Shown piece by piece: positions 1 through 64,000 of a stretch of 64,000 nt of DNA. Both the position numbers and the translations under genes were made by a program. Numbering within the stretch: the first letter of the stretch is position 1; each line of letters opens with the position of its first letter. The stretch is from IMG/VR virus record IMGVR_UViG_3300033066_002255. One strand, given 5' to 3'. The notes under the pieces are model-generated. The model had not been told where the DNA came from. It made no database searches and saw only the letters and a list, made by a program, of their open reading frames with translations. The DNA comes from a virus (taxonomy: Duplodnaviria; Caudoviricetes).

Positions 1-1
1 T

Positions 2-196
2 TTAGCAGATTTTACTGGAGCAACAGTAACTCCATCTGCAACAGTTATAGCTGGATTAGTAACTTCAGCAATTGGTGCTATTTCAATGGGAGCTGGTAAA
101 TATGGCAAAGAAAATATAGATAATACTCAAAATCAAATGGACCCTGATACAGCTGCTAAAATAATAGCTGCAAGAAAATTGAGAGGTTTAAAATAA
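2..196 (+). CDS. 3' end of a hypothetical protein (truncated by window start) with a hydrophobic Gly/Ala-rich segment
   Basis: Open frame from base 2 (LADFTGATVTPSATVIAGLVTSAIGAISMGAG...ARKLRGLK) ending in TAA at 194-196, followed by a terminator. Confidence 0.75.
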   Translation, partial: LADFTGATVTPSATVIAGLVTSAIGAISMGAGKYGKENIDNTQNQMDPDTAAKIIAARKLRGLK

Positions 197-210
197 AAAA
201 TAAATTTACA

Positions 211-244
211 AAAAAGGCCAGAATGTTTATTTCTGGCCTTTTTT
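211..244. terminator. Bidirectional intrinsic terminator
   Basis: AAAAAGGCCAGAA...TTCTGGCCTTTTTT hairpin between convergent genes. Confidence 0.85.
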
Positions 245-605
245 ATTTATTAAATTTTTCAGTTTTATATTGTTTTAATAAATAAACTATTTCTAAACTT
301 TCATCTCGAATATTTTTCATATTCTTAAATTGAGGAATTTGTTTTATAACCAAATGATAAAAGGCAAAATAAGCTATTGAAAAACATAAACCCCAAGTTA
401 GAGTTTCTTGTGTTGGTCCATATTTATAAAGCCTATAAAAGAAATTTATCATAAAAAATGGAAAAATAAAAAAGAAAATGGTACTTTCTTTATATAAAAA
501 GGAAATAACTTTATGGTATTTAATCCAAAAATCAATCTTTGAAATATCTTTATCTTTAAAAAGGATATTGATTTCTTTTTTTATAGTTTCTGAATTACTA
601 TTCAT
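243..605 (-). CDS. Hypothetical membrane protein (2 TM)
   Basis: 120 aa ORF with two hydrophobic stretches; preceded by the shared TGAAAC-type promoter motif. Confidence 0.7.
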   Translation of the reverse strand: MNSNSETIKKEINILFKDKDISKIDFWIKYHKVISFLYKESTIFFFIFPFFMINFFYRLYKYGPTQETLTWGLCFSIAYFAFYHLVIKQIPQFKNMKNIRDESLEIVYLLKQYKTEKFNK

Positions 606-631
606 AAATATACTTATTTAAGTTTTATATT

Positions 632-661
632 ATTATACGTTTATAAAGCAAAAAAGTTTCA
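632..661 (-). promoter_or_regulatory. Putative ECF-sigma-like promoter TGAAACTTTTTT-N9-ACGTATAAT
   Basis: Same bipartite motif with identical spacing recurs at 5289-5318; both copies lie upstream of minus-strand genes. Confidence 0.6.
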
Positions 662-709
662 TTGTAATAAATATTTTACCTTTTCCAGGATATTTATGAA
701 TAAAAAGTT

Positions 710-1603
710 ATGGTTAAATTAGGAGATAAGGGAGCAGAAGTAACAGAAGTACAAAAACTTCTTTCTATGCTTGGTTATGATTTAGTTATTGATGGCAGTT
801 TTGGAGATAGAACAGAAAGGTCATTAAGAGCATTTCAGAAAAAAATGGGGCTTACTGTAGATGGAGTAGCTGGACCTAAAACAGTAGAAACTCTAAAAGC
901 TTCTCAAAAAAGAACTGCAAAAGAAGAAAAAAGCGACCTTATTCCAAAAGATTATGGTACTTTAGATATTGACAAATCTTGTTTGTTAGATTCAAGTCAA
1001 TACTTAAGACAAACAACAAAAAAAGATAAATTATTTATTCATTTTACTGCTGGTGGTCCAAGTGCTATAAATGTAATTAAATATTGGGATTCAGATGAGG
1101 TGAAAGTATCAACAGCTTTTGTAATTGATGGTTCTAGTGGCAAAATTTTTGAATGTTTCGACCCTGATTTTTGGAGTTTCCACCTAGGAATCAAAGGAAC
1201 AAATGGAGCACTTGATAAATTTTCTATTGGAATAGAAATTTGTGCATGGGGTCCAGTAACAAAAAAAGATGATAAATATTATAGTTATACAGATAAAGAA
1301 TTACCAGCTAATGAAATTTACGAATTAGATAAACCCTTTAGAGGTTATAAATATTTTCATAAAGTTTCTGATGAACAATTTAAAAGTTTAGAATTACTTG
1401 TAGATTGGCTTATCACAAAATATAACATTCCTATTCAAAAAAGTTTTGATGAGACTTGGTTTGATTTTCAACAAAGTGTTATAGATAATAAGACTCCTGG
1501 AGTTTGGACTCATACTACAGTTAGAAAAGATAAGAGTGATATGTATCCAGATAAAAGATTAATTGATATGCTTAATAGACTTGGTAAAAAACATAATTCT
1601 TAA
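710..1603 (+). CDS. Endolysin: N-terminal peptidoglycan-binding domain plus N-acetylmuramoyl-L-alanine amidase (Amidase_2)
   Basis: LGDKGAEVTEVQKLL..DGSFG..TERSLRAFQKKMGLTVDGVAGPKT PG-binding motif; amidase motifs IHFTAG, SIGIEIC, HTTVRKDKSD. Confidence 0.88.
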   Translation: MVKLGDKGAEVTEVQKLLSMLGYDLVIDGSFGDRTERSLRAFQKKMGLTVDGVAGPKTVETLKASQKRTAKEEKSDLIPKDYGTLDIDKSCLLDSSQYLRQTTKKDKLFIHFTAGGPSAINVIKYWDSDEVKVSTAFVIDGSSGKIFECFDPDFWSFHLGIKGTNGALDKFSIGIEICAWGPVTKKDDKYYSYTDKELPANEIYELDKPFRGYKYFHKVSDEQFKSLELLVDWLITKYNIPIQKSFDETWFDFQQSVIDNKTPGVWTHTTVRKDKSDMYPDKRLIDMLNRLGKKHNS

Positions 1604-1604
1604 T

Positions 1605-1823
1605 ATGACTACTAAAAACTGGTCTGAGACTGAATTAAAAAATATGATTAAAGACATAGTTAAGCAAGAGCTTAAAGATGTAAAATCTGATATTGATAAA
1701 ATTAAAAAAAGTCATAAAGAATTAACTGATGAAGAAAAAGTAAAAGACATTGTTAGAGCAACTCTTGTCAATATGTATAAATACTTATGGCAAAAATCAG
1801 GAAATTATATAAAACAAATTTAA
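1605..1823 (+). CDS. Small hypothetical late protein with helical tag (start revised to ATG 1605)
   Basis: ATG directly after endolysin stop; ELKNMIKDIVKQEL motif. Confidence 0.7.
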   Translation: MTTKNWSETELKNMIKDIVKQELKDVKSDIDKIKKSHKELTDEEKVKDIVRATLVNMYKYLWQKSGNYIKQI

Positions 1824-1824
1824 A

Positions 1825-2556
1825 ATGAATAGAGAAAAGTTACAACAAATAATAAAAACTTCTGTGCAAGAAGTTGCACATGAATATCTTAAAGAGCTTA
1901 ATAGAATGAAGCAAATAAAAGATACTGATAATTTTCTTAATTCTTCAAGTATTAGTGAAGATGATTTTGATACTGTCTTTTTTCATGGAGGTCATAAACC
2001 TAAAACTGATGAGAAAAAATTAAAATCTCCAGTTACAATCAATGAAAATACAAACAATAACTTGAAAATTACAACAAGTGAAATCAAGGAATTTGAAAAT
2101 AGTTTTAAGGATATTTTAGACAAAACTCCTGGAGCTTCTATTGTATTTGATAAACAGAAAAATGGATTTTCTATTATAGCAACTAAAAGAACTGACGGTG
2201 TAGAAGCTAAGGCTTCTGGAATTTTAAATTTAGGAGATAAAGGTAAAATAATTTGGTCCTATTCTATCTTAAATGGTTTTAATGTTAATGCTCAAAATTT
2301 AAAATTGAGTGATAGTAATAAATTTATGTTTGAAGCTTTAACAAATCACTATAATGATTGGCAAAAAAATTGGAGAGATAAGCTAAATTTACCAAGTGCG
2401 CCTTCTTCTGAGGAAAATACAATAGCACCAGGAACAGATATGGGACAAGCAGATATGCCTTCAGCTCAAAATGCCTTAGGCCTTGGAGCTCAAAGTGCTC
2501 CAAGTGGAGGTGTAGCAGCACCAGAAGGTGGCGCTTCAGCAAATCCTGGAATTTAA
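1825..2556 (+). CDS. Hypothetical protein, putative virion-internal protein
   Basis: ORF; N-terminal KLQQIIKTSVQE tag; low-complexity C-terminus. Confidence 0.7.
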   Translation: MNREKLQQIIKTSVQEVAHEYLKELNRMKQIKDTDNFLNSSSISEDDFDTVFFHGGHKPKTDEKKLKSPVTINENTNNNLKITTSEIKEFENSFKDILDKTPGASIVFDKQKNGFSIIATKRTDGVEAKASGILNLGDKGKIIWSYSILNGFNVNAQNLKLSDSNKFMFEALTNHYNDWQKNWRDKLNLPSAPSSEENTIAPGTDMGQADMPSAQNALGLGAQSAPSGGVAAPEGGASANPGI

Positions 2557-2594
2557 TATTTACTTTTTTTTTATCATATCTTATATTTATTATT

Positions 2595-2885
2595 ATGCCT
2601 ACAATTCAGCAAATAATAAACAACCAAGAAACTTATAAGGATAAAATTTTTATTTTTCTTAAAGAAGAGGTAAAGCAAGTCAAGGGAGAACTAAAAAACA
2701 TTAATTCTTCTGATGAATTTATCATGAAAGAAAGAGAAAAACTTTTAAAGAAATTTAAAAGAACAAGTACCATAGAATCTATTAAAAAGTATTTTTTTCT
2801 TAGTAAGAAAAGAGATGATACTTATTATGTTTGGTGGGATGATTTAATTCAAGAAGTAATTATTAAAAGATATGACAAAAAATAG
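2595..2885 (+). CDS. Hypothetical protein
   Basis: ORF in operon context. Confidence 0.65.
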   Translation: MPTIQQIINNQETYKDKIFIFLKEEVKQVKGELKNINSSDEFIMKEREKLLKKFKRTSTIESIKKYFFLSKKRDDTYYVWWDDLIQEVIIKRYDKK

Positions 2886-3393
2886 AAAAAACACATTACC
2901 AATTTTAATTGACATTAAATTCAATGGTTCAATGAATCAATTTGAAGAAGTTTATGGAGAGCATGTTAAACATGCAGAAATAGAGCAAGAAAGCTACATT
3001 GACCTTAAGGGTATGATATTTGAAAAAATAAATCCCAATATTAAAATTAGAAAATTTAATAGAGAGAAACACACTTTAACTTTAAAGGCAGATATGCTTG
3101 AAAAAGAGTATCAATTTTTACAAGATATATTAGCTGGAAAAGTTATTGATGAAGTTAAAACTAACGACAAAAAAAAGAATCCAGAAGGTGTACAATATAT
3201 AGAAAAATTTAATTTTTTACATGATTTTATTATCTCTAAAGTTAAAATAATGACTGAAGAAGATTTATTAAAAATAAGAAAAGGTACAGTTTCTGAAGAA
3301 GATAATTCCTATGAAGATGATGAGAAAATAACAGAAGTTTCGTTGGATGAAGCAGAAGATGTAGAAGATTTTAGAGAAGAAGAATTTGAATAA
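2872..3393 (+). CDS. Hypothetical protein with acidic C-terminus
   Basis: ORF overlapping the previous stop. Confidence 0.7.
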   Translation: MTKNRKNTLPILIDIKFNGSMNQFEEVYGEHVKHAEIEQESYIDLKGMIFEKINPNIKIRKFNREKHTLTLKADMLEKEYQFLQDILAGKVIDEVKTNDKKKNPEGVQYIEKFNFLHDFIISKVKIMTEEDLLKIRKGTVSEEDNSYEDDEKITEVSLDEAEDVEDFREEEFE

Positions 3394-3414
3394 TATTTAT
3401 AGAAAAAAGTTAAT

Positions 3415-4242
3415 ATGGAAAATAATGCACAAAATGAGCTTCAAAGAAGAAGACAAGAAATGTTTAGAAACATGGGAGTTGCAAATGCTGGTAAAATATT
3501 AAATGAATCTGCAGTTGCTGGAGGTGGAGCAAATTCAGATATGGCAGCTAAAATAGCAGCAATTAAGAGCGGAGCGGCAAGAGGAGCTGTCACAAATGCA
3601 ATAAGCGCTATAGAAGGAGGTAATAAGCAACAATTTAAAGCTATACCAGATTCAAGTAGAAATAAATTTGCAAAAGAACAAGTTAATCCTGAATATAGCC
3701 AAAAAGTAGAATCTTTTGACTTACCATCTGGAAGAAGTTCAGAATTAGCAGCTATAGAGTCAATGTTTGGAAGTGATGGTCCTTCAAGAGGCGCAAATAG
3801 ACAAAATTCTGGCTATGAGCAATTTGCTCAAAATCCTTTGAATACAGAATTAAATATTGATGATATAGTAATGCCTACATTTAATCCTCATGCTGCTTTA
3901 CAGCAAAAGGCAATGAAGCAACAAAATAAAAATAATGCTCAAAGTCCTTATTTAAAATTTGCCAGCGATAATCCAATTCAACAAGAACAATTTGAAGATT
4001 TCATTCCTCAGCAACAGCAACAACAACAAGGCATAAACTTGAATTTCAATAATCTTCAAATGATGATGGAAACAATTGCTAAAGGTATAGCTGAAAAAAC
4101 AATTAAAAATGTTTTAAATGAATATACTGAACAACAAAAAGGTAGAATTTATATTGAAAAATTTGATAAAGAAAGAAATATTATAAAAACCTCTGATGGC
4201 AAATACTATAGAGTAACTCAAGTAGAACCAAAAAAGAAATAA
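3415..4242 (+). CDS. Hypothetical Gln-rich, largely disordered protein
   Basis: ORF with TATTTAT upstream; poly-Q tract. Confidence 0.7.
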   Translation: MENNAQNELQRRRQEMFRNMGVANAGKILNESAVAGGGANSDMAAKIAAIKSGAARGAVTNAISAIEGGNKQQFKAIPDSSRNKFAKEQVNPEYSQKVESFDLPSGRSSELAAIESMFGSDGPSRGANRQNSGYEQFAQNPLNTELNIDDIVMPTFNPHAALQQKAMKQQNKNNAQSPYLKFASDNPIQQEQFEDFIPQQQQQQQGINLNFNNLQMMMETIAKGIAEKTIKNVLNEYTEQQKGRIYIEKFDKERNIIKTSDGKYYRVTQVEPKKK

Positions 4243-4743
4243 TTATAAATCATCTCCAAAATCAAAAGATTCTGTAAAAATAATCTTTAATTTAGCAGAT
4301 TGTAACAAGGTGCCAGCTTTTAGTTTTTCCAGATAATCCTTTGGAGAACCTGAAAGCTTTCTTGTTTTATCTTCTTGTATACTTTTAACAACTTGATTAA
4401 TTCTACAAGCTTCTATAAGAGACTTTTGACTATATGTTGAATTTACTAATTCAACCCAACCCTTTTCTATTGCAATATCAATATGCTGAGTGACATGGCA
4501 AGCCTTACATAAAATTGTACACTTTGAGTTTTCATTGTTTTCTTCATCAACTTCAATTACATGCATTGATAAGACCGACAAAATTTTACTATCATCCAGC
4601 GGTCTATATCCACATCCCATACAAACAGATTTACACTCTTTAAATGTTTTATTTCTTAGCTCTAAGTATTTTGCATCACCAATTGATTTCTTAAATTCAT
4701 TATCTGATGGTGAAATTCTTAGTTTTAAATCAAATTCTTCCAT
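4243..4743 (-). CDS. HNH-like zinc-binding protein (resembles IcmJ/DotN-type degenerate HNH)
   Basis: CMGCG...H...N...LCKACHVTQH pattern; TAATG coupling to the IF-3 gene. Confidence 0.55.
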   Translation of the reverse strand: MEEFDLKLRISPSDNEFKKSIGDAKYLELRNKTFKECKSVCMGCGYRPLDDSKILSVLSMHVIEVDEENNENSKCTILCKACHVTQHIDIAIEKGWVELVNSTYSQKSLIEACRINQVVKSIQEDKTRKLSGSPKDYLEKLKAGTLLQSAKLKIIFTESFDFGDDL

Positions 4744-5261
4744 TACTTACTTGTTGGCTTTGGCTTAATAATAAATTGCATTTTTTTACCCTCCATTTTA
4801 GGCAATCCTTCTGGAGTTCCGTATTCACTAAGTAAATCAGCAAATTTAAGCATGGTAATTTGGCCTTGCTCTTTAAAAACGATAGTTCTACCCTTAAACA
4901 GAAGCGTCACTTTAACTTTATCTCCATTTTCAAGAAATTCTTTACTTTTTCTTGCTTTGGTTTCCATATCATGGTCTCCAATATTAGGACTTAAGGACAT
5001 TTCTTTTGTTTGGCTTGTCTTTTGGTTTTTCTTGTTATCTTTCTCTTTTTTCTTTATTTCATAAAGAAATTTAGAATACTCCATAATTTTACAAACTACT
5101 GGAGTAGATTTATTCGAAATTTCGATTAAGTCTGCATTTAATTCTTTGGCTATAATTAAAGCTGACGCAATAGGATAAACTCCATCTGTATATCCTTCGG
5201 GTAGCGATACTAAACGAACTTCTTTCGCTTGTATTTTTTGGTTAATTTTGTGATTTTCCAA
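4743..5261 (-). CDS. infC: Translation initiation factor IF-3
   Basis: INQKIQAKEVRLV, PVVCKIMEYSKFLYE, IGDHDMETK, FLENGDKVKV.L.FKGR, PKMEGKKM motifs; non-ATG start. Confidence 0.93.
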   Translation of the reverse strand: MENHKINQKIQAKEVRLVSLPEGYTDGVYPIASALIIAKELNADLIEISNKSTPVVCKIMEYSKFLYEIKKKEKDNKKNQKTSQTKEMSLSPNIGDHDMETKARKSKEFLENGDKVKVTLLFKGRTIVFKEQGQITMLKFADLLSEYGTPEGLPKMEGKKMQFIIKPKPTSK

Positions 5262-5288
5262 TGGTTATAAGTTATTTTATTGTATTTA

Positions 5289-5318
5289 ATTATACGTAAA
5301 TATAAGAAAAAAGTTTCA
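5289..5318 (-). promoter_or_regulatory. Putative ECF-sigma-like promoter, second copy
   Basis: TGAAACTTTTTT-N9-ACGTATAAT on the minus strand upstream of infC. Confidence 0.6.
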
Positions 5319-5374
5319 ATAATTTTCAAAATTCGATTTTTTTTCAAGTATTTATAATAAAAACTATAACAATC

Positions 5375-6061
5375 ATGGAAAATAACTCAAGCAAAAAGAT
5401 AACAAAAAAAGAGCTTCAAAGCTATATTATCTCTGAGGCAATGAAAATGTTAAATGCTGGCGACGCTATGGAAGTAGAAATGAACACAATGGATAAAGAA
5501 GTTGGTTCAGATGGTAATCCAGGTACAGCTTTAGTTAAAACTAAAGAAAAAGGTGGTTTCGAAAAGAAAAACGATGCTCCTGATGCAGCAAAAAATATTG
5601 AAACTACAGAAGAAACTACTGAGGTAGAAATGAACCAAAATGATAATGAGGGTGGTTCTGATGAAAAAATTGCAGCTGCAGTTAAAGTTGATGCGACTAG
5701 TTCTACAAAAAAAGGAGATTCAATTGAAGGTATGCACAATGCTAAATTTGATAGCAAAGATAAAAATCCTTCTACAGATTCTTCAAAACCTTTTGAGGAT
5801 AAAAAAGAAAAAGTAGAAATGAACTCAATGGATGAAGATAGCGAAGGTGGAGCAAAAACTTTTGTTACAGCTGGTTCTGAAATGTCAAAAGGAGCTTCTA
5901 CTGGACAAGCAAAAGCAAATTATTCAGAAACTGCTAAAAACGAAAAAGAAACTGCTGAAACTATTGCAAAAGCAATTCAATTACCAGAAAGATTTGAAAA
6001 TAAAACAGCAATGTTAAAATTCATAAAAGAAGAAGCAGAAAAAATTGCTAAACTTATATAA
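5375..6061 (+). CDS. Acidic disordered protein, putative head-internal/core protein
   Basis: KITKKELQSYIISEA tag; repeated VEMN motif; TATTTAT at 5349. Confidence 0.7.
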   Translation: MENNSSKKITKKELQSYIISEAMKMLNAGDAMEVEMNTMDKEVGSDGNPGTALVKTKEKGGFEKKNDAPDAAKNIETTEETTEVEMNQNDNEGGSDEKIAAAVKVDATSSTKKGDSIEGMHNAKFDSKDKNPSTDSSKPFEDKKEKVEMNSMDEDSEGGAKTFVTAGSEMSKGASTGQAKANYSETAKNEKETAETIAKAIQLPERFENKTAMLKFIKEEAEKIAKLI

Positions 6062-6081
6062 AAAGTAAAAAAAATAATTTT

Positions 6082-6114
6082 AAAAAACCAAGAGCAATAC
6101 ACTCTTGGTTTTTT
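6082..6114 (+). terminator. Intrinsic terminator
   Basis: AAAAAACCAAGAG/CTCTTGGTTTTTT hairpin. Confidence 0.85.
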
Positions 6115-6148
6115 GTTTTATTATACCTATATTTTAAAAAAAATAATT

Positions 6149-8149
6149 ATGATTTTAAATTTTGAAAAATATGCTAAATCTTTTTTGTTTGTTAATCATG
6201 ACACACCAGAAGGAGATGTTTACTACTGCGATTGCGGAGAGGTTATTACAAAAGAAAGTAATAGAAAAGAACTTCAAGAAGAATATGAAAAAGTAAATAA
6301 AGATGTAATTGTATTAGCTAACGATGAAGAAGAAGTAGCTCAAGAATTTAGAGATTTATATAAAAACGCAAAACTTGGAATAGAAGAAGAAGTTTGCTGT
6401 CCTAATTGTGGCAGAAATTTTTTAAGTTCTACAAGTATAGAACAATTAATTACAAATAATTATAATTTCATATCTGGCTATTCTTTTGAGGAAAATTCAA
6501 GTGATGTTATATTATTTTACTCAGTTATAAAGTCTGATTTATCTTCAACTGAAAAAGTTAATTTTATTGAATCTGTGAAATATATTAGATTCTCAAAAGA
6601 AGATAAAAAATTATATTACAAGAGTTTAAATGAACAAGAAAAAGAATTTGACCTAGATGAAGTATCAAATATTTGTGATGAATTTTTTGTATTTGATACT
6701 GTGAAGGTTGTTAATATCATTGATATGCATCTTTTTATTGGAAGATTAGCTAATTTTATAATTGATGCTAAAAATATAGATATTATCAATGAATTATTGG
6801 AAAATCTTAGAGGTAATGTATCAAATGCAGGACTAGATATTATAAAGAAAATCACAATAATTTTTCTAGGTATTATTAAATACTCTAATTTATCTACTAT
6901 CGCAATGACAAAAGGACCAGTTTTTTTATATGACCTTATGACAGAGTGTAGTGTGCCAAAGCCTTCAGTTTTAATAGAAAATAATGTTACTTCTCCAATT
7001 AAAATATTTAATTTTCTGATTCAAAATTATATTAAAAAATTAAATGTTGAAGTAAATGCAGATAATAAAGAAGTTCATGAATTTAAATTTAAATCAGCCA
7101 AAAGAATTGAATATGATTCTTCTGGAGAAAATGTAGTCGTGAAAGACCTTGACGGAATTGAGGAAAAGGCTATTGTAATTGCTACAAACATTGATTACAA
7201 TTCAAAAAAAGTAAAAAAAGATAAAGGACAATATCAAGTAGAAGAAGCAATAGAAGACGGGTCAGTTTCTAAGTTTATTTTTAATAAAATAAACAAATTT
7301 AGCGAATATAAAAAAATTATAAAATTCTTTAAACATGTTGACAAGCAAGAATTAATATTGCTTTTACAAAAATATGAAATAGGATTTCTCGTAGAAGTAA
7401 TTGATTTAATTTACTTTAGAAACAAAGTTTCTTTTAAAGAATTAGAAAGAATTTTAGATATAATTTTTGACTATACTTCAATAGAATCTAAAAAACACTG
7501 CAAAGTAATGGATGGTATTCTTAGAATGGATTATAGCAGAGTTAAAAGCTTTAGCTTTATTAATTATGATGATTCATTAATGATGATGGAAGTTTTAAAG
7601 TTTGACCCAAGAATTGATTTTAATAAAATAAGAACTTATAAAGAATTAAATGCGTATCATGATAATTTAATTAAATTCTTCTCTGTTTTAAAAGAAGAGG
7701 AAAAGAATGGCTCAATTATGGAATTTGTTTCTAAATTTAAATCTCTTGAAAGTAGAGAAGATTATGATGGACCTCTTGAAATTAGATTATTATCAACTCC
7801 TGGTATGATTATTAAAGAAGGTGTAGAAATGAAACACAGTGCTTCTGCTTATGCTAAAAATGTAGCACAAGGGTTTTATTTGATGGGGCAAGTCTTTGAC
7901 AAAGACCCTAATAGAACAAATTCAGAGCCTCCAAGATACACAATAGGTTTTCATTATGACAAGTTAGCTGGCTTAGAATTTGAGCAAGTGAAAGGATTCG
8001 CAAATGAGCTTGGAGAAGGTATTCCTAAAAAAACAGATAGGTTTAAAAAACTAATGATGGAATGGTTAACAGTAAAAGATATTTCCTTTAGACCTATAAA
8101 TGATTTAAAATTAAATTGGGAAAGCAGTAATATAGATGAAAAGCTATAA
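6149..8149 (+). CDS. PcfJ-like domain protein with N-terminal Zn-binding Cys motifs (start revised to ATG 6149)
   Basis: CDCG and CPNCG; C-terminal EGVEMKHSASAY...YTIGF...EQVKGFAN resembles PcfJ-like domain. Confidence 0.6.
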   Translation: MILNFEKYAKSFLFVNHDTPEGDVYYCDCGEVITKESNRKELQEEYEKVNKDVIVLANDEEEVAQEFRDLYKNAKLGIEEEVCCPNCGRNFLSSTSIEQLITNNYNFISGYSFEENSSDVILFYSVIKSDLSSTEKVNFIESVKYIRFSKEDKKLYYKSLNEQEKEFDLDEVSNICDEFFVFDTVKVVNIIDMHLFIGRLANFIIDAKNIDIINELLENLRGNVSNAGLDIIKKITIIFLGIIKYSNLSTIAMTKGPVFLYDLMTECSVPKPSVLIENNVTSPIKIFNFLIQNYIKKLNVEVNADNKEVHEFKFKSAKRIEYDSSGENVVVKDLDGIEEKAIVIATNIDYNSKKVKKDKGQYQVEEAIEDGSVSKFIFNKINKFSEYKKIIKFFKHVDKQELILLLQKYEIGFLVEVIDLIYFRNKVSFKELERILDIIFDYTSIESKKHCKVMDGILRMDYSRVKSFSFINYDDSLMMMEVLKFDPRIDFNKIRTYKELNAYHDNLIKFFSVLKEEEKNGSIMEFVSKFKSLESREDYDGPLEIRLLSTPGMIIKEGVEMKHSASAYAKNVAQGFYLMGQVFDKDPNRTNSEPPRYTIGFHYDKLAGLEFEQVKGFANELGEGIPKKTDRFKKLMMEWLTVKDISFRPINDLKLNWESSNIDEKL

Positions 8150-8498
8150 AGATATCTTTATATATAACAATGAAGATGAGTTAATTTCTTATGTTGAATT
8201 AGACAATAATGAAATTGCTCATCAATATTTACTTAAAAATAGGGAGTTAACAAAATGCAACATCTTTCTAAATAACAAAAAGAAAGAAATAAATAAAGTT
8301 AAAATACTTTTTAACGAAGACTGTTCTTTAAGGCATTTTATTTTAGACGGAGAAGCAATCTGCAGAGTTGTTAGAAAAAATTCTCATTCTATATCTCCTC
8401 CAAATGAAGAAGCAAGAATAACATTAAAAGATAATAAAAAAATAGATTTTTTTTCTATCAAAAAAAACCTTATAGAAGATTGGCTTAAATTACTGTAA
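8136..8498 (+). CDS. Hypothetical protein
   Basis: ORF overlapping previous gene end. Confidence 0.65.
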   Translation: MKSYKDIFIYNNEDELISYVELDNNEIAHQYLLKNRELTKCNIFLNNKKKEINKVKILFNEDCSLRHFILDGEAICRVVRKNSHSISPPNEEARITLKDNKKIDFFSIKKNLIEDWLKLL

Positions 8499-8533
8499 AC
8501 ATTATTTTTCAGGATATTTATAAGAAAATATTA

Positions 8534-9007
8534 ATGAAATTTAAGGATTTATATTTAAGCATTTTAAGTGAAAATGAGAATTTTTTCTACGTAGATACAG
8601 ATTGCATATCTGATATCTTGGATGTAACTATTAAAAAATCAGAAGACTATGTAAAAATTGATTTCGCTACCAACTATGGTAAAAAAGGTCAATTAGTAGT
8701 AAAATATTCAAAATTTTTAAATTGGTATCTTAATCATATCAATGAATTTCCTGATGTTTTTAAATCCTTTACAAAAGAATATATTGCAAAATCTAAACAG
8801 ACTCCTGAGCTAGAAGAAGAGCCTGTTACAGAAATTGTTGATGAAGAAGGGAATTTAATTTCAAATGATGACAAGCCAAACAATTCAACAAATACAATGG
8901 TTGGCTCTAAAAATACTTGGGATTTAGAAAAAGTTTATAAATCAACTATACCAAAAAGTATTAGGTTCTACAGTGGGGACCTCGGCATCGGCATAATAAC
9001 CTGGTGA
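8534..9007 (+). CDS. Hypothetical late protein
   Basis: MKFKDLYLSILSE start; TATTTAT at 8515. Confidence 0.7.
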   Translation: MKFKDLYLSILSENENFFYVDTDCISDILDVTIKKSEDYVKIDFATNYGKKGQLVVKYSKFLNWYLNHINEFPDVFKSFTKEYIAKSKQTPELEEEPVTEIVDEEGNLISNDDKPNNSTNTMVGSKNTWDLEKVYKSTIPKSIRFYSGDLGIGIITW

Positions 9008-9069
9008 TTGGAGTTATTATTTGGTAAATTCATTTTTATTTACTATTTATTATAAAATAGTTTTTAAAC

Positions 9070-10368
9070 ATGAGCTACAAAAGAAAAATAATTGGTACAT
9101 CCTTAGAAGAAATAAGGTTTTTTTATTTCATTAGACAAATATTTCCAGAAGCACAAAATAGATTTGTTTTTATTTATGATAAAAATAAAAGTTTTGAATT
9201 AGATATTTTTATACCACACCTAAATCTTGCAATTGAATATGATGGTGTGTATTTTCATTCTTCAAAATCAATGATAAAAAAAGATTTAAAGAAGAATGGT
9301 ATATGCAAAAAAAATGGTATAACACTAATCAGAATAAGAGAAAAGGGGTTAAGTAAAATATTTTTTCATGATATAGAATATAACTATCAATTAAAAAATA
9401 GTCACAAGGAATCTTTTAAAGGGCTTTTATGCTTTATAAAAAGTGAGTTTAATCTAAATCAATTTGAACTTAAATCAATAACAGAATTTGACTATGATAA
9501 ATTTGAAATAAGTCCTGAAGTATTGACACTTTTTAGGGAAATAGAATTTAGTAAATCACTAAAGGCTATTAATCCAAAACTATCAGAAGAATGGAATGTT
9601 GATAAAAATAATGGATTACTTCCTGATAATGTTAGCGCAAACACCGAACTTCTTGTGTGGTGGAAATGTAAAACTTGCAAAAATGAATGGCAAGCTACAG
9701 TTCATGAGAGAAACAGGGGATGGTATAATTGCATAAAATGCAGGTCTCTTGGTATTAAAAACCCAGAATTATCCAAAGAATGGCATCCAAAAAAAAATGC
9801 AGACTTAACCCCGTTTGATATTACATATGCTTCAAATAAGAAATATTGGTGGATTTGTGAAAATGGACATGAATATTTAACTTCTGTTCATACTAAAAAT
9901 AAAGGTGCTGGATGCCCATATTGTTCAGGGCATAAATTATACGAAAACAATTCTCTCGCTAAAATCAACCCAAAACTTTCAAATGAATGGCATCCAATAT
10001 TAAATGGTAATAAAACACCAGAAAATGTATTTTCAAGCTCAAGAACAGAAAAAGCTTGGTGGCAATGTTCAAATATTAAAGAGCATGCTTGGGAAGCTAA
10101 AATACATTCCAGGCACCAATTAGGCCATGGTTGTCCGTATTGTGATGGTAAAAAAGTATCAAAAGAAAATTCGTTGGCTCAAAATAGGCCAGAATTAGCA
10201 AAACAATGGCATCCAGCAAAAAACAATGAATTAACGCCTGAAAATGTAACAATTTCTTCTGGCAAAAGAGTTTGGTGGCAATGTAATTGTTGCAACCATG
10301 AGTGGCAAGCTAATATAAATAACAGAGTAAGGACTTCAGGGAAGTGTCCAAATTGTAGAAAAAAATAA
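9070..10368 (+). CDS. Putative free-standing endonuclease: PD-(D/E)XK/DUF559-like nuclease plus four treble-clef zinc-ribbon repeats
   Basis: ELDIFIPHLNLAIEYDGVYFH..D.KK..GITLIRIRE; four EW(H)PxKN..TP..WWxC..HEW..CPxC repeats. Confidence 0.8.
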   Translation: MSYKRKIIGTSLEEIRFFYFIRQIFPEAQNRFVFIYDKNKSFELDIFIPHLNLAIEYDGVYFHSSKSMIKKDLKKNGICKKNGITLIRIREKGLSKIFFHDIEYNYQLKNSHKESFKGLLCFIKSEFNLNQFELKSITEFDYDKFEISPEVLTLFREIEFSKSLKAINPKLSEEWNVDKNNGLLPDNVSANTELLVWWKCKTCKNEWQATVHERNRGWYNCIKCRSLGIKNPELSKEWHPKKNADLTPFDITYASNKKYWWICENGHEYLTSVHTKNKGAGCPYCSGHKLYENNSLAKINPKLSNEWHPILNGNKTPENVFSSSRTEKAWWQCSNIKEHAWEAKIHSRHQLGHGCPYCDGKKVSKENSLAQNRPELAKQWHPAKNNELTPENVTISSGKRVWWQCNCCNHEWQANINNRVRTSGKCPNCRKK

Positions 10369-10380
10369 CTATTTATTTAT

Positions 10381-10947
10381 ATGATATTAAGTGAATCATA
10401 TAAAAAGAGACTGCAAGAGCTTTCAGGTATTCAAGATGATACATATTCTTCATACAAAGGACTTGAGCCATATCAAAAAAGAAAAGAAGATTTCATAAAT
10501 TCAATAAAAAGCTTTTCAGATATTAATGATGATAAAATAAAAGAATTTATTTCTTACTTTGGGTATGAAGGATTTAATAGCGAAGAAGAAGCATATATCG
10601 ACTTGAAAGAAAAAATATCTTTTTACAAGGAAATGCCTAATCCAGTTATATTATATCGTGCAATTGGTGTAAAAAACAAAAAGATGATAAAAAATGACGA
10701 CTTAGGAGAGCATTATACACCTTATAAATGGAATATTGATACTGATATGTTAATGTCAATTGGATATGAAAATTGGGATGAAAATACGAAGCCTTATATA
10801 ATGGAGGTTTCAGTGCCGCATTCTGAAATAGATATTATTCAAACTATTATTCAAAATTTATCATTTCCAAATGAACACGAAATAAATTTAAAAAACAGCG
10901 GAAAAGGTGCTAAGTTTATAAAAGCATATAAATTAAAAGGATTTTAA
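10381..10947 (+). CDS. Putative ADP-ribosyltransferase-fold protein (R-S-E-like) with N-terminal head-targeting-like tag
   Basis: LYRAIGV...LGEHYT...FPNEHEINL (ExE); N-terminus MILSESYKKRLQELSGI. Confidence 0.5.
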   Translation: MILSESYKKRLQELSGIQDDTYSSYKGLEPYQKRKEDFINSIKSFSDINDDKIKEFISYFGYEGFNSEEEAYIDLKEKISFYKEMPNPVILYRAIGVKNKKMIKNDDLGEHYTPYKWNIDTDMLMSIGYENWDENTKPYIMEVSVPHSEIDIIQTIIQNLSFPNEHEINLKNSGKGAKFIKAYKLKGF

Positions 10948-10965
10948 ATAATAACATGGTAAAAT

Positions 10966-11427
10966 ATGAAAACAGAAAAAGATAGAATGAAAGAATTGGT
11001 TAAAATGTTCTCAAAAAAAGATGAAATATTTGCTGAGAAATCTACAAAAGATACAACCAATGAAAATCTAAAAAAAGAATATAATAGATTGCAGAATCTT
11101 GCTTCTGGTAAGGCAAATTCTACATTTAAGGAAAATTACATGAATACTGCTGATTTTGGTACTGGTGGAAATAAAGGTAAAACTGTTTCTTCTATAGCAG
11201 ATGAAATGTATAGCAATCCATCTTTATCATATCAACCTATTAGACAGCCTTTACAACCAGACGAGGGATTTGAATTAGCTATCAAAAGAGCTTTAAAATC
11301 AGGCGCTCCAGTTGATAATATGGGATTTTATGATGAAGTAAATTGGCATTTAATGAGTCTTGGTTTTCCAGCTAAAAATTCAATTGATATAAAATCAGCT
11401 ATTTTAAAACAGTTTGATAAAGACTAA
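10966..11427 (+). CDS. Hypothetical late protein
   Basis: ORF; DRMKELV and EYNRLQNLASG motifs. Confidence 0.7.
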   Translation: MKTEKDRMKELVKMFSKKDEIFAEKSTKDTTNENLKKEYNRLQNLASGKANSTFKENYMNTADFGTGGNKGKTVSSIADEMYSNPSLSYQPIRQPLQPDEGFELAIKRALKSGAPVDNMGFYDEVNWHLMSLGFPAKNSIDIKSAILKQFDKD

Positions 11428-11951
11428 TGGAAAAAAAATTTTTGCAAGAAGTAGTTATAAAAAAACTAAATGATTTAGTTTTAGAAGTTGGTGAATTTAA
11501 TTATAATAAAAATTTCACTCCAACTGATATTGTAGCTAACAAAGCCAAACAAGCTCTATCTTCTATTGCTGGAGGGGATTCAATTGAGAAAAATACAGAA
11601 ACTGGTTCTGGTAAAGAAAAAGCAGTTGAACTTTCTCAAAAAAAGTCTCAAAATGTAGAACAAATGAAAAAAATGAAAACTTTTTTTAGTAATCACTCTG
11701 CAGATATAATAAAAATTAAACAACAGGGAGGCCCTAAGACTGAAGAAGAAAAAGGTATATATCAATCTTGGAATTTACACGGAGGAGAAGAAGGTAAAAA
11801 ATGGGTTAATGATGAATTAAAAAAATTTCATGATGAAAACCTAAGAACAAAGAAAAATCTTAGAACTGCAGGTGGAGCAGGAACAAACAAAGGTATGGGT
11901 ATATTCGATACATCTATTATGGATACCACAAAACAAAGAATTCACAGATAA
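11427..11951 (+). CDS. Hypothetical phage protein (KMxxFFxxH...SWNLHGGxxGxxW motif)
   Basis: TAATG-coupled ORF; motif resembles an uncharacterised phage head-associated domain. Confidence 0.65.
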   Translation: MEKKFLQEVVIKKLNDLVLEVGEFNYNKNFTPTDIVANKAKQALSSIAGGDSIEKNTETGSGKEKAVELSQKKSQNVEQMKKMKTFFSNHSADIIKIKQQGGPKTEEEKGIYQSWNLHGGEEGKKWVNDELKKFHDENLRTKKNLRTAGGAGTNKGMGIFDTSIMDTTKQRIHR

Positions 11952-12002
11952 AATTTGGTTTTATTTATCTTAATTGTTATATTTTAAAAAAATAATATAA
12001 CA

Positions 12003-12596
12003 ATGAGTACAAAATTCGCAGCATCTGCATTTGCAGAATTAGAAAAATTAGAAACACCAAATTTAGATAGCCTTGAAAAAGGTTGGGAATACTTTGACGC
12101 CGATGATGAATTGGAAGAGTTTACTACTTATTTAGCTAAACACACAGGTCATCATGATGATTTAGAACCTAAAAGAATCAAGTATTTTTATACAACAAAA
12201 ATACAAAAAGATGGAGGTAGATTCGTAATTGGCTCTTTAGCAGCAAGACCAGCAGTAGAAAGAATGTTGAATGATAAGTATGATTATATGCTTTTCATTT
12301 ATTATCCTGTTTGGAAAAATTTAGACGCTAAAAATAAAGCAATTCAACTTGATAAACTTTTATGCGGTGTTGATATTCAACCAGGAAAAGATATGGCTGA
12401 AATTATTGCTAAAAAGAAGCCTACAGATTCAAGAGAATACTTAAATAACATGGCTCATTTTGGAAGTGAAGACGTTATTAAAAGCTCTGAAATTGTATCT
12501 ATGGGAGTAGAACAAATACTTAAGGATATTGCCGATAAGAAGAAGCAAGAAAAAGAGCAAAGAAAACAAAATAGTAAAAAGAATTCAGATGAATAA
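12003..12596 (+). CDS. Putative phage metallopeptidase-like protein, apparently lacking HExxH
   Basis: IKYFY...YDYMLFIYYPVW.NL...AIQLDKLLCG resembles the family, but the HELxH position reads KLLCG. Confidence 0.45.
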   Translation: MSTKFAASAFAELEKLETPNLDSLEKGWEYFDADDELEEFTTYLAKHTGHHDDLEPKRIKYFYTTKIQKDGGRFVIGSLAARPAVERMLNDKYDYMLFIYYPVWKNLDAKNKAIQLDKLLCGVDIQPGKDMAEIIAKKKPTDSREYLNNMAHFGSEDVIKSSEIVSMGVEQILKDIADKKKQEKEQRKQNSKKNSDE

Positions 12597-12888
12597 TTTT
12601 TCAAAAGAAGTTTTAAGAATAACAATAGATAAACTTAAAAATAAAGTAGAAAGTATTATGCTTAAAATTAGCATTTTACTTGATGATGAGAAAAATGTTG
12701 GTGCAGTCGATATATTAGAATCATACCTATTTGATTTAGATAAAAATAATGGAGCTTTAATTCAAGCTAAAAATTTACTATCACAATTAGAAGATGCTGA
12801 AGATATTGAGGGGCAACTTAAAAAAAAAGTAGAAATGCTTAAATCTTTATCGAGAACAAAAGATAATGATATAAAATTTACCGAATAA
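12589..12888 (+). CDS. Hypothetical coiled-coil protein (start revised to ATG 12589)
   Basis: ATG overlapping upstream stop region. Confidence 0.65.
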   Translation: MNNFSKEVLRITIDKLKNKVESIMLKISILLDDEKNVGAVDILESYLFDLDKNNGALIQAKNLLSQLEDAEDIEGQLKKKVEMLKSLSRTKDNDIKFTE

Positions 12889-13118
12889 TGATAATATTAC
12901 TTAAAATAATTTTGGGGCTTTTATCTGTTGCTAATATTTTAATCTTCAGATTTATTTATAAAGATTTTTATAAAATTAAAAAATCTGAAGGATATGATAG
13001 TTTATCTATTTGGGAAAAATTTAGATTTAGTTCTATTTTCTTTTTTATATTAACATCATCATTAAGCCTTCTTGTATTTTTAATTTATTTTATAGTTGTA
13101 CCTATTCAAATAATATAA
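12888..13118 (+). CDS. Small 2-TM membrane protein
   Basis: Two hydrophobic helices; TAATG coupling. Confidence 0.65.
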   Translation: MIILLKIILGLLSVANILIFRFIYKDFYKIKKSEGYDSLSIWEKFRFSSIFFFILTSSLSLLVFLIYFIVVPIQII

Positions 13119-13414
13119 TGAAGAAATTTTGGAAATACTCAAAAATAAGATTCTATATTTTAAATACTATATGGAATTATAAATTTTGGCTTTTTTCTAA
13201 GAAAGTCTATAGAACGGTTACACATAATGTACCTGATATAGAAAATATACAGATGGATTATACACAAATTATGAAACCAACGATTAAAACAATAACTAGC
13301 AAAAGATTTTCTGGTTATTTTTATGAAGGTCAAATATATCATGATAATCCTGGAATACAAGGAATTGATTCGGAAACTTGGTTAGAATGGAGAAGAAAAA
13401 AACTTATTGATTAA
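13118..13414 (+). CDS. Hypothetical protein
   Basis: TAATG-coupled ORF ending at a terminator. Confidence 0.65.
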   Translation: MKKFWKYSKIRFYILNTIWNYKFWLFSKKVYRTVTHNVPDIENIQMDYTQIMKPTIKTITSKRFSGYFYEGQIYHDNPGIQGIDSETWLEWRRKKLID

Positions 13415-13438
13415 AAAGCGGCATTAGCCGCTTTTTTT
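13413..13438 (+). terminator. Intrinsic terminator
   Basis: AAAAAGCGGC-ATTA-GCCGCTTTTTTT. Confidence 0.85.
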
Positions 13439-13483
13439 GCTTAAATAGGTTTTTTCTGAATATTTATTAGAAAAACCTTAACT

Positions 13484-15139
13484 ATGTCCAAACAAGAAGA
13501 AATATACCCTGAAGGTTTTCCAAGACAAATGGAAAGCTTTAGTGAAGAGCAAGAGTTCAAACAGTCTACTTTGGAGATTATAAAAAATACTGCATTAGAG
13601 ACAACCGAAAAAGCGTTTGAGGAGCTTGGATATAACAAACAAGATAGTAGAGCTGGAGAGTATGGTAATGGAGAATCATATGGTGCAGGAACATCTCTTG
13701 ACCATTTTAATGTAAGAATTACATCTAATCCAAGTACAAATACTTACTTTGAAAAAATAATTTATTTTGGTGGTAAAAAAGCTATTAGCGAAGTAACCAT
13801 TGGATGGGATGCTAAAAACAAAACTATTCAAATGGCTTATAAAACTACAGAGTTTAGTGCTTTTAGAGGCTATGGTTCTGATGTAGGCCCTATGTTAATA
13901 AACAAGAGAATAAATTTTGTTATAAAAGATAAAAATAAGTTTAAAGAAAATTTAACTAAGCTTTTTAAGAATTACGCTGAAAAAGAAATTGGTTATATAA
14001 CAAGTACTAAAATTGGTATTGAAGATAAAACAGAAAAAAGTATAAACTCAATGGTAGAAACAAATATGAAAAAATTCACTTTAAAAGACCTTATGACTTC
14101 ATCAGGAGATGAATTATCAAACACTCTTGAAAATTATGTCAATGAAAACAAAGAAGGCAAAGAAAATAAGGCAAAAACTAATAACCCTGAGGTTATTGCT
14201 GCAAATTCTCCTGGTAAACTCTTATTTGATGACATTGAAGATATAAAAGATGATACAATTAAGACTGCTGCTAAAAATAAATTAAAAAAGTTTGGAGTAA
14301 TTGCATTAAATGAATTAAAACCATCTGAGAAAAAGACATTCTTTGAAGAACTTGAAAAAGAATTACAAATTGATGAAATTACTGCTTCAGGAGGAAATGC
14401 TGCTGGAGGAGCTTTTTTAACTCCTATGGCATTTAAACCAGGAGGAGATTTAAATTTAGGTCAAAGAAAATTAGAAGATACTAATTATGCCAAAGGAAAA
14501 AAAGAAAGACCATCAGTTAAAAAATCCATGGAAGAAGGAGATAGTTTCTGGAGAACTGTAGAGTTAAATCCAGGCTCTGGTTATGTCCCTAAAGGTATGG
14601 AAAAAAATTATGTTTCTGGAGAACATAATAAAAAAATAAATGAAAGCATAGAAAAGGTTAATGATAAGCTTAATAAACCAGAGCTTATAAAAGAATCATT
14701 ATTAAAAAGAAAATTCATTACAATGAACGAAAACGAAGAAAAAGGTGTAAATAAAAGATATATTGTTACTGAGCAAAGGAGTGAAGATGAACAAAATGAA
14801 AGATGGAAAAAATTAGCTATGTTCGAAACTTATACTACAATAAAAGACGCTGAAAATTTACACGAATGTGGATGCGAAGATATTGATAATTCTCATGAAG
14901 TTACAATGAATCAAGGAGAAGCTGAAAATGAAAAAGAATTTTTACAAAGAAATTCTGATGCAGAAGTTGGAGGAGAAGTTGACGGAAGAGTTGTTTTAAT
15001 GGTTCCTAAACCAAATTCTCTTTCTAATGCAATGTTTAAAGTTTTTGAAGATGACTATTTAAATGAAAATAAAACTTATATTTTAGATTTAAACTCTGGT
15101 AACTTAGTGTTAAATCCAAACTTTAAAGTAAAAAAATAA
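13484..15139 (+). CDS. Large hypothetical late protein, possibly virion-internal and protease-processed
   Basis: TATTTAT at 13461; multiple (I/L/M/V)xE sites; ERWKKLAM motif. Confidence 0.7.
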   Translation: MSKQEEIYPEGFPRQMESFSEEQEFKQSTLEIIKNTALETTEKAFEELGYNKQDSRAGEYGNGESYGAGTSLDHFNVRITSNPSTNTYFEKIIYFGGKKAISEVTIGWDAKNKTIQMAYKTTEFSAFRGYGSDVGPMLINKRINFVIKDKNKFKENLTKLFKNYAEKEIGYITSTKIGIEDKTEKSINSMVETNMKKFTLKDLMTSSGDELSNTLENYVNENKEGKENKAKTNNPEVIAANSPGKLLFDDIEDIKDDTIKTAAKNKLKKFGVIALNELKPSEKKTFFEELEKELQIDEITASGGNAAGGAFLTPMAFKPGGDLNLGQRKLEDTNYAKGKKERPSVKKSMEEGDSFWRTVELNPGSGYVPKGMEKNYVSGEHNKKINESIEKVNDKLNKPELIKESLLKRKFITMNENEEKGVNKRYIVTEQRSEDEQNERWKKLAMFETYTTIKDAENLHECGCEDIDNSHEVTMNQGEAENEKEFLQRNSDAEVGGEVDGRVVLMVPKPNSLSNAMFKVFEDDYLNENKTYILDLNSGNLVLNPNFKVKK

Positions 15140-15158
15140 CATAATATTAATTTATGAG

Positions 15159-15186
15159 AAAATCCACCCCAAAAAGGTGGATTTTT
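15159..15186 (+). terminator. Intrinsic terminator
   Basis: AAAATCCACC/GGTGGATTTT hairpin. Confidence 0.8.
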
Positions 15187-15237
15187 TATTTTATTATATG
15201 TATAAAAATACCTATATTTCTTTTTTAATCAATCAAT

Positions 15238-15813
15238 ATGTCCAATAAAACTTCAATCGAAAATATATCTAACATCATATTGGAACTTTTTGTTGTTCAA
15301 GAGGGTAAAGATATACGTTTAAAACTTAATCCAGGAGATAAAAGCTGGTGCGATTCTGAGAATCATACTAAATCAATGATTTTATATGAAAGAAAGAATT
15401 TAATTAAATTATCAAATACATTTGAAGAGAGTGCAATTATTATTGATATTATTATAAAACCTCAAGTTCAAGTTAAAAATATTGATTTAGAATTTAAAGT
15501 TTTACCAACAGGAGATTCTTCAGATTTTCAAAAAATAGAAGAATCTAATACTGTGAATGAACCTATTGAAGATAATCAAAATGAAATAATAACAACATTA
15601 GATGTTGATGATTCCGAAAAAGATGAAATAGATTCTGAAGATAAAAAAATAGAAAAAAAATACAAAGGCAAAAAAAGAGGTCGCAAGAAAAAAAGAGGAC
15701 CTAAACCAGGAGCTAAGAAAAAAAAGGCAAAGCAATTATCTACAATACAAGAACCTCATCAAGACTTAAATTCTAATACTACAATAATCAGAACTGGATT
15801 TACAGCAAATTAA
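15238..15813 (+). CDS. Hypothetical protein with basic KKRGRKKKRGPKPG tail
   Basis: ORF; AT-hook-like basic segment. Confidence 0.65.
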   Translation: MSNKTSIENISNIILELFVVQEGKDIRLKLNPGDKSWCDSENHTKSMILYERKNLIKLSNTFEESAIIIDIIIKPQVQVKNIDLEFKVLPTGDSSDFQKIEESNTVNEPIEDNQNEIITTLDVDDSEKDEIDSEDKKIEKKYKGKKRGRKKKRGPKPGAKKKKAKQLSTIQEPHQDLNSNTTIIRTGFTAN

Positions 15814-15818
15814 TTATA

Positions 15819-16082
15819 ATGATTGTTAGAGAATTTAAAATAAATAAAATTAGCTTCAGAAAAAGAAAATTAACATTATTACAACATAAACTTAGAGTTG
15901 TAATGAAATGTTATACTATACATAATTTTTTAATAAATGATGAAAACAACTCCTTTAGTTTTCAAAAAACTTTTAAAAAAAGCGGAATACAAATAATTGA
16001 CTCTACTATAAATACTGGTAAGTTTAATGTAATAGATTTAGATGAATCAAATGAAATAATACTTCAAATAAATGTTGACTAA
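15819..16082 (+). CDS. Hypothetical protein
   Basis: ORF in operon. Confidence 0.55.
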   Translation: MIVREFKINKISFRKRKLTLLQHKLRVVMKCYTIHNFLINDENNSFSFQKTFKKSGIQIIDSTINTGKFNVIDLDESNEIILQINVD

Positions 16083-16821
16083 GAGAGAAGAATATATAAA
16101 GAGTTTTTTCTTTAATGAAAAAAGTAATATTATTTCTGAAATAGAGGCTGAAAATATAGCTTTAAAAATTTCTAAAATTGGAGAAAACATTGGATTTATT
16201 GGAACAAATATAAGTTCCAACAAAGAAAAGGTCGAAAAACGCAAACATAAATATGATGTTTGGATTGCAAAAGAAACTAAGAAAGATATGTCAATACTTG
16301 AAAAAGATATTGATATAAGACTGATAATAGATTGGGCAATAAATACTAAAGCAAATCTTTTTGAATATAGTTTTTATGAAGCTATGCTAGAACAAGAAAA
16401 ATGGCATTTACAAATAATGATGTCTCATAATATAGAAAAAATAAATATACCTTCTATAGATGAAAAAAGAATTGTTTTTAGATTTAGCGATAAAAATCAT
16501 TTTTTATATTTACTCAATGAATCAGATTTAAATTACGAAGGCAATTGTATGGGCCATTGTGTATCTGGAACTAATTATAAATCAAGAGTAAAAAATAATT
16601 TATCTCTAATTTTATCTTTAAGAGATAAAAAAAACGAACCTCATTTAACTCTTGAAATAGATGTTAAAAATGCTTTTCTAATACAACAACAAGGTAAGGG
16701 AAATGCTCAAATAAAAGATAAATATTTACTACTCATGAAAGAGTTTATATTATTTGCAAGCAACTATAAACTTATTGAAAATCGTGAGACATTAAAGTTT
16801 TTAAATTTACATTTAATTTAA
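16072..16821 (+). CDS. PcfJ-like domain protein
   Basis: LNYEGNCMGHCV...ILSLRDKKNEPHLTLEI...QQQGKGN. Confidence 0.7.
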   Translation: MLTKREEYIKSFFFNEKSNIISEIEAENIALKISKIGENIGFIGTNISSNKEKVEKRKHKYDVWIAKETKKDMSILEKDIDIRLIIDWAINTKANLFEYSFYEAMLEQEKWHLQIMMSHNIEKINIPSIDEKRIVFRFSDKNHFLYLLNESDLNYEGNCMGHCVSGTNYKSRVKNNLSLILSLRDKKNEPHLTLEIDVKNAFLIQQQGKGNAQIKDKYLLLMKEFILFASNYKLIENRETLKFLNLHLI

Positions 16822-17777
16822 TTAATTCTAATATACTTAGAAAGTAAATTTTGTAATGAACCGTCAACAGTATATTCTTGCAATTGTTTAGATTCAGGAA
16901 TTGGTAACATTTGATTTTGAGGTGTGTGTATATGAGTCAATAAAACTTTAATTATTAAATCTAAAAGCTTTACTAATTCATCCCCAAAAACTGCAGGATG
17001 TAATGTCCCAGCAAATTCACCAAATGATTTTAAATCTTCATTCTTTTCAAATGAAGCTAAATCACTATTTCTAAATTTTCCTATGGGAGAAAAAATATTA
17101 ATATTAGTTGATTGAAAATTAGCTTGAGAATAAGCTTTTAAAGGCCCTGTTTTATTATTATCAATTTGTTTAAGCTGTAAATAAGAAGGAGTTTCTGTAT
17201 TTATATCAAATGTACTTAGTTTAAATTTACCAGCCACCAAATAAGCCTCTCTTTGTCTTAGCATTAAATCCGCATCTCCTCTACCTTGAATTGCTACATC
17301 TGCTTGTTCTGGAAATGCGGTTACAACTTTTGGTTTATTTTGAGTTGTTTCATTAACATTAAAAACTGTATAGTCAAATATTTTTATAGCATCTTTATAC
17401 TCTTGGAATTTAAGTTTAAATTTAGAGTTTATGATTGGTCCAATCCAATATCTTGGAGCTGAATTATCTGAAGGATTTTCAAGAAATACAAACACCATTT
17501 CATTTACTAATGGCCTTACGTGAAAATGTTCAGGAAGCATAGGAGTACAAAATGGTAATTGTTCATCTGGCACATCTCTATCTCTTCCTCCTTTTATATT
17601 TCCATTCTCGTCAAGATTGATTATTCTAGCTACAATTCTATTTTGGTCTAAGGGGTCATTAATATTTATAACAATGGCAGGATAAATATTACGAGCAGCT
17701 TGATTCCCTTGAGAATAATTATTCCCCTGACCATTTGCATTTAATAAACTTTGCGTTAAATCATTCAAGCCTGCCAT
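16818..17777 (-). CDS. Baseplate hub/central spike (gp5/VgrG-type OB fold)
   Basis: AIVININDPLDQNRIVARI...P..NEMVFVF...RYWIG; C-terminal THIH metal-tip motif. Confidence 0.75.
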   Translation of the reverse strand: MAGLNDLTQSLLNANGQGNNYSQGNQAARNIYPAIVININDPLDQNRIVARIINLDENGNIKGGRDRDVPDEQLPFCTPMLPEHFHVRPLVNEMVFVFLENPSDNSAPRYWIGPIINSKFKLKFQEYKDAIKIFDYTVFNVNETTQNKPKVVTAFPEQADVAIQGRGDADLMLRQREAYLVAGKFKLSTFDINTETPSYLQLKQIDNNKTGPLKAYSQANFQSTNINIFSPIGKFRNSDLASFEKNEDLKSFGEFAGTLHPAVFGDELVKLLDLIIKVLLTHIHTPQNQMLPIPESKQLQEYTVDGSLQNLLSKYIRIN

Positions 17778-17778
17778 T

Positions 17779-18003
17779 TTATTTATTTTTTATTTTTTCT
17801 AATATCTCTGCATGTTCTTGTTCTATTGCATGCAATTCTTTCATTATTTCATTTATAGTAGCCATTCCTGATATATGTTTATCAGAAACTTTATCCTCTT
17901 TATCAAGACCTTCTAAGATTGTAAAAATAACATCTTTTTTTTCTTGATGAGAGTTTGCTAAATCACTTGCTTCTTTTAAAAGCTCTTGCTTATTTTTACT
18001 CAT
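17779..18003 (-). CDS. Small hypothetical protein
   Basis: Tightly packed ORF in baseplate operon. Confidence 0.65.
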   Translation of the reverse strand: MSKNKQELLKEASDLANSHQEKKDVIFTILEGLDKEDKVSDKHISGMATINEIMKELHAIEQEHAEILEKIKNK

Positions 18004-18004
18004 A

Positions 18005-18421
18005 TTATCTTGCTACTCCTATACCTGTATGTGTGGCAACTGTAGCTCCAACACTTACAACTGGACCTCCTGAGTTACCTCCTGAAGTAGATACTGTGGC
18101 TCCAGCATCTGTAACAACATCTACTCTCATATCCGTTTGTATTGCTTCTACTATTTCTTCACACATTATTTTAATTAAATTTTCCATTACATTCGTTGCG
18201 CCTCCCACTAAAGGGCCTGTTGGTATTCCTGCTTCAGGAAATCTTGAAATTATTGAAGAGGATAAAATTTCAGCACTTAATCCTGGTCTTGCTTTAGCCA
18301 ATAAAATCTGTTTAATAGATAGTTTAGGTAATTGAACCCTATCTTCATTTAATAAGAAAAGTAAGAAATTAGCAATTTCTTCTGATATGTTTAAATTTTC
18401 ATCTATACTAACTGCTGCCAT
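18005..18421 (-). CDS. Putative baseplate-associated protein
   Basis: Gly-rich beta C-terminus (GGPVVSVG); adjacent to spike gene. Confidence 0.5.
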   Translation of the reverse strand: MAAVSIDENLNISEEIANFLLFLLNEDRVQLPKLSIKQILLAKARPGLSAEILSSSIISRFPEAGIPTGPLVGGATNVMENLIKIMCEEIVEAIQTDMRVDVVTDAGATVSTSGGNSGGPVVSVGATVATHTGIGVAR

Positions 18422-18430
18422 AATTTTATT

Positions 18431-19741
18431 TTAAGATATTGAACCTATTACACTATTTAAAGTAGATAGTGCCGCTTGGTATTTTTGTACTTTATCAGCA
18501 GTATCTACAACTTTTTGGAATACTTGGTACTTTAATTTTATTTTTTCAAGTTTTCTCTTTTGTTTTTCAAGGGCTGTTCTTGCAAAATAATTTGCTACAA
18601 GCTGCTTGAATTTTTTAATAACAAATAATAAAAGTAATTTTAAAAGGTCTTTTAATAATGCGTTAAATAAACTCTTAGCAAATTCTTTTTTTGAATTACT
18701 TTCTGGGTCATTTGCAATAGAGCAATTATCAAATACAAATGTTCCTTGAGAAATGTTAGGCGAACCATTAGAAGATAAATCAGCATTTATTGCAGCAAAA
18801 AGATTTGGCAAATAAGGCTGAACTAATATGGAAATATAACTTAAAAGTTTTTCTATTAAAATCTGAAAAAACTTTTTACCCCCTTTATTTGCATTAGCCT
18901 CATTATTTATTCTTTGTACTTGATTTTGTACATATTGTACAGAAAAAGCCAAGGACTGAGCTGGAGTTGGTGGAACTGAACCTGCTTGAGAAAATTGTCC
19001 TCCTCCATTAAAAATAATACCTGGGTCTTCTGGTAATTTTATTTTAACTGTTTGACAAGATATTTCATAAATAACTTCTCCCTTTTCTAACTGTTCTCTT
19101 AATTTTGTTCTATTATATTCAATATCTTGATTTCTAACGATTGGGTCATTAGATAAAGAAAATGTTCCTTCTCCACATACGGCATTACCTATTAACTCAT
19201 CTGCATCAGTATTAGAAAGAGGAGTACTCATGCTTGCTTGTAATGCTTGATTTTTACCAAATATCATTAGCATTAATTTTTTAGATAAGTCTTGTTTTAC
19301 AGCTTGCAAAAAAGTATACGGTTCCCAACCCATTAATTCATAATACTTTGGTATTAATCCACGCAAATAAGATTTATTGGAATTTTTATATGCTTTTTTT
19401 TGTTCTTTAGTAGCAGTTGGATTATTAATATAAGGCCCATGTAGTTGTATGCCTTGTTCTCCAATTGAGTCTCCTATAGCATCTATAACTTTATCTTCAA
19501 GAAATGTACCAGCCTCATCAAATATTTTACTTAAAAAAGCATTAAAGATAACCTCTGGATTTAAACCCATTGTTTCTAATAATTTTAATAAATAATCATA
19601 GGTTGATATTTGATTTTCCTTTGGTATATTCCTCTTTTTAATGCTTGGTAACGCCAATAGGCTTTTCATTGAACCGATTTTTGCGGTCAACTCTCCCTGG
19701 GCATCAGTAAGCGGAGCATTAATAGGTAAATCAATAGCCAT
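18431..19741 (-). CDS. Hypothetical structural protein
   Basis: 436 aa ORF in late minus-strand operon. Confidence 0.65.
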   Translation of the reverse strand: MAIDLPINAPLTDAQGELTAKIGSMKSLLALPSIKKRNIPKENQISTYDYLLKLLETMGLNPEVIFNAFLSKIFDEAGTFLEDKVIDAIGDSIGEQGIQLHGPYINNPTATKEQKKAYKNSNKSYLRGLIPKYYELMGWEPYTFLQAVKQDLSKKLMLMIFGKNQALQASMSTPLSNTDADELIGNAVCGEGTFSLSNDPIVRNQDIEYNRTKLREQLEKGEVIYEISCQTVKIKLPEDPGIIFNGGGQFSQAGSVPPTPAQSLAFSVQYVQNQVQRINNEANANKGGKKFFQILIEKLLSYISILVQPYLPNLFAAINADLSSNGSPNISQGTFVFDNCSIANDPESNSKKEFAKSLFNALLKDLLKLLLLFVIKKFKQLVANYFARTALEKQKRKLEKIKLKYQVFQKVVDTADKVQKYQAALSTLNSVIGSIS

Positions 19742-19743
19742 AA

Positions 19744-20142
19744 TTAATTATCTGTACTTTCTTCTTCTTCGCTAGTTATATCATTATCATCAGATATATC
19801 TGCACTTCCTTCTTCTTCGCTTTGCTTTATAAGGTCAATTATAGCTCTCATTTGAGCATCCGATTGTCCCATTGAAGCTGGATTCGAATTATCGTTATCT
19901 TTAAAGATAATGCTTTTAATTTCCTTTGCTAAATTAGAAAGGTCATTAGTATTATCAGAAGCAAGTCTTAGAAAGGCAACAGCATTTTTACCTAATAACA
20001 TAAAATGGTCATTAGTTTGCATAGATTCATCTGCCTTTCTATATCTATCTAAAGCTAAATCTCTTTCTTCTTCTTTGTTTTTAAGAATTCTATTTAGAAG
20101 CATTATATAACTTGCTTCGTCAATTTTTATTTCTTTACTCAT
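19744..20142 (-). CDS. Hypothetical protein
   Basis: First gene after the minus-strand late motif at 20156-20162. Confidence 0.7.
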   Translation of the reverse strand: MSKEIKIDEASYIMLLNRILKNKEEERDLALDRYRKADESMQTNDHFMLLGKNAVAFLRLASDNTNDLSNLAKEIKSIIFKDNDNSNPASMGQSDAQMRAIIDLIKQSEEEGSADISDDNDITSEEEESTDN

Positions 20143-20178
20143 ATTTTATTTTATTATAAATATATTATCAAAAAAAAA

Positions 20179-20487
20179 CTAAGAAAGAAAAAATTCCTCC
20201 TTAGTTCTATTATAAATTTCAAGAATTTTTTCTTTTAATTCTGGATTATCGAATTCTTTAGGTTTTAAATGATTTTCAAGATTAGTTATTTTATCTATAA
20301 GTTCATAAACAAGATTCCTAAAATCGTTTTCAAAAGAAAAACTAAAATTAAATTCAAAATCTAATATTTGCAAAAAATGCTTACGAAATATTAAATAGTT
20401 TTTTTCATTTATTTCGCCAGAGTTATCTTCAAACCATTCTTCTAAAATCAATAAAAAAACTTCTCTTTTAGCATTATTCGTCATCAT
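20179..20487 (-). CDS. Hypothetical protein
   Basis: ORF overlapping sigma-factor stop. Confidence 0.6.
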   Translation of the reverse strand: MMTNNAKREVFLLILEEWFEDNSGEINEKNYLIFRKHFLQILDFEFNFSFSFENDFRNLVYELIDKITNLENHLKPKEFDNPELKEKILEIYNRTKEEFFLS

Positions 20488-21562
20488 CTCTTTTAATAAA
20501 ATCTTGTTTTAATAAACGATAGAAAGCTCTAAATCTACTTAAAGAATAAGTAATATCTTTAGTTTGTAAACCAGTACTTTCTTTAATCAAATGATAAACA
20601 TGATTTTTATTATATGCACCTAAAATTTCATGATTTTTAAAGATTTGAATTATTGCATCGCCAACCTTCATGTCATTTTCAGAAAGATGGCCTTTGTCTA
20701 ATTCGCACTCTATAGAATCTATAACGTGACTAAAAAGTGTATAAGATGTGTCTAAATCTGACTTATCATGTAATTCAAATTTTTCTACACTATCTGCCTC
20801 CTCACGATGGTCATCATAATCTAAATTAGTTTGAATAAACTTATCTAATTCTTTTTTTTCACCTTGCAAATAATGTTTGGCAACTGTTCCAAAGTAAGAA
20901 AACGATTTTGTATTCTTACCTGGGTTAAAATTAGCAAACTTACCATAGACAAAAGAAAGACAGTCATTATGAAGTGTTTTGATATCTACACCTGGCCTAA
21001 ATAATTTAAAATTGAAAATGATATTTTCAATCAGTTTATTTAACGGTTTTTGAATTCTATCTCTAAAAATTTTATCCTTATATAGAATATATTTCAAGTT
21101 AGATGTTTCATCAGATTTTTCTTTAAAATACTGAACTTTTGACTCATCTACTGGTTTTTTCTTTTTCCAGCAACTTTCTACATATTTTACAAGTTGAACA
21201 TTGTAATAATTAAAATCATTTTCTAAAAATTCTATAACTGCCATTTCTGTGTCTTCAGTCCAATATGTCTTTCTTTTCTTTTCTAATTCTAAGATATCTA
21301 TATCGGCTTTCACTGTAGGTGCTTCTTCTGGAGATGTAACAATTATGTCTTTTTCTATTAAATTTTCTTGGTTTTCAATTATTATAATATTTTCTTCTAT
21401 TTTCGGGGTAACTTTTTTAGAAGTTACTTTTTCGACTATTTTTTTTGTAGTTGTTTTTTTTGCAGCCGTTTTTTTAACAACTGCTTTTTTAACTACTTTA
21501 CTTTTTTTTGCTGTTGTATTATTTGCCTTTTTTTTATTATTTTTTTTAATAAGACGGCTCAT
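20474..21562 (-). CDS. Phage sigma factor, gp55-like (late transcription), with Lys/Ala-rich N-terminal extension
   Basis: YWTEDTE...LIENII...DCLSFVYGKFANFNPGKNTKSFSYFGTVAKHYL resembles sigma region 2; ATG at 21562 preferred. Confidence 0.65.
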   Translation of the reverse strand: MSRLIKKNNKKKANNTTAKKSKVVKKAVVKKTAAKKTTTKKIVEKVTSKKVTPKIEENIIIIENQENLIEKDIIVTSPEEAPTVKADIDILELEKKRKTYWTEDTEMAVIEFLENDFNYYNVQLVKYVESCWKKKKPVDESKVQYFKEKSDETSNLKYILYKDKIFRDRIQKPLNKLIENIIFNFKLFRPGVDIKTLHNDCLSFVYGKFANFNPGKNTKSFSYFGTVAKHYLQGEKKELDKFIQTNLDYDDHREEADSVEKFELHDKSDLDTSYTLFSHVIDSIECELDKGHLSENDMKVGDAIIQIFKNHEILGAYNKNHVYHLIKESTGLQTKDITYSLSRFRAFYRLLKQDFIKRDDDE

Positions 21563-22505
21563 AAATCTTTTTTCTATCTTCTTCAAAGAAGTATTCTTTT
21601 TTAGCTAATTCAAACCAATATCTACCTTCTTCTGGCGTAATACCACCTTTTTCTAATGGATAAGTTGTAATATCCTGAGGCAGCTTACACGTAGAATCAT
21701 TGAAAGTGTTTTTTCTCACTATTTTTAATTCATATCCTATTCTTGGAATAGTCATTATTTTTAAGTCATTATAAACCATTCTTAAAAAGAATTCATAATA
21801 GTGAGTAAGTTTCATACTTTCTTTCATTGGCTTAAAAGTTCCTGAAATAGAGTTATCCGCTTCATCTTTTTCTGCTTCAGAATATTCTTTTATAGCAGAA
21901 ATTTTATATAAGGCACCTAATGGATTAACGCAATTATAACGCATTAACATATTAACGTCTATTTTTCCTGCTTCTTCGGCCATTCCTTCTGCCCAAGATG
22001 CTTCGTTTAATAAACCAGAGAAAGAACCGTTAATAGAATTTCTCATCATAGGTAAGAATACTCCTATTTCAGGATTTTCAGATGCGTATGTTTCAACTGT
22101 ATTAAACCATTTTAAAGAATAGCTATCATCTGGTTCTATTACTGAAATAAAATCATATCCTGATTCATCAGCAATATTAAATGTTTTATTGAAAATTTGT
22201 GCAAAACTTAAAGGAGTTTCACAAATTACATGAGAACAATTAACAGATTTTGTAGCTTTCACTATTTCTTCTTTAATTTCTCCATTTTCTTCTCTCTTAG
22301 AAATAGAATAATATGGAGCTAAAGTAATTTCCTTTATTCTTTCAATATTCTCAGAGCTTAAACCATGAGTATAAATTAAAAGGTCTACTGGCTTACTTTG
22401 TTCTGCAAGAGTATAAATACATTCTGCCAAATTTCTTTCTAATGGCATTTCATATAAGTACATTGCTACTAAGCAATTACTTTGTTTTGATTCCTTCAAG
22501 TTCAT
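21546..22505 (-). CDS. Glycosyltransferase, GT-A fold (GT2-like)
   Basis: Q..PVDLLI, FISVIEPDD (DxD-like), YEFFLRM motifs. Confidence 0.65.
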   Translation of the reverse strand: MNLKESKQSNCLVAMYLYEMPLERNLAECIYTLAEQSKPVDLLIYTHGLSSENIERIKEITLAPYYSISKREENGEIKEEIVKATKSVNCSHVICETPLSFAQIFNKTFNIADESGYDFISVIEPDDSYSLKWFNTVETYASENPEIGVFLPMMRNSINGSFSGLLNEASWAEGMAEEAGKIDVNMLMRYNCVNPLGALYKISAIKEYSEAEKDEADNSISGTFKPMKESMKLTHYYEFFLRMVYNDLKIMTIPRIGYELKIVRKNTFNDSTCKLPQDITTYPLEKGGITPEEGRYWFELAKKEYFFEEDRKKIYEPSY

Positions 22506-23700
22506 TGATTCTTTCGTTTTTGTATTGATTAATAATATTTACAATTCCAGCTATTTCTAACTCTTCAGTATAAGGCTCAAGAGTTTTTTCATAAGATTCT
22601 TGAATTTCTGGTAAATCCATTTCTCCTGCTAACCACTTATCAATAGCTACTCCTAATAATTCTGCAGTAGTAAAGATATCTCCATTAGCTGTCCAGAAAC
22701 CATTATTTTCATTTATATATTCTTTACCTCCAAATGGAGCCCATCCAACAACATGCGTCCCAGAAGCCATAGCTTCTAATGGTAAAGTACCAAAGCCAGC
22801 AATATCATCTGTATATAATAAAAAAGCACAAGAAGCAAGTCTTTCTGCGAATTGTTCTCTATCCATTCCTTGTAACTCTACAAATCTAACCCATTTTAAA
22901 TGAGGATAGAAAGCATAAAAATTCTTGATAATACTGTGAGTTTTCATTTTATTTTCTTGACCTCTACTACCAGTAAATGCAACCATAGGAAATTTTTCAG
23001 ATAATTTAGATGGTACTTTAAATAACTTTCTATTGATACCTTGTTTAAAGTTTTTAATATTTAATCCTGGCATTGTTGAATTAATATATTCAGTAATAGC
23101 ATCAGATACACTAATTACATCTTGAATACCGAAATGTTGCCATTTTTGACCAGGCTGCATTGCTAATAAAACATAAAACCAACTTTGAGCAAGAACAATT
23201 CTTTTACAAGAAACTTGCATAGTTTTTTGCATTACATTTGGATATCCTTCTGGAATAATTAAAAAGTCTTCAGGACTAACATTTAAATTAGAACATTTAA
23301 AAGGAATATATTCTCCTTTTTCATTTTTGTCTTCACTAAAGTAAATATCTTTATCACCTAATGGAATAAACTCAATACCAGTTAAGTCAAAATCAACCCA
23401 AGATGGATTAAATTTATCATAAACATCTATTTGAGTTTTTGCTTTCATAGAAGCCTCATAAGAAGCTCTTTGATTAATCATAGCTGGTTCATAAACAATT
23501 TTAATATTATGACCTGCGTCTTTTAAGGTTTTTGCTGATTTTAGTAAAACCCCTACTCCTCCACTTGGAGTATTCATGTGTGGACAATAAAAAATAATGC
23601 TAAATTGATTATCTCTTATTTTGTTAATAGTTAAATCAATGAATTCATTATGACTTAACTTTTTTTCTTCTACAACTGGTGTTGCTGCTTCGTTTTCCAT
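22477..23700 (-). CDS. Glycosyltransferase, GT-B fold (GT4-like)
   Basis: PSGGV N-terminal motif; AGFGTLPLEAMASGTHVV. Confidence 0.8.
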   Translation of the reverse strand: MENEAATPVVEEKKLSHNEFIDLTINKIRDNQFSIIFYCPHMNTPSGGVGVLLKSAKTLKDAGHNIKIVYEPAMINQRASYEASMKAKTQIDVYDKFNPSWVDFDLTGIEFIPLGDKDIYFSEDKNEKGEYIPFKCSNLNVSPEDFLIIPEGYPNVMQKTMQVSCKRIVLAQSWFYVLLAMQPGQKWQHFGIQDVISVSDAITEYINSTMPGLNIKNFKQGINRKLFKVPSKLSEKFPMVAFTGSRGQENKMKTHSIIKNFYAFYPHLKWVRFVELQGMDREQFAERLASCAFLLYTDDIAGFGTLPLEAMASGTHVVGWAPFGGKEYINENNGFWTANGDIFTTAELLGVAIDKWLAGEMDLPEIQESYEKTLEPYTEELEIAGIVNIINQYKNERINELEGIKTK

Positions 23701-23781
23701 ATATTTATTTCAATTATTAATGGTTAATTATTTTAAATATAGAAACGTAAAATAATAAAGTAAATAGTTTTTTAAAAAAAT

Positions 23782-23812
23782 AAAAAAAAGCCATCAAAAA
23801 TTTGATGGCTTT
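23782..23812 (-). terminator. Intrinsic terminator
   Basis: AAAGCCATCAAA/TTTGATGGCTTT hairpin with U-tract on minus strand. Confidence 0.8.
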
Positions 23813-23832
23813 AGAAAAAATAATATTATTTT

Positions 23833-24993
23833 TTAAACAATTCCACTTGAATCATTACTGTTTTGAGATTTATTATTTAAGTTTGACAAAGCATCTTTAG
23901 CCTTTTGTATATCTGCATCTGATACTGTACCGCTTAAATCAAGAGATAATGCATCTTCTCCTATGTTGTTACCACTTACTACTTCAGATAAGTAACTATC
24001 ATTTGTAAATACTCCAGCACTTCTATACATTGCTCTTTTTCCAAGAGAAGAACTTAAGGAATTAAAAGCAAGAGTAGAGCCAACACCTGAAGAAACATAA
24101 TTAGAAGTATTTTGATAAGCAATACCTAAATTACTTGCTGTCATAACAGCATTTTGATTTGCTCCTATATATGTAAATGTCCACATTTTAGTAGCTTCAA
24201 GACTTTCAATTAAATCTTTAATTGAAGATGCGTTATATTCTTTTGAAGCGTTTTCAAAACCATCTGTTAATATAACTACATATACATCTGCTTCTCCAGA
24301 ATCTATTTTAGAAGAAATTCTATTTTTTAAATTCTTAACACTTATTCCAATTGCATCATGTAAAGCTGTAGTTGCATCAGGTCTATAATCTTCTTCAGTA
24401 AGCTTTCTTAATTTATCTGAAGATACATTTTCAAATAAAGGTGTAATCTCATCATCAAATTTAATTATGCTTACAAAATATTTTTGGTCAGGATATTTTT
24501 CACTAAGATTTTTTATTGTTTGAATTTGTTCATTCAAACCTCCAAGTGTTTCTTTTTTTGCCCCTTCCATAGAACCACTTTCATCTACAATTAAAAGATA
24601 GTGAGTTTCTTTAGGTGTAACAGTTGTTGTAGTAGTCGTTGTAACAGTTGTTGTTGTAACAACTTTCTTCACTCTATTTAAAACTTTTCTAGCAGCTTTT
24701 TTACCTTTTTTAGGAGCTGCAGTTTTCTTAGGAGTTACTTTCTTTTTAGGAGCTGCTTTCTTTTTAGGAGCAGCAGTCTTTTTAGGAGCTACTTTCTTTT
24801 TAGAAGCTGCAGTTTTCTTAGGAGCTACCTTCTTTTTAGGGGCTGCTTTCTTTTTAGGAGCAGCAGTCTTTTTAGGAGCTACTTTCTTTTTAGAAGCTGC
24901 AGTTTTCTTAGGAGCTACCTTCTTTTTAGGGGCTGCTTTCTTTTTTGGAGCAGCAGTCTTTTTAGGAGACTTTTGTTTTGTTTTTGCTTTCAT
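23833..24993 (-). CDS. Histone H1-like Lys/Ala/Pro repeat region fused to a vWA domain
   Basis: KKTAAP/KKKAAP/KKKVAP repeats; MIDAS DESGSM, T(ALHDAI), ILTDGFENAS. Confidence 0.85.
   Translation of the reverse strand: MKAKTKQKSPKKTAAPKKKAAPKKKVAPKKTAASKKKVAPKKTAAPKKKAAPKKKVAPKKTAASKKKVAPKKTAAPKKKAAPKKKVTPKKTAAPKKGKKAARKVLNRVKKVVTTTTVTTTTTTTVTPKETHYLLIVDESGSMEGAKKETLGGLNEQIQTIKNLSEKYPDQKYFVSIIKFDDEITPLFENVSSDKLRKLTEEDYRPDATTALHDAIGISVKNLKNRISSKIDSGEADVYVVILTDGFENASKEYNASSIKDLIESLEATKMWTFTYIGANQNAVMTASNLGIAYQNTSNYVSSGVGSTLAFNSLSSSLGKRAMYRSAGVFTNDSYLSEVVSGNNIGEDALSLDLSGTVSDADIQKAKDALSNLNNKSQNSNDSSGIV
24705..24965. repeat. Coding tandem repeat: 18-nt units arranged in a 90-nt higher-order period
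   Basis: About three copies of KKTAAPKKKAAPKKKVAPKKTAASKKKVAP, near-identical at DNA level. Confidence 0.9.
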
Positions 24994-25073
24994 GTGTTTG
25001 CTTTTTTTTAATTATTTTTTTAATTTCTTTAGCTGTCGCTACTTTTCCTTTTTTCATATTATTATTTTTTATT

Positions 25074-25823
25074 TTATTCTACTGTATTAAATATTTTTTT
25101 AAAAAAATCTTCATTGTAAACTTCTTTTATGCTTTGAAAAGAATAATCTGCTGCATCCCATTGATTAAAAGAATGATTAATTTTAATACTCACTTTATCT
25201 GCTGGTTTTGTTTGAAATGTTGTTGGCATAATGTCAATTACAGCATCGCAATGATTCCACTTTTCAGAGTCGGAATTTAAATGTTTAATATTTTTTATTC
25301 TACAATTAGTAGAACCTAAAAATGCATATGTTGCTGTAATAGCTTTGCTTTTAAGAGTAGTAAATAATACTACATCAAATAAACCTTTTGAAAGGCCTAA
25401 AAATTGTATTTTATTAACTGTTTCCATTGCGCCAGGATATTCAGGAGCCATTCCAAAAATTTGATAAGGATAAGTTTCATAAAGAAAATCTTCTAAATTT
25501 TGTTTTGGAGACATTTCAATAGGTGTATAATCAACTCCTTCTTCAATATCTAACTTAGACATTTTAATCGTTTTTGAATCGAACTTATAATGATTCAATA
25601 AATCAAAAGAATCTACTGGAAGAGTTATAAGCTCTCTTTCTTTATCTTTAATTCTTTGTTCTATAGCTTTTTCTTCTTCCTCGCTATAAGCCTTATATGC
25701 CATATTCTCTTCATCCATAGCTACAATGCTTGGATTGTGAATATACATTTTTCTATACTGTTTGTCAAATTGACTATGGAAATCTCTGATTATTCCATCT
25801 ATATTTATTCCTAATGTTTTCAT
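25074..25823 (-). CDS. HAD-family 5'(3')-deoxyribonucleotidase-like protein (start revised to ATG 25823)
   Basis: MKTLGINIDGIIRD (degenerate DxDG), PGA.E, K...D..ID, FN motifs. Confidence 0.6.
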   Translation of the reverse strand: MKTLGINIDGIIRDFHSQFDKQYRKMYIHNPSIVAMDEENMAYKAYSEEEEKAIEQRIKDKERELITLPVDSFDLLNHYKFDSKTIKMSKLDIEEGVDYTPIEMSPKQNLEDFLYETYPYQIFGMAPEYPGAMETVNKIQFLGLSKGLFDVVLFTTLKSKAITATYAFLGSTNCRIKNIKHLNSDSEKWNHCDAVIDIMPTTFQTKPADKVSIKINHSFNQWDAADYSFQSIKEVYNEDFFKKIFNTVE

Positions 25824-25836
25824 GCTAAAATATAAT

Positions 25837-25895
25837 AAATAAAAAAGACTAAACAAAATTTTTATAGTTTAAATTTTGTTTAGTCTTTTTTATTT
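25837..25895. repeat. 25-bp perfect inverted repeat (long hairpin/terminator)
   Basis: AAATAAAAAAGACTAAACAAAATTT-N9-AAATTTTGTTTAGTCTTTTTTATTT. Confidence 0.85.
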
Positions 25896-25911
25896 GACTT
25901 ATTATATCTTG

Positions 25912-27489
25912 CTATTTTAAAGTGGTATATTCTAAACCATCTTTTGTATGAAAGAAAACAATATGCTGCAACTTACCAAGTCTATTAATAATTCCATGAC
26001 TATTAACCCAGGCGCTTGCTCCTACATTATAACCAACACGAAGATATGTTGAAGTACCTACGCTTGCAGCTCCAGCTATTCTACCTATAGTATGAGAATG
26101 TCCTGTCAAACTTTTGCTTGATAATCTACTATATTGAGATATACTACCTCTACTACCAGAAGCTCCAATGTGACCATGAACACTCATAAGCCAACCTTTG
26201 ACTTTTACGCTATCATTATGGCCAAGACACTTAAATTTAGGATATTTTTGATTAATTATATATGGAACTACTCCGTTATCTGCTAATCCCTTAAGTCTTG
26301 CCATAGAATATTCCATATATGGAATAGCATTTTTTAAAGTAGTCATTTTTCTCCAATCAGTAGTTTCAAGAAACTTATCAATATGTTCATCATGATTACT
26401 TTTTACAATATAAACATTGTATTTTTCAAAAGGTTTTAGCCATTCAATCATTTCTTTTACTTCTTTAGCTAAATCATTAGCTCCAGTCATTTCTAATTTG
26501 TGCAATAAAAATGGGTCTTTTAGGTTATGATGACTAACACTTTGAGAATCCATAATATCATGTAGAAATACTTTTTTAGGCTTTAATCTTTTAAAAAGAT
26601 TATTTAAAGTAACATCTGTAACTCTTGGGTCACAATGTCTAACATGAATATCTCCAAGAGCAATAGCTTCTACTTCAGTTTCTTTTGAAGTTTTTTCTCC
26701 ATCTACAAAAGTTTCTAAATCAATAAATTCTCCTTTTGAATTTGCTTGAACTTGTCTGAAAAAGAAAGTTTCTTTGTCCTTAATTTCAACAACTGCAAAT
26801 CCAAGAGAATGATGAAATTCACCCTTCTTTCCTTGTTTACTATCTGTATAATTTTGTAAAGTACAAGCTCCAGTAGTAAACATAATTTTATGTCTCTCTC
26901 CTTCTAAAACAGGCAACGTTTTTAATTCAATACGAGGATGTCCAACAACACAAGAGTGGTCTCCTGTCATACCTTCTAATCCTTGGAGTGGTTGAGAACT
27001 TGTAGGTTGTATTTTAATATCTGATAATACAGAAACTGCATTATTAAAATTATTTCTATTTAATGTTAAATAAGGTAAAATAGCTTCATCCCACCAATCA
27101 TCATTTTCTTGTTTATCAGTCCAAACGCTTGTTGGATTTTTAAAGCGATATGGAATTACTAAAATTTCAGCATCATATTTTTTTGCAAGAGTTTCCATAC
27201 CTTTTACAAAATTTTTGTGAATGCTTGTTGCATTTTGTGCCGCCGTAATAAAGAAAATCTTTTTATCTTTATCGTGACTTTTATTTTTGGCAACTTTTAG
27301 GATTTCTGGTTCTACAGCACCTTTTTCTGCAAATCCTAATTTGTTAGAACACCATATCCTAACAGTCCTTTCGGATTTGCCAAAAAAATCCATTAAAATT
27401 TTCATTCTTTCATCCCAAGCAAGTGTTTTATCAGTATAAACACCTTTGGCATATTTGATTTGGTCTTCTGTTAAATCTTTAAAATTCAT
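25912..27489 (-). CDS. Calcineurin-like metallophosphoesterase/nuclease, probably T5 A1-like
   Basis: GDIH, HD.MD, SNHDEH, HGH, GHSH motifs; N-terminal HTH-like region and ITAAQNAT. Confidence 0.7.
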   Translation of the reverse strand: MNFKDLTEDQIKYAKGVYTDKTLAWDERMKILMDFFGKSERTVRIWCSNKLGFAEKGAVEPEILKVAKNKSHDKDKKIFFITAAQNATSIHKNFVKGMETLAKKYDAEILVIPYRFKNPTSVWTDKQENDDWWDEAILPYLTLNRNNFNNAVSVLSDIKIQPTSSQPLQGLEGMTGDHSCVVGHPRIELKTLPVLEGERHKIMFTTGACTLQNYTDSKQGKKGEFHHSLGFAVVEIKDKETFFFRQVQANSKGEFIDLETFVDGEKTSKETEVEAIALGDIHVRHCDPRVTDVTLNNLFKRLKPKKVFLHDIMDSQSVSHHNLKDPFLLHKLEMTGANDLAKEVKEMIEWLKPFEKYNVYIVKSNHDEHIDKFLETTDWRKMTTLKNAIPYMEYSMARLKGLADNGVVPYIINQKYPKFKCLGHNDSVKVKGWLMSVHGHIGASGSRGSISQYSRLSSKSLTGHSHTIGRIAGAASVGTSTYLRVGYNVGASAWVNSHGIINRLGKLQHIVFFHTKDGLEYTTLK

Positions 27490-27512
27490 AATAAAATGCT
27501 ATTCTTTTTTTG

Positions 27513-27543
27513 CAAATATAATACAAAAAAATAAAATAACAAA
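27513..27543 (-). promoter_or_regulatory. Bacteroidota primary-sigma promoter
   Basis: TTTG-N19-TATATTTG upstream of the phosphoesterase gene. Confidence 0.8.
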
Positions 27544-27567
27544 TTTTATGCGGGATTATTTTTTGAT

Positions 27568-28746
27568 TTACTCAGTTACAACTTTAATTATACAGTCACA
27601 CATCCTATTAATTTCTTCTTCTGTTAACTTAGGATGATTAGGTATATACATACCGCACTTATCGACTTTATTTACATTTTGTAATTCATTTCTACCGTAT
27701 TTTTTTATGTAAAAAGGCTGTGTACCCATAGAGCCACAAATAAGAGGTCTACATTCTACATTATTTTCGATTAAAGCTTTTGCAATTGCATTTTTTTCTT
27801 CTTCAGAGCTTGCAATTATTGGTATACAAAAACTTGCAGTAAAACTTCCTTCAACTTCTTGAGGAAACCATGTATATGGAGATAATTTTTCCTTAAAAAT
27901 TTGAAAGTTTTTATTTCTTTGAGCAATCATTTCATCAACCTTTTTTAGTTGTTCAATACCAATAACTGCTTGTAAATCTGTAGCTCTAACATTAAAGCCA
28001 GGAACATAAAAAGTATATAATGCAGAAAAATCATCTATTCCCCATTGCTCTCTTAATTCTTTTTGTCTTTCAGTATCAAGGTCTCTGTCCCAACCATGAC
28101 TTCTTAATTGCTTAAGCATATCATACACAGCTTTATCATTTGTACATATCATACCACCTTCAATGGTACTCATAGTATGTCCAAAATATGTAGAAAAAGA
28201 AGACATAAGTCCAAAATTTCCAAGTTTTATATCATTATATTTTGTACCTTGAGATTCGCAATTATCTTCTAATAATATTACACCATATTTTTTACAAAGC
28301 TCAACAATCTCATTCATTTTAGGAGAAAGTCCTAAAACTGAAACAAGAATCATTGCAGATGGCTTGTAGTTTTCAAAAATAATTTTAAGATGTTCTATGT
28401 CTACAGCTAAATTAGTAGGGTCTATATCTACAAGTATAGGGTCAAAACCTAATTGCATAACTGGAGCTAAATCTGTTGCCCAGCCAAGAGATGGTACTAC
28501 AATTCTTTTATTTCTAAGTTTATACATTTCAATTAATGCTGCAAGCATTAATAAATTTGCAGATGAACCAGAATTAACAAATACAGAATATTTACAACCA
28601 ATCCATTTAGACCACATTTCTTCAAATTCACGAACTTTATTTCCCTGAGTTAATCTTGGATATGTCTTTAACCATTCAATCAAATTGTCTATGTCGTCTT
28701 TGTCAATTGTATCTTTAACTAAAGTAATCTTTTCTGGATTTGTCAT
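27568..28746 (-). CDS. colD: PLP-dependent GDP-4-keto-6-deoxymannose 3-dehydratase (ColD-type DegT/DnrJ family)
   Basis: VNSGSSANLL, EDNCE, FSTYFGHTMSTIEGG (His at the usual Lys position), LRSHGWDR, PGFNVR. Confidence 0.75.
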   Translation of the reverse strand: MTNPEKITLVKDTIDKDDIDNLIEWLKTYPRLTQGNKVREFEEMWSKWIGCKYSVFVNSGSSANLLMLAALIEMYKLRNKRIVVPSLGWATDLAPVMQLGFDPILVDIDPTNLAVDIEHLKIIFENYKPSAMILVSVLGLSPKMNEIVELCKKYGVILLEDNCESQGTKYNDIKLGNFGLMSSFSTYFGHTMSTIEGGMICTNDKAVYDMLKQLRSHGWDRDLDTERQKELREQWGIDDFSALYTFYVPGFNVRATDLQAVIGIEQLKKVDEMIAQRNKNFQIFKEKLSPYTWFPQEVEGSFTASFCIPIIASSEEEKNAIAKALIENNVECRPLICGSMGTQPFYIKKYGRNELQNVNKVDKCGMYIPNHPKLTEEEINRMCDCIIKVVTE

Positions 28747-29741
28747 AAATCATTTATTTTTTTATTTATATTATTTTTTTCTATAAATTCGTTATAAGCC
28801 TTTGCGGCTTCTAATTCAGAATTATATGAACCAATATAATTATGTTTTCCATTAAAATAAACAGAAGATTCCCATTTTTGAGGCTTTTTTTTAAAGCTTA
28901 CTCCAAAATATTTAGAAGTTCTTTTTTTGTTAATATCTATTTTTTCCCAATTTGGGATTATGTTTAATTGAGCACTATTACCATATAATTCTAAAGCCTT
29001 TTTGTTATACGCTATCGCAGCATGAATTTCTTCTTTAAAGTGTCCTATGATAATAGATTTTCTATTAAATCTTACTGTTGCTCTCCAGAGTTTATCTTTA
29101 TTATCAATATAACTAACTCCAATATATTTTGAGCTTGTGTTTGAATTTTTAAAACCTAAAAGAGTTTTGGAAATTTTATTTTTTGTATCTTCTGAAGGCG
29201 GTAATCGTCTACTTTGAGATTCGCTCATTTTTATTTTAGATTCTGTAGAATGAGAACGACCTAAATTAGCTTTAGAAATTTTTTGACTTGTTTGCTTTTT
29301 AATGTCTTCTGGAATATTTTTATATGATATTCTTCTATTTTCTTTTTCTTGTTCAGATACTTTTCGTCCTAAGCATTTTCCCTTATTTGAATTGCCTATT
29401 TTATTTTTAGTTTCTTGAGACAATATCCTACCAGAAACGCCCTCTCCTCCATCTGTTGAATTAACTAAAATTCCCATGTTTTTATCTGCTCTACCAAAAA
29501 GTTTAATATAGAATTTTTCAGAAAAGTTACATAACTCTTCATTTTTACAAATCTTAATTAATTTAATTTCTGGGATTAAACTTTGTTTTTTAAGAGAATT
29601 AAGCCAATTGGTTTTATGAGTTTTTGTTTTATCTTTGAGATGACCATTAAACAAACGTCTATTTAAATTTTTAGTTGTTTTACCTACATATCTAACCTCA
29701 TTTGTTCTTGGGTCTATTAAAAAATATATTTTATATTCCAT
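28743..29741 (-). CDS. GIY-YIG homing endonuclease with NUMOD3 repeats and two AP2 DNA-binding domains (start revised to ATG 29741)
   Basis: KIYFLIDPRTNEVRYVGKT, N.TDGGEG, S.ETK.KI repeats, SKY.GVS...W......IG.F/Y..E..AA.AYN twice. Confidence 0.9.
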   Translation of the reverse strand: MEYKIYFLIDPRTNEVRYVGKTTKNLNRRLFNGHLKDKTKTHKTNWLNSLKKQSLIPEIKLIKICKNEELCNFSEKFYIKLFGRADKNMGILVNSTDGGEGVSGRILSQETKNKIGNSNKGKCLGRKVSEQEKENRRISYKNIPEDIKKQTSQKISKANLGRSHSTESKIKMSESQSRRLPPSEDTKNKISKTLLGFKNSNTSSKYIGVSYIDNKDKLWRATVRFNRKSIIIGHFKEEIHAAIAYNKKALELYGNSAQLNIIPNWEKIDINKKRTSKYFGVSFKKKPQKWESSVYFNGKHNYIGSYNSELEAAKAYNEFIEKNNINKKINDL

Positions 29742-29827
29742 GTTGCATTTTATTATAAATAGAATAAAAATTCCCAAACTGACAAAAGGCTTAAAATTTA
29801 AAACATTTTTTTGAAATATTTATTTAA

Positions 29828-30286
29828 ATGAATATAAGGAAAATTATTAGAGAAGTTTTGACTAATCATATAAAGAATTTAAATAAACCATATATAGTTA
29901 ATATTAATGGTGAAATGTTTTATCACCAAACCAATTGTAATAATATAAAATCCATAAAAGATAATGGCTTTAAAAGTGATTTACATAATGGTCAAGCAAG
30001 ATTTACTCATGGAGTATATTTTTTAAATCATCCAGAAGGAAGATATGGAGATTGTACGTTACAAGCTAATATTTATGGAAATTTTTTAGATTTCAGAGAT
30101 GAAAATGATATTTTGGGAGATAAATGGATTAATTTTAGAGACTCTTATGAATGGGATAATTATATAGATTTAACAATTAAAATGAGACAAGACAATAAAG
30201 ATATAGATGGTCTTATTTTTGATAATCTATTAGTTGTTTGGTATCCAGAAAAATGTATTAAAAATATTTCTGAATATAATTTGTAA
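29828..30286 (+). CDS. ADP-ribosyltransferase-fold (ART-PolyVal-like) protein with N-terminal tag
   Basis: FYHQT...IKDNGF...GVYF...YG...DIDGLI...VVWYP; N-terminus MNIRKIIREVL; TATTTAT at 29817. Confidence 0.55.
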   Translation: MNIRKIIREVLTNHIKNLNKPYIVNINGEMFYHQTNCNNIKSIKDNGFKSDLHNGQARFTHGVYFLNHPEGRYGDCTLQANIYGNFLDFRDENDILGDKWINFRDSYEWDNYIDLTIKMRQDNKDIDGLIFDNLLVVWYPEKCIKNISEYNL

Positions 30287-30294
30287 ACATAAAA

Positions 30295-30393
30295 TTAAAA
30301 CAAGTTGTTCTCAATTAAATTGTCAATATCATCTTTATCAATGGTATCCTTAACTAAAGGAATTCTTTCAAGGTTTTCATTATTTTCTGACAT
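30295..30393 (-). pseudogene. Orphaned 5' fragment of colD (32 codons)
   Basis: Translates MSENNENLERIPLVKDTIDKDDIDNLIENNLF*; 16 aa identical to the ColD N-terminus. Confidence 0.85.
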
Positions 30394-30440
30394 AATATAT
30401 TTTTTTAAAAAATAAGAATGAAAACCAATAAAGTAAATAA

Positions 30441-31358
30441 TTAAATAGAATTATTATCTAGCAAATATTGATAAGTAGTCTTTATTCCTTGTTCTAATTC
30501 TATAGATTTAAAATCAGGAATAACCCTTTTTAATGTTTCGATTGAAACATCTTTTCTATATTGGCCATCTGGATAGCTATCATCAAATTGTATAGTTAAT
30601 TTTTCAGCATCACAAGCTCTTAAAGCAATTTCAGCCATTTGTTTGATACTAAGATTTTCTTCTGTAGCAACATTCATATTATCAGTTATATCATTCTCCA
30701 AGCAATGATATATAACCTTAGCCAAATCATCTGAATGCATAAACTGCCTTAAAGGATTGCCTGTTCCAAATAATACAATTTTATCATCACCATTCTTTTT
30801 TGCAATATGAATTTTTTTAATTAAAGCTGCAATAAAATGACTATTATCTCCATATTTATCATGTTCACCATAAAGGTTGCATGGTATTAAATATTGATAA
30901 TTGGTGCCATATTGTTTGTTATAAGCATCTATTTGAACTGCTTGAGTTCTTTTTGCATAACCATAAGAAAAATTTGTAGGAGTTGGTGGTCCCTTATGTA
31001 AATCAGTCTCAACCATAGGATATGAATCTACTACATCAGGATATATACAAGTACTTAATATACCAATTAATCTTTCTACTCCATGTCTATAAGCGGAATC
31101 AACAACCAAAGTATTCATCAAAACATTGTCAGTAAAATATTCTGCAGGCTTATTGATATTATCTATAATGCCACCAACTTTTGCAGCGAGATGAATTACA
31201 GCTTCTGGTTTATAAAATTCAAACATAGCTTCTATATTTTCTGCAACAGTTAAATTAAATTCATTAGATGATAAAAACACAGCGGTGGGCATAAGTTTTT
31301 GTAATGATTTGCCAACCATGCCTGAGCCTCCTGTAACTACAATTCTTTTATATTTCAT
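30441..31358 (-). CDS. fcl: GDP-L-fucose/colitose synthase (Fcl/ColC-type reductase)
   Basis: VTGGSGMVG, HLAAKVGGI, STCIYP, YGYAKR, PCNLYG, GTGNPLRQF. Confidence 0.88.
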   Translation of the reverse strand: MKYKRIVVTGGSGMVGKSLQKLMPTAVFLSSNEFNLTVAENIEAMFEFYKPEAVIHLAAKVGGIIDNINKPAEYFTDNVLMNTLVVDSAYRHGVERLIGILSTCIYPDVVDSYPMVETDLHKGPPTPTNFSYGYAKRTQAVQIDAYNKQYGTNYQYLIPCNLYGEHDKYGDNSHFIAALIKKIHIAKKNGDDKIVLFGTGNPLRQFMHSDDLAKVIYHCLENDITDNMNVATEENLSIKQMAEIALRACDAEKLTIQFDDSYPDGQYRKDVSIETLKRVIPDFKSIELEQGIKTTYQYLLDNNSI

Positions 31359-31360
31359 AA

Positions 31361-32149
31361 TTAAATTTTTATCCAACCTTCACAATAAAGGTCATTTGTA
31401 TTATGATTTTCATATGCTGGACCAAACCATTTTGACGGAGCGATAACTTTTTTTTCTGGATTTGCATTTAACCATGCAGCCCACCAACTAAATGTAGAAT
31501 TACAAATAATATTATCATTACAATGACTCATAATATATAAATCTTCATAATCTTTATTCCCCTCTATAAATACAAACTTCTCTGGTAAATCTGGGAAATT
31601 TGCTTTACACCATGCGATATCATCTGAGAATATTAAGAATACAGTATCTTTGGGCATTTGTTTAATAGCCTTCATATAATAATTCATATTTTGCGTTGGA
31701 TGATGGTCTGGTGAATTTAAATAATCACCTCTTCTAACATGAATAGAACAAGTGTGTTTTGTTTCTAATATATTTTTTATTTCTTCTTTTATGTCAACAT
31801 CGTAAGATGTAAATAAATTTCTTATTTCATCTTCATATTCTTTAAAGTATTTTTCAGTTTGAAAATAGCCATAAAGTAATATGTTTTTATCTGGGGAGTC
31901 TTTTAATTCATTATAATGAAATCCACTTTCATTTATCTGTATTCTTCCGTTTCCTTGTGGTGTGTGATACAAATCAATATTTTTGAATATGTTATCATTA
32001 TAGACAGTAACATGCTGATGTTGACCGCTTGATTCTTGGCAATTAAATCCTACTGACTTATTATGTTTTTTACCATATGCATATGTAGCTGCAACTTGAA
32101 ACATATAGTTTCCAAGCCCTCCCATTAGTATCGCTGAAACTTCATTCAT
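31361..32149 (-). CDS. GT11 alpha-1,2-fucosyl/colitosyltransferase
   Basis: GGLGNYMFQ, GYFQTEKYF, HVRRGDY, FSDDIAWC, NSTFSWWAAWL. Confidence 0.92.
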   Translation of the reverse strand: MNEVSAILMGGLGNYMFQVAATYAYGKKHNKSVGFNCQESSGQHQHVTVYNDNIFKNIDLYHTPQGNGRIQINESGFHYNELKDSPDKNILLYGYFQTEKYFKEYEDEIRNLFTSYDVDIKEEIKNILETKHTCSIHVRRGDYLNSPDHHPTQNMNYYMKAIKQMPKDTVFLIFSDDIAWCKANFPDLPEKFVFIEGNKDYEDLYIMSHCNDNIICNSTFSWWAAWLNANPEKKVIAPSKWFGPAYENHNTNDLYCEGWIKI

Positions 32150-32153
32150 AATT

Positions 32154-32846
32154 TTAAGGTTTAATTAATATCCCCTGTCCAGTAGGAGATGTATAGATTA
32201 ATAAATTTTTAGAGGCAGCAAAAGCATCATGAGATTTCTTTTGATTTTCATGTCCAGGAAATCCATAGTCATCAAAAATAACTATTGCGCCAGAAACTAA
32301 TTTAGGCCAAAAGAACTCAAGAGCTTCAGCTTCTGGTTTAACAGTATTCATATCAATACTTAAAAAACTTACTTTTTCAATATGTACTGTAGAAAGAACA
32401 TCTGGAATAGCTCCTTTTATTATTTTAGCACTTTCATTTTTCGAAAATCTTTCAACTATTTCATCGTGCCAAGGATTATTTTTTGTATAGTAATCTCCAG
32501 TTCTTAAAAGTTCTTCTTGAGTACTATGCTCTTTTGATAATCCTTCAAAAGTATCTATTAAATAATAATTTTTAGAAAGACTTTCGAAATTTAAATAAGA
32601 AAGTATCGCAGAAGCAAATAGACCAAAACCTGCTCCGCACTCTACAAAATCTCCATCTAAATTCTCAGCTTGTTTAGCTGCCCACAATAAAGTGTGTATT
32701 CTCCAGCGTATATCATAACTTGAGTCAGCTAATAAAAGTCTTCCCTTGTCTGCTTTTACACATTCAGCATAAGCTTCTATAAATTTATCTTCTAACATAA
32801 AACCAGTATTTGCATTGGTTCCAACTATATCTCCAGTATAAAGCAT
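32154..32846 (-). CDS. TylF/MycF-family O-methyltransferase
   Basis: GDFVECG, DTFEGL, FDDYG motifs. Confidence 0.85.
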   Translation of the reverse strand: MLYTGDIVGTNANTGFMLEDKFIEAYAECVKADKGRLLLADSSYDIRWRIHTLLWAAKQAENLDGDFVECGAGFGLFASAILSYLNFESLSKNYYLIDTFEGLSKEHSTQEELLRTGDYYTKNNPWHDEIVERFSKNESAKIIKGAIPDVLSTVHIEKVSFLSIDMNTVKPEAEALEFFWPKLVSGAIVIFDDYGFPGHENQKKSHDAFAASKNLLIYTSPTGQGILIKP

Positions 32847-32848
32847 AA

Positions 32849-33463
32849 TTATTGTATTTTTTTTAAATATCCATTAACGTTGAATGTAGCATTCTTACCG
32901 AAAAAGTCACACCATTTTCTATCAATTACATAATCAGAATTATTATTCATGAATTCTGCTATTGCCTTTAATGGTCCTCCATTATAATCAGGATAGCCTA
33001 ATTCATCTATGATACCATCCTCTACTATAAAATAAGAATTTTTTGTTGGTATAGTTTTAAATTTATTTAAAGATGCTATAACATCTTCATAAGTATGAGA
33101 ACCATCATCTATAACTAATATAGTATTAAACCCCTCAGCATTTTTTAAATCATAAGATTGATATCCTCCAAGAAATCTTTTTATTCTTGAATGATTTTTG
33201 ACAAGTTCGCTGTCAACCATATCAACTATGTCAATAGTATGAATTTCTCCATGACCTATTTTATCCATAATATCAGCCATATACAAAGCGCCTCCACCAG
33301 CATTAGTACCAACTTCTATTATTAAATCTGGTTTAATTTCATTTATAATCATTTGGTAAATTATATAATCAAATGGGCATCTTATATACCTTACACCTCT
33401 ATAAGAAACATTGTGGTGTCCACTGCAAATGCTCTTAACATCAAAATTTACTGAATTATCCAT
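32849..33463 (-). CDS. CmcI-family (cephalosporin hydroxylase-like) methyltransferase
   Basis: PFD..IYQMII..IKPDLIIEVGT..GG.AL, DDGSH, YFIVED, GP..AI. Confidence 0.85.
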   Translation of the reverse strand: MDNSVNFDVKSICSGHHNVSYRGVRYIRCPFDYIIYQMIINEIKPDLIIEVGTNAGGGALYMADIMDKIGHGEIHTIDIVDMVDSELVKNHSRIKRFLGGYQSYDLKNAEGFNTILVIDDGSHTYEDVIASLNKFKTIPTKNSYFIVEDGIIDELGYPDYNGGPLKAIAEFMNNNSDYVIDRKWCDFFGKNATFNVNGYLKKIQ

Positions 33464-34091
33464 TTATTTTTTTAGCTATACAAATTATAAAATCTTTTTT
33501 ACCAATGTTTTCAACAACATTATGATTAACATAATCTTGATAAAAATATTTCTCAACTTCAAAATATCCTTCTAAAAGCTTAGGTATAACATCTTCTGTA
33601 ATATAAAAAGTTCTATGAAAAATTCTTGAATATTCATTTTCAACTTGATTGTATGGAGTTGAAAATATAAGCTTTCCATCATCTTTTAATGCCTTATGCA
33701 TTATAGGGATAAGAAGCTTAATTTCTTCTGGAGTAAAATGTTCAATTGTTTCAAACGAAACAATTTTATCAAATTTGTTTTCTTCAGTTACATCTAATAA
33801 ATTTGCCTCAATAAATGTAGCATTTGTTTCTCCAGAATATCTCTGATTTATTTCTTCTATGGTAGTTTTATCTATGTCATATCCATAAACTTCTTTACAT
33901 TTTTTACTTAACATTAAAGACCCATAACCTGAGCCACATGCCATATCGCCAATAATATCATTCTCCTCAATTAAAGTGGCGGCTAATTCATATCTCTTAT
34001 AGTGGGATTTTTGATACATGTCAAATGAATCATAATTCATATTATAAAAATTTATGTCCATTCTTTCACCATTATTTTCTAAATTTTTCAT
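33456..34091 (-). CDS. Class I SAM-dependent methyltransferase
   Basis: H..RY, DMACGSGYG, FD.IVSFETIEH, STP. Confidence 0.88.
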   Translation of the reverse strand: MKNLENNGERMDINFYNMNYDSFDMYQKSHYKRYELAATLIEENDIIGDMACGSGYGSLMLSKKCKEVYGYDIDKTTIEEINQRYSGETNATFIEANLLDVTEENKFDKIVSFETIEHFTPEEIKLLIPIMHKALKDDGKLIFSTPYNQVENEYSRIFHRTFYITEDVIPKLLEGYFEVEKYFYQDYVNHNVVENIGKKDFIICIAKKING

Positions 34092-34101
34092 TTTTTTGTT
34101 T

Positions 34102-35616
34102 TTAGTTGTTAAATTTATTTTTTATATACTCTGTTTCTTTTTCTTTTATTTCATTTGAAATCATGTTATTATATTGATTATCCCAAATTCTATTTACTAC
34201 ATTTGTTGAAGTTAATATGATTGGGTCTCCAAATTCTTGTTGCATTCTAATATAATAATCACAATCCATCATCCAAATTATATTTTCGTCAAATCCAACA
34301 TTATAAGGCTTTAAGAAACTTATAACACTTGGAGAGCTAATTGTATTAACTCCACTTAATAATTTTTCTTTATCAAATTCAGGCATAAAATTATTATAAA
34401 AATCTATTCCATTTTTAGAATGCTCACAAGAAGATACAAGCCATTTTTTGTCTGGATTGTTATCAAAACTTTCTTTTATATCTTTCAGGCTATCTGTAGA
34501 ATAAAGAAAATCATCTTGAAATAATATTTTTACAATTCTACCTGTAGAAAATTTTATTGCATTATTAATATTAGCAGAGGAATTTCCTAAATTTTCAGAA
34601 TTTCTAAAATATTTTATATCAAGAAATTTAGAATATTTCTTGCATAAATCTTTTATAGAATTATCATTACTATGGTCAGAAACTACTATTTCAAAGTCCG
34701 TAAAACTTTGACTTCTTAATTTTTCGAAGCTAAATTCAAGAAATTCTGAACCAAAACCATGCATTTCATAGGCTGGTATTGCTATTGAAATTTCTTTAGG
34801 AACTTTTCTGTTTGATGTTGTATCCAAAATTTTATTTATTACTATTTCTAATCTATCAATAATAGTAATATATTTTTTTGATAATTCATAGTTTTTATTT
34901 ATAAATTCTAATTTTTCACTATAAGTATTTTCATTTATAGAATTACATACTTCTATAATTTCTTCTAAAGAATTGACAATAAAAAATCCACGTGTATCAA
35001 AAAAATCTCCTATGTTATCACAACCCCAAAAAATTGGAATAGTTTTAGTTGTAAGACAATCTATTAATTTTTCTGTAAAAAAATTTTTTTGTTTAGAGTT
35101 TTCTATACAAATATGAAATTGAGACTCAAAAAGCGGATTTTTACTTTCATCTAATATCTTATTTTCAAAGCTATTTTCTACCCCTCCATATTTACTGATA
35201 TAAAAGTCTTTATTATTTTTTATTTTATTTTGTTTATAATGTACTTTTTTTCTCAACAAATGTCCTTTAGTTATTTCCTTAAAACCTGTCAAATGAGAAA
35301 TCTGAAATTTTTTAACGCTTGACAAATCAAAATTATTAATCCAAGAAGTACCAAACTCTAAAAAATAAGCATTTGGACAACTTAGTAATATTTCTTCATC
35401 GTATGTAATAATAGCATCAAATTTTTCTTTATTATTTAAAACATGAGATTTGAATTTGCTTATCTCTTCTGATTCTTTAACCCATAATATTTTAAAACTA
35501 TTATTGTTTGGATTATATCCATTAAAATTATCTACAAATAGTTCTATAGGTCTATCAAACTCTACTGAAATATTTGGCCATCCTGATTCACTCGTACTAT
35601 TAATTATTTGTTTCAT
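34102..35616 (-). CDS. Bifunctional glycosyltransferase: GT10-like (alpha-1,3-fucosyltransferase) plus GT2
   Basis: FHICIENS...FFTEKLIDC....TIPIFWG; ISIAIPAY, VVSDHS, LFQDD. Confidence 0.8.
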   Translation of the reverse strand: MKQIINSTSESGWPNISVEFDRPIELFVDNFNGYNPNNNSFKILWVKESEEISKFKSHVLNNKEKFDAIITYDEEILLSCPNAYFLEFGTSWINNFDLSSVKKFQISHLTGFKEITKGHLLRKKVHYKQNKIKNNKDFYISKYGGVENSFENKILDESKNPLFESQFHICIENSKQKNFFTEKLIDCLTTKTIPIFWGCDNIGDFFDTRGFFIVNSLEEIIEVCNSINENTYSEKLEFINKNYELSKKYITIIDRLEIVINKILDTTSNRKVPKEISIAIPAYEMHGFGSEFLEFSFEKLRSQSFTDFEIVVSDHSNDNSIKDLCKKYSKFLDIKYFRNSENLGNSSANINNAIKFSTGRIVKILFQDDFLYSTDSLKDIKESFDNNPDKKWLVSSCEHSKNGIDFYNNFMPEFDKEKLLSGVNTISSPSVISFLKPYNVGFDENIIWMMDCDYYIRMQQEFGDPIILTSTNVVNRIWDNQYNNMISNEIKEKETEYIKNKFNN

Positions 35617-37384
35617 TTAATTCTTTTTTTAATAAATTATATGATTCTTCATTTATATCAATATTATTTAAAGCTTCTTTATACAATAATTTATGGTACA
35701 ACCCAAATCTTTTTATAGCCCAATCTGCATATGAAGAAGAAGCATTTTCAAGTCCTTTATTATAAAATTTCATTCCAGAACCTACACCTGCAAAATGCAT
35801 TAAATTTTCTCCGAAATCCATATCTGAATTTAATTCAGAAAATTTATTTTTCCTATTACCTTCTAATGTCAAGCCCCCAACTTCATCAGGATTTAAGAAA
35901 TAAATCTTCCCTTTGTTATTTAAAATATCAAATGATACTGGGTCAAAATAATCTAATATAGGATGTCCTAAAGGATTATGATATCCAACTATCATTTGCC
36001 TTAATGTATTAAAATCATATGTACTAATTTTGTTTTTATTAAATGCATAAAAATATGTTTGAGATACGTCTGATAACTGAGACAGGTCTGTTCTACCATT
36101 CATATTATTCTTATAACATCTAACTGGACCTATTAGGTCATAGCCTTCATTTATTTTATCTCTCAACAAAGAAAGAGATTCTTTTCTGAAAATTACATCA
36201 CTATCAAAATGAACAATATAGTTATAGCCTTTTGAAAATTCTTTAATAACTTTAGCGCCAATATGAGCAGTACCAAGATGACCATTTTTAAAGCATTCCT
36301 TTAATTCAAGGTCTTCACTTAATTCAATGTATTCTACATTTTTAAACTTTCCAACTTCTTTAAAGTCTTTTGCTGTACCAAAAATATGTACAATTTCATT
36401 AGGATGATACAGAAAAAAAGATTCTAAACATTTTTTTAATATTAAACCACATCCATAAGCTTCAGTGAATATATATACTTTATTGTCTATTTTAGTATCA
36501 TTTATAAACAAAGTACTTTTTTCTTTTATAAAATTAAGTCTATTTTTTTTATTCATAGCTCTAAATTGAAGCATATAATTTTCCATTTGATATAACAAAG
36601 GATTTGTAGCATGTGTTGGCGGGTGCCACATATGAAGCATATCTATTGGAGGATTGTCAGCATAATCAACTTCACCTAATAGTGTAATTGCTTTATCCCA
36701 AATTATTTGGTCTTCAGCAGCATATCCCCAAAACAATTCAGGGTCAAAACCTCCAATTTGATTATAAAAATCTTTTTCAAATATAATAGAACCTCCTTTT
36801 GACCCAAATATAGCTGGAACAGATACTCCATGACTTAATTCTGTAAGGGCATTATAATCAATTTTATTTGATAATACCTCATCCGTTAATTCCTTAGACA
36901 TATACAAAACCCTTCTTTTACCATATGTTTGCATAGCCTTAGATTCTTTTAAATTTTCATATAATTCTATAAAAAAATTTTCTTTTACTAAAATATCTAA
37001 ATCATGCAATAAATAGTACTTTGCAGAGTTTGAATATTTTACTCCAAAATTATAAGCAAAACTTCTGCTATATTGTTCAGTTACATTTCCAGGAGTCCAT
37101 AAATAATTTACAGACCCAACTAATAAATCTTTATTATCTGGGTTTTCACTATGTTCAACAAAAGTTAAACAAAATCTTTTTGGCGTAGGAGAGTTAATTT
37201 TAAAAAAATCAAAAGCTTTTTGGAAAGAATTTATTAAAGGCGATATAAATTCTTTTCTACCTCTAAAACCAATTATTATATTAATGTCATATTCTTCATT
37301 GTTTAATAAGAAAACTTCTGATTTTTCTCTTATTTCACTATAGCTAAATTCATTTTTTTTTAATGATTCAAATATATTTTCCAT
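35600..37384 (-). CDS. Two-domain glycosyltransferase (GT7-like plus a second GT-A domain)
   Basis: HDLDIL, IGGFDPELFWGYAAED, HMWH; second DxD in HFDSDV. Confidence 0.75.
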   Translation of the reverse strand: MENIFESLKKNEFSYSEIREKSEVFLLNNEEYDINIIIGFRGRKEFISPLINSFQKAFDFFKINSPTPKRFCLTFVEHSENPDNKDLLVGSVNYLWTPGNVTEQYSRSFAYNFGVKYSNSAKYYLLHDLDILVKENFFIELYENLKESKAMQTYGKRRVLYMSKELTDEVLSNKIDYNALTELSHGVSVPAIFGSKGGSIIFEKDFYNQIGGFDPELFWGYAAEDQIIWDKAITLLGEVDYADNPPIDMLHMWHPPTHATNPLLYQMENYMLQFRAMNKKNRLNFIKEKSTLFINDTKIDNKVYIFTEAYGCGLILKKCLESFFLYHPNEIVHIFGTAKDFKEVGKFKNVEYIELSEDLELKECFKNGHLGTAHIGAKVIKEFSKGYNYIVHFDSDVIFRKESLSLLRDKINEGYDLIGPVRCYKNNMNGRTDLSQLSDVSQTYFYAFNKNKISTYDFNTLRQMIVGYHNPLGHPILDYFDPVSFDILNNKGKIYFLNPDEVGGLTLEGNRKNKFSELNSDMDFGENLMHFAGVGSGMKFYNKGLENASSSYADWAIKRFGLYHKLLYKEALNNIDINEESYNLLKKELNETNN

Positions 37385-37385
37385 T

Positions 37386-38072
37386 TTAAAGTAGATATTT
37401 TTTTAATAAGTTATATGTATAATTTTTTTTAAGTTGATAATTTCTTTTATCTAATATCTTTTTAAATTCACAATTATCAACTTCGTACTTTGAAGTTATT
37501 CCCTCAAAAACTATTGGACTATTTTTTTTAAGTATTTGCATCATCATTGTAGCTAAATGTAACACTTCAATTCTATTATCAAATGCTATATTTAATTTAA
37601 CATCTACAACATCATTTTTTTTATATTCTTCAATTATAGGAGGTAATATTTCTATTAAATCGTCTATGTCTATTAAAAATCTTGTAGTTTCTGGAGAAAT
37701 TCTTAATTCTAATTCAGATTGTATTTTATTTTTAAAAAAATTAAATAAAGTGTGCTGATTATCAGTTTTTCCAACTACAATAGGCAATCTAAATATTATC
37801 TTTTTTTTAAAAGAATTACTTATAAGATTTTCCATATAATGTTTGTGTTTAACATATTCAGAATTGCAAGATTCTGAATCGTAAATACTACAAGTACTAA
37901 AATAAACTAATAAAGAATTTTTATCTAAAGCATTTAATAATTCAACTTCTCTCTTAAAAGCTTCTGGATTATTTTCTTTAGAATTAGACACGCCAGAAGC
38001 AAAAATAATAATTTCATTATCATTTTCATATTGCTTAAAAGCCTTAGCTAACATTCCATTGCCAATTACCAT
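37386..38072 (-). CDS. Short NAD-dependent epimerase/dehydratase-like protein
   Basis: IGNGMLA, FASGVSNS, YFSTCS, YVKHK (YxxxK), FRLP. Confidence 0.75.
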   Translation of the reverse strand: MVIGNGMLAKAFKQYENDNEIIIFASGVSNSKENNPEAFKREVELLNALDKNSLLVYFSTCSIYDSESCNSEYVKHKHYMENLISNSFKKKIIFRLPIVVGKTDNQHTLFNFFKNKIQSELELRISPETTRFLIDIDDLIEILPPIIEEYKKNDVVDVKLNIAFDNRIEVLHLATMMMQILKKNSPIVFEGITSKYEVDNCEFKKILDKRNYQLKKNYTYNLLKKYLL

Positions 38073-38815
38073 TCTAATGTTTCTAAAGGTTCATTTTTTT
38101 GTTTAGAACGAACATAATTTGCCAATTCTATTTGACGAGATTCATTTAAGGCTCCATCTCTACTTGAATTAGCTACATTATAAACATATAAAATATCTGA
38201 TATATATCTACTTTTATCTCCAGCTAATTCAAGCATAGGCAACATAATTGCTTGGTCTCCAGCTGTATCTAGCCATTCTCCATCTTCTCTTGTAAAGTTA
38301 TTTTTATCTAATTTTAACAAAAGCTCTCTTCTCCAAGTTCTTAAATGAGAGGCAAGCCATTGATATTCTTTAAAAGAGTTATTTTTAATTACTTCATCTG
38401 GATATGCCCTATAAATATTAGATACACTTCTATATGGAAATTCTTCGTAAGTTCCATATGTCATCCACACTTCTCCAGAATTATAAACTTCATTAAGCTT
38501 TTGCAATACTTTACTATTTTTGAACCAATCATCTCCGTCTATAGATACTATTATAGAGCCTGGTTTTGATAGTTCAGTTAACCATAAAAAATTAGCTACC
38601 TGAGGAAGGCGTTTATCATTTTGATATATTTTTAAATTTTCAAAATCATTAGCGTACTTTTGAGCAATTTCATAAGTTTTATCTGTCGATAATGCATCAA
38701 CAAGAATAACTTCAAAATTATCATATTTTTGAGTTAAACATGTACTTAGGCACTTTTCAATCCATTCTTCATGATTGCATGTATCTACAATTATACTAAA
38801 AAAATTATTCATCAT
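38066..38815 (-). CDS. GT2 glycosyltransferase
   Basis: Q.YDNFEVILVDALSTD, DGDDW, SHLRT; paralog of next gene. Confidence 0.85.
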   Translation of the reverse strand: MMNNFFSIIVDTCNHEEWIEKCLSTCLTQKYDNFEVILVDALSTDKTYEIAQKYANDFENLKIYQNDKRLPQVANFLWLTELSKPGSIIVSIDGDDWFKNSKVLQKLNEVYNSGEVWMTYGTYEEFPYRSVSNIYRAYPDEVIKNNSFKEYQWLASHLRTWRRELLLKLDKNNFTREDGEWLDTAGDQAIMLPMLELAGDKSRYISDILYVYNVANSSRDGALNESRQIELANYVRSKQKNEPLETLEW

Positions 38816-39555
38816 TTATAGTTTTCTATTTTATTAAAACTTTTTTTATTACTTAATTCAACATGTATTCCAGTTTGTAATGCTTGATTTACTCTATCAT
38901 CAGAAATAGGATTATTCCTATTATAAATATATAAAATAGTATCATTAAATATAACTTTATCTGGACCTGACATTTCTAGTATTGGAAACATGATAGCTAC
39001 ATCGTATGTCATTTTATAAAATTCCCCAGAAGAGTCTTTCATACAAGCAAAATCTGTATCTTGCTCCTGAATTTTTTGATAAATTCCTGCTCTAAATGTT
39101 CTTAAATGAGATACACGAAAGGGAGATTTTCTAATATTAGAAAATTCTTCTTTTGAATATTCAGAAGCAAACCCTCTTCTGCCATCAGTCCAATTAGCTT
39201 GTCCATACATAATCCAACAATCAGTTTTATTATATGTTTCATTTATATATGATAAAACATTTTTATTTGAAAGCCAGTCGTCTCCATCTACTAAAACAAC
39301 AATATCATCTGCATCACAATAATTCATAATTGCATTATGTAAATTTTCAAGAGCAGTTTTTCTTACCTCATTTTTTATTATAGTAACACGTGAATCATCT
39401 TTTGGTAATTTATCAAAAGATGAATCGGTAGATGCGTCATCAATAAAAATAATTTTAAAATTATCATATTTCTGTGAAACCAGGGAGGCTACACAATTTT
39501 CTAAAAAATCTCCTGGATTATAAAAAGGAGTTATAACTACTATTCTATTTTTCAT
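38812..39555 (-). CDS. GT2 glycosyltransferase
   Basis: ITPFYN, IDDASTD, DGDDW, SHLRT. Confidence 0.88.
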   Translation of the reverse strand: MKNRIVVITPFYNPGDFLENCVASLVSQKYDNFKIIFIDDASTDSSFDKLPKDDSRVTIIKNEVRKTALENLHNAIMNYCDADDIVVLVDGDDWLSNKNVLSYINETYNKTDCWIMYGQANWTDGRRGFASEYSKEEFSNIRKSPFRVSHLRTFRAGIYQKIQEQDTDFACMKDSSGEFYKMTYDVAIMFPILEMSGPDKVIFNDTILYIYNRNNPISDDRVNQALQTGIHVELSNKKSFNKIENYK

Positions 39556-39557
39556 AT

Positions 39558-40262
39558 TTAAATTTCTAAAACTATTCTATCTAAACTATTAAAATCATAT
39601 GCTTTAATAGTCTCATATCCTCCTTCTGTTACTTGTAATACATCTACAAGTACACTATTATTAAAACTTGCCATTAATTCTCTAGGGAAATATTCTAACT
39701 GCTCAAAGCAAGCTTCAAGTTCTATTATATTTGTAAATTTCCAATGTTTAAAAAGTTTATATATTTCTTTGCTACGAAATATATGACCTCCTCCTAACTC
39801 TAAAGGTCTTCCAAAATCTAAATAATGCTTAACCCAATTCCATTTAATTGCTTTATCTCCTATTTGTTCTTCATTTAGAAGTATATTGTAAACATCATTA
39901 TAATAGCAATGTTTTATATTTTTACCTAATATTAAAGAAAAACAAAAAATATCTTGGTCAGACATGATTTCGTCAAAATCTAATTCAGGAATTTCAGAAA
40001 AGAAATAATTTGTATCTTTAAAAAAAGAAACTAAACCTGAAGCAGAAGCAATCATATCCAAGAGATTTTCTTTAAAAGAATCTATTTTCTTAAAATTAAT
40101 TATTCCATATTCTAAAAAAACCTTTTGATAGTCTCCTTCGTGATTCTCATCTGAATTGTATAGTACAGAGAATTCAAAATTATTTACGTTTTTATTAGAA
40201 GCAGACTCTAAAAAATTCCTTAAATTAGTTGGCGAATTATTTGAAAATACTATTGCTTTCAT
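39558..40262 (-). CDS. Hypothetical, possibly degenerate GT-A-like protein
   Basis: Located in the GT operon; no intact DxD seen. Confidence 0.5.
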   Translation of the reverse strand: MKAIVFSNNSPTNLRNFLESASNKNVNNFEFSVLYNSDENHEGDYQKVFLEYGIINFKKIDSFKENLLDMIASASGLVSFFKDTNYFFSEIPELDFDEIMSDQDIFCFSLILGKNIKHCYYNDVYNILLNEEQIGDKAIKWNWVKHYLDFGRPLELGGGHIFRSKEIYKLFKHWKFTNIIELEACFEQLEYFPRELMASFNNSVLVDVLQVTEGGYETIKAYDFNSLDRIVLEI

Positions 40263-40567
40263 TATAACATTGAAATTATGTCTTCTTTTGTTTTTACTCC
40301 CACAAATTTTTCTGATAATTCTCCTGCTTTAAATATAAAAACAGCAGGAATACTTCTAATTCCAAATTCGCTAGATAAATCATTGTTTTCGTCAACATTA
40401 ACCTTTATGACATTAACTTCTGGATTTTCAGTTGCTACTTTATCTAAAATTGGTCCCAGGGTCTTGCAAGGACCACACCATTCAGCGTAGAAATCTACAA
40501 TTGTTGTTTTTCCTTCTTCGATTAAGCTTTTTACATTTTCGCTTGTACCTTGTATTACATTTTCCAT
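40262..40567 (-). CDS. trxA: Thioredoxin
   Basis: VDFYAEWCGPCK, IRSIP. Confidence 0.95.
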   Translation of the reverse strand: MENVIQGTSENVKSLIEEGKTTIVDFYAEWCGPCKTLGPILDKVATENPEVNVIKVNVDENNDLSSEFGIRSIPAVFIFKAGELSEKFVGVKTKEDIISML

Positions 40568-40684
40568 GTTTTTTGTTTTTTGTTGTTATTTATTATTGAT
40601 TCTGTTTTTTAGTAATAAAAAATACTCATTAAAAAGCAGAAAATCAAATTTTTTGAATATTTATTTAAAAATCATACACTAATT

Positions 40685-41059
40685 ATGTCAAACAAGAAAA
40701 TTATTAGCCCAAGTACAATCAAACAAGCTATTGTTGAAGAGGCTCTTAGAATCAAAAGAAAAAAAGAACTTTACGAGTCAGTAAAGCAAATCAATTCAGA
40801 GTTGAAGCAACTAAACGAAGTTGGGATGGTTGGAAGTTTTGGATTCGCAAATCCAAGTGATAATATCAACAAATCTAAAACTGGTTTTGTTAATGATTTT
40901 CAACACATTTCTCATGTAGCTGAATTAGCTGCTGAATTTGCAGCAGTAGACAATTCTTCATCTATAAACGAAGATGCTTTAAATGAAGTAGATAAGTTAA
41001 AAGAAGAAATAAAAAAGCTTCAAGAAGAAAATGAAGCATTGAAAAATTCAAAAAAATAA
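40685..41059 (+). CDS. Hypothetical late protein with helical tag
   Basis: IKQAIVEEA; LNE/INE sites; TATTTAT at 40658. Confidence 0.7.
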   Translation: MSNKKIISPSTIKQAIVEEALRIKRKKELYESVKQINSELKQLNEVGMVGSFGFANPSDNINKSKTGFVNDFQHISHVAELAAEFAAVDNSSSINEDALNEVDKLKEEIKKLQEENEALKNSKK

Positions 41060-41077
41060 CCATTAAAAACAAATAAT

Positions 41078-41923
41078 ATGAAAATCAAAAAGTCAGATAT
41101 AGACAAAATTATTAAAGAAGAATTCCAAAGAATGCTTCAAAAGAAACAATTAACTTCAAAATTAGCTAAAATTAATGAATCTATAGCTTCTATGGAAGCT
41201 GAAGATGCTAAACTTAATGAGGTTGAAGCAGGTGGCGAAGAAAAAGTTTCTTCACATGCTTGGACAGGAGAAGCTAATGGTGATGTAAAATATAAACCAA
41301 AATTTGAAAAAATTGGTACTCATCTTAAAGAAGATGATGAAGATGGAATGTCATCTGAAATGAACGCTGAAGTAGAAGAAAATCCAATGGGTGAATTTGA
41401 ATCTAAATTTGCTGAAATCGGAAAAGCTATTGATGCTAAATTAGCATCTGAAATGGGTGGAAGTTCTGCAGCAGCAGATGCAACTGGAACAGAAATGCCA
41501 GCTGATTCAAATGATGTAGATGATGATTTTGAAGAAGTTGAAGTTTCTGATGAAGATAATGATGGAGAAGAAAAAGAAACTGATATTGATGAATATCATG
41601 AGATAGTTGGTGGCGTTGGAGCAGAACATGGTATGACTGCTGATGATGCTATGAAACATAAAGAAGTTAAAGAAAGTGTAGAAGAACCACTTGAAGGTCA
41701 TAGTGTAGCTCAAGAAGTTGCTGCAGATGATGTAAATGATAACATGGAAAAAGATACTCATGTTAAAGAAAACAAAAACAATAAAGGTTCTTTAATTTCT
41801 GAAGTAAAATCAACTGAAAAAAATATCTTCACTGAAGGTGTTGATGCGGCTAAAAAAGCTAAGTTGATGGAAGAATTTAATAGAATGAAAAAATTTGCAG
41901 GTCTTTCTAAAGACGAAGAATAA
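41078..41923 (+). CDS. Acidic putative prohead core/internal protein
   Basis: MKIKKSDIDKIIKEE N-tag and EEFNRMKKFAGL C-tag. Confidence 0.7.
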   Translation: MKIKKSDIDKIIKEEFQRMLQKKQLTSKLAKINESIASMEAEDAKLNEVEAGGEEKVSSHAWTGEANGDVKYKPKFEKIGTHLKEDDEDGMSSEMNAEVEENPMGEFESKFAEIGKAIDAKLASEMGGSSAAADATGTEMPADSNDVDDDFEEVEVSDEDNDGEEKETDIDEYHEIVGGVGAEHGMTADDAMKHKEVKESVEEPLEGHSVAQEVAADDVNDNMEKDTHVKENKNNKGSLISEVKSTEKNIFTEGVDAAKKAKLMEEFNRMKKFAGLSKDEE

Positions 41924-41925
41924 TA

Positions 41926-42582
41926 ATGGAAATTACAAACAAAACTCAATTACTTGAATTTCTTAGACAGCAAAGCCTGAAGCTCTTAAGTGAGAATCAG
42001 GCTTTTGCCGATAAGGAAGCATTTCAGCAGTTAGAAAAAAAACTAACTGATGTAAATGAGCATTGGGTTGATGTAGATGAAAGAAATCTTGAAAGGTTAA
42101 AAAGAGAAGAGGATTCTGCTATAAAAAAAGAAGATTATGCAGACTTACAAAGAATCAAAAAAGAAAAATTTGATGTTCTTGGTAAATTAATGGTTGCTTA
42201 TAAGAAAAAAATGGACTTATATGCTCAATTAAGAGAAGCTCTTAAATCTGAAATGACAGATATGGGAACAAAAGGTTCCAATGTTTTCAAAAACAAAGAA
42301 ATTACCGAATTTAATAATGAAGAATTTGAAAAAGGTAATACTGTTAAAATTTCAACTATAGCTACAGAATTAACTGTTCAAAAAATTTCTGATAACAATC
42401 AATATAAAGTTTTAAATAGTTCTGCTCCTGGAATTACAGAGGGAGATGTTTTGGTTTTACCTAATATGAAAATAGGTAATTCAGCACCAATAACTGTTTA
42501 TAGAAAATTCGGAGAGAGATTTGAAGAAATAGGTAAGCCAACAATACAAAACATTAGACAAATAACAAAAAATCCAGCCTAA
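41926..42582 (+). CDS. Hypothetical late protein
   Basis: ORF in same operon; LLSE site. Confidence 0.7.
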   Translation: MEITNKTQLLEFLRQQSLKLLSENQAFADKEAFQQLEKKLTDVNEHWVDVDERNLERLKREEDSAIKKEDYADLQRIKKEKFDVLGKLMVAYKKKMDLYAQLREALKSEMTDMGTKGSNVFKNKEITEFNNEEFEKGNTVKISTIATELTVQKISDNNQYKVLNSSAPGITEGDVLVLPNMKIGNSAPITVYRKFGERFEEIGKPTIQNIRQITKNPA

Positions 42583-42596
42583 AGCTGGATTTTTTT
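42567..42596. terminator. Bidirectional terminator
   Basis: AAAAAATCCAGC/GCTGGATTTTTT. Confidence 0.8.
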
Positions 42597-42792
42597 ATTT
42601 TAGAAGTTCTCTTCCGTCATCTGTAATGACTTTTTGCTCTGCACGCTCAATGATATCATTTTTACCATTTCCTATTTGCTTAGGTGCCTTAGGAGCTTCA
42701 ACTTTTTTTTCAGTAGAGATTAAATCTCTTGCTGAAGTTTTTTTACCTTTATTGTTCTCATTTAAGAACTCTGTATCAATCCAAATTGCCAT
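42595..42792 (-). CDS. Small hypothetical protein
   Basis: Ends ITDDGRELLK, shared with neighbour. Confidence 0.65.
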   Translation of the reverse strand: MAIWIDTEFLNENNKGKKTSARDLISTEKKVEAPKAPKQIGNGKNDIIERAEQKVITDDGRELLK

Positions 42793-42796
42793 ACTA

Positions 42797-43000
42797 TTAT
42801 TTATTTTCGTTTAACATTTCTCTTCCATCATTGGTAAGTAATTTACCTGAATCTTTGTGCATTATTTCAGTTGTTGGCTTTTTTAAATTAGCTTGTTTAA
42901 CTGCTTCTGCATATACCTTATCTGGAGTCATAAGTTCATTTACAACTTTTTTATTAGGAGAATTTTTTCCCCCTAAATTTGGATAAAAATAATCTATCAT
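42797..43000 (-). CDS. Small hypothetical protein
   Basis: Ends LTNDGREMLNENK; late motif at 43016-43022. Confidence 0.65.
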   Translation of the reverse strand: MIDYFYPNLGGKNSPNKKVVNELMTPDKVYAEAVKQANLKKPTTEIMHKDSGKLLTNDGREMLNENK

Positions 43001-43030
43001 AATTTTTAATTTATAATAAATAGTTGAAAA

Positions 43031-43864
43031 TTAATTACCTTTTATAGTTTCTGGGAACTTTCCTTCATCTTCAAATTTTTCAAATCTATCAACAATATCA
43101 ATAAGAATTTGTTCACGAACAATATCACTTCTTTCAAATTTAAAGATAGCACATCCTTTTATTGGCTTTATAATTTCATTAAAAGTATCTACTGAAACAT
43201 ATTTTTTATTAATATCATTTTGTTTAGTATCTCCCATAAATACAATTGTACTATTTCTACCAAGACGAGTAACAATGCTCTTTAGCGCCTTAATATCAAA
43301 ATTTTGAAACTCATCTACAATAATAAATGAATTTTTAAGTGTTCTACCTCTTAAGAATTGAGCAGGCTTAAATTCTATAATTTTTTCTGACCATAAATGT
43401 TTAAAATCTTTTGGTAAAAGTATTTCATCAAAAGCATCAAAAAAAGATTCTGCATAAACAGACATTTTTTCATCTAAAGAGCCTGGTAAAGCTCCTGGGT
43501 CTTTGGTACCTGATAAAATTTCTGTTGGTTTAGAAAGAACTATTTTACTACATCCATTTGATAAAAATGATTGTATAGCTGCATAACAAGCAACAAAAGT
43601 TTTAGAAGTTCCAGGAGGGCCTGTAACAGTTATTATTTTGTTGTTTTGCATTAACTTTATAAGCTCTTTTTGCTTTTTAGTAAGCTCAAATTCTAAACTT
43701 TTTATTTTAATAAAATCTACAGCATCTTTACTTGCATTATTGTTTTTAGTGCTGATATATTCATCCACTTCATCTTGCATGTATTTAGGGATTCTTTTAT
43801 TTGTAGCTTTTCTCTTGTCATGATTTCTATTATCTTGACCTTTTGTTGACTTTTGTCTTGACAT
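43031..43864 (-). CDS. phoH: PhoH-family ATPase
   Basis: GPPGTSKT, G.LPG.L.EK, FLRGRT, IVDEFQN, TRLG, GD..Q.D, DIVR. Confidence 0.9.
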   Translation of the reverse strand: MSRQKSTKGQDNRNHDKRKATNKRIPKYMQDEVDEYISTKNNNASKDAVDFIKIKSLEFELTKKQKELIKLMQNNKIITVTGPPGTSKTFVACYAAIQSFLSNGCSKIVLSKPTEILSGTKDPGALPGSLDEKMSVYAESFFDAFDEILLPKDFKHLWSEKIIEFKPAQFLRGRTLKNSFIIVDEFQNFDIKALKSIVTRLGRNSTIVFMGDTKQNDINKKYVSVDTFNEIIKPIKGCAIFKFERSDIVREQILIDIVDRFEKFEDEGKFPETIKGN

Positions 43865-43964
43865 ATTTTGTGTGTTTAGTATATAAATAAATAAGTATTT
43901 TTTTCAGCATTATCAATAGTAAAAGGAAATTAGTAAAAAATAAGCTATTTATAATAAATAATAT

Positions 43965-45059
43965 ATGTCTGATAATATGTCTGCTAAAATAAATATAGAT
44001 GAGCTTAAAGCCATGATAGCTAATGAAATAAAAGAAATTGGCCTACATTCAGTGCTTGGTAATGATGCTATAGAAAAAGTTAAAGATAAAGTTGTAAAAA
44101 CTTATAATCATGAAAAAGCAAAAAACGATGTTCCAGAACTTATACCTGAAGCAATAGCTCCTATTCCAGGAGAAACACCTTCTTCTGGTTTAAATCAAAC
44201 TACTCCTGAAACTACTATAGATTCAACAGTTAATACTGATTCTACTAATTTAATTTCTAATAAAAATATAGATTCTGGAACAAATGGAAATATTCCAGCT
44301 TATACTCCAGAATTACCTGAATTTATGAATAACATAGAACCTGGTAAGGTGATTGTATTTAGTCAAAATGAATTAAGCGAAGGAGGAGAGAATTTAAGCA
44401 ATAAACCGCTTAGAACCTATGAAAATCCTGATTTAAGAAAATCTATGCATGATTTATGGATGGAAAATGGAAAAAGAAAAGCAGATGTATATATTGCTAA
44501 ATTAGAAAAAATAGGTACTTTAGAATTTAATTATGCAAATGGAACAACTCAATTTGTTGAAAATAGATTTGAGCCTGATTTTGAAGCACAAGCAAAATAT
44601 AAAGAGAATCCTTATATGGCAGATAATGCTGGTCCAGCAAAACCTGGTGCATTAGATATAAATGGACAGCCAAATATAATGGCACAAGGAATTTCTTCTA
44701 TAGATATGGAAAGAGTTGTTGGAGACATTGTAAAAAATATCCTTCAAAATTATTTTCTTACAAACAAAACAAGAGCTGTAAATTCAGTACTTGAAGTTTC
44801 TCCAGATGAATATAATGGATTTAATACATCTCAAGCAGTGAAACCTATGGAAGAATCATTTAATATTAAAATGATTGACCTTATTAATGATTATAATAAA
44901 ATTGATACGCCAAATAGATTAAAAGAAGCTATCGAAAAAAATGATAGAAGTCTATTAATCAAAGAAAACGAAGAAGTACAAGAGTGGGAAATAGAAGGAA
45001 ATTCTTATTTCTTACCAGTTAATAAAATTTCAACAAGAAAATGTTATATTAAAAACTAA
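43965..45059 (+). CDS. Hypothetical late protein with N-terminal tag
   Basis: INIDELKAMIANEIKE; TATTTAT at 43946. Confidence 0.7.
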   Translation: MSDNMSAKINIDELKAMIANEIKEIGLHSVLGNDAIEKVKDKVVKTYNHEKAKNDVPELIPEAIAPIPGETPSSGLNQTTPETTIDSTVNTDSTNLISNKNIDSGTNGNIPAYTPELPEFMNNIEPGKVIVFSQNELSEGGENLSNKPLRTYENPDLRKSMHDLWMENGKRKADVYIAKLEKIGTLEFNYANGTTQFVENRFEPDFEAQAKYKENPYMADNAGPAKPGALDINGQPNIMAQGISSIDMERVVGDIVKNILQNYFLTNKTRAVNSVLEVSPDEYNGFNTSQAVKPMEESFNIKMIDLINDYNKIDTPNRLKEAIEKNDRSLLIKENEEVQEWEIEGNSYFLPVNKISTRKCYIKN

Positions 45060-45102
45060 TTTATTTTTTAGCTATATATAACTATATTTAAAATAAAACA
45101 TT

Positions 45103-45372
45103 ATGTGGAAAATTACCAATACAAGCAAGACTACAGTAAAATTCGCTGCAGCTAAATCAAATACAGTAACAATTGGAATACTTTTAAAACCAGGAGAATT
45201 CTGTATATGTGATTCAAGATTAACAACATCTATTGATGCTCAAGAAAGAAGAAAATTTATAGCTGTTGATAGAAACTATGATAACACTCTTAAATTATCA
45301 TTGTGCGAAAATTATAATGTTGATGCATTGAATAATGCTATTAATGATGTAAATGAGTATAAGAAGTCTTAA
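45103..45372 (+). CDS. Small hypothetical protein
   Basis: ORF followed by terminator. Confidence 0.65.
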   Translation: MWKITNTSKTTVKFAAAKSNTVTIGILLKPGEFCICDSRLTTSIDAQERRKFIAVDRNYDNTLKLSLCENYNVDALNNAINDVNEYKKS

Positions 45373-45395
45373 AAATATTAAGAATTTTTAAAATT

Positions 45396-45420
45396 AAACC
45401 TGCTAAATGCAGGTTTTTTT
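45396..45420 (+). terminator. Intrinsic terminator
   Basis: AAACCTGC/GCAGGTTTTTTT. Confidence 0.8.
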
Positions 45421-45495
45421 ATTTTTAAGCATATAACTATTTATTATTTTAAAAAGTGAGCTTATGTTTAATAATTAAAGCTTAATTTAAAATAC

Positions 45496-46857
45496 ATGAA
45501 TACAGAAAAATCAAAAATTTTAATAGTACCCTCAGATAATCAGGGTGTAGGACATTTCCGTTCAATTTGGCCAGCTCAAGCGCTCTCAAGTTATTTCGAT
45601 GAAGAATTTGAAATAGAAATAAATTTATCTCCTAATCTTGAAAATCTTGAATATTTAAAACAGTTTAAAATAATTCATTTTCATAGACAACTTGGTCCAT
45701 ATGAAATTATGGAGCAAGTATTTCCAGCATTAAAAGAAGCAGGAGTATTATTAGTAATGGATATTGATGATTTCTGGGAACCTCCTGTAACACATCCTTT
45801 ATTTGAGGCTGTAAAAAAAGAAGAGATATCAAAAAAAATAATTAGAGCTATACAAATTTCTGATTATGTAACAACTACTACATCTATATTTGCAGAAGAA
45901 ATTGCTAAATATAATAAGAATGTAATTATTATACCTAATGCATTAGACATGAGAGATAAAATGTGGAAATCAGAAGTAACACCAAATCCTACAGATAGAT
46001 GCAGAATTGCTTGGATTGGAGGTTCTTCTCACTATTCAGATTTAAAACTTTTAGAAAATTCTATGGGTTTACTTTATAGAAATAAAGATTTAGAAGATAA
46101 ATTTCAATTAGTAATGTGCGGATTTGATACTCGTGGGTCTATTACAGAAGTAGGACAAGATGCAAATGGTAAAGAAATAAGAAATGTAAGAGCTATTGCG
46201 CCACATGAAACAATTTGGTTAAAATTTGAAGAAATATTTACAAACAAATATTCTGATTTAAAAATTAAAGATGAAGAATATCTTAAATGGCTTAATAAAA
46301 TTAAAAAAGAAGAATTTGCAGACCAATATACAAAATCATTTGTTAGAAGATGGACTTTGCCTTTAACTCAATATGGTAAACACTATGATTACTGCGATGT
46401 TTGCTTAGCTCCAATTGAAGGAATTGAAAGATATAAAGAGATTAAAAATGACAAAGGATTAATTGAGATAGTATCTGAAAATGATGTTAGACCTGGAACT
46501 GTTAAAACAAGACCACATTACTTTAATAAAGTAAAATCTGAATTAAAAATTATTGAGGCTGGTATGAAGAAAAAATGTTTAATAGCTCAAGACTTTGGTA
46601 TTTACAAGGAGTTGCTTAAAAATAATGAAACAGGTATACTTGTAAGTGACAATAAAGATGGATGGTATAAAGCTATAAGAAAAGTTATTCAAGACCCTAT
46701 TTTTAGGGAAGAAATGGCAAATAATCTTCATGAATTTGTAAAGGATAAATATAATTTAAAAGCTGTTACATCTGAAAGAGCTAAAGTTTATAGAGATTTA
46801 TTGGAAAAGCATAAAACTCAATTAGAAAATAAAACAGAAATTAAAATAGAAGCATAA
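45496..46857 (+). CDS. Glycosyltransferase, GT-B fold
   Basis: GVGHFR..WP, DIDD, IPNALD, WIGGSSH..D, FN.VKSELKIIEAG. Confidence 0.8.
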   Translation: MNTEKSKILIVPSDNQGVGHFRSIWPAQALSSYFDEEFEIEINLSPNLENLEYLKQFKIIHFHRQLGPYEIMEQVFPALKEAGVLLVMDIDDFWEPPVTHPLFEAVKKEEISKKIIRAIQISDYVTTTTSIFAEEIAKYNKNVIIIPNALDMRDKMWKSEVTPNPTDRCRIAWIGGSSHYSDLKLLENSMGLLYRNKDLEDKFQLVMCGFDTRGSITEVGQDANGKEIRNVRAIAPHETIWLKFEEIFTNKYSDLKIKDEEYLKWLNKIKKEEFADQYTKSFVRRWTLPLTQYGKHYDYCDVCLAPIEGIERYKEIKNDKGLIEIVSENDVRPGTVKTRPHYFNKVKSELKIIEAGMKKKCLIAQDFGIYKELLKNNETGILVSDNKDGWYKAIRKVIQDPIFREEMANNLHEFVKDKYNLKAVTSERAKVYRDLLEKHKTQLENKTEIKIEA

Positions 46858-46888
46858 AAAAAACCCGCAATTTAATTGCGGGTTTTTT
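46858..46888. terminator. Bidirectional terminator
   Basis: AAAAAACCCGCAATT/AATTGCGGGTTTTTT. Confidence 0.88.
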
Positions 46889-46889
46889 A

Positions 46890-49199
46890 TTAAAGTTTAA
46901 CTGTTGTTAGTTTATCTTCAATTGTAAACTTAATTTGTCTTGAGTCTAAATCAAGAGTCATTTCTTTTTGACTTCTATCTGTAAACTCTTTAAACCAAGA
47001 TTTACCAACAATAGTTAAGAATTTAGCTTTAGATATTTCAGTCATTAATTTTGACTTATGTTTTCTAAAGTTATTTGATTTTTGATATAACCAATCTTCT
47101 AACATTTTGTTTTCATCAGTACCTTTTAAAAGAGATTTGAATTGTGAGAACTCTTTAATGTAAGGAGCTACTAACTCTTCTTTTGGTGTCAATGAAACTC
47201 CTGCTGCAATTTTAGTTTCTGCAGATTCAATGTCTTTAGCAGTTACAGATGAACTTAATTTTTCAATTTTAGTTTCTAATGTATTAACAATAATTTCTTC
47301 ATTAGATTTTTCAACTGTTTTAGGAGGATTAAACCCATCAGCTTTCAAGCCTAAAGTAGCTAACCAAGCAGTAGCTTCTTCACCATAAGTATCTAAGAAA
47401 CCTTTACTTGCATTATTAAACATTTTTTTCTTCAAGTAATTGAAGTATGAATTACTTGCTTGCAATTTAACTAATTCATATTCATTTTGAAATAAATCTG
47501 TAGCAGACAATGAATTAACCATTTTTCTGTTTATAACAGGAATATGAGCAAAATTAAGTACAAAAATTTTATTTGCTTCATATTTTTCTCCTTTTAATAA
47601 ACCATTAGATTGTAACTTTTTAAAAGTTGATTCTCCTAAAGATACAGGTAAATTATAAGAATGAACAATACCATCTTTAATAATAGTATAATTTCTATAA
47701 ATGAAAGTATCAAATTTATTTGGAATATTAAATTTGTTATCAGGAATAGTTACAAAACCATCATATTTTACAAGAACTGATAAATTTGCTCTTTTTTCAT
47801 TCCAAGTTAAATTTGTAATAGAAGATGGCTGTAAAGAATTGCTGTAATTGAATTCAAGGTCTGGAATTTGTTTATCTTTAACTTCTTCTAAAGTAGCTTG
47901 TAAATCAGCAAGTTTATTTTCTTTTAATAAATTTTCTAATTTAGCCTTATCTTCATCAGAAATTTTTCCAGCTTTAGAAACAGTCTTAGAACCGATTCTC
48001 TTATACGCAAAAGCTTCGTGTTGAGGGTACCAGTTATTTTCCTCTTCCATCATAAGGTCGCTAATCATGTCAAGTACACAATATGCATCTTCTGCTGGCT
48101 CTAATGTTGGGTCATAACCTTCTACTAATCTTGAGTCACCATCATTGATAGCATCAACGAATTTTTGCTCTAATTCTGTAATTTTTTGTGTACCGAATGT
48201 ATTTGCTTTAATTTTAATCAAAGAAGCATCTCCAGTAGCTTTTAATACTTCTGAAACCATATTAAAATCACTCTTACGACTGAATGCGAACATCGCAGCA
48301 TAAGCACCTTTTAAAAACTCATCGTTTTTAAATTGACCATTAGTATAAATTTTTTCGAAATATTCAGGCCCTCCTAATAATGTTCCAGTAGGAGCTTTTT
48401 TAGTAAAATAAAAAACGTTAGTTTCTCCATCAACACTAAGTAAAACTTCATTTTTTTCATTTGGAGTATACATGATAACATCACCATCGACAACATTAAA
48501 TACAACTCCAAATTCAGGAGTTTCATCTAACTGAACATATTTTCTTTTACTTTTATTTTCATTTGAAAATTGTTTTGTCATGTATGGTTCATAATCTTGG
48601 AAGTTTTGACTAACTGTATGAATACCACCCAACGTTTGAGCCATTTGACTCATTAATTCTCTATTGCAATACCAACCATATTCTACAATAGTTGCAGCAT
48701 TTAATGATTCTTTAATTTTTTCTACTGCATTAATAATATCTTTTTGAGGCCAAGAATTATCGCATCCATCAGTCAAGAAAAATAAAGAGTGTAGATATCC
48801 ACTTTTAGATTTTGAAACTCTCTCAACTACATTTTTAACTTCTTCTAAAGGTTGTTTAAAAGCTGTTAAACCTTGAGGTCTTAAATATTTATCTACTGTT
48901 TCTTTTAGCTTTTGAAGACTTACTGGACCATTAATTTTATAGTCTTCAATAACAACCCCAAATTCATTTTTACCTGAAAACCACAAAATTGTAGTAGAAT
49001 CATTAGGTTTTAAAATAGTTGAGATTTTGTTGTGTAAATCTGTTCTAATTCTGGATAATTCTCCAGACATAGACCCAGAACAATCAATTACGAAAATGTG
49101 ATGAGTATTAACTTCTACCACTTTTTCTTTTTGAGCTTCAGGTTTAATCACTTGATTAGTGAAAAATAAGCTCTTGTTTAACTTTAAGTACTTAATCAT
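46890..49199 (-). CDS. Large vWA-domain protein
   Basis: IDCSGSM, GLTAF, FLTDG MIDAS motifs. Confidence 0.85.
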   Translation of the reverse strand: MIKYLKLNKSLFFTNQVIKPEAQKEKVVEVNTHHIFVIDCSGSMSGELSRIRTDLHNKISTILKPNDSTTILWFSGKNEFGVVIEDYKINGPVSLQKLKETVDKYLRPQGLTAFKQPLEEVKNVVERVSKSKSGYLHSLFFLTDGCDNSWPQKDIINAVEKIKESLNAATIVEYGWYCNRELMSQMAQTLGGIHTVSQNFQDYEPYMTKQFSNENKSKRKYVQLDETPEFGVVFNVVDGDVIMYTPNEKNEVLLSVDGETNVFYFTKKAPTGTLLGGPEYFEKIYTNGQFKNDEFLKGAYAAMFAFSRKSDFNMVSEVLKATGDASLIKIKANTFGTQKITELEQKFVDAINDGDSRLVEGYDPTLEPAEDAYCVLDMISDLMMEEENNWYPQHEAFAYKRIGSKTVSKAGKISDEDKAKLENLLKENKLADLQATLEEVKDKQIPDLEFNYSNSLQPSSITNLTWNEKRANLSVLVKYDGFVTIPDNKFNIPNKFDTFIYRNYTIIKDGIVHSYNLPVSLGESTFKKLQSNGLLKGEKYEANKIFVLNFAHIPVINRKMVNSLSATDLFQNEYELVKLQASNSYFNYLKKKMFNNASKGFLDTYGEEATAWLATLGLKADGFNPPKTVEKSNEEIIVNTLETKIEKLSSSVTAKDIESAETKIAAGVSLTPKEELVAPYIKEFSQFKSLLKGTDENKMLEDWLYQKSNNFRKHKSKLMTEISKAKFLTIVGKSWFKEFTDRSQKEMTLDLDSRQIKFTIEDKLTTVKL

Positions 49200-49228
49200 A
49201 ATTTAAATTTAATTTATATTTTAGAAAT

Positions 49229-49259
49229 CAAATATAACAAAAAAAACTTTGAAAACAAA
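49229..49259 (-). promoter_or_regulatory. Bacteroidota primary-sigma promoter
   Basis: TTTG-N19-TATATTTG upstream of the vWA gene. Confidence 0.8.
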
Positions 49260-49294
49260 AAAAAATTTTGGATATTTATTATAAAATATTCGCA

Positions 49295-50104
49295 ATGAAA
49301 GACATCAGTTATAATTTTGGGGCTATCAGAGACTCAATAATGAAATTATCAGCATCTGAATTAATTAAAGAATCTTCAAGTAAAACTTTAGATTCTTTTA
49401 CTGATAGATTAAAAAATAGTTCTATCCTAAAAAAGCAACATTTAATTTTTAAAAACATACAAGAAAGTAAATCTTTTGAAAAGGAGAGATTGGCTGAAAG
49501 ATTTTTAAATCAAAATTTACAATTATTTTCTAATGAAAAATGGAATTCAATTGTAAATGAAAATAAAACTCTTAGAAAAAATTTATTAGATGACATGCAT
49601 GTAGAAGCAAAAAAGGATGAAGCTTTATTTGAATCTATTAATGTGCTAATAGAAGCTATGACAAATCCTAATTTTACAAATTTTGAAAAGGAGCAAAGTT
49701 CTTATGAATATGTTTTACAACATCTTATGAGACCAGTTATATCTGAGTCTGAAAAATCTAAAGAAACTAATGACTCTCCAGCTTTTGCTGGAAATACTTG
49801 GAAATACATAACAAAGATGGCTATTTCTAATTTTAATGAGAGATTTAAACATTTAAATGAGAATGAAAAAAAGGCTTTTAAAATTTTAACTTCTGATGCC
49901 AAAACAAAAACTAATTATTTAGAATCTTTAAGACAAGAAAATATATCAATTATTGATAAAAAAATACAAGAAGAAAAAAATGCCAAAGCTATTGATTTAT
50001 TAAATGAGTTTAGAAATAAATTAGAAAGCATAAAAAATGCTAGTCCTAATCAAATTGATGAATGTATTATTTCATGTTTAGAATTAAGTGAAGTATTAAA
50101 ATAA
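49295..50104 (+). CDS. Putative head assembly/core protein (start revised to ATG 49295)
   Basis: Helical protein upstream of the protease; TATTTAT at 49273. Confidence 0.55.
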   Translation: MKDISYNFGAIRDSIMKLSASELIKESSSKTLDSFTDRLKNSSILKKQHLIFKNIQESKSFEKERLAERFLNQNLQLFSNEKWNSIVNENKTLRKNLLDDMHVEAKKDEALFESINVLIEAMTNPNFTNFEKEQSSYEYVLQHLMRPVISESEKSKETNDSPAFAGNTWKYITKMAISNFNERFKHLNENEKKAFKILTSDAKTKTNYLESLRQENISIIDKKIQEEKNAKAIDLLNEFRNKLESIKNASPNQIDECIISCLELSEVLK

Positions 50105-50108
50105 TAAG

Positions 50109-50133
50109 AAAACCGCCGCAGAGCGGTTTTTTT
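50109..50133 (+). terminator. Intrinsic terminator
   Basis: AAAACCGC/GCGGTTTTTTT. Confidence 0.8.
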
Positions 50134-50179
50134 GTTTTTGACAAAAAAATGCTTATATTTTAAAAAAAATAAATAATTT

Positions 50180-50689
50180 ATGTCAACATATAAAAGGACT
50201 GCAAGAGAAATTAAAGTTAGTGAGAAATGTATAACTAATAAAAATATAAATGTAAAAATAGGTACTGTAGAAAATAGAGATGCTCCTAATACTATTTATG
50301 TCTTTATTAGTTTTTGGTTACAACCAAAAAAAGAATATAAAGAAAAAGAACAAGAGTATTTAAAATCTACGCTAGAAAGAGAAATCAACACAATATATTC
50401 TGAAAAATTAAAGCCATTGCTTATAAAAAGTGAAATTTTTCCAAAGGAAAATGAAAATATTTTTATAAAAAATATACCTGATAATTTAAATTATAATGAT
50501 AAAAGAAATTTTATCTCAATAGAATTATATTTACACACTTGTAATATTTTAAAGAAAGAAAAAATTCCATTAAGCGTAAAAAAGAATACTGAAATGTTTG
50601 ATGAAGCTATTACTTTAAGTAATTTAATTGGAGATTCTGATTTATTAAACAATAAATCTTTTTTTGAAATTCAAAAGAAATCATCTTAA
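50180..50689 (+). CDS. Hypothetical protein
   Basis: ORF with variant host-type promoter at 50131-50161. Confidence 0.7.
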   Translation: MSTYKRTAREIKVSEKCITNKNINVKIGTVENRDAPNTIYVFISFWLQPKKEYKEKEQEYLKSTLEREINTIYSEKLKPLLIKSEIFPKENENIFIKNIPDNLNYNDKRNFISIELYLHTCNILKKEKIPLSVKKNTEMFDEAITLSNLIGDSDLLNNKSFFEIQKKSS

Positions 50690-50730
50690 AATATAAAAAA
50701 AAGAGGTATTTATTTAAAAAACAAATACCT

Positions 50731-51453
50731 ATGAGTTCAAAAAAAGTTACAATTTCTGAATTAAAAAATTATATTATTTCAGAAGCTAAAAAATTATATG
50801 ATTTAGAAATCTTAAAAGAGGAAAAGCGTAAAATTGAAAAAGCTTTATCTGAAATTGATAAAAGAGCTATGAATGCTGCCAAGCAAGATATAGAAAAAGA
50901 TGGCGGTAAATTTGAACCTCTTGGTAAAAATAAATTTGAAAAAAACATTGACAAAAAAGAGCTTAAAAAAGCTATGAGTCCTGAAAAAATGGAAGAAAAA
51001 GTTAATCCTTGGGCTGTTTGTCATGCTTCTACTGGTCCTGAAAAAGATAAAAAATTTGAAAAATGTGTAATGGATGTAAAAAAGAAAGAACACATAAAAG
51101 AAGAAACTCCTTCTGCAGGGCTATCTAAAAAACAAAAATCTGATGTTGTTAAAAGTACTAAATCTGGTGAAGATATTGGAAATAAAGGTAAAGGATTTAA
51201 AGATGTTGCAGCAAAAGCAGAAAAAGAATATGGAAGCAAAGAAAAGGGAGAAAAAGTAGCAGCAGCTTCAATGTGGAAAAATATAAAACGTGAGTCCGAC
51301 AATGATTCAGAGTTTAAAAAATTTAAATTTAAAATTAAACATGATAAAGGATATATAAATATTAGTACTACTGCTACTGATTTAGAGACTGCAAAAAAGA
51401 AAATAATGAATGCAGAAGGTTGCCCAGAAAGTGCTTTAACATATTTAGGTTAA
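50731..51453 (+). CDS. Basic, modular putative internal head protein
   Basis: KVTISELKNYIISEA tag; modules separated by xxE sites. Confidence 0.65.
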   Translation: MSSKKVTISELKNYIISEAKKLYDLEILKEEKRKIEKALSEIDKRAMNAAKQDIEKDGGKFEPLGKNKFEKNIDKKELKKAMSPEKMEEKVNPWAVCHASTGPEKDKKFEKCVMDVKKKEHIKEETPSAGLSKKQKSDVVKSTKSGEDIGNKGKGFKDVAAKAEKEYGSKEKGEKVAAASMWKNIKRESDNDSEFKKFKFKIKHDKGYINISTTATDLETAKKKIMNAEGCPESALTYLG

Positions 51454-51475
51454 TATATAAATTAAAATTTTAGAG

Positions 51476-51504
51476 AAAACCCTTGAATTTTCAAGGGTTT
51501 TTTT
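51476..51504 (+). terminator. Intrinsic terminator
   Basis: AAAACCCTTGAA/TTCAAGGGTTTT. Confidence 0.85.
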
Positions 51505-51558
51505 ATTGTCGTTTAGAAAACAAAAAAAAGTTTATTATTTATAATAAATTAATTATCA

Positions 51559-52227
51559 ATGATAAACGATTCAAAATACATTATACGTGAGTTTTACGCT
51601 TTCAATGCAAACCCTCAATTAATTAAAGAGGCAGAAGAAAGAGGTAAACCATTAGTTATGACTGGTATATTGCAGAAAGCAGATACAGTAAATAGAAACG
51701 GTAGAATTTACCCATTCAATATTCTTAAACGTGAAGTTGATAAATACATGGAGCTTGTAGAAAACAATACTGCAGGTGGTGAATTAGACCACCCTGATAG
51801 TGCTGTTGTTTCTTTAGCTAATGTATCACATAGAGTTATTGATATGTGGTGGCAAGGAACTGACCTTTATGGAAAAGTTTTAGTAGCTGAAGATGTAGAA
51901 GCTGGAAAAAAATTAAAAGGTTTATTAAAAGCTGGATTTACTTTAGGAATTTCTTCAAGAGGTGTTGGTTCAGTTAAAAGTCAAGGAGGAAAAGATATTG
52001 TACAAGAAGATTTTGAATTAATTGCATTTGACTTTGTATCATCTCCTTCAACTCCTGGAGCTTATTTATTTAAAGAAGGTAAAGAAGTATTTACTCGTGG
52101 AATGGTTCCTTTAAAGGCTGAACACTATAGTTTTATTACTCCAAAAGGAGAAGAATTAAATGAAGAATACGAAAAGTATACAAAATTATTTGAATTAAGT
52201 AATAAAGATTTTTGGAAAAATCTTTAA
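51559..52227 (+). CDS. Prohead core protease (T4 gp21-like)
   Basis: NRNGRIYP, GELDHP, VSH, GISSRGVGS, FDFVSSPSTPGAY. Confidence 0.95.
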   Translation: MINDSKYIIREFYAFNANPQLIKEAEERGKPLVMTGILQKADTVNRNGRIYPFNILKREVDKYMELVENNTAGGELDHPDSAVVSLANVSHRVIDMWWQGTDLYGKVLVAEDVEAGKKLKGLLKAGFTLGISSRGVGSVKSQGGKDIVQEDFELIAFDFVSSPSTPGAYLFKEGKEVFTRGMVPLKAEHYSFITPKGEELNEEYEKYTKLFELSNKDFWKNL

Positions 52228-52290
52228 AAAAATGCATATAATTTCAAATTTATCAATTTTCATAATATTTATTAACAAACATCTCAGAAA

Positions 52291-53733
52291 ATGAGCGAAA
52301 AAAACAAAAAAACTCCACTTGAAGAAGCAGTCTTAAATTATGCAGAGATACAAAAATTTGCAGAAGAACATGCTGCTGCTCAATTAAAGGAGCAAGTTTC
52401 TGAAAAAATTAAAGAAATTTTTGAAGATAAATTAAACGAAGAAATTACTATTACTATTTCTAATGATGGTGAAAATGTTGAAGTTGCTAAAGACGGAGAT
52501 GTAATGTCATCAATGAATGATTTAGATAATAATATTGAAAACGGTTCAGAAGAAATGGGTCTTGAATCTCCCGAAGATAAAAATTCAGATGATGATTTAG
52601 ATTCAGATGAATTTATAGTTTCAGATGAAAATGATGAGATTTCTCTTGAAGAAGAAACTATGGAAGAAACAATTCAAAATACAAATATGGAAGAAATGAA
52701 TAAAATTACAATGGAAGATGCAGCAGCACAACCAGCAGCAGCAACAACACAAACAGCTGCTCCAGTAGCAGATGCAACAGCAGCTCCAGCAGTAGACGCA
52801 GCAGCTCCAGTAGATGGAACAGAAACAGCAGCAACACCTGAAGAAGCTATGCCAGAATTGTTATCAAAACTTGATACATTAATTAATGTATTATTACAAC
52901 AACAAGGTGCAGCACCTGAAAATGATGCAGCTACAGCAGGAGAAGATGGAGAATTTGAAGTAATTGATGATGAAGCAGGCGCAACAGCTCCAGCAGGTCC
53001 AGTAGCAGATGCAACAGCAACTCCAGCTCCAGCACCAATGCAAGAAGAAGAAATTGAAATAGTTGATTTTGATGGAGATAAAGAACATGAAAATTTCATT
53101 GATGAAATGGAAAATGAAATGTTAGAAATTGTTGATGAAGATGAAGTGCCTATGGAAGGTATGTCAATGGAAGAAACAAGAGGTCTTAGCTTTACATCAA
53201 AAAGAACAGGAGACAAAACTCTTAAAATGGATACAATGAAAGATGAAAAAGGTCATCATGCACCTGTAACATCTTTAAAAGAAAATAAAGCTCAACAAGA
53301 GTCTAAAGTAGACGAGCTCATTAAGGAAAACGTTGGTTTAAAAAACACGGTTAAAGAACTTCAAAAAGATAAAAAAGATTTTGAGGTAGCTTTTATCGAA
53401 CTCAGAAAACAGTTTAACGAAATGCAAAATTTTAATGGAAAGTTAGCATTAGTAAACAGAGTGTTAATGAATGGTGGACTTACAACAGAGGAAAAAGTAA
53501 GAATCTGTGAACAATTTGACCAAGCAGCAACATTTGATGAAGCAAATAAACTTTTTAAAACTATTATGAAAGAAAGCACTCACAAGGTTGCTGCAAACAC
53601 AGTAGATAAATTAAAAGGAGCTTCTACTAATACTATAAAACCTAGAAGTACATCAGAGCCTCTTTACGAAAGTGTAGAAGCAAAAAGATTAAAAAGACTT
53701 GCGGGAATCGGTAAAACTGAAGAAGAGAACTAA
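52291..53733 (+). CDS. Prohead scaffold protein (gp22-like position)
   Basis: Between protease and capsid genes; acidic, Ala/Pro-rich linker, coiled coil, C-terminal KRLKRLAGI. Confidence 0.8.
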   Translation: MSEKNKKTPLEEAVLNYAEIQKFAEEHAAAQLKEQVSEKIKEIFEDKLNEEITITISNDGENVEVAKDGDVMSSMNDLDNNIENGSEEMGLESPEDKNSDDDLDSDEFIVSDENDEISLEEETMEETIQNTNMEEMNKITMEDAAAQPAAATTQTAAPVADATAAPAVDAAAPVDGTETAATPEEAMPELLSKLDTLINVLLQQQGAAPENDAATAGEDGEFEVIDDEAGATAPAGPVADATATPAPAPMQEEEIEIVDFDGDKEHENFIDEMENEMLEIVDEDEVPMEGMSMEETRGLSFTSKRTGDKTLKMDTMKDEKGHHAPVTSLKENKAQQESKVDELIKENVGLKNTVKELQKDKKDFEVAFIELRKQFNEMQNFNGKLALVNRVLMNGGLTTEEKVRICEQFDQAATFDEANKLFKTIMKESTHKVAANTVDKLKGASTNTIKPRSTSEPLYESVEAKRLKRLAGIGKTEEEN

Positions 53734-53821
53734 AAAAAATAAAAAAAAATAGTAAAAAATTAGAAAAAGAAAAATTTAATACTATTTATTATTAACAATT
53801 TAAAAACCAAAAAAAAACACA

Positions 53822-55480
53822 ATGAGTGAATTATTAAATAGCGGTAAGGTTGGTCTTACAATTTTCAAAACATTAGCAGAGCAAAGAACTGCTATCATGA
53901 ACAACTGGAAAGATTCTGGTTTGTTAGAAGGTTTGAAAGGAATGAAGAAATCTAACATCGCTCAGCTTTTAGAAAGCCAAGCACAATCAATGTTAAACGA
54001 GGTTACTCTTGATTCTTCTGCAGGAAGATTTGATACAGTAGCATTCCCAATCGTAAGAAGAGTTTTCTCAAGATTGTTAGCAAACGAGATTGTTTCAGTA
54101 CAACCTCTTGCTTTACCTTCTGGATTATTATTCTACATGGATGCGAGAGTATCTTTCAATGGAACTGATACAACATTTAACAACCCAGTATATCCTAACT
54201 TCCCTGATAACTCAGGTGCAGGTTCTTATAGCAAAGTAGCGCCAGCTAACACTGCTAACGGACAAGCTGGTCCAGTATTCGCAGATACAACTGCATACGA
54301 AAGATTCTATAACAACAGAGGTTTCGACTTATCATTTGGTACAGGTGAAACTGCAATGGGTACAACTAATGGTGCTCTTGCAAGTACTTGGACAGGTGGT
54401 ATCAAAGCGTTAAACTTCGCTTTAGGTACAGGATTTAACGTATCAAAACAACAATCATCAGCATCTTTATATTTATCTGCTGTAACAGCGATTTATTATT
54501 CAGGTTCTAACGGTAATACTCTTATCGTAGCAGCTGGTGGAAGAGTACCTTTCTACTCTCAAATCCAAACTTGGACTCAAGACCAATTCGCTAATAACGA
54601 ATTAGATGCAGTAGTTGACTTAAGAGTTAACGGTGTATATGGTTCTGATTTCAATCCAGCGATGTTAAACAACGGTGCTGGTACATTTGGAGCATCTTAC
54701 ACAATCAATATGGTTCCTGCTTACCAAGTTTATAATGACCTTGAAGCAAAATCAGAAATGGGAGAAATCACAATCAGATTCTCAAGTGTAACTGTAAATA
54801 CAATTACAAGAAAATTAAGAGCACACTGGACTCCAGAATTAGCTCAAGATTTAGAAGCTTACCATTCAATTGATGCTGAAGCTGAATTAACAGCTTTATT
54901 ATCTGAGCACATTGCTGCTGAGATTGATAGAGAAATCATCATCGAATTAATTAATGGTGCTCCTTTCAGAGCTAGATGGGATTACAAAGGGTTATCTAAC
55001 AATGCTAACTTCTTCGGTACTCAAAAAGACTGGAACCAAACTTTAATCACAAGAATTAACGAGATTTCTGCGCAAATCCACAAGGCTACTTTAAGAGGTG
55101 GTGCTAACTGGGTAGTTTGTTCTGCTGAAGCTGGTGCAATCTTCGATGATTTAGAATACTTCCACGTGGATGGTTCTGCTCAACCAGAGTCTGAAAAATA
55201 TAACTTAGGTGTTGAAAAAATTGGTAACTTAGGTTCAAGATATGTGGTTTACAAAGACCCTTATTTACCTGCGCCAATCGTATTAATCGGTCACAAAGGT
55301 TCTACCTTCTTAGAGGCTGGTTTCATCTACGCACCTTATATTCCACTTCAGTTAACTCAAACAATCTATGACCCTAACGATTTAACACCAAGAAAAGGTA
55401 TTATGACTCGTTACGCTAAGAAGATGGTTAACAACAGATTCTACGGTGTTATCTACATTGATAATATCAATACTTACTAA
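53822..55480 (+). CDS. Major capsid protein (T4 gp23-like)
   Basis: FPIVRRVF..L.A.EIVSVQP...PSGLLFY, TRKLRA.WTPELAQDL.AYH.IDAEAEL, YAPYIPL, P.KGIMTRY. Confidence 0.97.
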   Translation: MSELLNSGKVGLTIFKTLAEQRTAIMNNWKDSGLLEGLKGMKKSNIAQLLESQAQSMLNEVTLDSSAGRFDTVAFPIVRRVFSRLLANEIVSVQPLALPSGLLFYMDARVSFNGTDTTFNNPVYPNFPDNSGAGSYSKVAPANTANGQAGPVFADTTAYERFYNNRGFDLSFGTGETAMGTTNGALASTWTGGIKALNFALGTGFNVSKQQSSASLYLSAVTAIYYSGSNGNTLIVAAGGRVPFYSQIQTWTQDQFANNELDAVVDLRVNGVYGSDFNPAMLNNGAGTFGASYTINMVPAYQVYNDLEAKSEMGEITIRFSSVTVNTITRKLRAHWTPELAQDLEAYHSIDAEAELTALLSEHIAAEIDREIIIELINGAPFRARWDYKGLSNNANFFGTQKDWNQTLITRINEISAQIHKATLRGGANWVVCSAEAGAIFDDLEYFHVDGSAQPESEKYNLGVEKIGNLGSRYVVYKDPYLPAPIVLIGHKGSTFLEAGFIYAPYIPLQLTQTIYDPNDLTPRKGIMTRYAKKMVNNRFYGVIYIDNINTY

Positions 55481-55501
55481 TCGAAAGATAAAGTATATAA
55501 T

Positions 55502-55531
55502 AAAAAGAGAGCTCAAAAGGCTCTCTTTTTT
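55502..55531. terminator. Bidirectional terminator after capsid gene
   Basis: AAAAAGAGAGC/GCTCTCTTTTT. Confidence 0.85.
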
Positions 55532-55568
55532 ATTTTATTGGATATCCAACTATTTTACAATTTTTATC

Positions 55569-55796
55569 TTATTTAGTATTTTTTTCATCTTGCTTTATTA
55601 CTTGATAAGTTGTATAAGGATAAGTAATACCTGAAAATGTTTTAGTTTCATCGCATTTTTCTGGATTATTACAAAAGTGAGGATATTGCGCTGGATATGT
55701 CATTAAAACATTGCCAGATGGCCTCATTTTTCCTATACCACACTTATCACAAGTATAATCTACTTGAATAGTTTTTACCTCTTCTTTAATTTCCAT
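55569..55796 (-). CDS. Small zinc-ribbon protein
   Basis: CDKC...HFCNNPEKC. Confidence 0.7.
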   Translation of the reverse strand: MEIKEEVKTIQVDYTCDKCGIGKMRPSGNVLMTYPAQYPHFCNNPEKCDETKTFSGITYPYTTYQVIKQDEKNTK

Positions 55797-56368
55797 TATT
55801 TATCTTTTTGTTCTTTAAGTAATTTACTTATTAACTCTGTATTAGTAATAAACTCATCTCTTACTTTTAAGTTTTTATTGATTTCATCTTCAAAACGAAT
55901 TCTTTTTATAGAAACAAAATTAGAATAAGCATCAATCAAATCTCTTTTCCATTTTTTTATATCTAACGTATAAAACCTAAAACCCATATGGCCATGTAGA
56001 TAACAAGGCATTTTAAAGGCGAATTCAGGAACATGCATTCCATAAATTCCAGCTGGATATTCATCATGGCTAATAGAAACATTTATGTGTCTATCATTTT
56101 TTTCACCCTTTTCAACAATATTAAAAGCAGAAATATAGCATTTTAAGACACGATAGCCCTCTGGAAATTCAGCTGTAATTGGATATGGCTCAATACTAAA
56201 TATTGAATCACCTTTTTCAAGGTCTTCAAATTTCTTTTTAAGAGGTAATTTTTTCTTTTTTTGAATAATCATTTTTTCCTCTTCTTTCTCAATATATTTA
56301 AGCCTATCTTGACATTGTTTTATGAGTGATTCCGCCTCATATTTATTAAGCTTTTTTACACTTTTCAT
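55796..56368 (-). CDS. Hypothetical protein
   Basis: ORF in minus-strand cassette. Confidence 0.65.
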   Translation of the reverse strand: MKSVKKLNKYEAESLIKQCQDRLKYIEKEEEKMIIQKKKKLPLKKKFEDLEKGDSIFSIEPYPITAEFPEGYRVLKCYISAFNIVEKGEKNDRHINVSISHDEYPAGIYGMHVPEFAFKMPCYLHGHMGFRFYTLDIKKWKRDLIDAYSNFVSIKRIRFEDEINKNLKVRDEFITNTELISKLLKEQKDK

Positions 56369-56407
56369 ATTCTTATTCGAAGATTTTTACTTTTATGTAA
56401 ACCATAA

Positions 56408-56947
56408 TTAATATTCTGCTAATGAAAATATATTTTCTGAATACGGTTTAAGTTTTTCAGCACCATTAAGAAAGCTAAGCCCAACCATAAAATAAAAACC
56501 TGATATATTTCCCCCTTGACGTTTAATTAATTCAGCTGTAGCAGCTGCAGTTCCTCCAGTAGCCAATAAATCATCATGAATTAATACATTCATACCAGGC
56601 TCAATTGCGTCTTCATTCATTTCAATTTTACTTGACCCATATTCAAGGTCATATTCAATACTAACTGTTTTAAAAGGAAGTTTTCCTGGCTTTCTAATGG
56701 GTATAAATGGTACTCTTAATTTATTAGCTAAAAGAAAACCAAAGAAAAAACCACGACTTTCTGCTCCAGCAATAGCATCTACTTTAATACCTTTATTCAA
56801 TATTTCAAGATATAACTGAGAAACAATGGCCTCACATAATTCAGCATCTTTTAAAACTGGAGTAATATCCTTAAATAAAATCCCTGGTTTAGGAAAATCT
56901 TGTACATCTCTTATTGTTTCTTTAACTCTTTTTTGAAGTTCTTTCAT
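56408..56947 (-). CDS. apt: Adenine phosphoribosyltransferase
   Basis: DFPKPGILFKDITP, ESRGF, RKPGKLP, YDLEYG, HDDLLATGGT. Confidence 0.95.
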   Translation of the reverse strand: MKELQKRVKETIRDVQDFPKPGILFKDITPVLKDAELCEAIVSQLYLEILNKGIKVDAIAGAESRGFFFGFLLANKLRVPFIPIRKPGKLPFKTVSIEYDLEYGSSKIEMNEDAIEPGMNVLIHDDLLATGGTAAATAELIKRQGGNISGFYFMVGLSFLNGAEKLKPYSENIFSLAEY

Positions 56948-57473
56948 TTTGTTCTTTTATTTGTCTTGTTAATTCATAAAATCTTGATAAGAATTTAGCT
57001 TTAGCTTCTTCTTGAGACCAATAAGTAAATTCTAATTTTTGATTTACATGAAATCTTTCATATTCATATTGAAGTAACTCATAATCTACCTTATGAACTC
57101 TTTCTGTAAGAGGATAGGTAAGATTATATTTTTTAAATATAATACTCAATAGATTTTCCTCGATTTCAACATATTGAGGAATTTGCATTTTAATCGGTTT
57201 AGGTAAATCAATTAAATAAGCTTCTGAAGCATCATGCATCAATAATTCTAATTGTTCTTGAATAGTCTTGCCTTTTAAAGAACATAAAACTGAATGTTGA
57301 GCTACAGAGTAAAATTTAGGACAATGACCTCCATATCTACAAAGCATTGATAAAGCATGTGCTATATCATCTATTTTAATATCCTCTTCCTTTGGGGCGA
57401 AGACATCAAATAAAACTCCTGAACGAACTAAGATAGCTCTTGGGTTTAATTTTTTAGCCTCTAATAATTTCAT
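56922..57473 (-). CDS. HD-domain 5'-deoxynucleotidase (YfbR/YfdR-like)
   Basis: DIAHALS..CRYGGH...YSVAQHS, LMHDASEAY..D. Confidence 0.85.
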   Translation of the reverse strand: MKLLEAKKLNPRAILVRSGVLFDVFAPKEEDIKIDDIAHALSMLCRYGGHCPKFYSVAQHSVLCSLKGKTIQEQLELLMHDASEAYLIDLPKPIKMQIPQYVEIEENLLSIIFKKYNLTYPLTERVHKVDYELLQYEYERFHVNQKLEFTYWSQEEAKAKFLSRFYELTRQIKEQNERTSKKS

Positions 57474-57492
57474 AAGCTATGTGTTTGAATAA

Positions 57493-57524
57493 CAAAAGTA
57501 TAAATTTATTTTGATATATGCAAA
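57493..57524 (-). promoter_or_regulatory. Bacteroidota primary-sigma promoter
   Basis: TTTG-N20-TACTTTTG upstream of the HD/apt operon. Confidence 0.8.
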
Positions 57525-57561
57525 AAGAGTTGTTTTTTTTTGTTATTTATATATAAAAACA

Positions 57562-58224
57562 ATGGATATCAGGCTAATAATAAGGGAAGAACTTGAAAAA
57601 ATTATGAGTCCAAAGACTTCAGAAGAAGTTTTTGATAGAGATATTTCATATATAAAAGGTTTTAAACTTTTAAAAAAAGAATCTAAAAACAATTCTGATA
57701 TATGGGTTTTTGAACATAGAACAAAAGATTATTTTATAAGATTTTATTTACATAAAAATAAATCTAGTAGAGAATGGACGGGCAAAATATTTGTTTATTG
57801 GAAAGAATATTCTCCTGATTTTACAAGTGCAAAAGGAAAAGATTTTGAATATGCTTTTGGTCCATTTAATTCATATAAAGAAATGATTTTTAATTTAAAT
57901 AATAAATTAAAAAACAATCCTTTATTCTCAAAAGAGATTTATTTAGATGATACAGAAACACAATTCGATAATGATTCTATAGAAATGCTAAAAAGATTAA
58001 TATCAATAAAAGATAAACTTTATAAAGTAAAAGATAAAAAATTTAATAAATTAAAAAAAATATATAATAAAATACACAACTTTAAAGATGATGTTCAATT
58101 TAAAGAATTTTTAAATAAAGAATACCCAAAAGAAGAAGATAAACAAACTTTATTAATTATACTTCAAGAAATTCATCAAATAGATTTTTACTTACATAAA
58201 GAAGACTTAGAAGGTTTATTTTAA
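57562..58224 (+). CDS. Hypothetical late protein with tag (start revised to ATG 57562)
   Basis: MDIRLIIREELEKIM; TATTTAT at 57544. Confidence 0.7.
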   Translation: MDIRLIIREELEKIMSPKTSEEVFDRDISYIKGFKLLKKESKNNSDIWVFEHRTKDYFIRFYLHKNKSSREWTGKIFVYWKEYSPDFTSAKGKDFEYAFGPFNSYKEMIFNLNNKLKNNPLFSKEIYLDDTETQFDNDSIEMLKRLISIKDKLYKVKDKKFNKLKKIYNKIHNFKDDVQFKEFLNKEYPKEEDKQTLLIILQEIHQIDFYLHKEDLEGLF

Positions 58225-58243
58225 CTATTTATAAATAAAAAAT

Positions 58244-58531
58244 ATGGCATTTCACAACGTAAATTACACAATGGTACCACTAACAGGTGGAACTTATACA
58301 TTAGGAGACTTAGGGAATAGTATAACAGCATCTACAGTGCATGAAGTTTACTGTATTAGTGCAGGAACAATTTCAATTACTGCATTTGGAGGAGGTACTG
58401 CAACTTTACCAATGACATCTGGACAAAGCATAAAAGTTATGCTTGGTAGTTGTACTGTAGTTTCAGGAGCTTATGTAGGATTCAAAACAAAATTTGATTC
58501 TTCTGGAATTGGTAGAATTCAATTTTCATAA
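58244..58531 (+). CDS. Small beta-rich putative structural protein
   Basis: Thr/Gly/Ser-rich; in neck operon. Confidence 0.55.
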   Translation: MAFHNVNYTMVPLTGGTYTLGDLGNSITASTVHEVYCISAGTISITAFGGGTATLPMTSGQSIKVMLGSCTVVSGAYVGFKTKFDSSGIGRIQFS

Positions 58532-58540
58532 AAATAAAAA

Positions 58541-59710
58541 ATGGGAAGTTTTTGCGCTAATGGCTGTTTAACTGGAATGACTACTTCGGAGCAAGTAGCA
58601 CTTTACAAGAGAATAAGATATTTTCTTGGTGAGCCTGTTATGGGAGTAGAGCTTGTAGATGAACAAATAGAAACTGCTATTTGTATTGCAATAGAAGAAT
58701 ACTCAAGTTATATAAACAACTGGGTAATGCAAAATAGATTAGGAGAGATGTTAGGTCTTCCCTCTGAAATTGATTTTACATTAAAATATGTTTCTAATAG
58801 TCTTTATTTTGAAAAATCTTATGCTACATCATTTGGTGAACAAGTAGGATTAGGAGCTAATAGTATTAGAGAAATTAAAACAGGAAGAATTACTCTTAGC
58901 GCTGGTACACAAGATTATTATTTGCCTGCTGGAATAGAAGTTGATAGTGTACTTTGGTTTACACCAAGTTTTATTAATTTATTTGGTTTAGACCCTTTTT
59001 CAAATTCAAATATTGCATTTACAGAATTTGGAGCTTCATTTGCAGGTCATACATTATATCATGTAATGCCTGTGTTTGATACTATTTTAACAGCTCAAGC
59101 TGCTGAATTACGTAACAGAGTAAGAGGTTCAGAATATTCTTATATTTTAAGAGGTGGTCCAAATGGACAAAGACTTTTAAAATTATTTCCTGTGCCACAA
59201 CCTGGAAACTCAACTGCTTCAGCTGGAGGTACAGGAACTCCTGGAACTTTATTTTATACTTATTATGATACTGTAAGTTTATATAGTGGAAATACTGCAA
59301 ACCCAGGATTTACAGGATATACACAAGCACAAATTGATGCTGGATTTCAGGGTAACGGATTGGTATCTTCTCCTGCTGATGTTCAATTAAATTTTATTAG
59401 TTATAATCAATTAAATGATACTGCCAAAAGATGGGTTAAAAGATATGCCCTTGCATTATGTAAGGAAATATTAGGTCTTGGGGTTAGAGGTAAATTTAAT
59501 GGACAATTGCCTATACCTGGAGCTGATTTAACTTTAAATAAAGACGATTTAATTAATACAGGTAGAGAAGACCAAGAAAAATTAATGACTGAATTAAAAG
59601 AGCAACTTGCTGAATTATCTTATGATAAGATAATGGAAAAAAGAGCTGCTGTACAAGAAGCTATTAATAAAAATCTTGGATATGGTCCTTCGGGAATTTA
59701 TGTTTTTTAA
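58541..59710 (+). CDS. Neck/head-tail adaptor (T4 gp13-like)
   Basis: LGEPV..VEL..EQ, WVKRYALAL.KE.LG..RGKF....PG....LN. Confidence 0.85.
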   Translation: MGSFCANGCLTGMTTSEQVALYKRIRYFLGEPVMGVELVDEQIETAICIAIEEYSSYINNWVMQNRLGEMLGLPSEIDFTLKYVSNSLYFEKSYATSFGEQVGLGANSIREIKTGRITLSAGTQDYYLPAGIEVDSVLWFTPSFINLFGLDPFSNSNIAFTEFGASFAGHTLYHVMPVFDTILTAQAAELRNRVRGSEYSYILRGGPNGQRLLKLFPVPQPGNSTASAGGTGTPGTLFYTYYDTVSLYSGNTANPGFTGYTQAQIDAGFQGNGLVSSPADVQLNFISYNQLNDTAKRWVKRYALALCKEILGLGVRGKFNGQLPIPGADLTLNKDDLINTGREDQEKLMTELKEQLAELSYDKIMEKRAAVQEAINKNLGYGPSGIYVF

Positions 59711-59728
59711 TTTTTTAATTTATAAAAG

Positions 59729-60295
59729 ATGTCTGACTTTAACGAAATAGGATTAAATCCTGAAAATATGGATGCTGCTGAGGCAAAGCCAAAAGGTATT
59801 GAATTGTTTTTCGGTTCAAAAGAAAGAGCTTTTTTTACAAATGCAGGAAGAGAAATTACTGAAGGTATATTAAAAGAGAGTTTTTTACTTTATAGAATTG
59901 ACCTTGAAAAGACACAAACAGATTTTTATGGTCAAGCTAAGAAAAAAGTTTGGCTTCCTGAAATAGAAATTTTTGGTAGAATTAATGTAGAAGTTCAAGA
60001 CCCAAAATATGTTACTAAAGGAGCAATAGAAAAGAAAGGTATGGGTAATATTACTGCTCATATTTATTTAGACCAATTGGAAGAGCTTGGTTTAATTACA
60101 AAACAACAAAACACTAATGTTATTGTAAGTGGAATTAAGATGGGCCATTTCATTGCTTATAAAGGACAATTTTATAAGATTATTGATGATGGATATTCTC
60201 AAATATCTAATGAGTTTTCATGGGGTGGAGATAGAAGATTCTTTATTACAATCAAAGGTGTTGAGGTTGATGAAGATATATTCCAAGGCCGTTAA
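59729..60295 (+). CDS. Neck/head-closure protein (T4 gp14-like)
   Basis: Position after gp13-like gene; LYRID...T..D.YG....K pattern. Confidence 0.65.
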   Translation: MSDFNEIGLNPENMDAAEAKPKGIELFFGSKERAFFTNAGREITEGILKESFLLYRIDLEKTQTDFYGQAKKKVWLPEIEIFGRINVEVQDPKYVTKGAIEKKGMGNITAHIYLDQLEELGLITKQQNTNVIVSGIKMGHFIAYKGQFYKIIDDGYSQISNEFSWGGDRRFFITIKGVEVDEDIFQGR

Positions 60296-60376
60296 GATGT
60301 AAGTTAAGGGTTTTATACCTATTTGGCGTTACTCTCTTATAATTAAAAGATTACTTTATATTAAAATATATTGTTA

Positions 60377-60612
60377 CCAGCTTTTAGTAAAAAACGTCAA
60401 AAACCAACGCCCCCTCTCATCCCCCAATTTCGAAAAATTGCTCCTAAAAGCCTAAAATAAGGCGTAGGAAGTACAGGCCGAACATATCAGCTATACTGGA
60501 CGAGAGTGGGCCTTTTGACGTTTTTATACTGGCTTGTGAGGTACCATCCCCCAGGGTAAAAACTCCTACATGTGAGACCAACGCCCCGAAGAAAACACAA
60601 TGTAGGTTAAAA
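60377..60612 (-). ncRNA. Candidate structured non-coding RNA or structured DNA element
   Basis: GC-rich island with nested stems, UUCG loops and G-U pairs favouring the minus strand; dedicated promoter; no ORF. Confidence 0.6.
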
Positions 60613-60620
60613 AATCATTT

Positions 60621-60652
60621 CAAATATAGACAATAAAAAACTTGAATCCAAA
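60621..60652 (-). promoter_or_regulatory. Bacteroidota primary-sigma promoter pointing into the structured element
   Basis: TTTG-N20-TATATTTG. Confidence 0.75.
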
Positions 60653-60682
60653 TTTTTTTTAAAACTATTTATTAATAAATAT

Positions 60683-61402
60683 ATGTCCATATTAGATAAC
60701 ATAGGAAAAAACTTGGATTCAGACTTTGAAAACCATGCTTTTTTACCACAAAAATTAGAGATTGTAGATTTGGACAAAGGGGTTTTTGAATTCATTAAAA
60801 ACCTTAATATTACTGTTACAGATGAAACAGGAAATTCAAGAGTAGTTCCAATCATATTTAATACTCATGAGCTTTGGGCTGAGAGAAGAATGAATTGGAA
60901 AAGTATGCGTAGTGAATATGGGGAAGAAATTACAAGACCCTTTATGGTTTTGACAAGAACAGCTGTAAAGCAAGGTACTTCTCCTCTTAAAAGAACTGTA
61001 CCAGTTAAGAAAAAATTTACATGGCTTAAAGTACCTACATTTGATGGGACTTTAAAAGGTTATGTTCTTTATAAGATTCCTCAGCCAACATATATTGATT
61101 TACATTATGAATTAGTTTTTGTAAGTACTTATGTTGATGATGTAAACAAATATTATACTAAAGTTTTAAGAGATGGATATTCAGATTTGCAAGGATATAT
61201 GAATATAAATGGTTATCATGTTTCTTCAAGAATAGAAGACCCAAGTGAAACGAGAGAAGAAGATTTGGCTAGTGAAAAGGTTTATGAAACAACTTTTCCA
61301 ATAATAGTCTTTGGAAAATTAGTTGACCCAACACAATTTGAGAGAGTAAATACAATTAATAAAATACAAATAAAAATTTCAGAGAAAAAATCTGATAAAT
61401 AA
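60683..61402 (+). CDS. Tail terminator/sheath stabiliser (T4 gp15-like)
   Basis: D.D.G..F, VPII....E.W, P.YIDL.YE; between neck and sheath genes. Confidence 0.7.
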   Translation: MSILDNIGKNLDSDFENHAFLPQKLEIVDLDKGVFEFIKNLNITVTDETGNSRVVPIIFNTHELWAERRMNWKSMRSEYGEEITRPFMVLTRTAVKQGTSPLKRTVPVKKKFTWLKVPTFDGTLKGYVLYKIPQPTYIDLHYELVFVSTYVDDVNKYYTKVLRDGYSDLQGYMNINGYHVSSRIEDPSETREEDLASEKVYETTFPIIVFGKLVDPTQFERVNTINKIQIKISEKKSDK

Positions 61403-61448
61403 AAGATTTTGATAATTTCTGAATATTTATAATAAAACTTTAAACCTT

Positions 61449-61703
61449 ATGGTTGTTAGAAATAAAAAGAATGGAACAAACATATTAGCTTTTAGGTCTG
61501 GAGTACAAAATGTAAAGATTTCAATAAAAGCAGGTGAAGTAGTTGAAATACCAAATTTAACAAATTATAGCCAAATTATTAATAAGGCTGATTTTGAAAA
61601 AAGAGGATGGTTTGAAATAGTTGAGTCGTTAAAAATTGAAGAAGAAACAAGTTTAGATAAAGCAAGGAAAGAGGTTAAATATTATGCCTCTGAAGGTAAA
61701 TAA
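61449..61703 (+). CDS. Small hypothetical protein
   Basis: ORF after TATTTAT at 61424. Confidence 0.65.
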   Translation: MVVRNKKNGTNILAFRSGVQNVKISIKAGEVVEIPNLTNYSQIINKADFEKRGWFEIVESLKIEEETSLDKARKEVKYYASEGK

Positions 61704-61743
61704 AAAAAGAAAAAAATAACAAACAAAAAAACAAATAAATAAT

Positions 61744-64000
61744 ATGGCAACAATTTTCGTATCACCAGGAGTATACACTAAAGAGCAAGACTTTTCAGTT
61801 TTTGCATCTCGTATTGGTATTACCAGACTGGGGTTAGTTGGTAAGACTGAAAAAGGTCCAGCTTTTGAACCTATAAAGATTAGTACTTCTGATGAGTATG
61901 CTTTAAGATTTGGTGGGACAGACCCAGATTTACCATTATCTTATGTGGCAAACTCATTCTTAACTCAATCAAATGAATTGACTGTAACAAGAATTCTTGG
62001 TAATACAGGATTTGTTAACTCACCAGCTTGGATAATAGCAGCATCAATGAGCGGTTCTTCTTCAGGAGCAACTTTAGCTGTATTAAGAAGTAAGAAAAGT
62101 CAAATTGACAATACATTTTATTTTGACCAAGAGTCAGATATTAAAATAGGCGGAATTACTTCTGCGCTTGGAGATTTTATTTTATCAGGTACAACAGGTC
62201 CTTTAACAGCTGGAACTATTACTGTTTCTTTAGATGAAACTAAAGATAGTTATATTACAAAAATTTTAGGTAAGAGTCCAAAAGTTATTTCTGGATTACC
62301 AAATTTCTATGTTGAAACAATTTATCCACACTTCTTAAGAGAAGCTGTTAATAGAGGAGCTGTTTTAAATATATTCAGTGCAACTGTATATACTCAAGAA
62401 GGTTCATACACAGATTATCAAAGTAGTTATACAAACGCTATAACTCCTTGGGTAGTTGGTAGAGTAGTAGGAGGAAGTGTAAGAGAATTATTTAGAGTTC
62501 AAACTATTTCTGATGGTGATGGTTCTAATAGAGAAATTAAAATTTCTATTGCAAATATTGACATTGTAAATTATACATTCGATTTAATTGTAAGAAGATT
62601 TGATGATACAGATGCAACAGCTTCTTCTTCAGCACTTGAAAGATGGTCAAATCTTTCTTTTGACCCAAGAAGTACAACTTACATTGGAAAGGTAATCGGT
62701 ACAACAGATGAATCTTATCCAAGAAAATCATCTTTCATTACTGTTGATATTGCTGAAAATGTTCCTACAACTTCAGTTCCAGCTGGTTTTAAAGGTTATA
62801 CTTTAAGAACTTCTGGTGTAAGTGGAACAACAGCTCCAGGGCTTTATTATAAAACAACTTATTTCTCAGGAGATTCTAAATTCAAGACTTATCTTGGTAT
62901 TTCTGAATTAGCTTATACAAGCTTAACTCAGAATATGGTTTCTACAAGAAATTCAGTTAAAACTTTAGAAGCAGATTTATTCGCTTATTATGGTGGTGTA
63001 GCAAGTGGTACAACTACAACTAAAGGTTTCCACTTAGAGAATACTGCTGATGCGTCTTTATTTATTAGTGGAAATAAAAATAGTTTAACAGCTTATACAA
63101 ATGATGCTCAAACTTTAATTGATAAGACTTTATTAAAGTTCACATTAGTACCATATGGTGGTTTTGATGGATGGGATAAATATAAGCAATATTCATATAC
63201 TTATGAAGAATTTAAAGATGCTTATCAAGATAATGTAGATGAATTTAAAGCAGGTATTGATACAATGGCAAATCCTGAAGAAGTAGATATTAACTTATTT
63301 GCTACTCCTGGTATTGACTTCTCAAATAATGAGACAGTTATTAGATATGCTCTTGATATGATTGAAAATAGAGCTGATTCTCTTTATATTATTGATTCTC
63401 CAAGATTAACTGTAGGTACTGAAAAAGGTACACCAGAAGAACTTGTATCAAGATTAGAGGCAACAGGTATTGATAGTAACTATTCTGCTACTTACTGGCC
63501 ATGGATTCAAATTGAAGATAATACAAGTAACTTATATACTTATCAATCTCCAACATTATTAGTTGTAAGAGCTATCGCCTTTACAGATAACGTTGCAGCT
63601 CCTTGGTTTGCTCCAGCAGGTCTTAATAGAGGTCTTGCAGGTGCAGGTGTTATCAGAACAGATATTAAGGCTGGTAAAGATGAGAGAGATGTATTATATG
63701 CAGGAAGAATTAATCCAGTTGCATTCTATATTCAACAAGGTATTTCATTGTGGGGTCAAAAGACAATGCAAGTTAGACAATCTGCTCTTGATAGAATTAA
63801 TGTTAGGAGATTACTTCTTCAAGTAAGAAGATTGGTTTCTGCTGCATCTTTAGGATTAGTTTTCGAACAAAACGACCAAACTTTAAGAGACCAATTCTTA
63901 GCAAAGGTAGAACCTATTTTATTACAAATCCAAAACCAAAGAGGTTTAACAGCATTCAAAGTTGTTATGGATGATAGCAATAATACAGCTGATACAATTG
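61744..64000 (+). CDS. Contractile tail sheath protein (gp18-like), truncated at window end; absent from the ORF track
   Basis: MATIFVSPGVYTKEQDFS, G.T.KGPAFEP, YSATYWPW, PWFAPAGLNRG, WGQKT.Q...SALDRINVRRLL, FEQND. Confidence 0.95.
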   Translation, partial: MATIFVSPGVYTKEQDFSVFASRIGITRLGLVGKTEKGPAFEPIKISTSDEYALRFGGTDPDLPLSYVANSFLTQSNELTVTRILGNTGFVNSPAWIIAASMSGSSSGATLAVLRSKKSQIDNTFYFDQESDIKIGGITSALGDFILSGTTGPLTAGTITVSLDETKDSYITKILGKSPKVISGLPNFYVETIYPHFLREAVNRGAVLNIFSATVYTQEGSYTDYQSSYTNAITPWVVGRVVGGSVRELFRVQTISDGDGSNREIKISIANIDIVNYTFDLIVRRFDDTDATASSSALERWSNLSFDPRSTTYIGKVIGTTDESYPRKSSFITVDIAENVPTTSVPAGFKGYTLRTSGVSGTTAPGLYYKTTYFSGDSKFKTYLGISELAYTSLTQNMVSTRNSVKTLEADLFAYYGGVASGTTTTKGFHLENTADASLFISGNKNSLTAYTNDAQTLIDKTLLKFTLVPYGGFDGWDKYKQYSYTYEEFKDAYQDNVDEFKAGIDTMANPEEVDINLFATPGIDFSNNETVIRYALDMIENRADSLYIIDSPRLTVGTEKGTPEELVSRLEATGIDSNYSATYWPWIQIEDNTSNLYTYQSPTLLVVRAIAFTDNVAAPWFAPAGLNRGLAGAGVIRTDIKAGKDERDVLYAGRINPVAFYIQQGISLWGQKTMQVRQSALDRINVRRLLLQVRRLVSAASLGLVFEQNDQTLRDQFLAKVEPILLQIQNQRGLTAFKVVMDDSNNTADTI

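Follow-up and report, generated by a model that had tools for sequence, protein, structure and literature searches.

Several otherwise unrelated late proteins in the window, by which we mean the whole 64,000-nucleotide stretch of phage DNA analyzed here, carry short portable tags at their ends, and one of these tags copies the end of the head scaffold. We consider it probable that the tags belong to a capsid-loading system resembling that of the T4 capsid-targeting sequence (CTS), extended by a new scaffold-tail tag, through which the tagged proteins would be packaged into the prohead and cleaved. The T4 CTS is carried by IPI, IPII, IPIII and Alt and is removed by the prohead protease gp21 after (L/I)-x-E. 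Our analysis thus partly supports the original prediction, which combined portable tags, scaffold mimicry and T4-type head assembly.

The source phage, which is uncultured, is an AT-rich member of the T4-superfamily myophages; its contig measures 159 kb, and the relatives appear to have genomes of ~300 kb. The genome has a GC content of 28%, and the window encodes a T4 head-assembly set in the order protease, scaffold, capsid. The gp21-type prohead (head maturation) protease (51559..52227, + strand; phrog_207, E 4.5e-52) is 73-80% identical to its relatives in L002-L009, and its N-terminus KYIIREF resembles the core of the tags, with KYII(R/S/T)EF conserved in relatives. The gp23-type major capsid protein (53822..55480, +) was identified by tblastn matches to T4-like capsid genes. 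Alignment with the FLTE|A site of T4 gp23 placed its predicted maturation site at MLNE60|V (nt 53993-54001, +), where E60 aligns with T4 gp23 E65 and the Glu is invariant among the 11 aligned sequences. FLTE65 is the cut site of T4 gp23 (PMC9026906), and MLNE60 is the predicted cleavage position of the capsid protein in the window.

The acidic, coiled head scaffold in the gp22 position (52291..53733, +) had no Pfam or PHROG match and was assigned from its place between the protease and capsid genes and from synteny with L001-L015. It ends with the conserved hook RLKRLAGI (53686..53709, +; residues 466-473 of 480). Every scaffold homologue, that of Flavobacterium phage immuto included, has the form R(L/M/N/W)xx(L/I)AG(I/L/M) at its very C-terminal end, at a distance of 1-7 residues from the protein end in 15 of 15, and this tip is the most conserved piece of an otherwise fast-evolving protein. 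Searching the window proteins with a strict form of the motif, R...[LIFM][AS]G[ILMV], gave only three matches, all of them terminal: the C-terminus of the scaffold, the C-terminus of 41078 and the N-terminus of 10381. By chance 0.19 matches are expected, and three were reached in none of 300 shuffles. The looser motif originally proposed as a second tag, R(L/M/W)xx(L/F)(A/S)G, stands for these three proteins and falls away for two others, in which it is internal. We rejected 10966 (10966..11427, +), where NRLQNLASG occupies residues 40-48 of 153 and lacks G at the Gly position of the motif, and 13484 (13484..15139, +), where RWKKLAM begins at residue 440 of 551 and also lacks the Gly.

The protein encoded by 41078..41923 (+) is a second acidic, core-like protein, picked out by the strict motif. 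It begins with the helix MKIKKSDIDKIIKEEF, and its hook RMKKFAGL (nt 41882-41905, +) lies 5 residues from the end and is present in the L004 homologue as RMRKFAGL. Its alignment with the scaffold is limited to the C-terminal 13 residues.

The same core, R..(L/F)(A/S)G(I/L), also occurs at N-termini, in a leader of the form M.LSESYK.R(L/I)xEL(A/S)G(I/V/L) that we call leader B. It has the form of the scaffold tip that is kept across the clade, as predicted for one of the tags. In IMG/VR, leader B heads at least six protein bodies, and it is also found on proteins of 990, 586, 250 and 377 aa. Its core occurs in 26 distinct N-terminal contexts, beginning at residue 9-11 in all of them. Core position 4 is Glu, giving (L/I)-x-E, in 25 of the 26, and K, Q or R in 12 of 13 C-terminal copies. 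Cleavage at this internal Glu would leave the cargo with LAGI still attached, which makes release in this way speculative.

A second leader, leader A, forms an amphipathic helix at the N-terminus, often with (I/L)-x-E at its end, and is of the type M..LRKFI.TTIREYLNEN. The original prediction took the helix tag, too, for a scaffold mimic, a view that gained no support, no significant match being found. Canonical leader A precedes at least 28 unrelated bodies in IMG/VR and is N-terminal in all. This census rests on a search for TIRE[YF]LNEN, whose 43 matches form 28 body clusters, nearly all preceded by ATATTTATATATAAA. The motif occupies residues 10-19 of the ORF in the 41 matches with a settable ATG start; the other two have no ATG upstream and carry the motif at most 9 residues from the first readable codon, and one of them (L031) is cut at the end of the locus. 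Of three leader-A proteins that matched PF18760 (ART-PolyVal), two exceeded the cut-off; this family has been described from virion-embedded, injected proteins (PMC9503650). The tags end in IISE, IIRE, IIKE or LNE, and (I/L)-x-E lies within 4 residues of the chosen body anchor in 22 of 40 distinct leader-A tags. As the tripeptide is frequent in proteins of this composition (~1.7 per 100 residues), a site at the helix end is weak evidence of processing. Tag HMMs detected no canonical leader A in the window.

Evidence for portability comes from two cargo proteins whose orthologues carry leader A, leader B or no leader. The first (10381..10947, +; homologues, AF2, VIA) combines leader B, MILSESYKKRLQELSGI (nt 10381-10431), with an ADP-ribosyltransferase (ART)-like C-terminal domain. 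Among 100 homologues, 21 have leader B, ~40 a leader A-type helix and the others none. The second (29828..30286, +; same evidence) has the leader A variant MNIRKIIREVLTNHIKNL (nt 29828-29881) followed by an ART fold of the H-Y clade, and its homologues either lack a leader or have leader A or, in 3 of 13, leader B. Conversely, unrelated bodies share near-identical 18-mers, with MELRKFISTIIREYLNEN on 10381-type and MEFKKFIATTIIEYLNEN on 29828-type proteins. The tag peptide is retained while its codons differ synonymously between copies, and the tags are always in frame, at residues 9-19. In AF2 models both tags are detached helices with lower confidence. At the level of sequence, these comparisons show that the tags are modular, interchangeable, terminal and under protein-level selection. 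With the many bodies found in IMG/VR, the two sets of swaps support the claim of portable tags on unrelated late proteins.

Both cargo proteins appear to be toxin-like enzymes. The AF2 model of 10381 (pLDDT 91.5) gave ART toxins as best VIA matches for residues 85-188, at a Z of only 5-6.5 and with Foldseek E values of 0.24 or worse. E165 and E167 (E-x-E) are invariant in the homologues and R93 is present in at least 90% of them, and no S-T-S motif of the R-S-E type ARTs was identified in 10381. We describe the modeled domain as ADP-ribosyltransferase-like. The model of 29828 (pLDDT 86.7), in which helix 3-18 lies outside the fold, matched the catalytic domain of diphtheria toxin (VIA Z 9.4, rmsd 3.4, 120-126 residues, model range 16-152) and PARP1 (Z 7.8), with weak Pfam matches to Tox-ART-HYD1 (0.027) and PARP (0.044). 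H33 and Y64, corresponding to the H and Y NAD-binding motifs, are invariant. As for a third catalytic residue, an acidic one, the Glu of VVWYPE is replaced by N or D in homologues, and D127 is invariant. On the basis of the model, 29828 has an ART fold with H and Y motifs.

Four further proteins have supported tags. Directly upstream of the protease gene, 50731 (50731..51453, +) encodes a variable protein in the prohead-core position with the leader KVTISELKNYIISEAKKLY (~nt 50743-50802). Its relatives are 38-61% identical over residues 1-30 and 8-19% identical in the bodies, which range from 134 to 334 aa, and the gene is duplicated in L007. This leader family adjoins the protease gene upstream, the position of T4 gp67/gp68. 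A similar leader, KITKKELQSYIISEAMKML (~nt 5396-5455), was found by BLASTP on the acidic protein 5375 (5375..6061, +), which matches 50731 over the first 23 residues only (61% identity, E 2e-5); 4 of the 6 codons of YIISEA differ synonymously between the two genes, and the 5375 homologue in L027 retains LSELKKMIIAEAEKI. The late protein 57562 (57562..58224, +) has the leader MDIRLIIREELEKI, recognized by the conservation profile of five orthologues, which share 63% identity in the first 10 residues, 15-25% in the next 20 and 40-66% in the body. The late protein 1825 (1825..2556, +) carries the leader MNREKLQQIIKTSVQEV and a linker, and among its distant homologues the body stands alone, follows a short leader (MNTIKNIIKEVAEEY) or follows a long helix-linker extension.

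Four other tags are only plausible. The N-terminus of 43965 (43965..45059, +), INIDELKAMIANEI, was listed for its resemblance; it is no better conserved than the rest of the protein, and its Glu is lost in L002-L004 (MIGDQV). PSSM resemblance alone (p ~0.03-0.08) brings in STIKQAIVEEA of 40685 (40685..41059, +), the first gene of the late unit 40685-41078-41926, with TATTTAT at -27, and likewise ELKNMIKDIVKQE of 1605 (1605..1823, +; PSSM p 0.003-0.017). The N-terminus of 8534 (8534..9007, +), MKFKDLYLSILSE, is conserved as MK(I/F)KD(F/L/Y)YL..L(N/S)E in nearly all of 98 homologues, with no swap or loss, and could just belong to the fold. Rather than ~15 tagged proteins, we therefore count about eight that are well supported (the scaffold, 41078, 10381, 29828, 50731, 5375, 57562 and 1825), the four plausible ones and the two rejected above. 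All quoted peptides were present at the genes named, with two starts corrected to ATG 1605 within ORF 1563 and ATG 57562 within ORF 57511.

The late context of the tagged genes was confirmed. All 11 lie in TATTTAT-led units, and TATTTAT occurs within 60 nt of 8 of the 11 and of 16 of the 67 others (Fisher p = 0.0026). The original prediction reported no tags on metabolic genes; the loose helix motif is found on a smaller share of the recognizable enzymes (2 of 20) than of the remaining proteins (19 of 58; p = 0.04). Co-expression of the tagged genes with the head genes from late promoters fits capsid loading.

The AT-rich composition invites a simpler explanation, namely that Lys/Ile/Asn/Glu-rich N-terminal helices with a hydrophobic-x-Glu end arise by chance at 28% GC and that most listed tags are artefacts of composition and helix propensity, with few true tags among them. 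The helix tags of the window are indeed heterogeneous. Of the 78 window proteins, 28 have the loose pattern [ILMV][ILVMA]xE somewhere in their first 40 residues, and all-against-all local alignment of the N-termini gave scores at the level of shuffled sequences except for 5375/50731 (score 68, null maximum 44), with 43965/50731 borderline at 42. A PSSM trained solely on tags of metagenomic homologues gave 14 of the 78 N-termini a score above the 95th percentile of internal windows, where 3.9 would be expected (p = 3e-5), and its top list includes an epimerase Rossmann loop and a thioredoxin; tag HMMs gave no significant match in the window apart from 29828. The shared helix ending in Glu thus survives for 5375/50731 and for a core set that is rescued by the comparative data (orthologues with leader A, leader B or no leader, and the many bodies in IMG/VR). 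An artefact of composition cannot explain the leader swaps on two orthologue sets, 28 bodies behind one 18-mer, the 5375/50731 match, the conserved-island profiles, the strict leader B motif statistics or the enrichment of late-motif genes. We regard it as improbable for the tags as a whole. It does apply, as a partial explanation, to 1605, 40685, 8534 and 43965, and the lack of variation or swap at the 8534 N-terminus fits this.

If the tags are real, they might still address something other than the capsid, such as a shared chaperone, an ART-silencing inhibitor or a tail or ejection component, or they might be removable autoinhibitory propeptides; the likeness of leader B to the scaffold tail would then reflect a common partner other than the capsid shell. 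What the comparisons establish is modularity and not the final location of the proteins, much of the cargo has toxin-like ART folds that often need neutralizing partners, and the detached, lower-confidence helices of the AF2 models suit such a role. We nevertheless think this unlikely, as leader B copies the clade-invariant extreme end of the scaffold, a region that serves to bind the coat in herpesviruses as well as in other tailed phages, and the 50731 leader family sits in the gp67/gp68 position; the late co-expression with head genes also favors capsid loading. The shared ends could, finally, be joints of DNA-level cassette exchange by homing-endonuclease or integron-like shuffling, kept for recombination and not for protein function. 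Homing endonuclease genes lie next to the genes of both the ART-fold and the ART-like cargo, and the T4 ipII and ipIII leaders are identical at 27 of 27 bases. Against this, the peptides persist through synonymous codon changes, leader B and the scaffold tail match at the peptide level only, and the reading frame and position are always kept, which makes this explanation very improbable. Leader recombination may well help shuffling without replacing a role at the protein level.

The capsid-loading reading has close parallels in T4: the same protease family, a capsid family with an aligned cleavage Glu, short N-terminal leaders, often with an (I/L)-x-E end, common to unrelated late proteins (T4 ipII and ipIII share KTYQEFIAE), and cargo with ART or ART-like folds, like packaged Alt. 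The leader of the 5375 family (MIIAEAEKI / YIISEA) resembles FIAEA of T4 and the T4 gp22 start MLKEQLIAEA. The window clade differs in having two alternative leaders where T4 has one, in swapping them on orthologues, in copying the scaffold tip as leader B, in using the same hook C-terminally on 41078 and in the much larger number of cargo families (in IMG/VR, 28 or more for A and six or more for B); the window system is predicted from sequence. T4 gp22 has no LAGI-type C-terminus, so the scaffold-tail hook is without T4 precedent. C-terminal coat-binding scaffold tails are found in P22 gp8 and in herpesvirus pre-VP22a/UL26, where one tail is common to protease and scaffold. There, too, a short peptide at the extreme end is most conserved, and 41078 corresponds to a second core protein with the same tail; the sequences are unrelated, however, and in the window the tail is also found at enzyme N-termini and its binding to the capsid is predicted. 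Encapsulin cargo-loading peptides are short, portable, at either terminus and bring diverse cargo into an HK97-fold shell, and we take them as a conceptual parallel, with a different consensus, no protease step and a non-phage context. In giant phages (phiKZ, 201phi2-1, SPN3US), a diverged homologue of gp21 cuts after Glu in many of the head and ejection proteins (PMC9026906). Their propeptides differ in being long and family specific, and they are not described as short interchangeable leaders on unrelated proteins.

For binding, packaging, cleavage and ejection of the tagged proteins, we infer the following course. During prohead assembly, the tags would attach their proteins to the scaffolding core or to the inside of the capsid shell, with leader B and the 41078 C-terminus using the site of the scaffold tail. 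The prohead protease would then cut after Glu and free the cargo inside the head. Two toxin-like enzymes are most likely among these putative head-loaded proteins, and the cargo, including the ART-fold 29828 and the ART-like 10381 proteins, would enter the next host together with the ejected DNA, like Alt and IPI-III of T4.

We collected 100 homologs of the protein encoded by the gene starting at 10381 (cargo 1) from a set of 5.8 billion proteins. They share a single conserved body (DTYSSFKG.KPYQQRK..FINSIKSF...) that is preceded by a variable N-terminus: 21 of the 100 begin with M.LSESYK.RL.ELAGI (leader B), about 40 have the helix M.(D/E)L(R/K)KFI.TTIRE(F/Y)LNEN or shorter relatives (leader A), and the remainder are without a leader. 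Homologs of the protein encoded at 29828 (cargo 2), whose body is unrelated to that of cargo 1, likewise carry one or the other of these two peptides or neither, so that a nearly identical 18-mer stands on two unrelated bodies. Two tags that are interchangeable on one enzyme constitute a natural experiment, and the interchangeability argues for a common destination. In five related contigs we found no 10381. Searching IMG/VR for the pattern TIRE[YF]LNEN, the canonical leader A, gave 43 occurrences; in 41, those with a settable ATG start, it occupies residues 10-19 of the ORF. The remaining two have no upstream ATG, one locus being cut at its end, and their motif lies at most 9 residues from the first readable codon. 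Behind canonical leader A we found 28 different body clusters (defined by BLASTP E < 1e-4). The shared ends could have a DNA-level origin, but the codons of both leader A and leader B differ synonymously between copies, on which ground we reject it; this indicates selection on the peptide rather than on a DNA site. The tags are very probably real, portable, and under protein-level selection. A test for a cleavage site at the junction of leader A tags gave a weak result (22 of 40).

Leader B has as its core the C-terminal tip of the scaffold itself. The peptide R(L/M/N/W)xx(L/I)AG(I/L/M), which we call the hook, is kept 1-7 residues from the end in every scaffold homolog, including that of Flavobacterium phage immuto, while the scaffold outside this tip diverges to about 25% identity among homologs. 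The original prediction that both tags mimic the scaffold therefore stands for leader B and fails for the helix, as leader A HMMs built from the 10381 homologs and from the IMG/VR census had no significant match to any scaffold protein, nor to any N-terminus in the window other than that of 29828. The strict motif R...[LIFM][AS]G[ILMV] is present in three window proteins versus 0.19 expected (at least three in 0 of 300 shuffles), always at a terminus: 7 residues from the end of the scaffold, 5 from the end of the 41078 protein, and at residues 10-17 of 10381. Two further proposed examples, in 10966 and 13484, were rejected, since the peptides are internal and fail the strict motif. The 41078 protein is a second acidic, scaffold-like protein ending in the scaffold hook, as does its homolog in locus L004; its close relatives were not found in IMG/VR. 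The identity of the leader B core with the scaffold tip and the presence of the hook on 41078 tie the tags to head assembly. Other proteins headed by leader B have 990, 586, 250, and 377 residues. Core position 4 is Glu, creating (L/I)-x-E, in 25 of 26 distinct N-terminal leader B contexts, whereas it is K, Q, or R in 12 of 13 C-terminal copies (scaffolds and 41078), a difference that again links the tags to head assembly; four of the 26 contexts came from a DNA pattern requiring Glu and many others are orthologs, so that the independent leader B families number only about four to six. A tblastn search with the scaffold's last 111 residues found no match in phage records. In one IMG/VR contig (L017:4533-11697), a run of four adjacent large genes encodes proteins of 990, 586, 333, and 387 aa that begin with leaders B, B, A, and A, respectively; the third of them has a 10381-type body at its end. 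The region has the look of a tagged-cargo gene array.

The T4-type head module comprises a prohead protease of the gp21 family (51559-52227; phrog_207, E 4.5e-52), an acidic protein in the scaffold position (52291-53733), and a gp23-type major capsid protein (53822-55480). A tail-sheath-like gene starts at 61744. Among annotated relatives of the capsid protein, those of phage immuto and Rhodothermus phage RM378 ranked best, and thousands from T4-like phages came next. The window has a GC content of 28%, and a close match to its DNA is absent among phage records; megablast of 6113-10368, upstream of the cargo 1 gene, also found no match there. The close syntenic relatives comprise eight IMG/VR loci (L002-L009), the distant ones six more (L010-L015) and phage immuto. 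A 159,239-bp contig is the recorded source of the window's own proteins, and the genome is probably jumbo-sized because CheckV puts a syntenic 153-kb IMG/VR contig at 52% complete. MLNE60 of the capsid protein aligns exactly with FLTE65 of T4 gp23, the gp21 cut site that follows the (L/I)-x-E rule and bounds a 65-residue propeptide (PMC9026906), and this Glu is the same in all aligned sequences. LNE is also how canonical leader A ends, a further tie to head assembly. The protease itself begins with M.N..KYII(R/S/T)EF (51559-51600), similar to the core NYIISEA of the 50731 leader. This start recalls the 'LIE-9' site that T4 gp21 has close to its N-terminus, and the protease may have a targeting and cleavage leader of its own.

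The original prediction had listed about 15 tagged proteins, most of them by a helix ending in Glu. All the peptides quoted for it exist in the window, but the helix motif as defined is not separable from composition: 28 of the 78 proteins have hydrophobic-hydrophobic-x-Glu within their first 40 residues. All pairwise N-terminal local alignment scores had the same distribution as those of shuffled N-termini, except for 5375/50731 (68 versus a shuffled maximum of 44) and the borderline pair 43965/50731. An ungapped PSSM shifted register, had enzymes among its matches, and was useless for assigning single genes. About eight of the tagged proteins are well supported, four are plausible at most, and two were rejected. 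The 5375 and 50731 proteins have only their first 23 residues in common (61% identity, E 2e-5). The tags of 50731, 57562, and 1825 are supported by comparisons within their families. In the family of 50731, whose gene immediately precedes that of the protease and occurs twice in L007, the first 30 residues are conserved and the bodies are hypervariable. The 57562 protein has a 10-residue conserved island and then a variable linker, and distant homologs of 1825 consist of the body alone or have a short leader or a long helix-plus-linker in front of it. The N-terminus of 8534 is almost invariant in 98 homologs, with no swap or loss, and is uninformative either way; for 43965, 40685, and 1605 the tag was assigned by resemblance only. 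Searches of the tagged proteins against PHROGs and Pfam were essentially blank. The body of 5375 (5375-6061) contains three V(E/D)MN.(M/N/Q)D repeats (AMEVEMNTMD, TEVEMNQND, and KVEMNSMD), all kept in an IMG/VR homolog (L027:2998-3663) with Asp for Glu in two; a role as Glu-specific cut sites is unlikely. The minus strand at 42595-43000 encodes two small paralogs (65 and 67 aa). The one at 42595 begins MAIWIDTEFLNEN, ending like canonical leader A, and the one at 42797 has the C-terminus REMLNENK and TATTTAT upstream.

All 11 tagged genes lie in units led by TATTTAT, as had been proposed, and the same motif stands before the protease, scaffold, and capsid genes as well, which connects the tags to head assembly once more. 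It is directly upstream of 8 of the 11 tagged genes versus 16 of 67 others (p = 0.0026). Across the window it occurs 7-58 nt (mostly 11-29) upstream of 24 of the 78 genes, the endolysin gene among them. In IMG/VR, ATATTTATATATAAA precedes almost all TIRE[YF]LNEN leader copies, and the canonical leader A genes of L029-L068 have the longer ATATTTATATATAAA(A)GAAAA upstream. TATTTAT/ATATTTATATATAAA(A)GAAAA is a strong candidate for the late promoter of the whole clade. Even the loose helix motif is uncommon on the window's recognisable enzymes (epimerase, glycosyltransferases, methyltransferases, DegT aminotransferase, thioredoxin, PhoH, IF-3, and phosphoribosyltransferase), at 2 of 20 versus 19 of 58 other proteins. 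The IF-3 is full-length and phage-encoded (4743-5261, minus strand; IF3_N and IF3_C, E 1e-22 to 1e-28). A large sugar-modification block on the minus strand (22477-40262) encodes a DegT aminotransferase, an NAD epimerase, a GT11 fucosyltransferase-like protein, three methyltransferases, several GT2 proteins, and one GT1, followed by thioredoxin.

In the AF2 model of the 29828 protein (pLDDT 86.7), residues 3-18 form an N-terminal helix detached from the body, and the body resembles the catalytic domain of diphtheria toxin (Z 9.4, rmsd 3.4, 120-126 residues) and PARP1 (Z 7.8); H33 and Y64 are invariant in the family. In the 10381 model (pLDDT 91.5), which has a short leader helix, the best structural matches of the C-terminal domain are ADP-ribosyltransferase (ART) toxins, with Z of only 5-6.5, and in this family E165-x-E167 is invariant and R93 nearly so. 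Three IMG/VR proteins with canonical leader A match PF18760 (ART-PolyVal), and two of these matches exceed the cut-off. The description of this family came from polyvalent proteins that are embedded in virions and injected, and phage ARTs were argued to be often head-packaged, like T4 Alt (PMC9503650); ART-PolyVal cargo is circumstantial evidence that agrees with packaging. A homing-endonuclease gene adjoins each ART-fold cargo gene: an HNH gene (phrog_559; 9070-10368) just upstream of 10381, and a GIY-YIG + NUMOD3 + AP2 gene (28743-29777) divergent from 29828, itself the sole plus-strand gene within a long minus-strand block.

In T4, ipII and ipIII have the leader KTYQEFIAE in common, and the capsid targeting sequence is possibly a general route by which T4-like phages load varied proteins (PMC3012670, PMC9026906). 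T4 gp22 starts with MLKEQLIAEA. By eye, this start and the ipII/ipIII leader are like ..YIISEA in the 5375 family and ..MIIAEAEKI in its L027 member. The LAGI-type hook at the scaffold tail is present in the window's clade and absent from T4 gp22. In our literature search neither these leaders nor such a scaffold tail turned up. The features for which we found no account there are a second leader that copies the C-terminal tip of the scaffold, the use of the hook at either terminus, the exchange of two leaders on orthologs, and the scale of use. Loading of cargo by copying a peptide that holds scaffold or shell is known from encapsulins and herpesvirus proteases; to our knowledge, it is undescribed for T4-like phages.

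Taking the analogy with T4 together with the scaffold-tail identity and the genomic context, the best-supported mechanism is that the tags serve as signals for capsid loading and are clipped off by the prohead protease, which we consider probable. More tentatively, and with somewhat more doubt than belief, the LAGI-type hook could be a terminus-independent docking peptide of scaffold and cargo in the capsid interior, and with the helix leader form a plug-and-play code of two addresses across a very large uncultured clade of jumbo T4-like phages. If the scaffold-tail tag works in this way, the phage would load cargo through an imitation of the peptide that its scaffold uses to hold the shell, and under a two-address code the ART-rich repertoire of injected effectors would be readable from the genome via both leaders. 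If the tags are loading signals, they would provide a sequence-readable label for head-carried, probably injected proteins of abundant uncultured large phages, and the list of tagged genes would be one of candidate host-takeover or counter-defence effectors, many of them ART-like.

Follow-up and report, generated by a model that had tools for sequence, protein, structure and literature searches.

Probable footprint of one-sided intronless homing by a Seg-like endonuclease in the colD gene of an uncultured T4-like phage

The DNA analysed here is the IMG/VR virus record IMGVR_UViG_3300033066_002255 (Caudoviricetes), taken as one stretch of 64,000 nt that is called the window below. The locus under study covers positions 27568-31376, and its host phage is an uncultured T4-like myovirus. 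Read along the minus strand, the locus begins with an fcl-like gene for a GDP-fucose-synthase-type epimerase/reductase (30441-31376), followed by a 47-nt spacer (30394-30440), the first 28 codons of a colD gene (30310-30393), a junction of 23 nt (30287-30309), a small cargo gene (ORF152, 29828-30286, on the plus strand and divergent from the nuclease), a nuclease gene of 332 codons (28743-29741, minus strand) and an intact colD gene (28746-27568, minus strand, 392 aa). The fcl-like product matched the Pfam Epimerase family (E 1.1e-47), and its best NCBIfam match, GDP-L-fucose synthase, stayed under the cut-off of that family. The intact colD product showed a full-length DegT_DnrJ_EryC1 Pfam match (E 1.9e-68). 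Its best NCBIfam match was RfbH with 205 bits, far under the 423-bit cut-off, and the name colD, for a DegT-family sugar 3-dehydratase-like protein, was given partly from the neighbouring fcl-like gene. A blastn search of the region against 50,697 cultured-phage records gave no match, and a scan for sigma-70 promoters and terminators returned counts equal to the shuffled expectation.

The ORF at 30393-30295 (minus strand) encodes 32 aa, of which the first 28 are a colD start and the rest, NNLF and a stop, is an out-of-frame tail (30295-30309) within the junction that leads from the remnant to the stop of the cargo gene. No homology of this junction to colD or to the flanks of the cargo-gene relatives was found. 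Concerning the 28 codons, 27 of the 28 residues are identical to P0001, the intact 396-aa colD protein of the cassette-free contig L006, and the match to this start identifies them as the remnant of the recipient's own colD. At the DNA level, 6 of 84 nt differ from L006, five of them synonymous and one non-synonymous, which suggests little decay since insertion. A second copy of part of this sequence stands at the start of the intact gene. The 48-nt copies at 28675-28722 and 30310-30357 encode the same 16 residues and differ at eight positions, all of them third codon positions and all synonymous, six being transitions. When eight random substitutions were simulated, none of 200,000 runs was entirely synonymous, so each copy evolved as the start of a working gene before the two came together. 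The direct repeat reaches 66 nt (28676-28741 in the working colD, 30311-30376 in the remnant; 80% identity, spacing 1635) and thus also covers the diverged residues before LVKD. No further colD scraps or relics were found within the 64-kb window. The fragment ORF, the intact colD, the synonymous 48-nt copies and the overlap of the nuclease stop with the colD start (ATGA) had all been reported in a preliminary description of this DNA, and each was found again at the same place.

The nuclease, which starts at an ATG at 29741, is predicted to be a free-standing Seg-like homing endonuclease with a GIY-YIG domain, NUMOD3 repeats and AP2 domains. The Pfam scores for GIY-YIG (PF01541, 28.6 bits against a cut-off of 22.6), NUMOD3 (27.3) and AP2 (39.2) are all above the cut-offs, and the PHROG matches were homing/HNH endonuclease families. 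Identity to annotated Seg-like endonucleases of cultured phages is about 30%. A sequence search of the PDB matched the AP2 region to a solved AP2 protein and returned no GIY-YIG structure, and an IMG/VR scan with the whole protein gave a single partial match of 40% identity (L005). The gene is intact, with the same length as the copies in contigs L007 and L010, and its pN/pS of 0.041/0.324 (about 0.13) indicates purifying selection; the GIY-YIG catalytic domain is apparently intact as well, judging from its Pfam score and from the length and pN/pS of the gene. Upstream of the ATG, a 5' flank common to L007 and L010 (29742-29837, minus strand) contains an invariant 19-mer at 29771-29789, and the blastn homology to both contigs starts at 29837, which is the left boundary of the common nuclease unit.

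Within the 3' end of the nuclease gene, 24 nt before the colD ATG, lies TATAAATA (28763-28770, minus strand), a T4-type late-promoter motif. In the window, 9 of its 28 copies are located no more than 120 nt upstream of a start on the same strand, against 6% expected, and the copy in the nuclease is kept in L007 and L010 and absent from the L006 spacer. This is a hint that the motif could act as a late-promoter-like signal for colD, in which case translational coupling to the nuclease would perhaps not be the sole route to colD expression.

Regarding the cargo gene, ORF152 had no Pfam or PHROG match, and its protein had no match in the IMG/VR scan. Its AlphaFold model (pLDDT 86.7) retrieved H-Y-E-clade ADP-ribosyltransferase (ART) domains as all of its top fold matches, and all top Foldseek rows were ART (E from 2.5e-3). 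The diphtheria-toxin catalytic domain aligned with a VIA-align Z of 9.4 (rmsd 3.4 A, 120-126 aligned residues), and PARP1, MbcT and NatT with Z of 7.4-8.0. On the basis of this model, ORF152 is a small protein with the ART fold. H33 and Y64 are invariant across its family of 14 members, where it is a solitary gene in unrelated phage contexts, and its relatives share only the coding region, with 70-77% identity. A donor with an ART-fold gene adjoining the nuclease was not found among the relatives, L010 having a DUF4326 gene there. The homology to this nuclease-bearing contig stops at 29837, and 29838-30309 may therefore have arrived separately. The preliminary description had proposed an endonuclease cassette. 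A nuclease-bearing segment was indeed inserted, but according to these alignments the cassette is composite, and ORF152 is a module separate from the nuclease.

The same arrangement was found in L029 (JGI 3300020577), with 5 mismatches over 5545 nt (99.91% identity), all in fcl/GT11, and in L030 (SRR32380195), which is identical over 4153 nt (100%). The order of remnant, cargo, nuclease and colD in two further independent assemblies shows that it is not an assembly artefact. A metagenome scan with colD gave 11 loci, of which only L018, L019 and L021 were close enough for use. In total, the nuclease is present in the window, L007, L009-L011, L029 and L030, and absent in L006, L018 and L001-L004.

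When colD was compared with its counterparts in cassette-free relatives, L006 and L018 presented the order GT11-fcl-colD, with fcl directly before colD, a 48-nt spacer and a colD start of the remnant type. The fcl-like gene of the window is collinear with both contigs and belongs to the recipient backbone. The 47-nt spacer aligns with the 48-nt spacer of L006, and this ancestral fcl-colD intergenic sequence still fronts the remnant. The collinearity with L006 runs from 31872 to 30311, breaks exactly at 30311/30310 and resumes from 28734 to 27406, beyond the colD stop. On the other hand, the 332-aa nuclease recurs in L007, L009, L010 and L011. In all four its stop overlaps the start of colD (ATGA) as in the window, and the colD start is identical in protein sequence to that of the window. 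These contigs share 85% identity with window positions 29837-27560. The cargo genes upstream of the nuclease differ among contigs, and downstream of colD there is a LAGLIDADG gene in L007 and L009 and an IS200-type Y1 transposase in L010 and L011. A different state is found in L021, where fcl is followed by a 70-nt relic of the nuclease 3' end and then by colD with a hybrid start; as read from its sequence, this contig represents a decayed state from further along the cycle. In DNA, no more than about 78-85% identity links the window to the relatives available, so that the direction and number of steps were reconstructed from distant proxies.

The working colD is intact and, as judged from its segments, a chimera of a nuclease-linked start and a cassette-free remainder. 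Residues 1-60 are 100% identical to the nuclease-linked alleles P0006, P0007, P0009 and P0010, whereas residues 70-392 are 90.7% identical to P0001 and 82% to the nuclease-linked alleles. The right-hand crossover was placed at about nt 126-138 in the DNA and at residues 39-69 in the protein. To the left of nt 126/138, the informative DNA sites of donor type and free type are 29:4, compared with 91:110 to the right (p 3e-6), and the informative protein sites are 8:0 and then 7:35 (p 1.2e-5). Hence the gene consists of a donor-type 5' tract (28610-28746, minus strand), apparently co-converted with the nuclease and entering colD by about 130-200 nt, and a recipient-type rest (27568-28609, minus strand) that is closest to P0001. 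Past the colD stop, the collinearity with L006 goes on, while that with L007 ends.

The two kinds of start are also distinguished in a wider sample. Of 120 colD homologues, 12 have the short start M(T/I)N.EKIT, and 10 of these 12 replace the near-universal TKG by TQG or THG, which is absent from all the other homologues of the sample; P0008 and P0016 have the nuclease-type start with TKG. This pairing marks a distinct, nuclease-linked class of 5' alleles. Scanning IMG/VR with a degenerate DNA pattern of the nuclease-linked start of colD retrieved nothing.

Taken as a whole, the locus is probably the footprint of one-sided (half-illegitimate) intronless homing by the Seg-like free-standing GIY-YIG endonuclease, as reconstructed from the comparisons above. 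In the home lineage, the nuclease gene lies immediately upstream of colD, with its stop overlapping the colD start and the late-promoter-like motif in its 3' end. A nuclease-bearing phage and a nuclease-free phage with colD directly after fcl would have co-infected a cell, where the nuclease-free colD was presumably cut by the enzyme near its 5' end, perhaps at about nt 84-140, in or beside the stretch coding for WLKTYPRLTKG. The downstream broken end would then have invaded the donor colD through a homologous crossover, with leftward copying of the donor colD start, then of the nuclease gene and then of the sequence upstream of it, in which ORF152 was either already included or acquired later. 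Upstream of colD the two phages had no shared homology to guide the other end, which would therefore have been joined by an illegitimate event directly behind codon 28 of the recipient colD. The outcome is the recipient promoter region and 28-codon remnant, the cargo, the nuclease, a donor colD start of about 130-200 nt and the recipient remainder.

This scheme refines the picture given in the preliminary description. An element that invaded a coding sequence describes this transfer well, as it lies inside colD after codon 28 relative to L006 and L018, but in the home lineage the nuclease is a free-standing upstream gene and only this transfer is in-gene. In the same way, the working 5' end came in with the nuclease, as had been suggested, but the tract goes well beyond the 48-nt repeat and the apparent recoding is ordinary, earlier synonymous divergence of two alleles, each under purifying selection. 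It is plausible that some of these differences protect the nuclease-linked allele from the nuclease beside it. Indirect hints of such specific cutting and immunity come from the nuclease-linked class of starts, with TQG for TKG, and from where the junction lies.

Illegitimate recombination in the colD region of co-infecting phages could also have occurred independently of the nuclease, whose gene would then be a mere passenger. In favour of this explanation, a variety of unrelated mobile genes is concentrated in this region, and 29838-30309 is not common to the nuclease-bearing relatives; it is nevertheless rather unlikely. At the middle of the transferred tract stands a nuclease gene that is intact and under purifying selection, and the tract terminates in the neighbouring gene by a short homologous crossover, a pattern expected from the repair of a nuclease-made break (PMC2988022). 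A distinct nuclease-linked class of colD starts is expected if the nuclease drives repeated co-conversion. A direct repeat flanking an insert is also what a decayed tandem duplication would leave, and a T-even Seg endonuclease has been reported to promote segmental tandem amplification (PMC13096335). An in-situ tandem duplication of colD around the nuclease, after which the upstream copy was largely deleted and the sequences drifted, is nevertheless highly improbable: the copies come from different allele lineages (the remnant of L006/P0001 type, the working start of L007/P0006 type), drift in a dead copy would not give eight synonymous differences out of eight in the core, and the working colD is itself chimeric. 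The two allele lineages equally contradict a whole-gene duplication unrelated to the nuclease, which the preliminary description had kept as the opposing case.

Removal of 28675-30309 gives one continuous colD frame, as would be the case for a group I intron or a similar splicing element. However, no Rfam match was found in 28500-30500 on either strand with E up to 1, in agreement with the non-splicing nature already proposed for the element, and the interval includes another complete start of colD, ATG included, as well as two protein genes, one on each strand. A chimeric assembly of two strains present together is at odds with the independent assemblies L029 and L030, and both of these origins can practically be dismissed. 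A further possibility is that the 32-codon remnant ORF was kept for a new function, for example as an upstream ORF modulating read-through transcription or translation into the cassette, since its ATG, upstream spacer and open frame are kept and it is unchanged in three assemblies. These assemblies are essentially one genotype, which makes the conservation uninformative, no remnant of this kind was seen in any other contig, and L021 shows loss of a relic and not retention; such a function is accordingly very doubtful.

It has long been asked by what route free-standing homing endonucleases arrive at new sites and in non-syntenic genomes. One-sided homing by the Seg-like nuclease would share several features with known systems. 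In T4, the free-standing GIY-YIG Seg enzymes include SegF in soc/56 and SegG in 32/59, which perform intronless homing and co-convert their flanks, and gene 32 promoters are embedded in segG, as summarised in PMC2988022. The colD locus likewise presents a free-standing GIY-YIG gene beside a presumed target gene, polymorphic in its presence, in a T4-like myovirus, with co-converted flanking gene sequence and, as in segG, a promoter-like motif for the downstream gene in the nuclease 3' end. The differences are the low identity to annotated Seg-like proteins (about 30%), the AP2 domains, and cleavage that is here predicted from sequence. Moreover, in classical Seg homing both flanks are homologous and nothing is duplicated, whereas one side was non-homologous at colD, with the result that a piece of the target gene was duplicated and the element came to lie inside the reading frame. 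One-sided homing with illegitimate repair at microhomologies was described for the T4 td intron (Parker, Belisle and Belfort 1999; PMC2988022), and it was proposed from engineered crosses as a route to ectopic sites (the account in PMC2988022). Both cases combine homology on one side with a non-homologous junction on the other, but the td case, as presented there, is a laboratory plasmid-phage system with an intron, and the colD locus a natural event with a free-standing nuclease in environmental phages.

The closest precedent is found in fungal mitochondria, where mORFs create gene hybrids in atp6 of Allomyces macrogynus and in atp6, atp9, cox2 and nad3 of Glomus sp. (PMC3630166). There too, an endonuclease brings a foreign gene end that takes the place of the native one in the gene that is expressed. 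The displaced native end persists as a second copy on the far side of the endonuclease and is nearer to the sequences of relatives than the inserted end. At colD, the donor-type start adjoins the nuclease and the recipient-type start lies 1.6 kb upstream. In mORFs, however, it is the 3' (C-terminal) end that is replaced, with the endonuclease often fused in frame and in organelles (PMC3630166), while colD has a replaced 5' end and a separate upstream ORF with ATGA overlap in a phage. Homing endonuclease insertion has also split phage genes, namely Aeh1 nrdA by mobE and T4 gene 39/60 with mobA (PMC2988022). These cases resemble colD in having a free-standing endonuclease inside a phage coding region with no splicing element, but both of their pieces are needed and reassemble as subunits, whereas the downstream colD is complete and the 28-codon piece a redundant relic. 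Finally, HEG islands lie at boundaries of genetic exchange in ICP1-like phages, according to the searched text of PMC10448857, and are similar in the position of the nuclease at a recombination boundary, the variable cargo beside it and a mobile unit without sharp edges; that text, as far as searched, does not describe duplicated target-gene ends or remnants of this kind.

If the locus did arise by one-sided homing, it documents clearly, and in nature, a repair route for which the evidence has come mostly from crosses in the laboratory. Four states would be legible in environmental sequences: recipient-like, donor-like, product and decayed, the last with its 70-nt nuclease relic. The cut would probably fall within some 60 nt of strongly conserved coding sequence, and the endonuclease-borne replacement of gene ends, known in fungal mitochondria, would extend to phages and to 5' ends. 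For annotation, the locus is a warning that a short 'orphan' ORF next to a nuclease gene may be what is left of the gene nearby, and that a gene adjoining such a nuclease may combine two lineages and so mislead phylogenies.

More tentatively, free-standing phage nucleases might commonly travel as self-sufficient units that carry an already immune replacement for one end of the adjacent gene, a generalisation that is possible rather than likely. Its application to colD, where the unit would carry the 5' end with its promoter and need homology on one side only, is similarly speculative. If true, non-syntenic phages could be colonised, intergenic nucleases would become in-gene inserts and the relics of gene ends would be traces that can be dated. 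Selection that keeps the repeats apart, or escape from re-cleavage, could then account for the additional synonymous changes of the working 48-nt copy. Compared with L007, the 48-nt core of the imported tract has nine synonymous differences and the other 87 nt only two, an excess that points either to extra mosaicism or to an unsampled donor.

Among the genes of the window, whose G+C content is 24-35%, are those for a Gp23-type major capsid protein (53822-55480), a tail sheath (from 61744) and, next to colD, a phage DNA-transfer protein. The nearest cultured relatives of its capsid are Flavobacterium myoviruses of ~160 kb (44% identity). The Gp23-type capsid, the tail sheath and this kinship show that the stretch belongs to an uncultured T4-like myovirus. 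Read from 31376 on the minus strand, the locus presents an fcl-like epimerase/reductase gene (30441-31376), a 47-nt spacer, a 32-codon ORF (30393-30295) that opens with 28 codons of a colD start, the cargo gene, oppositely oriented and 152 codons long (29828-30286), a GIY-YIG/NUMOD3/AP2 endonuclease gene of 332 aa (29741-28743) and the full-length DegT-family gene colD (28746-27568). The overlap of the colD start with the nuclease stop (ATGA, 28746/28743), reported in the preliminary description, is present.

Regarding the two synonymously divergent colD starts of that description, the top family of the repeat finder was a 66-nt direct repeat with 80% identity and a spacing of 1635 nt (28676-28741 and 30311-30376). 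Within it, a 48-nt core specifies 16 residues that are shared by both copies despite 8 differences, every one at a third position and synonymous, an outcome that never appeared when 8 random substitutions were simulated 200,000 times. The duplicated start is real and not a product of chance and, since all the differences are synonymous, both copies would have evolved as working gene starts.

A search for colD homologues across 5.8 billion proteins returned thousands, the closest being 85-91% identical, and their N-termini sort into classes. P0001 (396 aa, 91% overall identity) begins like the remnant of the colD start (codons 1-28, 30393-30310), with 27 of 28 residues matching, and its contig, L006, shows the order GT11-fcl-colD with a 48-nt spacer and without the nuclease. 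Four other homologues (P0006, P0007, P0009 and P0010; 392 aa, 85% overall) have a start identical to that of the working colD in the window, and on their contigs (L007, L009, L010 and L011) a 332-aa GIY-YIG/AP2 gene lies directly before colD with the same overlap. At the DNA level, collinearity with L006 covers window positions 31872-30311 and 28734-27406, the latter stretch running beyond the colD stop and into the next gene; the match to L007 and L010 covers 29837-27560, with 85% identity. On both sides the backbone is therefore of the cassette-free type, and the nuclease and the colD start are of the L007 type. The proposed insertion of a cassette into colD is borne out by L006 and by L018, a second relative without the cassette that is alike in this respect, since fcl-colD is uninterrupted in both; the idea that the nuclease brought a differently spelled start agrees with the same start following the same nuclease in the four linked loci.

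The neighbourhood is also variable in other ways. Some IMG/VR relatives carry a gene annotated without function, of 483 or 313 aa, between fcl and colD (L001 4472-5923 and L003 4976-5917), so this junction varies even without the nuclease. Other mobile genes also occur around colD in the nuclease-bearing phages: a gene for a LAGLIDADG endonuclease separates colD from a GDP-mannose-dehydratase-like gene in two contigs (L007 2616-3446, L009 1810-2640), and an IS200-type Y1 transposase gene closely follows colD in two others (L010 3304-3825, L011 2167-2688).

The working colD is itself a chimera. Over residues 1-60 it shows 100% identity to the nuclease-linked (donor-type) alleles, and residues 70-392 are nearest to P0001 (90.7%), with only 82% identity to the nuclease-linked alleles. 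In a breakpoint analysis of the sites at which the two parental types differ, donor to free-type (cassette-free) counts were 8:0 on the left (to residue 39) and 7:35 on the right (from residue 69) for the protein (p 1.2e-5), and 29:4 and 91:110 for the DNA (p 3e-6), with the best DNA breakpoint between nt 126 and 138 of colD. This switch is the signature of a co-conversion tract beside a homing endonuclease gene. Compared with L007, the imported tract has 9 synonymous differences in the 48-nt core and 2 in the other 87 nt; that is, 9 of the 11 found in the first 135 nt of colD lie within 28675-28722. Four of the nine equal the spelling of the remnant; the other five are private, three of them GAT-to-GAC changes. 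In this same core, 4 of 5 Asp codons of the working colD are GAC, in a genome of ~28% G+C, and GAT predominates in all other alleles. The excess may stem from a donor allele outside the sampled set, from patchy mismatch repair while the event took place or from selection afterwards.

A nuclease located upstream of colD could home in the conventional way only to genomes that share both of its flanks, and what precedes it is fcl in the recipient type and something different in the known donors. The structure of the locus fits a break, a one-sided invasion and a non-homologous joining. The recipient colD would have been broken, its downstream end would have invaded a donor colD and been extended by copying the colD start of the donor, the nuclease and sequence further on, and the new strand would then have been joined non-homologously to the upstream end of the recipient, still bearing colD codons 1-28. 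Since the remnant ends at codon 28 and the crossover lies downstream, the break is placed in the short stretch that starts at codon 28 and ends before the crossover (~nt 84-140), an interval coding for the near-invariant WLKTYPRLTKG. TQG or THG replaces TKG in 10 of 12 short-start colD alleles and in 0 of 108 others, and this change in the nuclease-linked alleles falls exactly in the interval. In T4, Seg-mediated co-conversion and marker exclusion have been described, and one-sided homing via illegitimate repair at microhomologies has been proposed as a route to ectopic sites (PMC2988022).

Recombination without nuclease cleavage, with the nuclease travelling as a passenger, would be an unlikely origin of the locus. 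Duplication of colD in situ followed by decay conflicts with the two copies being of separate lineages and differing only synonymously; the derivation from different lineages also contradicts a whole-gene duplication unrelated to the nuclease, the case that the preliminary description had set against its own reading. That description took the element to be non-splicing, and a splicing element was likewise rejected, given the lack of Rfam support and the presence of a second complete colD start inside the putative intron. An assembly error is excluded by recurrence in independent assemblies: the arrangement of the window was found in two others from different samples (99.91% and 100% identity), which points to a circulating genotype. 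A further locus, L021 (466-800), carries fcl, a 78-codon opposite-strand ORF, a 70-nt relic of the AP2-coding 3' end of the nuclease (matching window 28895-28826) and a colD whose start combines both allele types (MTNPE + RIP); it is a decayed descendant on an fcl backbone.

Full-text literature searches found no description of target-gene end relics beside free-standing phage nucleases. The hallmark of the fungal mitochondrial mORF hybrids is also a duplicated gene end with foreign replacement (PMC3630166). Those hybrids concern 3' ends, often with the endonuclease fused in frame, and the colD locus a 5' end with separate ORFs. The colD locus is not a new principle; as a clean natural footprint, it makes the cut site directly testable.

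Concerning the nuclease, its GIY-YIG, NUMOD3 and AP2 matches are each above the Pfam cut-off, and no second copy was found elsewhere within the window. Relative to the L007/L010 copy it shows 0.32 synonymous and 0.04 non-synonymous differences per site with unchanged length, so the gene is maintained by selection. Relatives in cultured phages (~30% identity) are annotated as Seg-like or intron-associated endonucleases. The domains, the presence/absence polymorphism and the co-conversion all correspond to a Seg-like free-standing homing endonuclease, which is the predicted function of the protein. Promoters of downstream genes are embedded in the seg genes of T4 (PMC2988022); likewise, the nuclease 3' end contains the T4-type late-promoter-like motif TATAAATA 24 nt ahead of the colD ATG, kept in L007/L010 and not in the L006 spacer. 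In the window this motif lies upstream of gene starts more often than expected (9 of 28 copies versus 6% expected), although the enrichment may be partly compositional. In L007 and L010 a further copy of TATAAATA, on the sense strand, precedes the nuclease ATG by 20 nt (alignment A3, window 29742-29765), where the window has a 1-nt deletion (TTATAATA); due to this deletion, the nuclease's own late-promoter-like motif may be weakened. The 5' flank is otherwise diverged around an invariant, relatively G+C-rich 19-mer, CCTTTTGTCAGTTTGGGAA (minus strand, 29771-29789; L007 105-123; L010 942-960). Its reverse complement resembles the YP(K/R)LTKG-coding colD stretch of nuclease-free alleles, the putative cut region (L001 and L004 each show 4 errors, L006 shows 5), against a background of ~five matches per 128 kb (post-hoc p roughly 0.01-0.02). 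As a weak lead, the 19-mer may serve as an operator similar to the homing site, a situation known from I-TevI.

The insert is composite, with the cargo gene as a separate module. For both L007 and L010 the homology ends at position 29837, which is 96 nt before the nuclease ATG, and beyond this point L010 carries a DUF4326 gene and not the 152-codon gene. The latter belongs to a 14-member phage family without Pfam or PHROG model, whose members are solitary, often on the opposite strand, in unrelated phage neighbourhoods, with flanks showing no homology to the window. The window's own cargo protein is recorded on contigs up to 159 kb. Its model (152 aa, pLDDT 86.7) matches only ADP-ribosyltransferase (ART) folds, the highest Z being 9.4, and the protein is predicted to have an ART fold of the H-Y-E clade, that of diphtheria toxin, PARP and MbcT. 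All 14 members share H33 and Y64. A copy of TATAAATA is found 74 nt ahead of the cargo gene, at 29754. The gene at 10381-10947 (+), adjacent to the other nuclease cassette, encodes 17 N-terminal residues that agree at 13 of 17 positions with the N-terminus of several ART-fold family members (P0124, also P0122 and P0123; MxLSESYxKRLQELxG), the remainder being unrelated. This looks like a shared N-terminal leader which, by analogy with T4 internal proteins, may be a capsid-targeting or prohead-protease (L-x-E) signal. The same gene also has TATAAATA 67 nt upstream.

Follow-up and report, generated by a model that had tools for sequence, protein, structure and literature searches.

A conserved structured RNA with a host-type promoter, predicted in a late-gene gap of uncultured T4-like phages

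The gap between two late genes of a T4-like myovirus is predicted from sequence to contain a conserved RNA gene, encoded on the minus strand, that has a host-type promoter and a defined fold. The whole stretch of DNA analyzed (the window) spans 64 kb. The structured RNA family represented here is absent from Rfam and hence new, and no cultured carrier was found; it is kept at a fixed slot, promoter-equipped and intricately folded, by an uncultured clade of T4-like phages that appear to infect Bacteroidota. An earlier note on this DNA had proposed a phage noncoding RNA made from the minus strand under its own host-type promoter, and this part of the proposal is strongly supported by the conservation of the promoter, compensatory changes, the asymmetry of G-U pairs, independent detection by a covariance model, and the lack of a conserved open reading frame (ORF). 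It had also suggested a 6S-like decoy, a protein sponge, an antisense regulator of late genes, or a transcription-primed origin as possible functions; membership in the 6S family is not supported, as discussed below. Phage structured RNAs with known roles are few (phi29 pRNA, phage tRNAs, and anti-defense RNAs), and each of these has revealed new biology.

The late-gene gap and its promoters

The window encodes a Gp23-type major capsid protein (53822-55480) and, from 61744, a tail sheath protein. Among cultured phages, the closest major capsid protein comes from Flavobacterium phage immuto (44% identity), which fits a Bacteroidota host. The window is AT-rich (mean G+C 28%), in contrast to an element whose G+C content reaches 47-50% and that sits in the 387-bp gap leading from gene A to gene B, both of which are plus-strand late genes. 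As the earlier note had claimed, this island of about 240 nt contains no gene-like ORF: the longest ATG-initiated ORF in the element comprises 13 aa, and a search for a conserved small ORF among relatives identified none that was conserved in length, frame, or sequence. Two further G+C-rich islands were detected in the window (50-54% against the mean of 28%), at 2390-2563 and 52686-53056. These fall inside the ORFs 1825-2556 and 52291-53733, respectively, the second of which has no PHROG or Pfam match. The features of the locus, in the order in which the predicted RNA would be transcribed, with the flanking genes at either end, are as follows.

60683-61402, plus strand: gene B, the downstream flank, 239 aa; no family or PDB match
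60663-60672, plus strand: AACTATTTAT, putative late promoter of gene B, a boundary mark outside the RNA
60649-60652, minus strand: TTTG, the -33 element of a Bacteroidota-type promoter; (T)TTG in all 32 aligned relatives
60621-60628, minus strand: TATATTTG (TAnnTTTG), the -7 element; box exact in 30 of 32 relatives
60367-60614, minus strand: predicted RNA, about 235-250 nt, with a start at about 60612-60615 placed from the promoter and a 3' limit placed from the end of conservation
60565-60606, minus strand: hairpin P1, with a stem of about 10 bp and a conserved 21-nt loop, followed by a U-run; all eight modeled pairs covary
60579-60587, minus strand: motif copy 1, GGGGCGUUG, in the P1 loop; invariant in 32 sequences
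60540-60562, minus strand: P1b, small hairpin or linker UUUUUACCCUGGGGGAUGGUACC; consensus UUAC.C ... G.GUAG
60498-60533, minus strand: 5' strand of the long helix P2, pyrimidine-rich, starting right after P1b; from the window's own fold
60425-60497, minus strand: variable domain within P2, predicted to form three hairpins (60425-40, 60442-69, and about 60471-97)
60376-60422, minus strand: 3' strand of P2, with two G-runs, motif copy 2 (60404-60413 on the plus strand), a U-run, and a tail ending in CUGGUA
59729-60295, plus strand: gene A, the upstream flank in the neck region, 188 aa; no family match

The perfect Bacteroidota-type promoter that had been noticed at 60621-60652 on the minus strand is present, in the form TTTG-N-TATATTTG, and the sole reading frame downstream of it is, as noted before, ATG-ATT-TTT-TAA. 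In each of the 32 aligned family members, (T)TTG is located 20-21 nt upstream of TAnnTTTG, and the sequence of the spacer drifts. Perfect copies of the same promoter type (TTTG-N-TAnnTTTG) were identified in the window at 27513-27543, 49229-49259, and 57493-57524, all on the minus strand and directly preceding minus-strand operons that start at 27489, 49199, and 57473. Thus, the phage seems to use this promoter type for genes that are read against the late genes, and the three units look like early units, transcribed by the host polymerase, that oppose the late genes.

The RNA promoter and the motif AACTATTTAT are arranged back to back. Copies of (A/T)ACTATTTAT, exact or with one mismatch, are present 4-51 nt upstream of late genes at 9041, 10367, 45435, 53780, 58223, and 60663 on the plus strand, and another copy is at 43016 on the minus strand; the genes served by this set include the capsid gene and gene B, and the copy upstream of gene B is kept in relatives. 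This motif is probably the late promoter of the clade. Given that its copies precede several late genes at such short distances, the copy at 60663-60672 looks like a late promoter as well.

Fold of the predicted RNA

The minus strand of 60367-60614 folds with a predicted free energy of -86.6 kcal/mol (z = -4.8), and none of 200 shuffled sequences was as stable; the plus strand reaches -68.3 kcal/mol (z = -4.4). In the consensus structure, 96.7% of the cells are canonical on the minus strand vs 83% on the plus strand, 14% being G-U, and the positions that face the G-runs alternate between C and U (U-G or C-G pairs), as expected for a fold of the minus strand. The asymmetry of the G-U pairs, this alternation, and the difference of 18 kcal/mol between the two folds jointly indicate that the minus strand is the one predicted to fold. 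Because G-T wobbles are tolerated in single-stranded DNA too, the strand asymmetry alone does not prove an RNA.

The comparison of relatives shows a predicted three-part fold, which consists of the P1 hairpin, P1b, and P2 with its junction. Across the family, the stem of P1 comprises 8-11 bp and is followed by a U-run, and the loop (21-24 nt) has a consensus that includes a U-rich stretch and then GGGG(G)CGUUG.UYUC. The separate hairpin that had been described at 60565-60606 corresponds to P1, and CUUCGG is present in its loop on the minus strand. P1b is nearly invariant; the changes observed are from A-U to G-U, along with a few on both sides of a pair. In relatives, the 5' strand of P2 pairs with the G-runs via many U-G pairs, and the 3' strand has the general form of G5-7, a spacer of 3-6 nt, G5-7, a second CGUU, a U-run, and a tail CCCUAA..CUGGUA; the segment separating the two G-runs covaries with the sequence opposite it. 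Both helices described earlier for this region are found in the sequence, namely, the perfect 13-bp stem (60390-60402 with 60513-60525) and the inner helix (60409-60422 with 60498-60511), in which the one G-U wobble of the minus strand reads as an A-C mismatch on the plus strand. Also present are the internal hairpins, at 60425-40 and 60442-69. The hairpins of the variable domain covary in relatives and differ in number and size, such that P2 closes a junction of two or three of them. One subgroup contains an extra conserved internal-loop domain (CUGCAGG..UAAG / CCUCUCAC). A natural minimal variant was also observed (L208:1237-1442, minus strand), in which P1, P1b, and P2 are kept and nearly the whole inner junction domain is missing; this variant is useful for defining the core of the RNA.

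Conservation ends just after CUGGUA (alignment A2; CTGGTA as DNA), and the 3' tail pairs back to the region just past P1b. That conservation stops at this point speaks for a discrete RNA, about 235-300 nt long, whose ends are paired.

The earlier note had proposed a test for covariation among relatives, and compensatory changes were found. Across 16 sequences, 96.2% of the cells pair, compared to 42-52% with slid partners, and 26 pairs are altered on both sides, compared to 4-11 in the slid controls. The observed value was reached by none of 500 shuffles, a count that is not a probability because the sequences compared are related to each other. For P1, in a model-based alignment of 50 distinct sequences, all eight pairs covary, with three to five pair types each. 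A single consensus structure was sought for the whole N-group alignment (A4), which represents the window's own subgroup, and none was obtained, the lower strands of P2 being inconsistently aligned. Consequently, support for the lower part of P2 in the window comes from the fold of the window itself and from helices common to the other subgroup.

The RNA contains a duplicated module. Its first copy begins at the G-run of the P1 loop and extends through P1b, and a similar stretch begins at the second G-run of P2 and reaches the 3' tail; a covariance model of the 5' domain (R1, described below) weakly re-finds this 3' module. Motif copy 1 (GGGGCGUUG) is identical to copy 2, located 174 nt downstream. 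The 3-4 nt that follow the G-run vary between lineages yet match, or nearly match, within each of them (CGUU/CGUU, CAUU/CAUU, CUUG/CUUG, UCUG/UCUC, and UUUG/UUUC). Within P2, these nucleotides are paired to the 5' strand, for example with GUU opposite AAC or, in one relative (L125), AUU opposite AAU (read by hand). Such concerted change could mean that one partner binds both copies, or that the copies alternate in pairing with one pyrimidine strand, as a switch; by analogy with ColE1 RNA II, the loop copy could also pair with the template DNA at copy 2.

Distribution of the RNA and other contents of the gap

Relatives were gathered via the two flanking proteins from IMG/VR and metagenome contigs, yielding about 150 loci, in most of which the gap between gene A and gene B is 300-460 bp long. 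In the closer relatives, the gap aligns block by block with the window element. The covariance model R1, which represents the 5' domain, was built from 25 relatives with the window excluded; it finds the window at 60541-60619 on the minus strand (E = 3.8e-7), its sole match in the 64 kb. R1 matches more than 50 loci, always in the same position and antisense to gene B. The 5' domain is present at the same slot and on the same strand in 36 of the 43 distinct loci in which gene B is at least 55% identical, but in just 5 of the 47 loci with a gene B below 55% identity.

A motif scan of IMG/VR showed that true members are confined to this locus, the remaining matches being due to chance. The same kind of scan over 185,579 representative prokaryote genomes (one per species) yielded 22 matches, all by chance, and hence no host or prophage copy at that stringency. 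Among cultured phages, blastn searches with the gap and with 6.5 kb against 50,697 phage records returned nothing relevant, nor did tblastn with gene B return anything. In Flavobacterium phage immuto, the gap after the head-completion genes is 430 bp long (L269:15323-15752, corresponding to MW353176.1 133210-133639) and its annotation includes two tiny ORFs of 38 and 41 aa on the minus strand. Comparison of this gap with the window element showed no similarity, and the immuto gap is not notably structured (z = -1.5).

In more distant relatives, other cargo is carried in the gap, with orientation and promoter type unchanged. One kind, denoted type B, is a structured RNA of about 330-400 nt encoded on the minus strand about 100-450 nt upstream of gene B (L144, L167, L168, L197, and L253). 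Another structured element, type C (L132, L136, L137, L139, and L219), includes a hairpin with the loop AGACGG...ACACCUG, and its long 3' hairpin terminates in GGGGGAAC; it has no Rfam match. In a third set of loci, with gene B about 50% identical, the slot is occupied by a gene for a protein of 257-274 aa (L143:621-1439, minus strand, with homologs in L146-L157, L187, L229, L234, and L237), which in L162, L169, and L182 is on the plus strand. The structural model of this protein (pLDDT 79) consists of two winged-helix domains whose matches are just generic MarR/SarS-type (E >= 0.015), and no family could be assigned to it. A role as a Rep initiator was considered for the slot protein and rejected because its model matches these generic winged helices and no Rep-like fold.

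With other RNAs or a winged-helix protein in the same position, the gap appears to be a slot for exchangeable, independently expressed cargo, and the RNA in the window fits the description of an accessory, independently expressed cassette. The variability of the cargo points to a cassette for early regulation or host takeover that can be exchanged. The family also offers a defined target, with more than 50 natural variants, the minimal version in L208, and clear motif pairs; adding this RNA to family libraries would allow the tiny spurious ORFs that gene callers can place in such gaps to be recognized. A further arrangement was seen at L190:531-1475 on the plus strand (from the same contig as L002 and L019), where an ORF of 314 aa lies between the RNA and an intact gene B. 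In this ORF, a copy of the gene B N-terminus (MGILDNIGNNLDENFENHAY) is fused to an HNH-like nuclease, and the 5' domain of the adjacent RNA scores only E = 0.013.

Possible roles and comparison with known RNAs

The reading that we hold with moderate confidence, based on the conservation and pairing patterns, is a stand-alone RNA gene, expressed early, whose stable product would act in trans. Host sigma-A RNA polymerase would start at TTTG/TAnnTTTG and transcribe the minus strand antisense to the late neck and tail genes, probably early in infection. In the fold shown by the comparison, the P1 hairpin displays GGGGCGUUG in its large loop, with the small hairpin P1b next to it, and P2 pairs its pyrimidine strand with the two G-runs and the second GGGGCGUU, closing the junction of two or three variable hairpins. 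The RNA would then serve as a stable scaffold or decoy that offers both G-run motif copies to a single partner; this partner would most likely be a protein, possibly a dimer. The features generally expected of a small RNA gene, namely, its own promoter, compensatory structure changes, and the lack of a conserved ORF, are all present at this locus. Against a scaffold or decoy acting in trans, the two copies may stay alike because both pair with the same 5' strand of P2, or because copy 1 pairs with the template DNA at copy 2, and the base of P2, with its A-run and U-run, also resembles a two-way terminator for the flanking late operon.

Several of these observations would be read differently if the element were a transcription-primed origin, which we consider unlikely. 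In this case, the G-rich RNA would form a persistent RNA-DNA hybrid and prime DNA synthesis, as in ColE1 RNA II or T4 oriF/oriG, the exposed G-run loop of P1 pairing with the C-rich template at the identical downstream copy and nucleating the hybrid. The likeness to these R-loop origins lies in an intergenic, structured or G-rich transcript with its own promoter and, for ColE1 RNA II, in an upstream G-rich loop that repeats a downstream G-rich stretch; according to Masukata and Tomizawa, RNA II reportedly needs this repeat to seed the hybrid. The locus has the corresponding sequence layout: downstream of a conserved host-type promoter comes a G-rich RNA segment that is complementary to the C-rich template strand farther on, and the RNA strand contains two G-runs, then a U-run, and then an AT-rich stretch. 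The loop motif and its downstream copy stay identical as lineages diverge, exactly what such a model needs, and T4 origins are located in late regions, where they are driven by early or middle promoters. However, the G-runs in the window RNA are tied up in an RNA-RNA helix, in which the spacer covaries with the partner strand. The 3' tail also folds back onto the 5' part, like that of a discrete, stable RNA, and there is no sequence relation to RNA II or to oriF/oriG. Also against an origin, the slot in distant relatives is filled by unrelated RNAs or by the winged-helix protein without a Rep-like fold match. Cumulative GC skew shows no turn at the element, although it is uninformative in this respect because it tracks the coding strand. 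A related proposal, which we regard as doubtful, is an RNA II-like primer or a conformational switch, in which the upstream G-run loop would capture the template DNA or, alternatively, the pyrimidine strand of the RNA itself, and the fully complementary 3' UTR of the late neck mRNA would neutralize the RNA late in infection; if true, a T4-like phage would have an origin or a timer made of structured RNA. The version in which the P1 loop copy and the 3' strand of P2 compete for the pyrimidine strand, so that a ligand or protein decides between a stop at the U-run of P2 and read-through antisense into the neck genes (a self-switching leader or attenuator), is less probable still. It would account for the two copies being alike over the G-run and the next 3-4 nt and changing together, for the roughly 12 bp that the P1 loop can form with the 5' strand of P2 (hand pairing), and for the U-runs after both P1 and P2, but the minus strand contains no gene for 2.9 kb downstream, and conservation and pairing extend past the U-run.

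Action in cis appears improbable as well. Here, the element would work mainly in cis, with P2 terminating transcription both ways or insulating the gene A operon from gene B. The antisense transcript would act solely by pairing with the 3' UTR of the late neck mRNA, resulting in RNase III cleavage or mutual titration. At its base, P2 has a 13-bp stem with an A-run on one side and a U-run on the other, and the plus strand folds well too, as its z-score of -4.4 indicates. Furthermore, gene B has its own late-promoter-like motif beyond the element, so late transcripts of gene A must end inside or near the element and would be fully complementary to the RNA. Yet a terminator needs neither a multi-helix structure of 240 nt and invariant loops nor a duplicated motif and its own conserved promoter, and the G-U pattern points to selection on the minus-strand fold. 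A scan for simple terminators was empty here, though its loop limit excludes P2. Least probable of all, and by a wide measure implausible, is a locus with no RNA function, consisting of repeated binding sites for a protein on double-stranded DNA or of a small protein gene. Direct repeats of ACCAACGCCCC (60403 and 60577) and of TACCA, about 170 bp apart, are compatible with binding sites, which would leave the compensatory changes in at least 26 base pairs unexplained; a small protein gene is contradicted by ORFs that are conserved in neither length, frame, nor sequence.

No signature of tRNA, tmRNA, RNase P, or SRP had been recognized in the element previously, consistent with the scans performed here. 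ARAGORN predicted no tRNA or tmRNA in the window, and the 4227 models of Rfam 15, which include 6S, 6S-Flavo, tmRNA, RNase P, SRP, Y RNA-like, group I/II introns, ribozymes, and riboswitches, gave no matches in the window at gathering thresholds. At E <= 10, a single chance match to a miRNA model was obtained over 60200-60800. No family was assigned to the window or to 26 related loci in scans at gathering or E-value thresholds, a scan of 12 related loci gave no matches, and a literature search found no description of the RNA; the novelty proposed earlier therefore stands. The GGGGnCGUU motif resembles the 5' end of tmRNA, although in this RNA the motif is not at the 5' end. Resemblances to boxA, to a T-box (UGGU with the tRNA CCA), and to anti-Shine-Dalgarno pairing were considered and set aside. 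A reading of CCUAAG/UAUGG as an 11-nt tetraloop receptor, made by eye, was dropped because the opposite strand is not conserved as UAUGG.

Similarly to 6S RNA (RF00013; 6S-Flavo, RF01685), the predicted RNA is a structured product of the host polymerase of about 200 nt with a long closing helix and a possible decoy role. Unlike 6S RNA, both its minimum free energy fold and the consensus show a three- to four-way junction closed by P2 instead of a large central bubble resembling an open promoter, and it has no Rfam match to these models even at E <= 10. Membership in the 6S family is thus supported neither by the Rfam models nor by the predicted shape. The phi29 pRNA, of about 170 nt, is likewise a phage-encoded structured RNA with its own early promoter beside virion genes; it differs in showing no similarity to the window RNA, for which no intermolecular loop pairing is evident. 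T4-type packaging motors are not known to require RNA. Among the other occupants of the slot, the type B RNAs of L167, L168, and L197 match the Betaproteobacteria-1 RNA (RF02932) over its full length but weakly, scoring 26-28 bits against a gathering threshold of 49.4 (E about 0.1), whereas the window element gives no match. The shared features are a large-loop hairpin and, after it, a hairpin with a CUGnGGGAA loop, and the window RNA contains a similar segment, ACCCUGGGGGAU.
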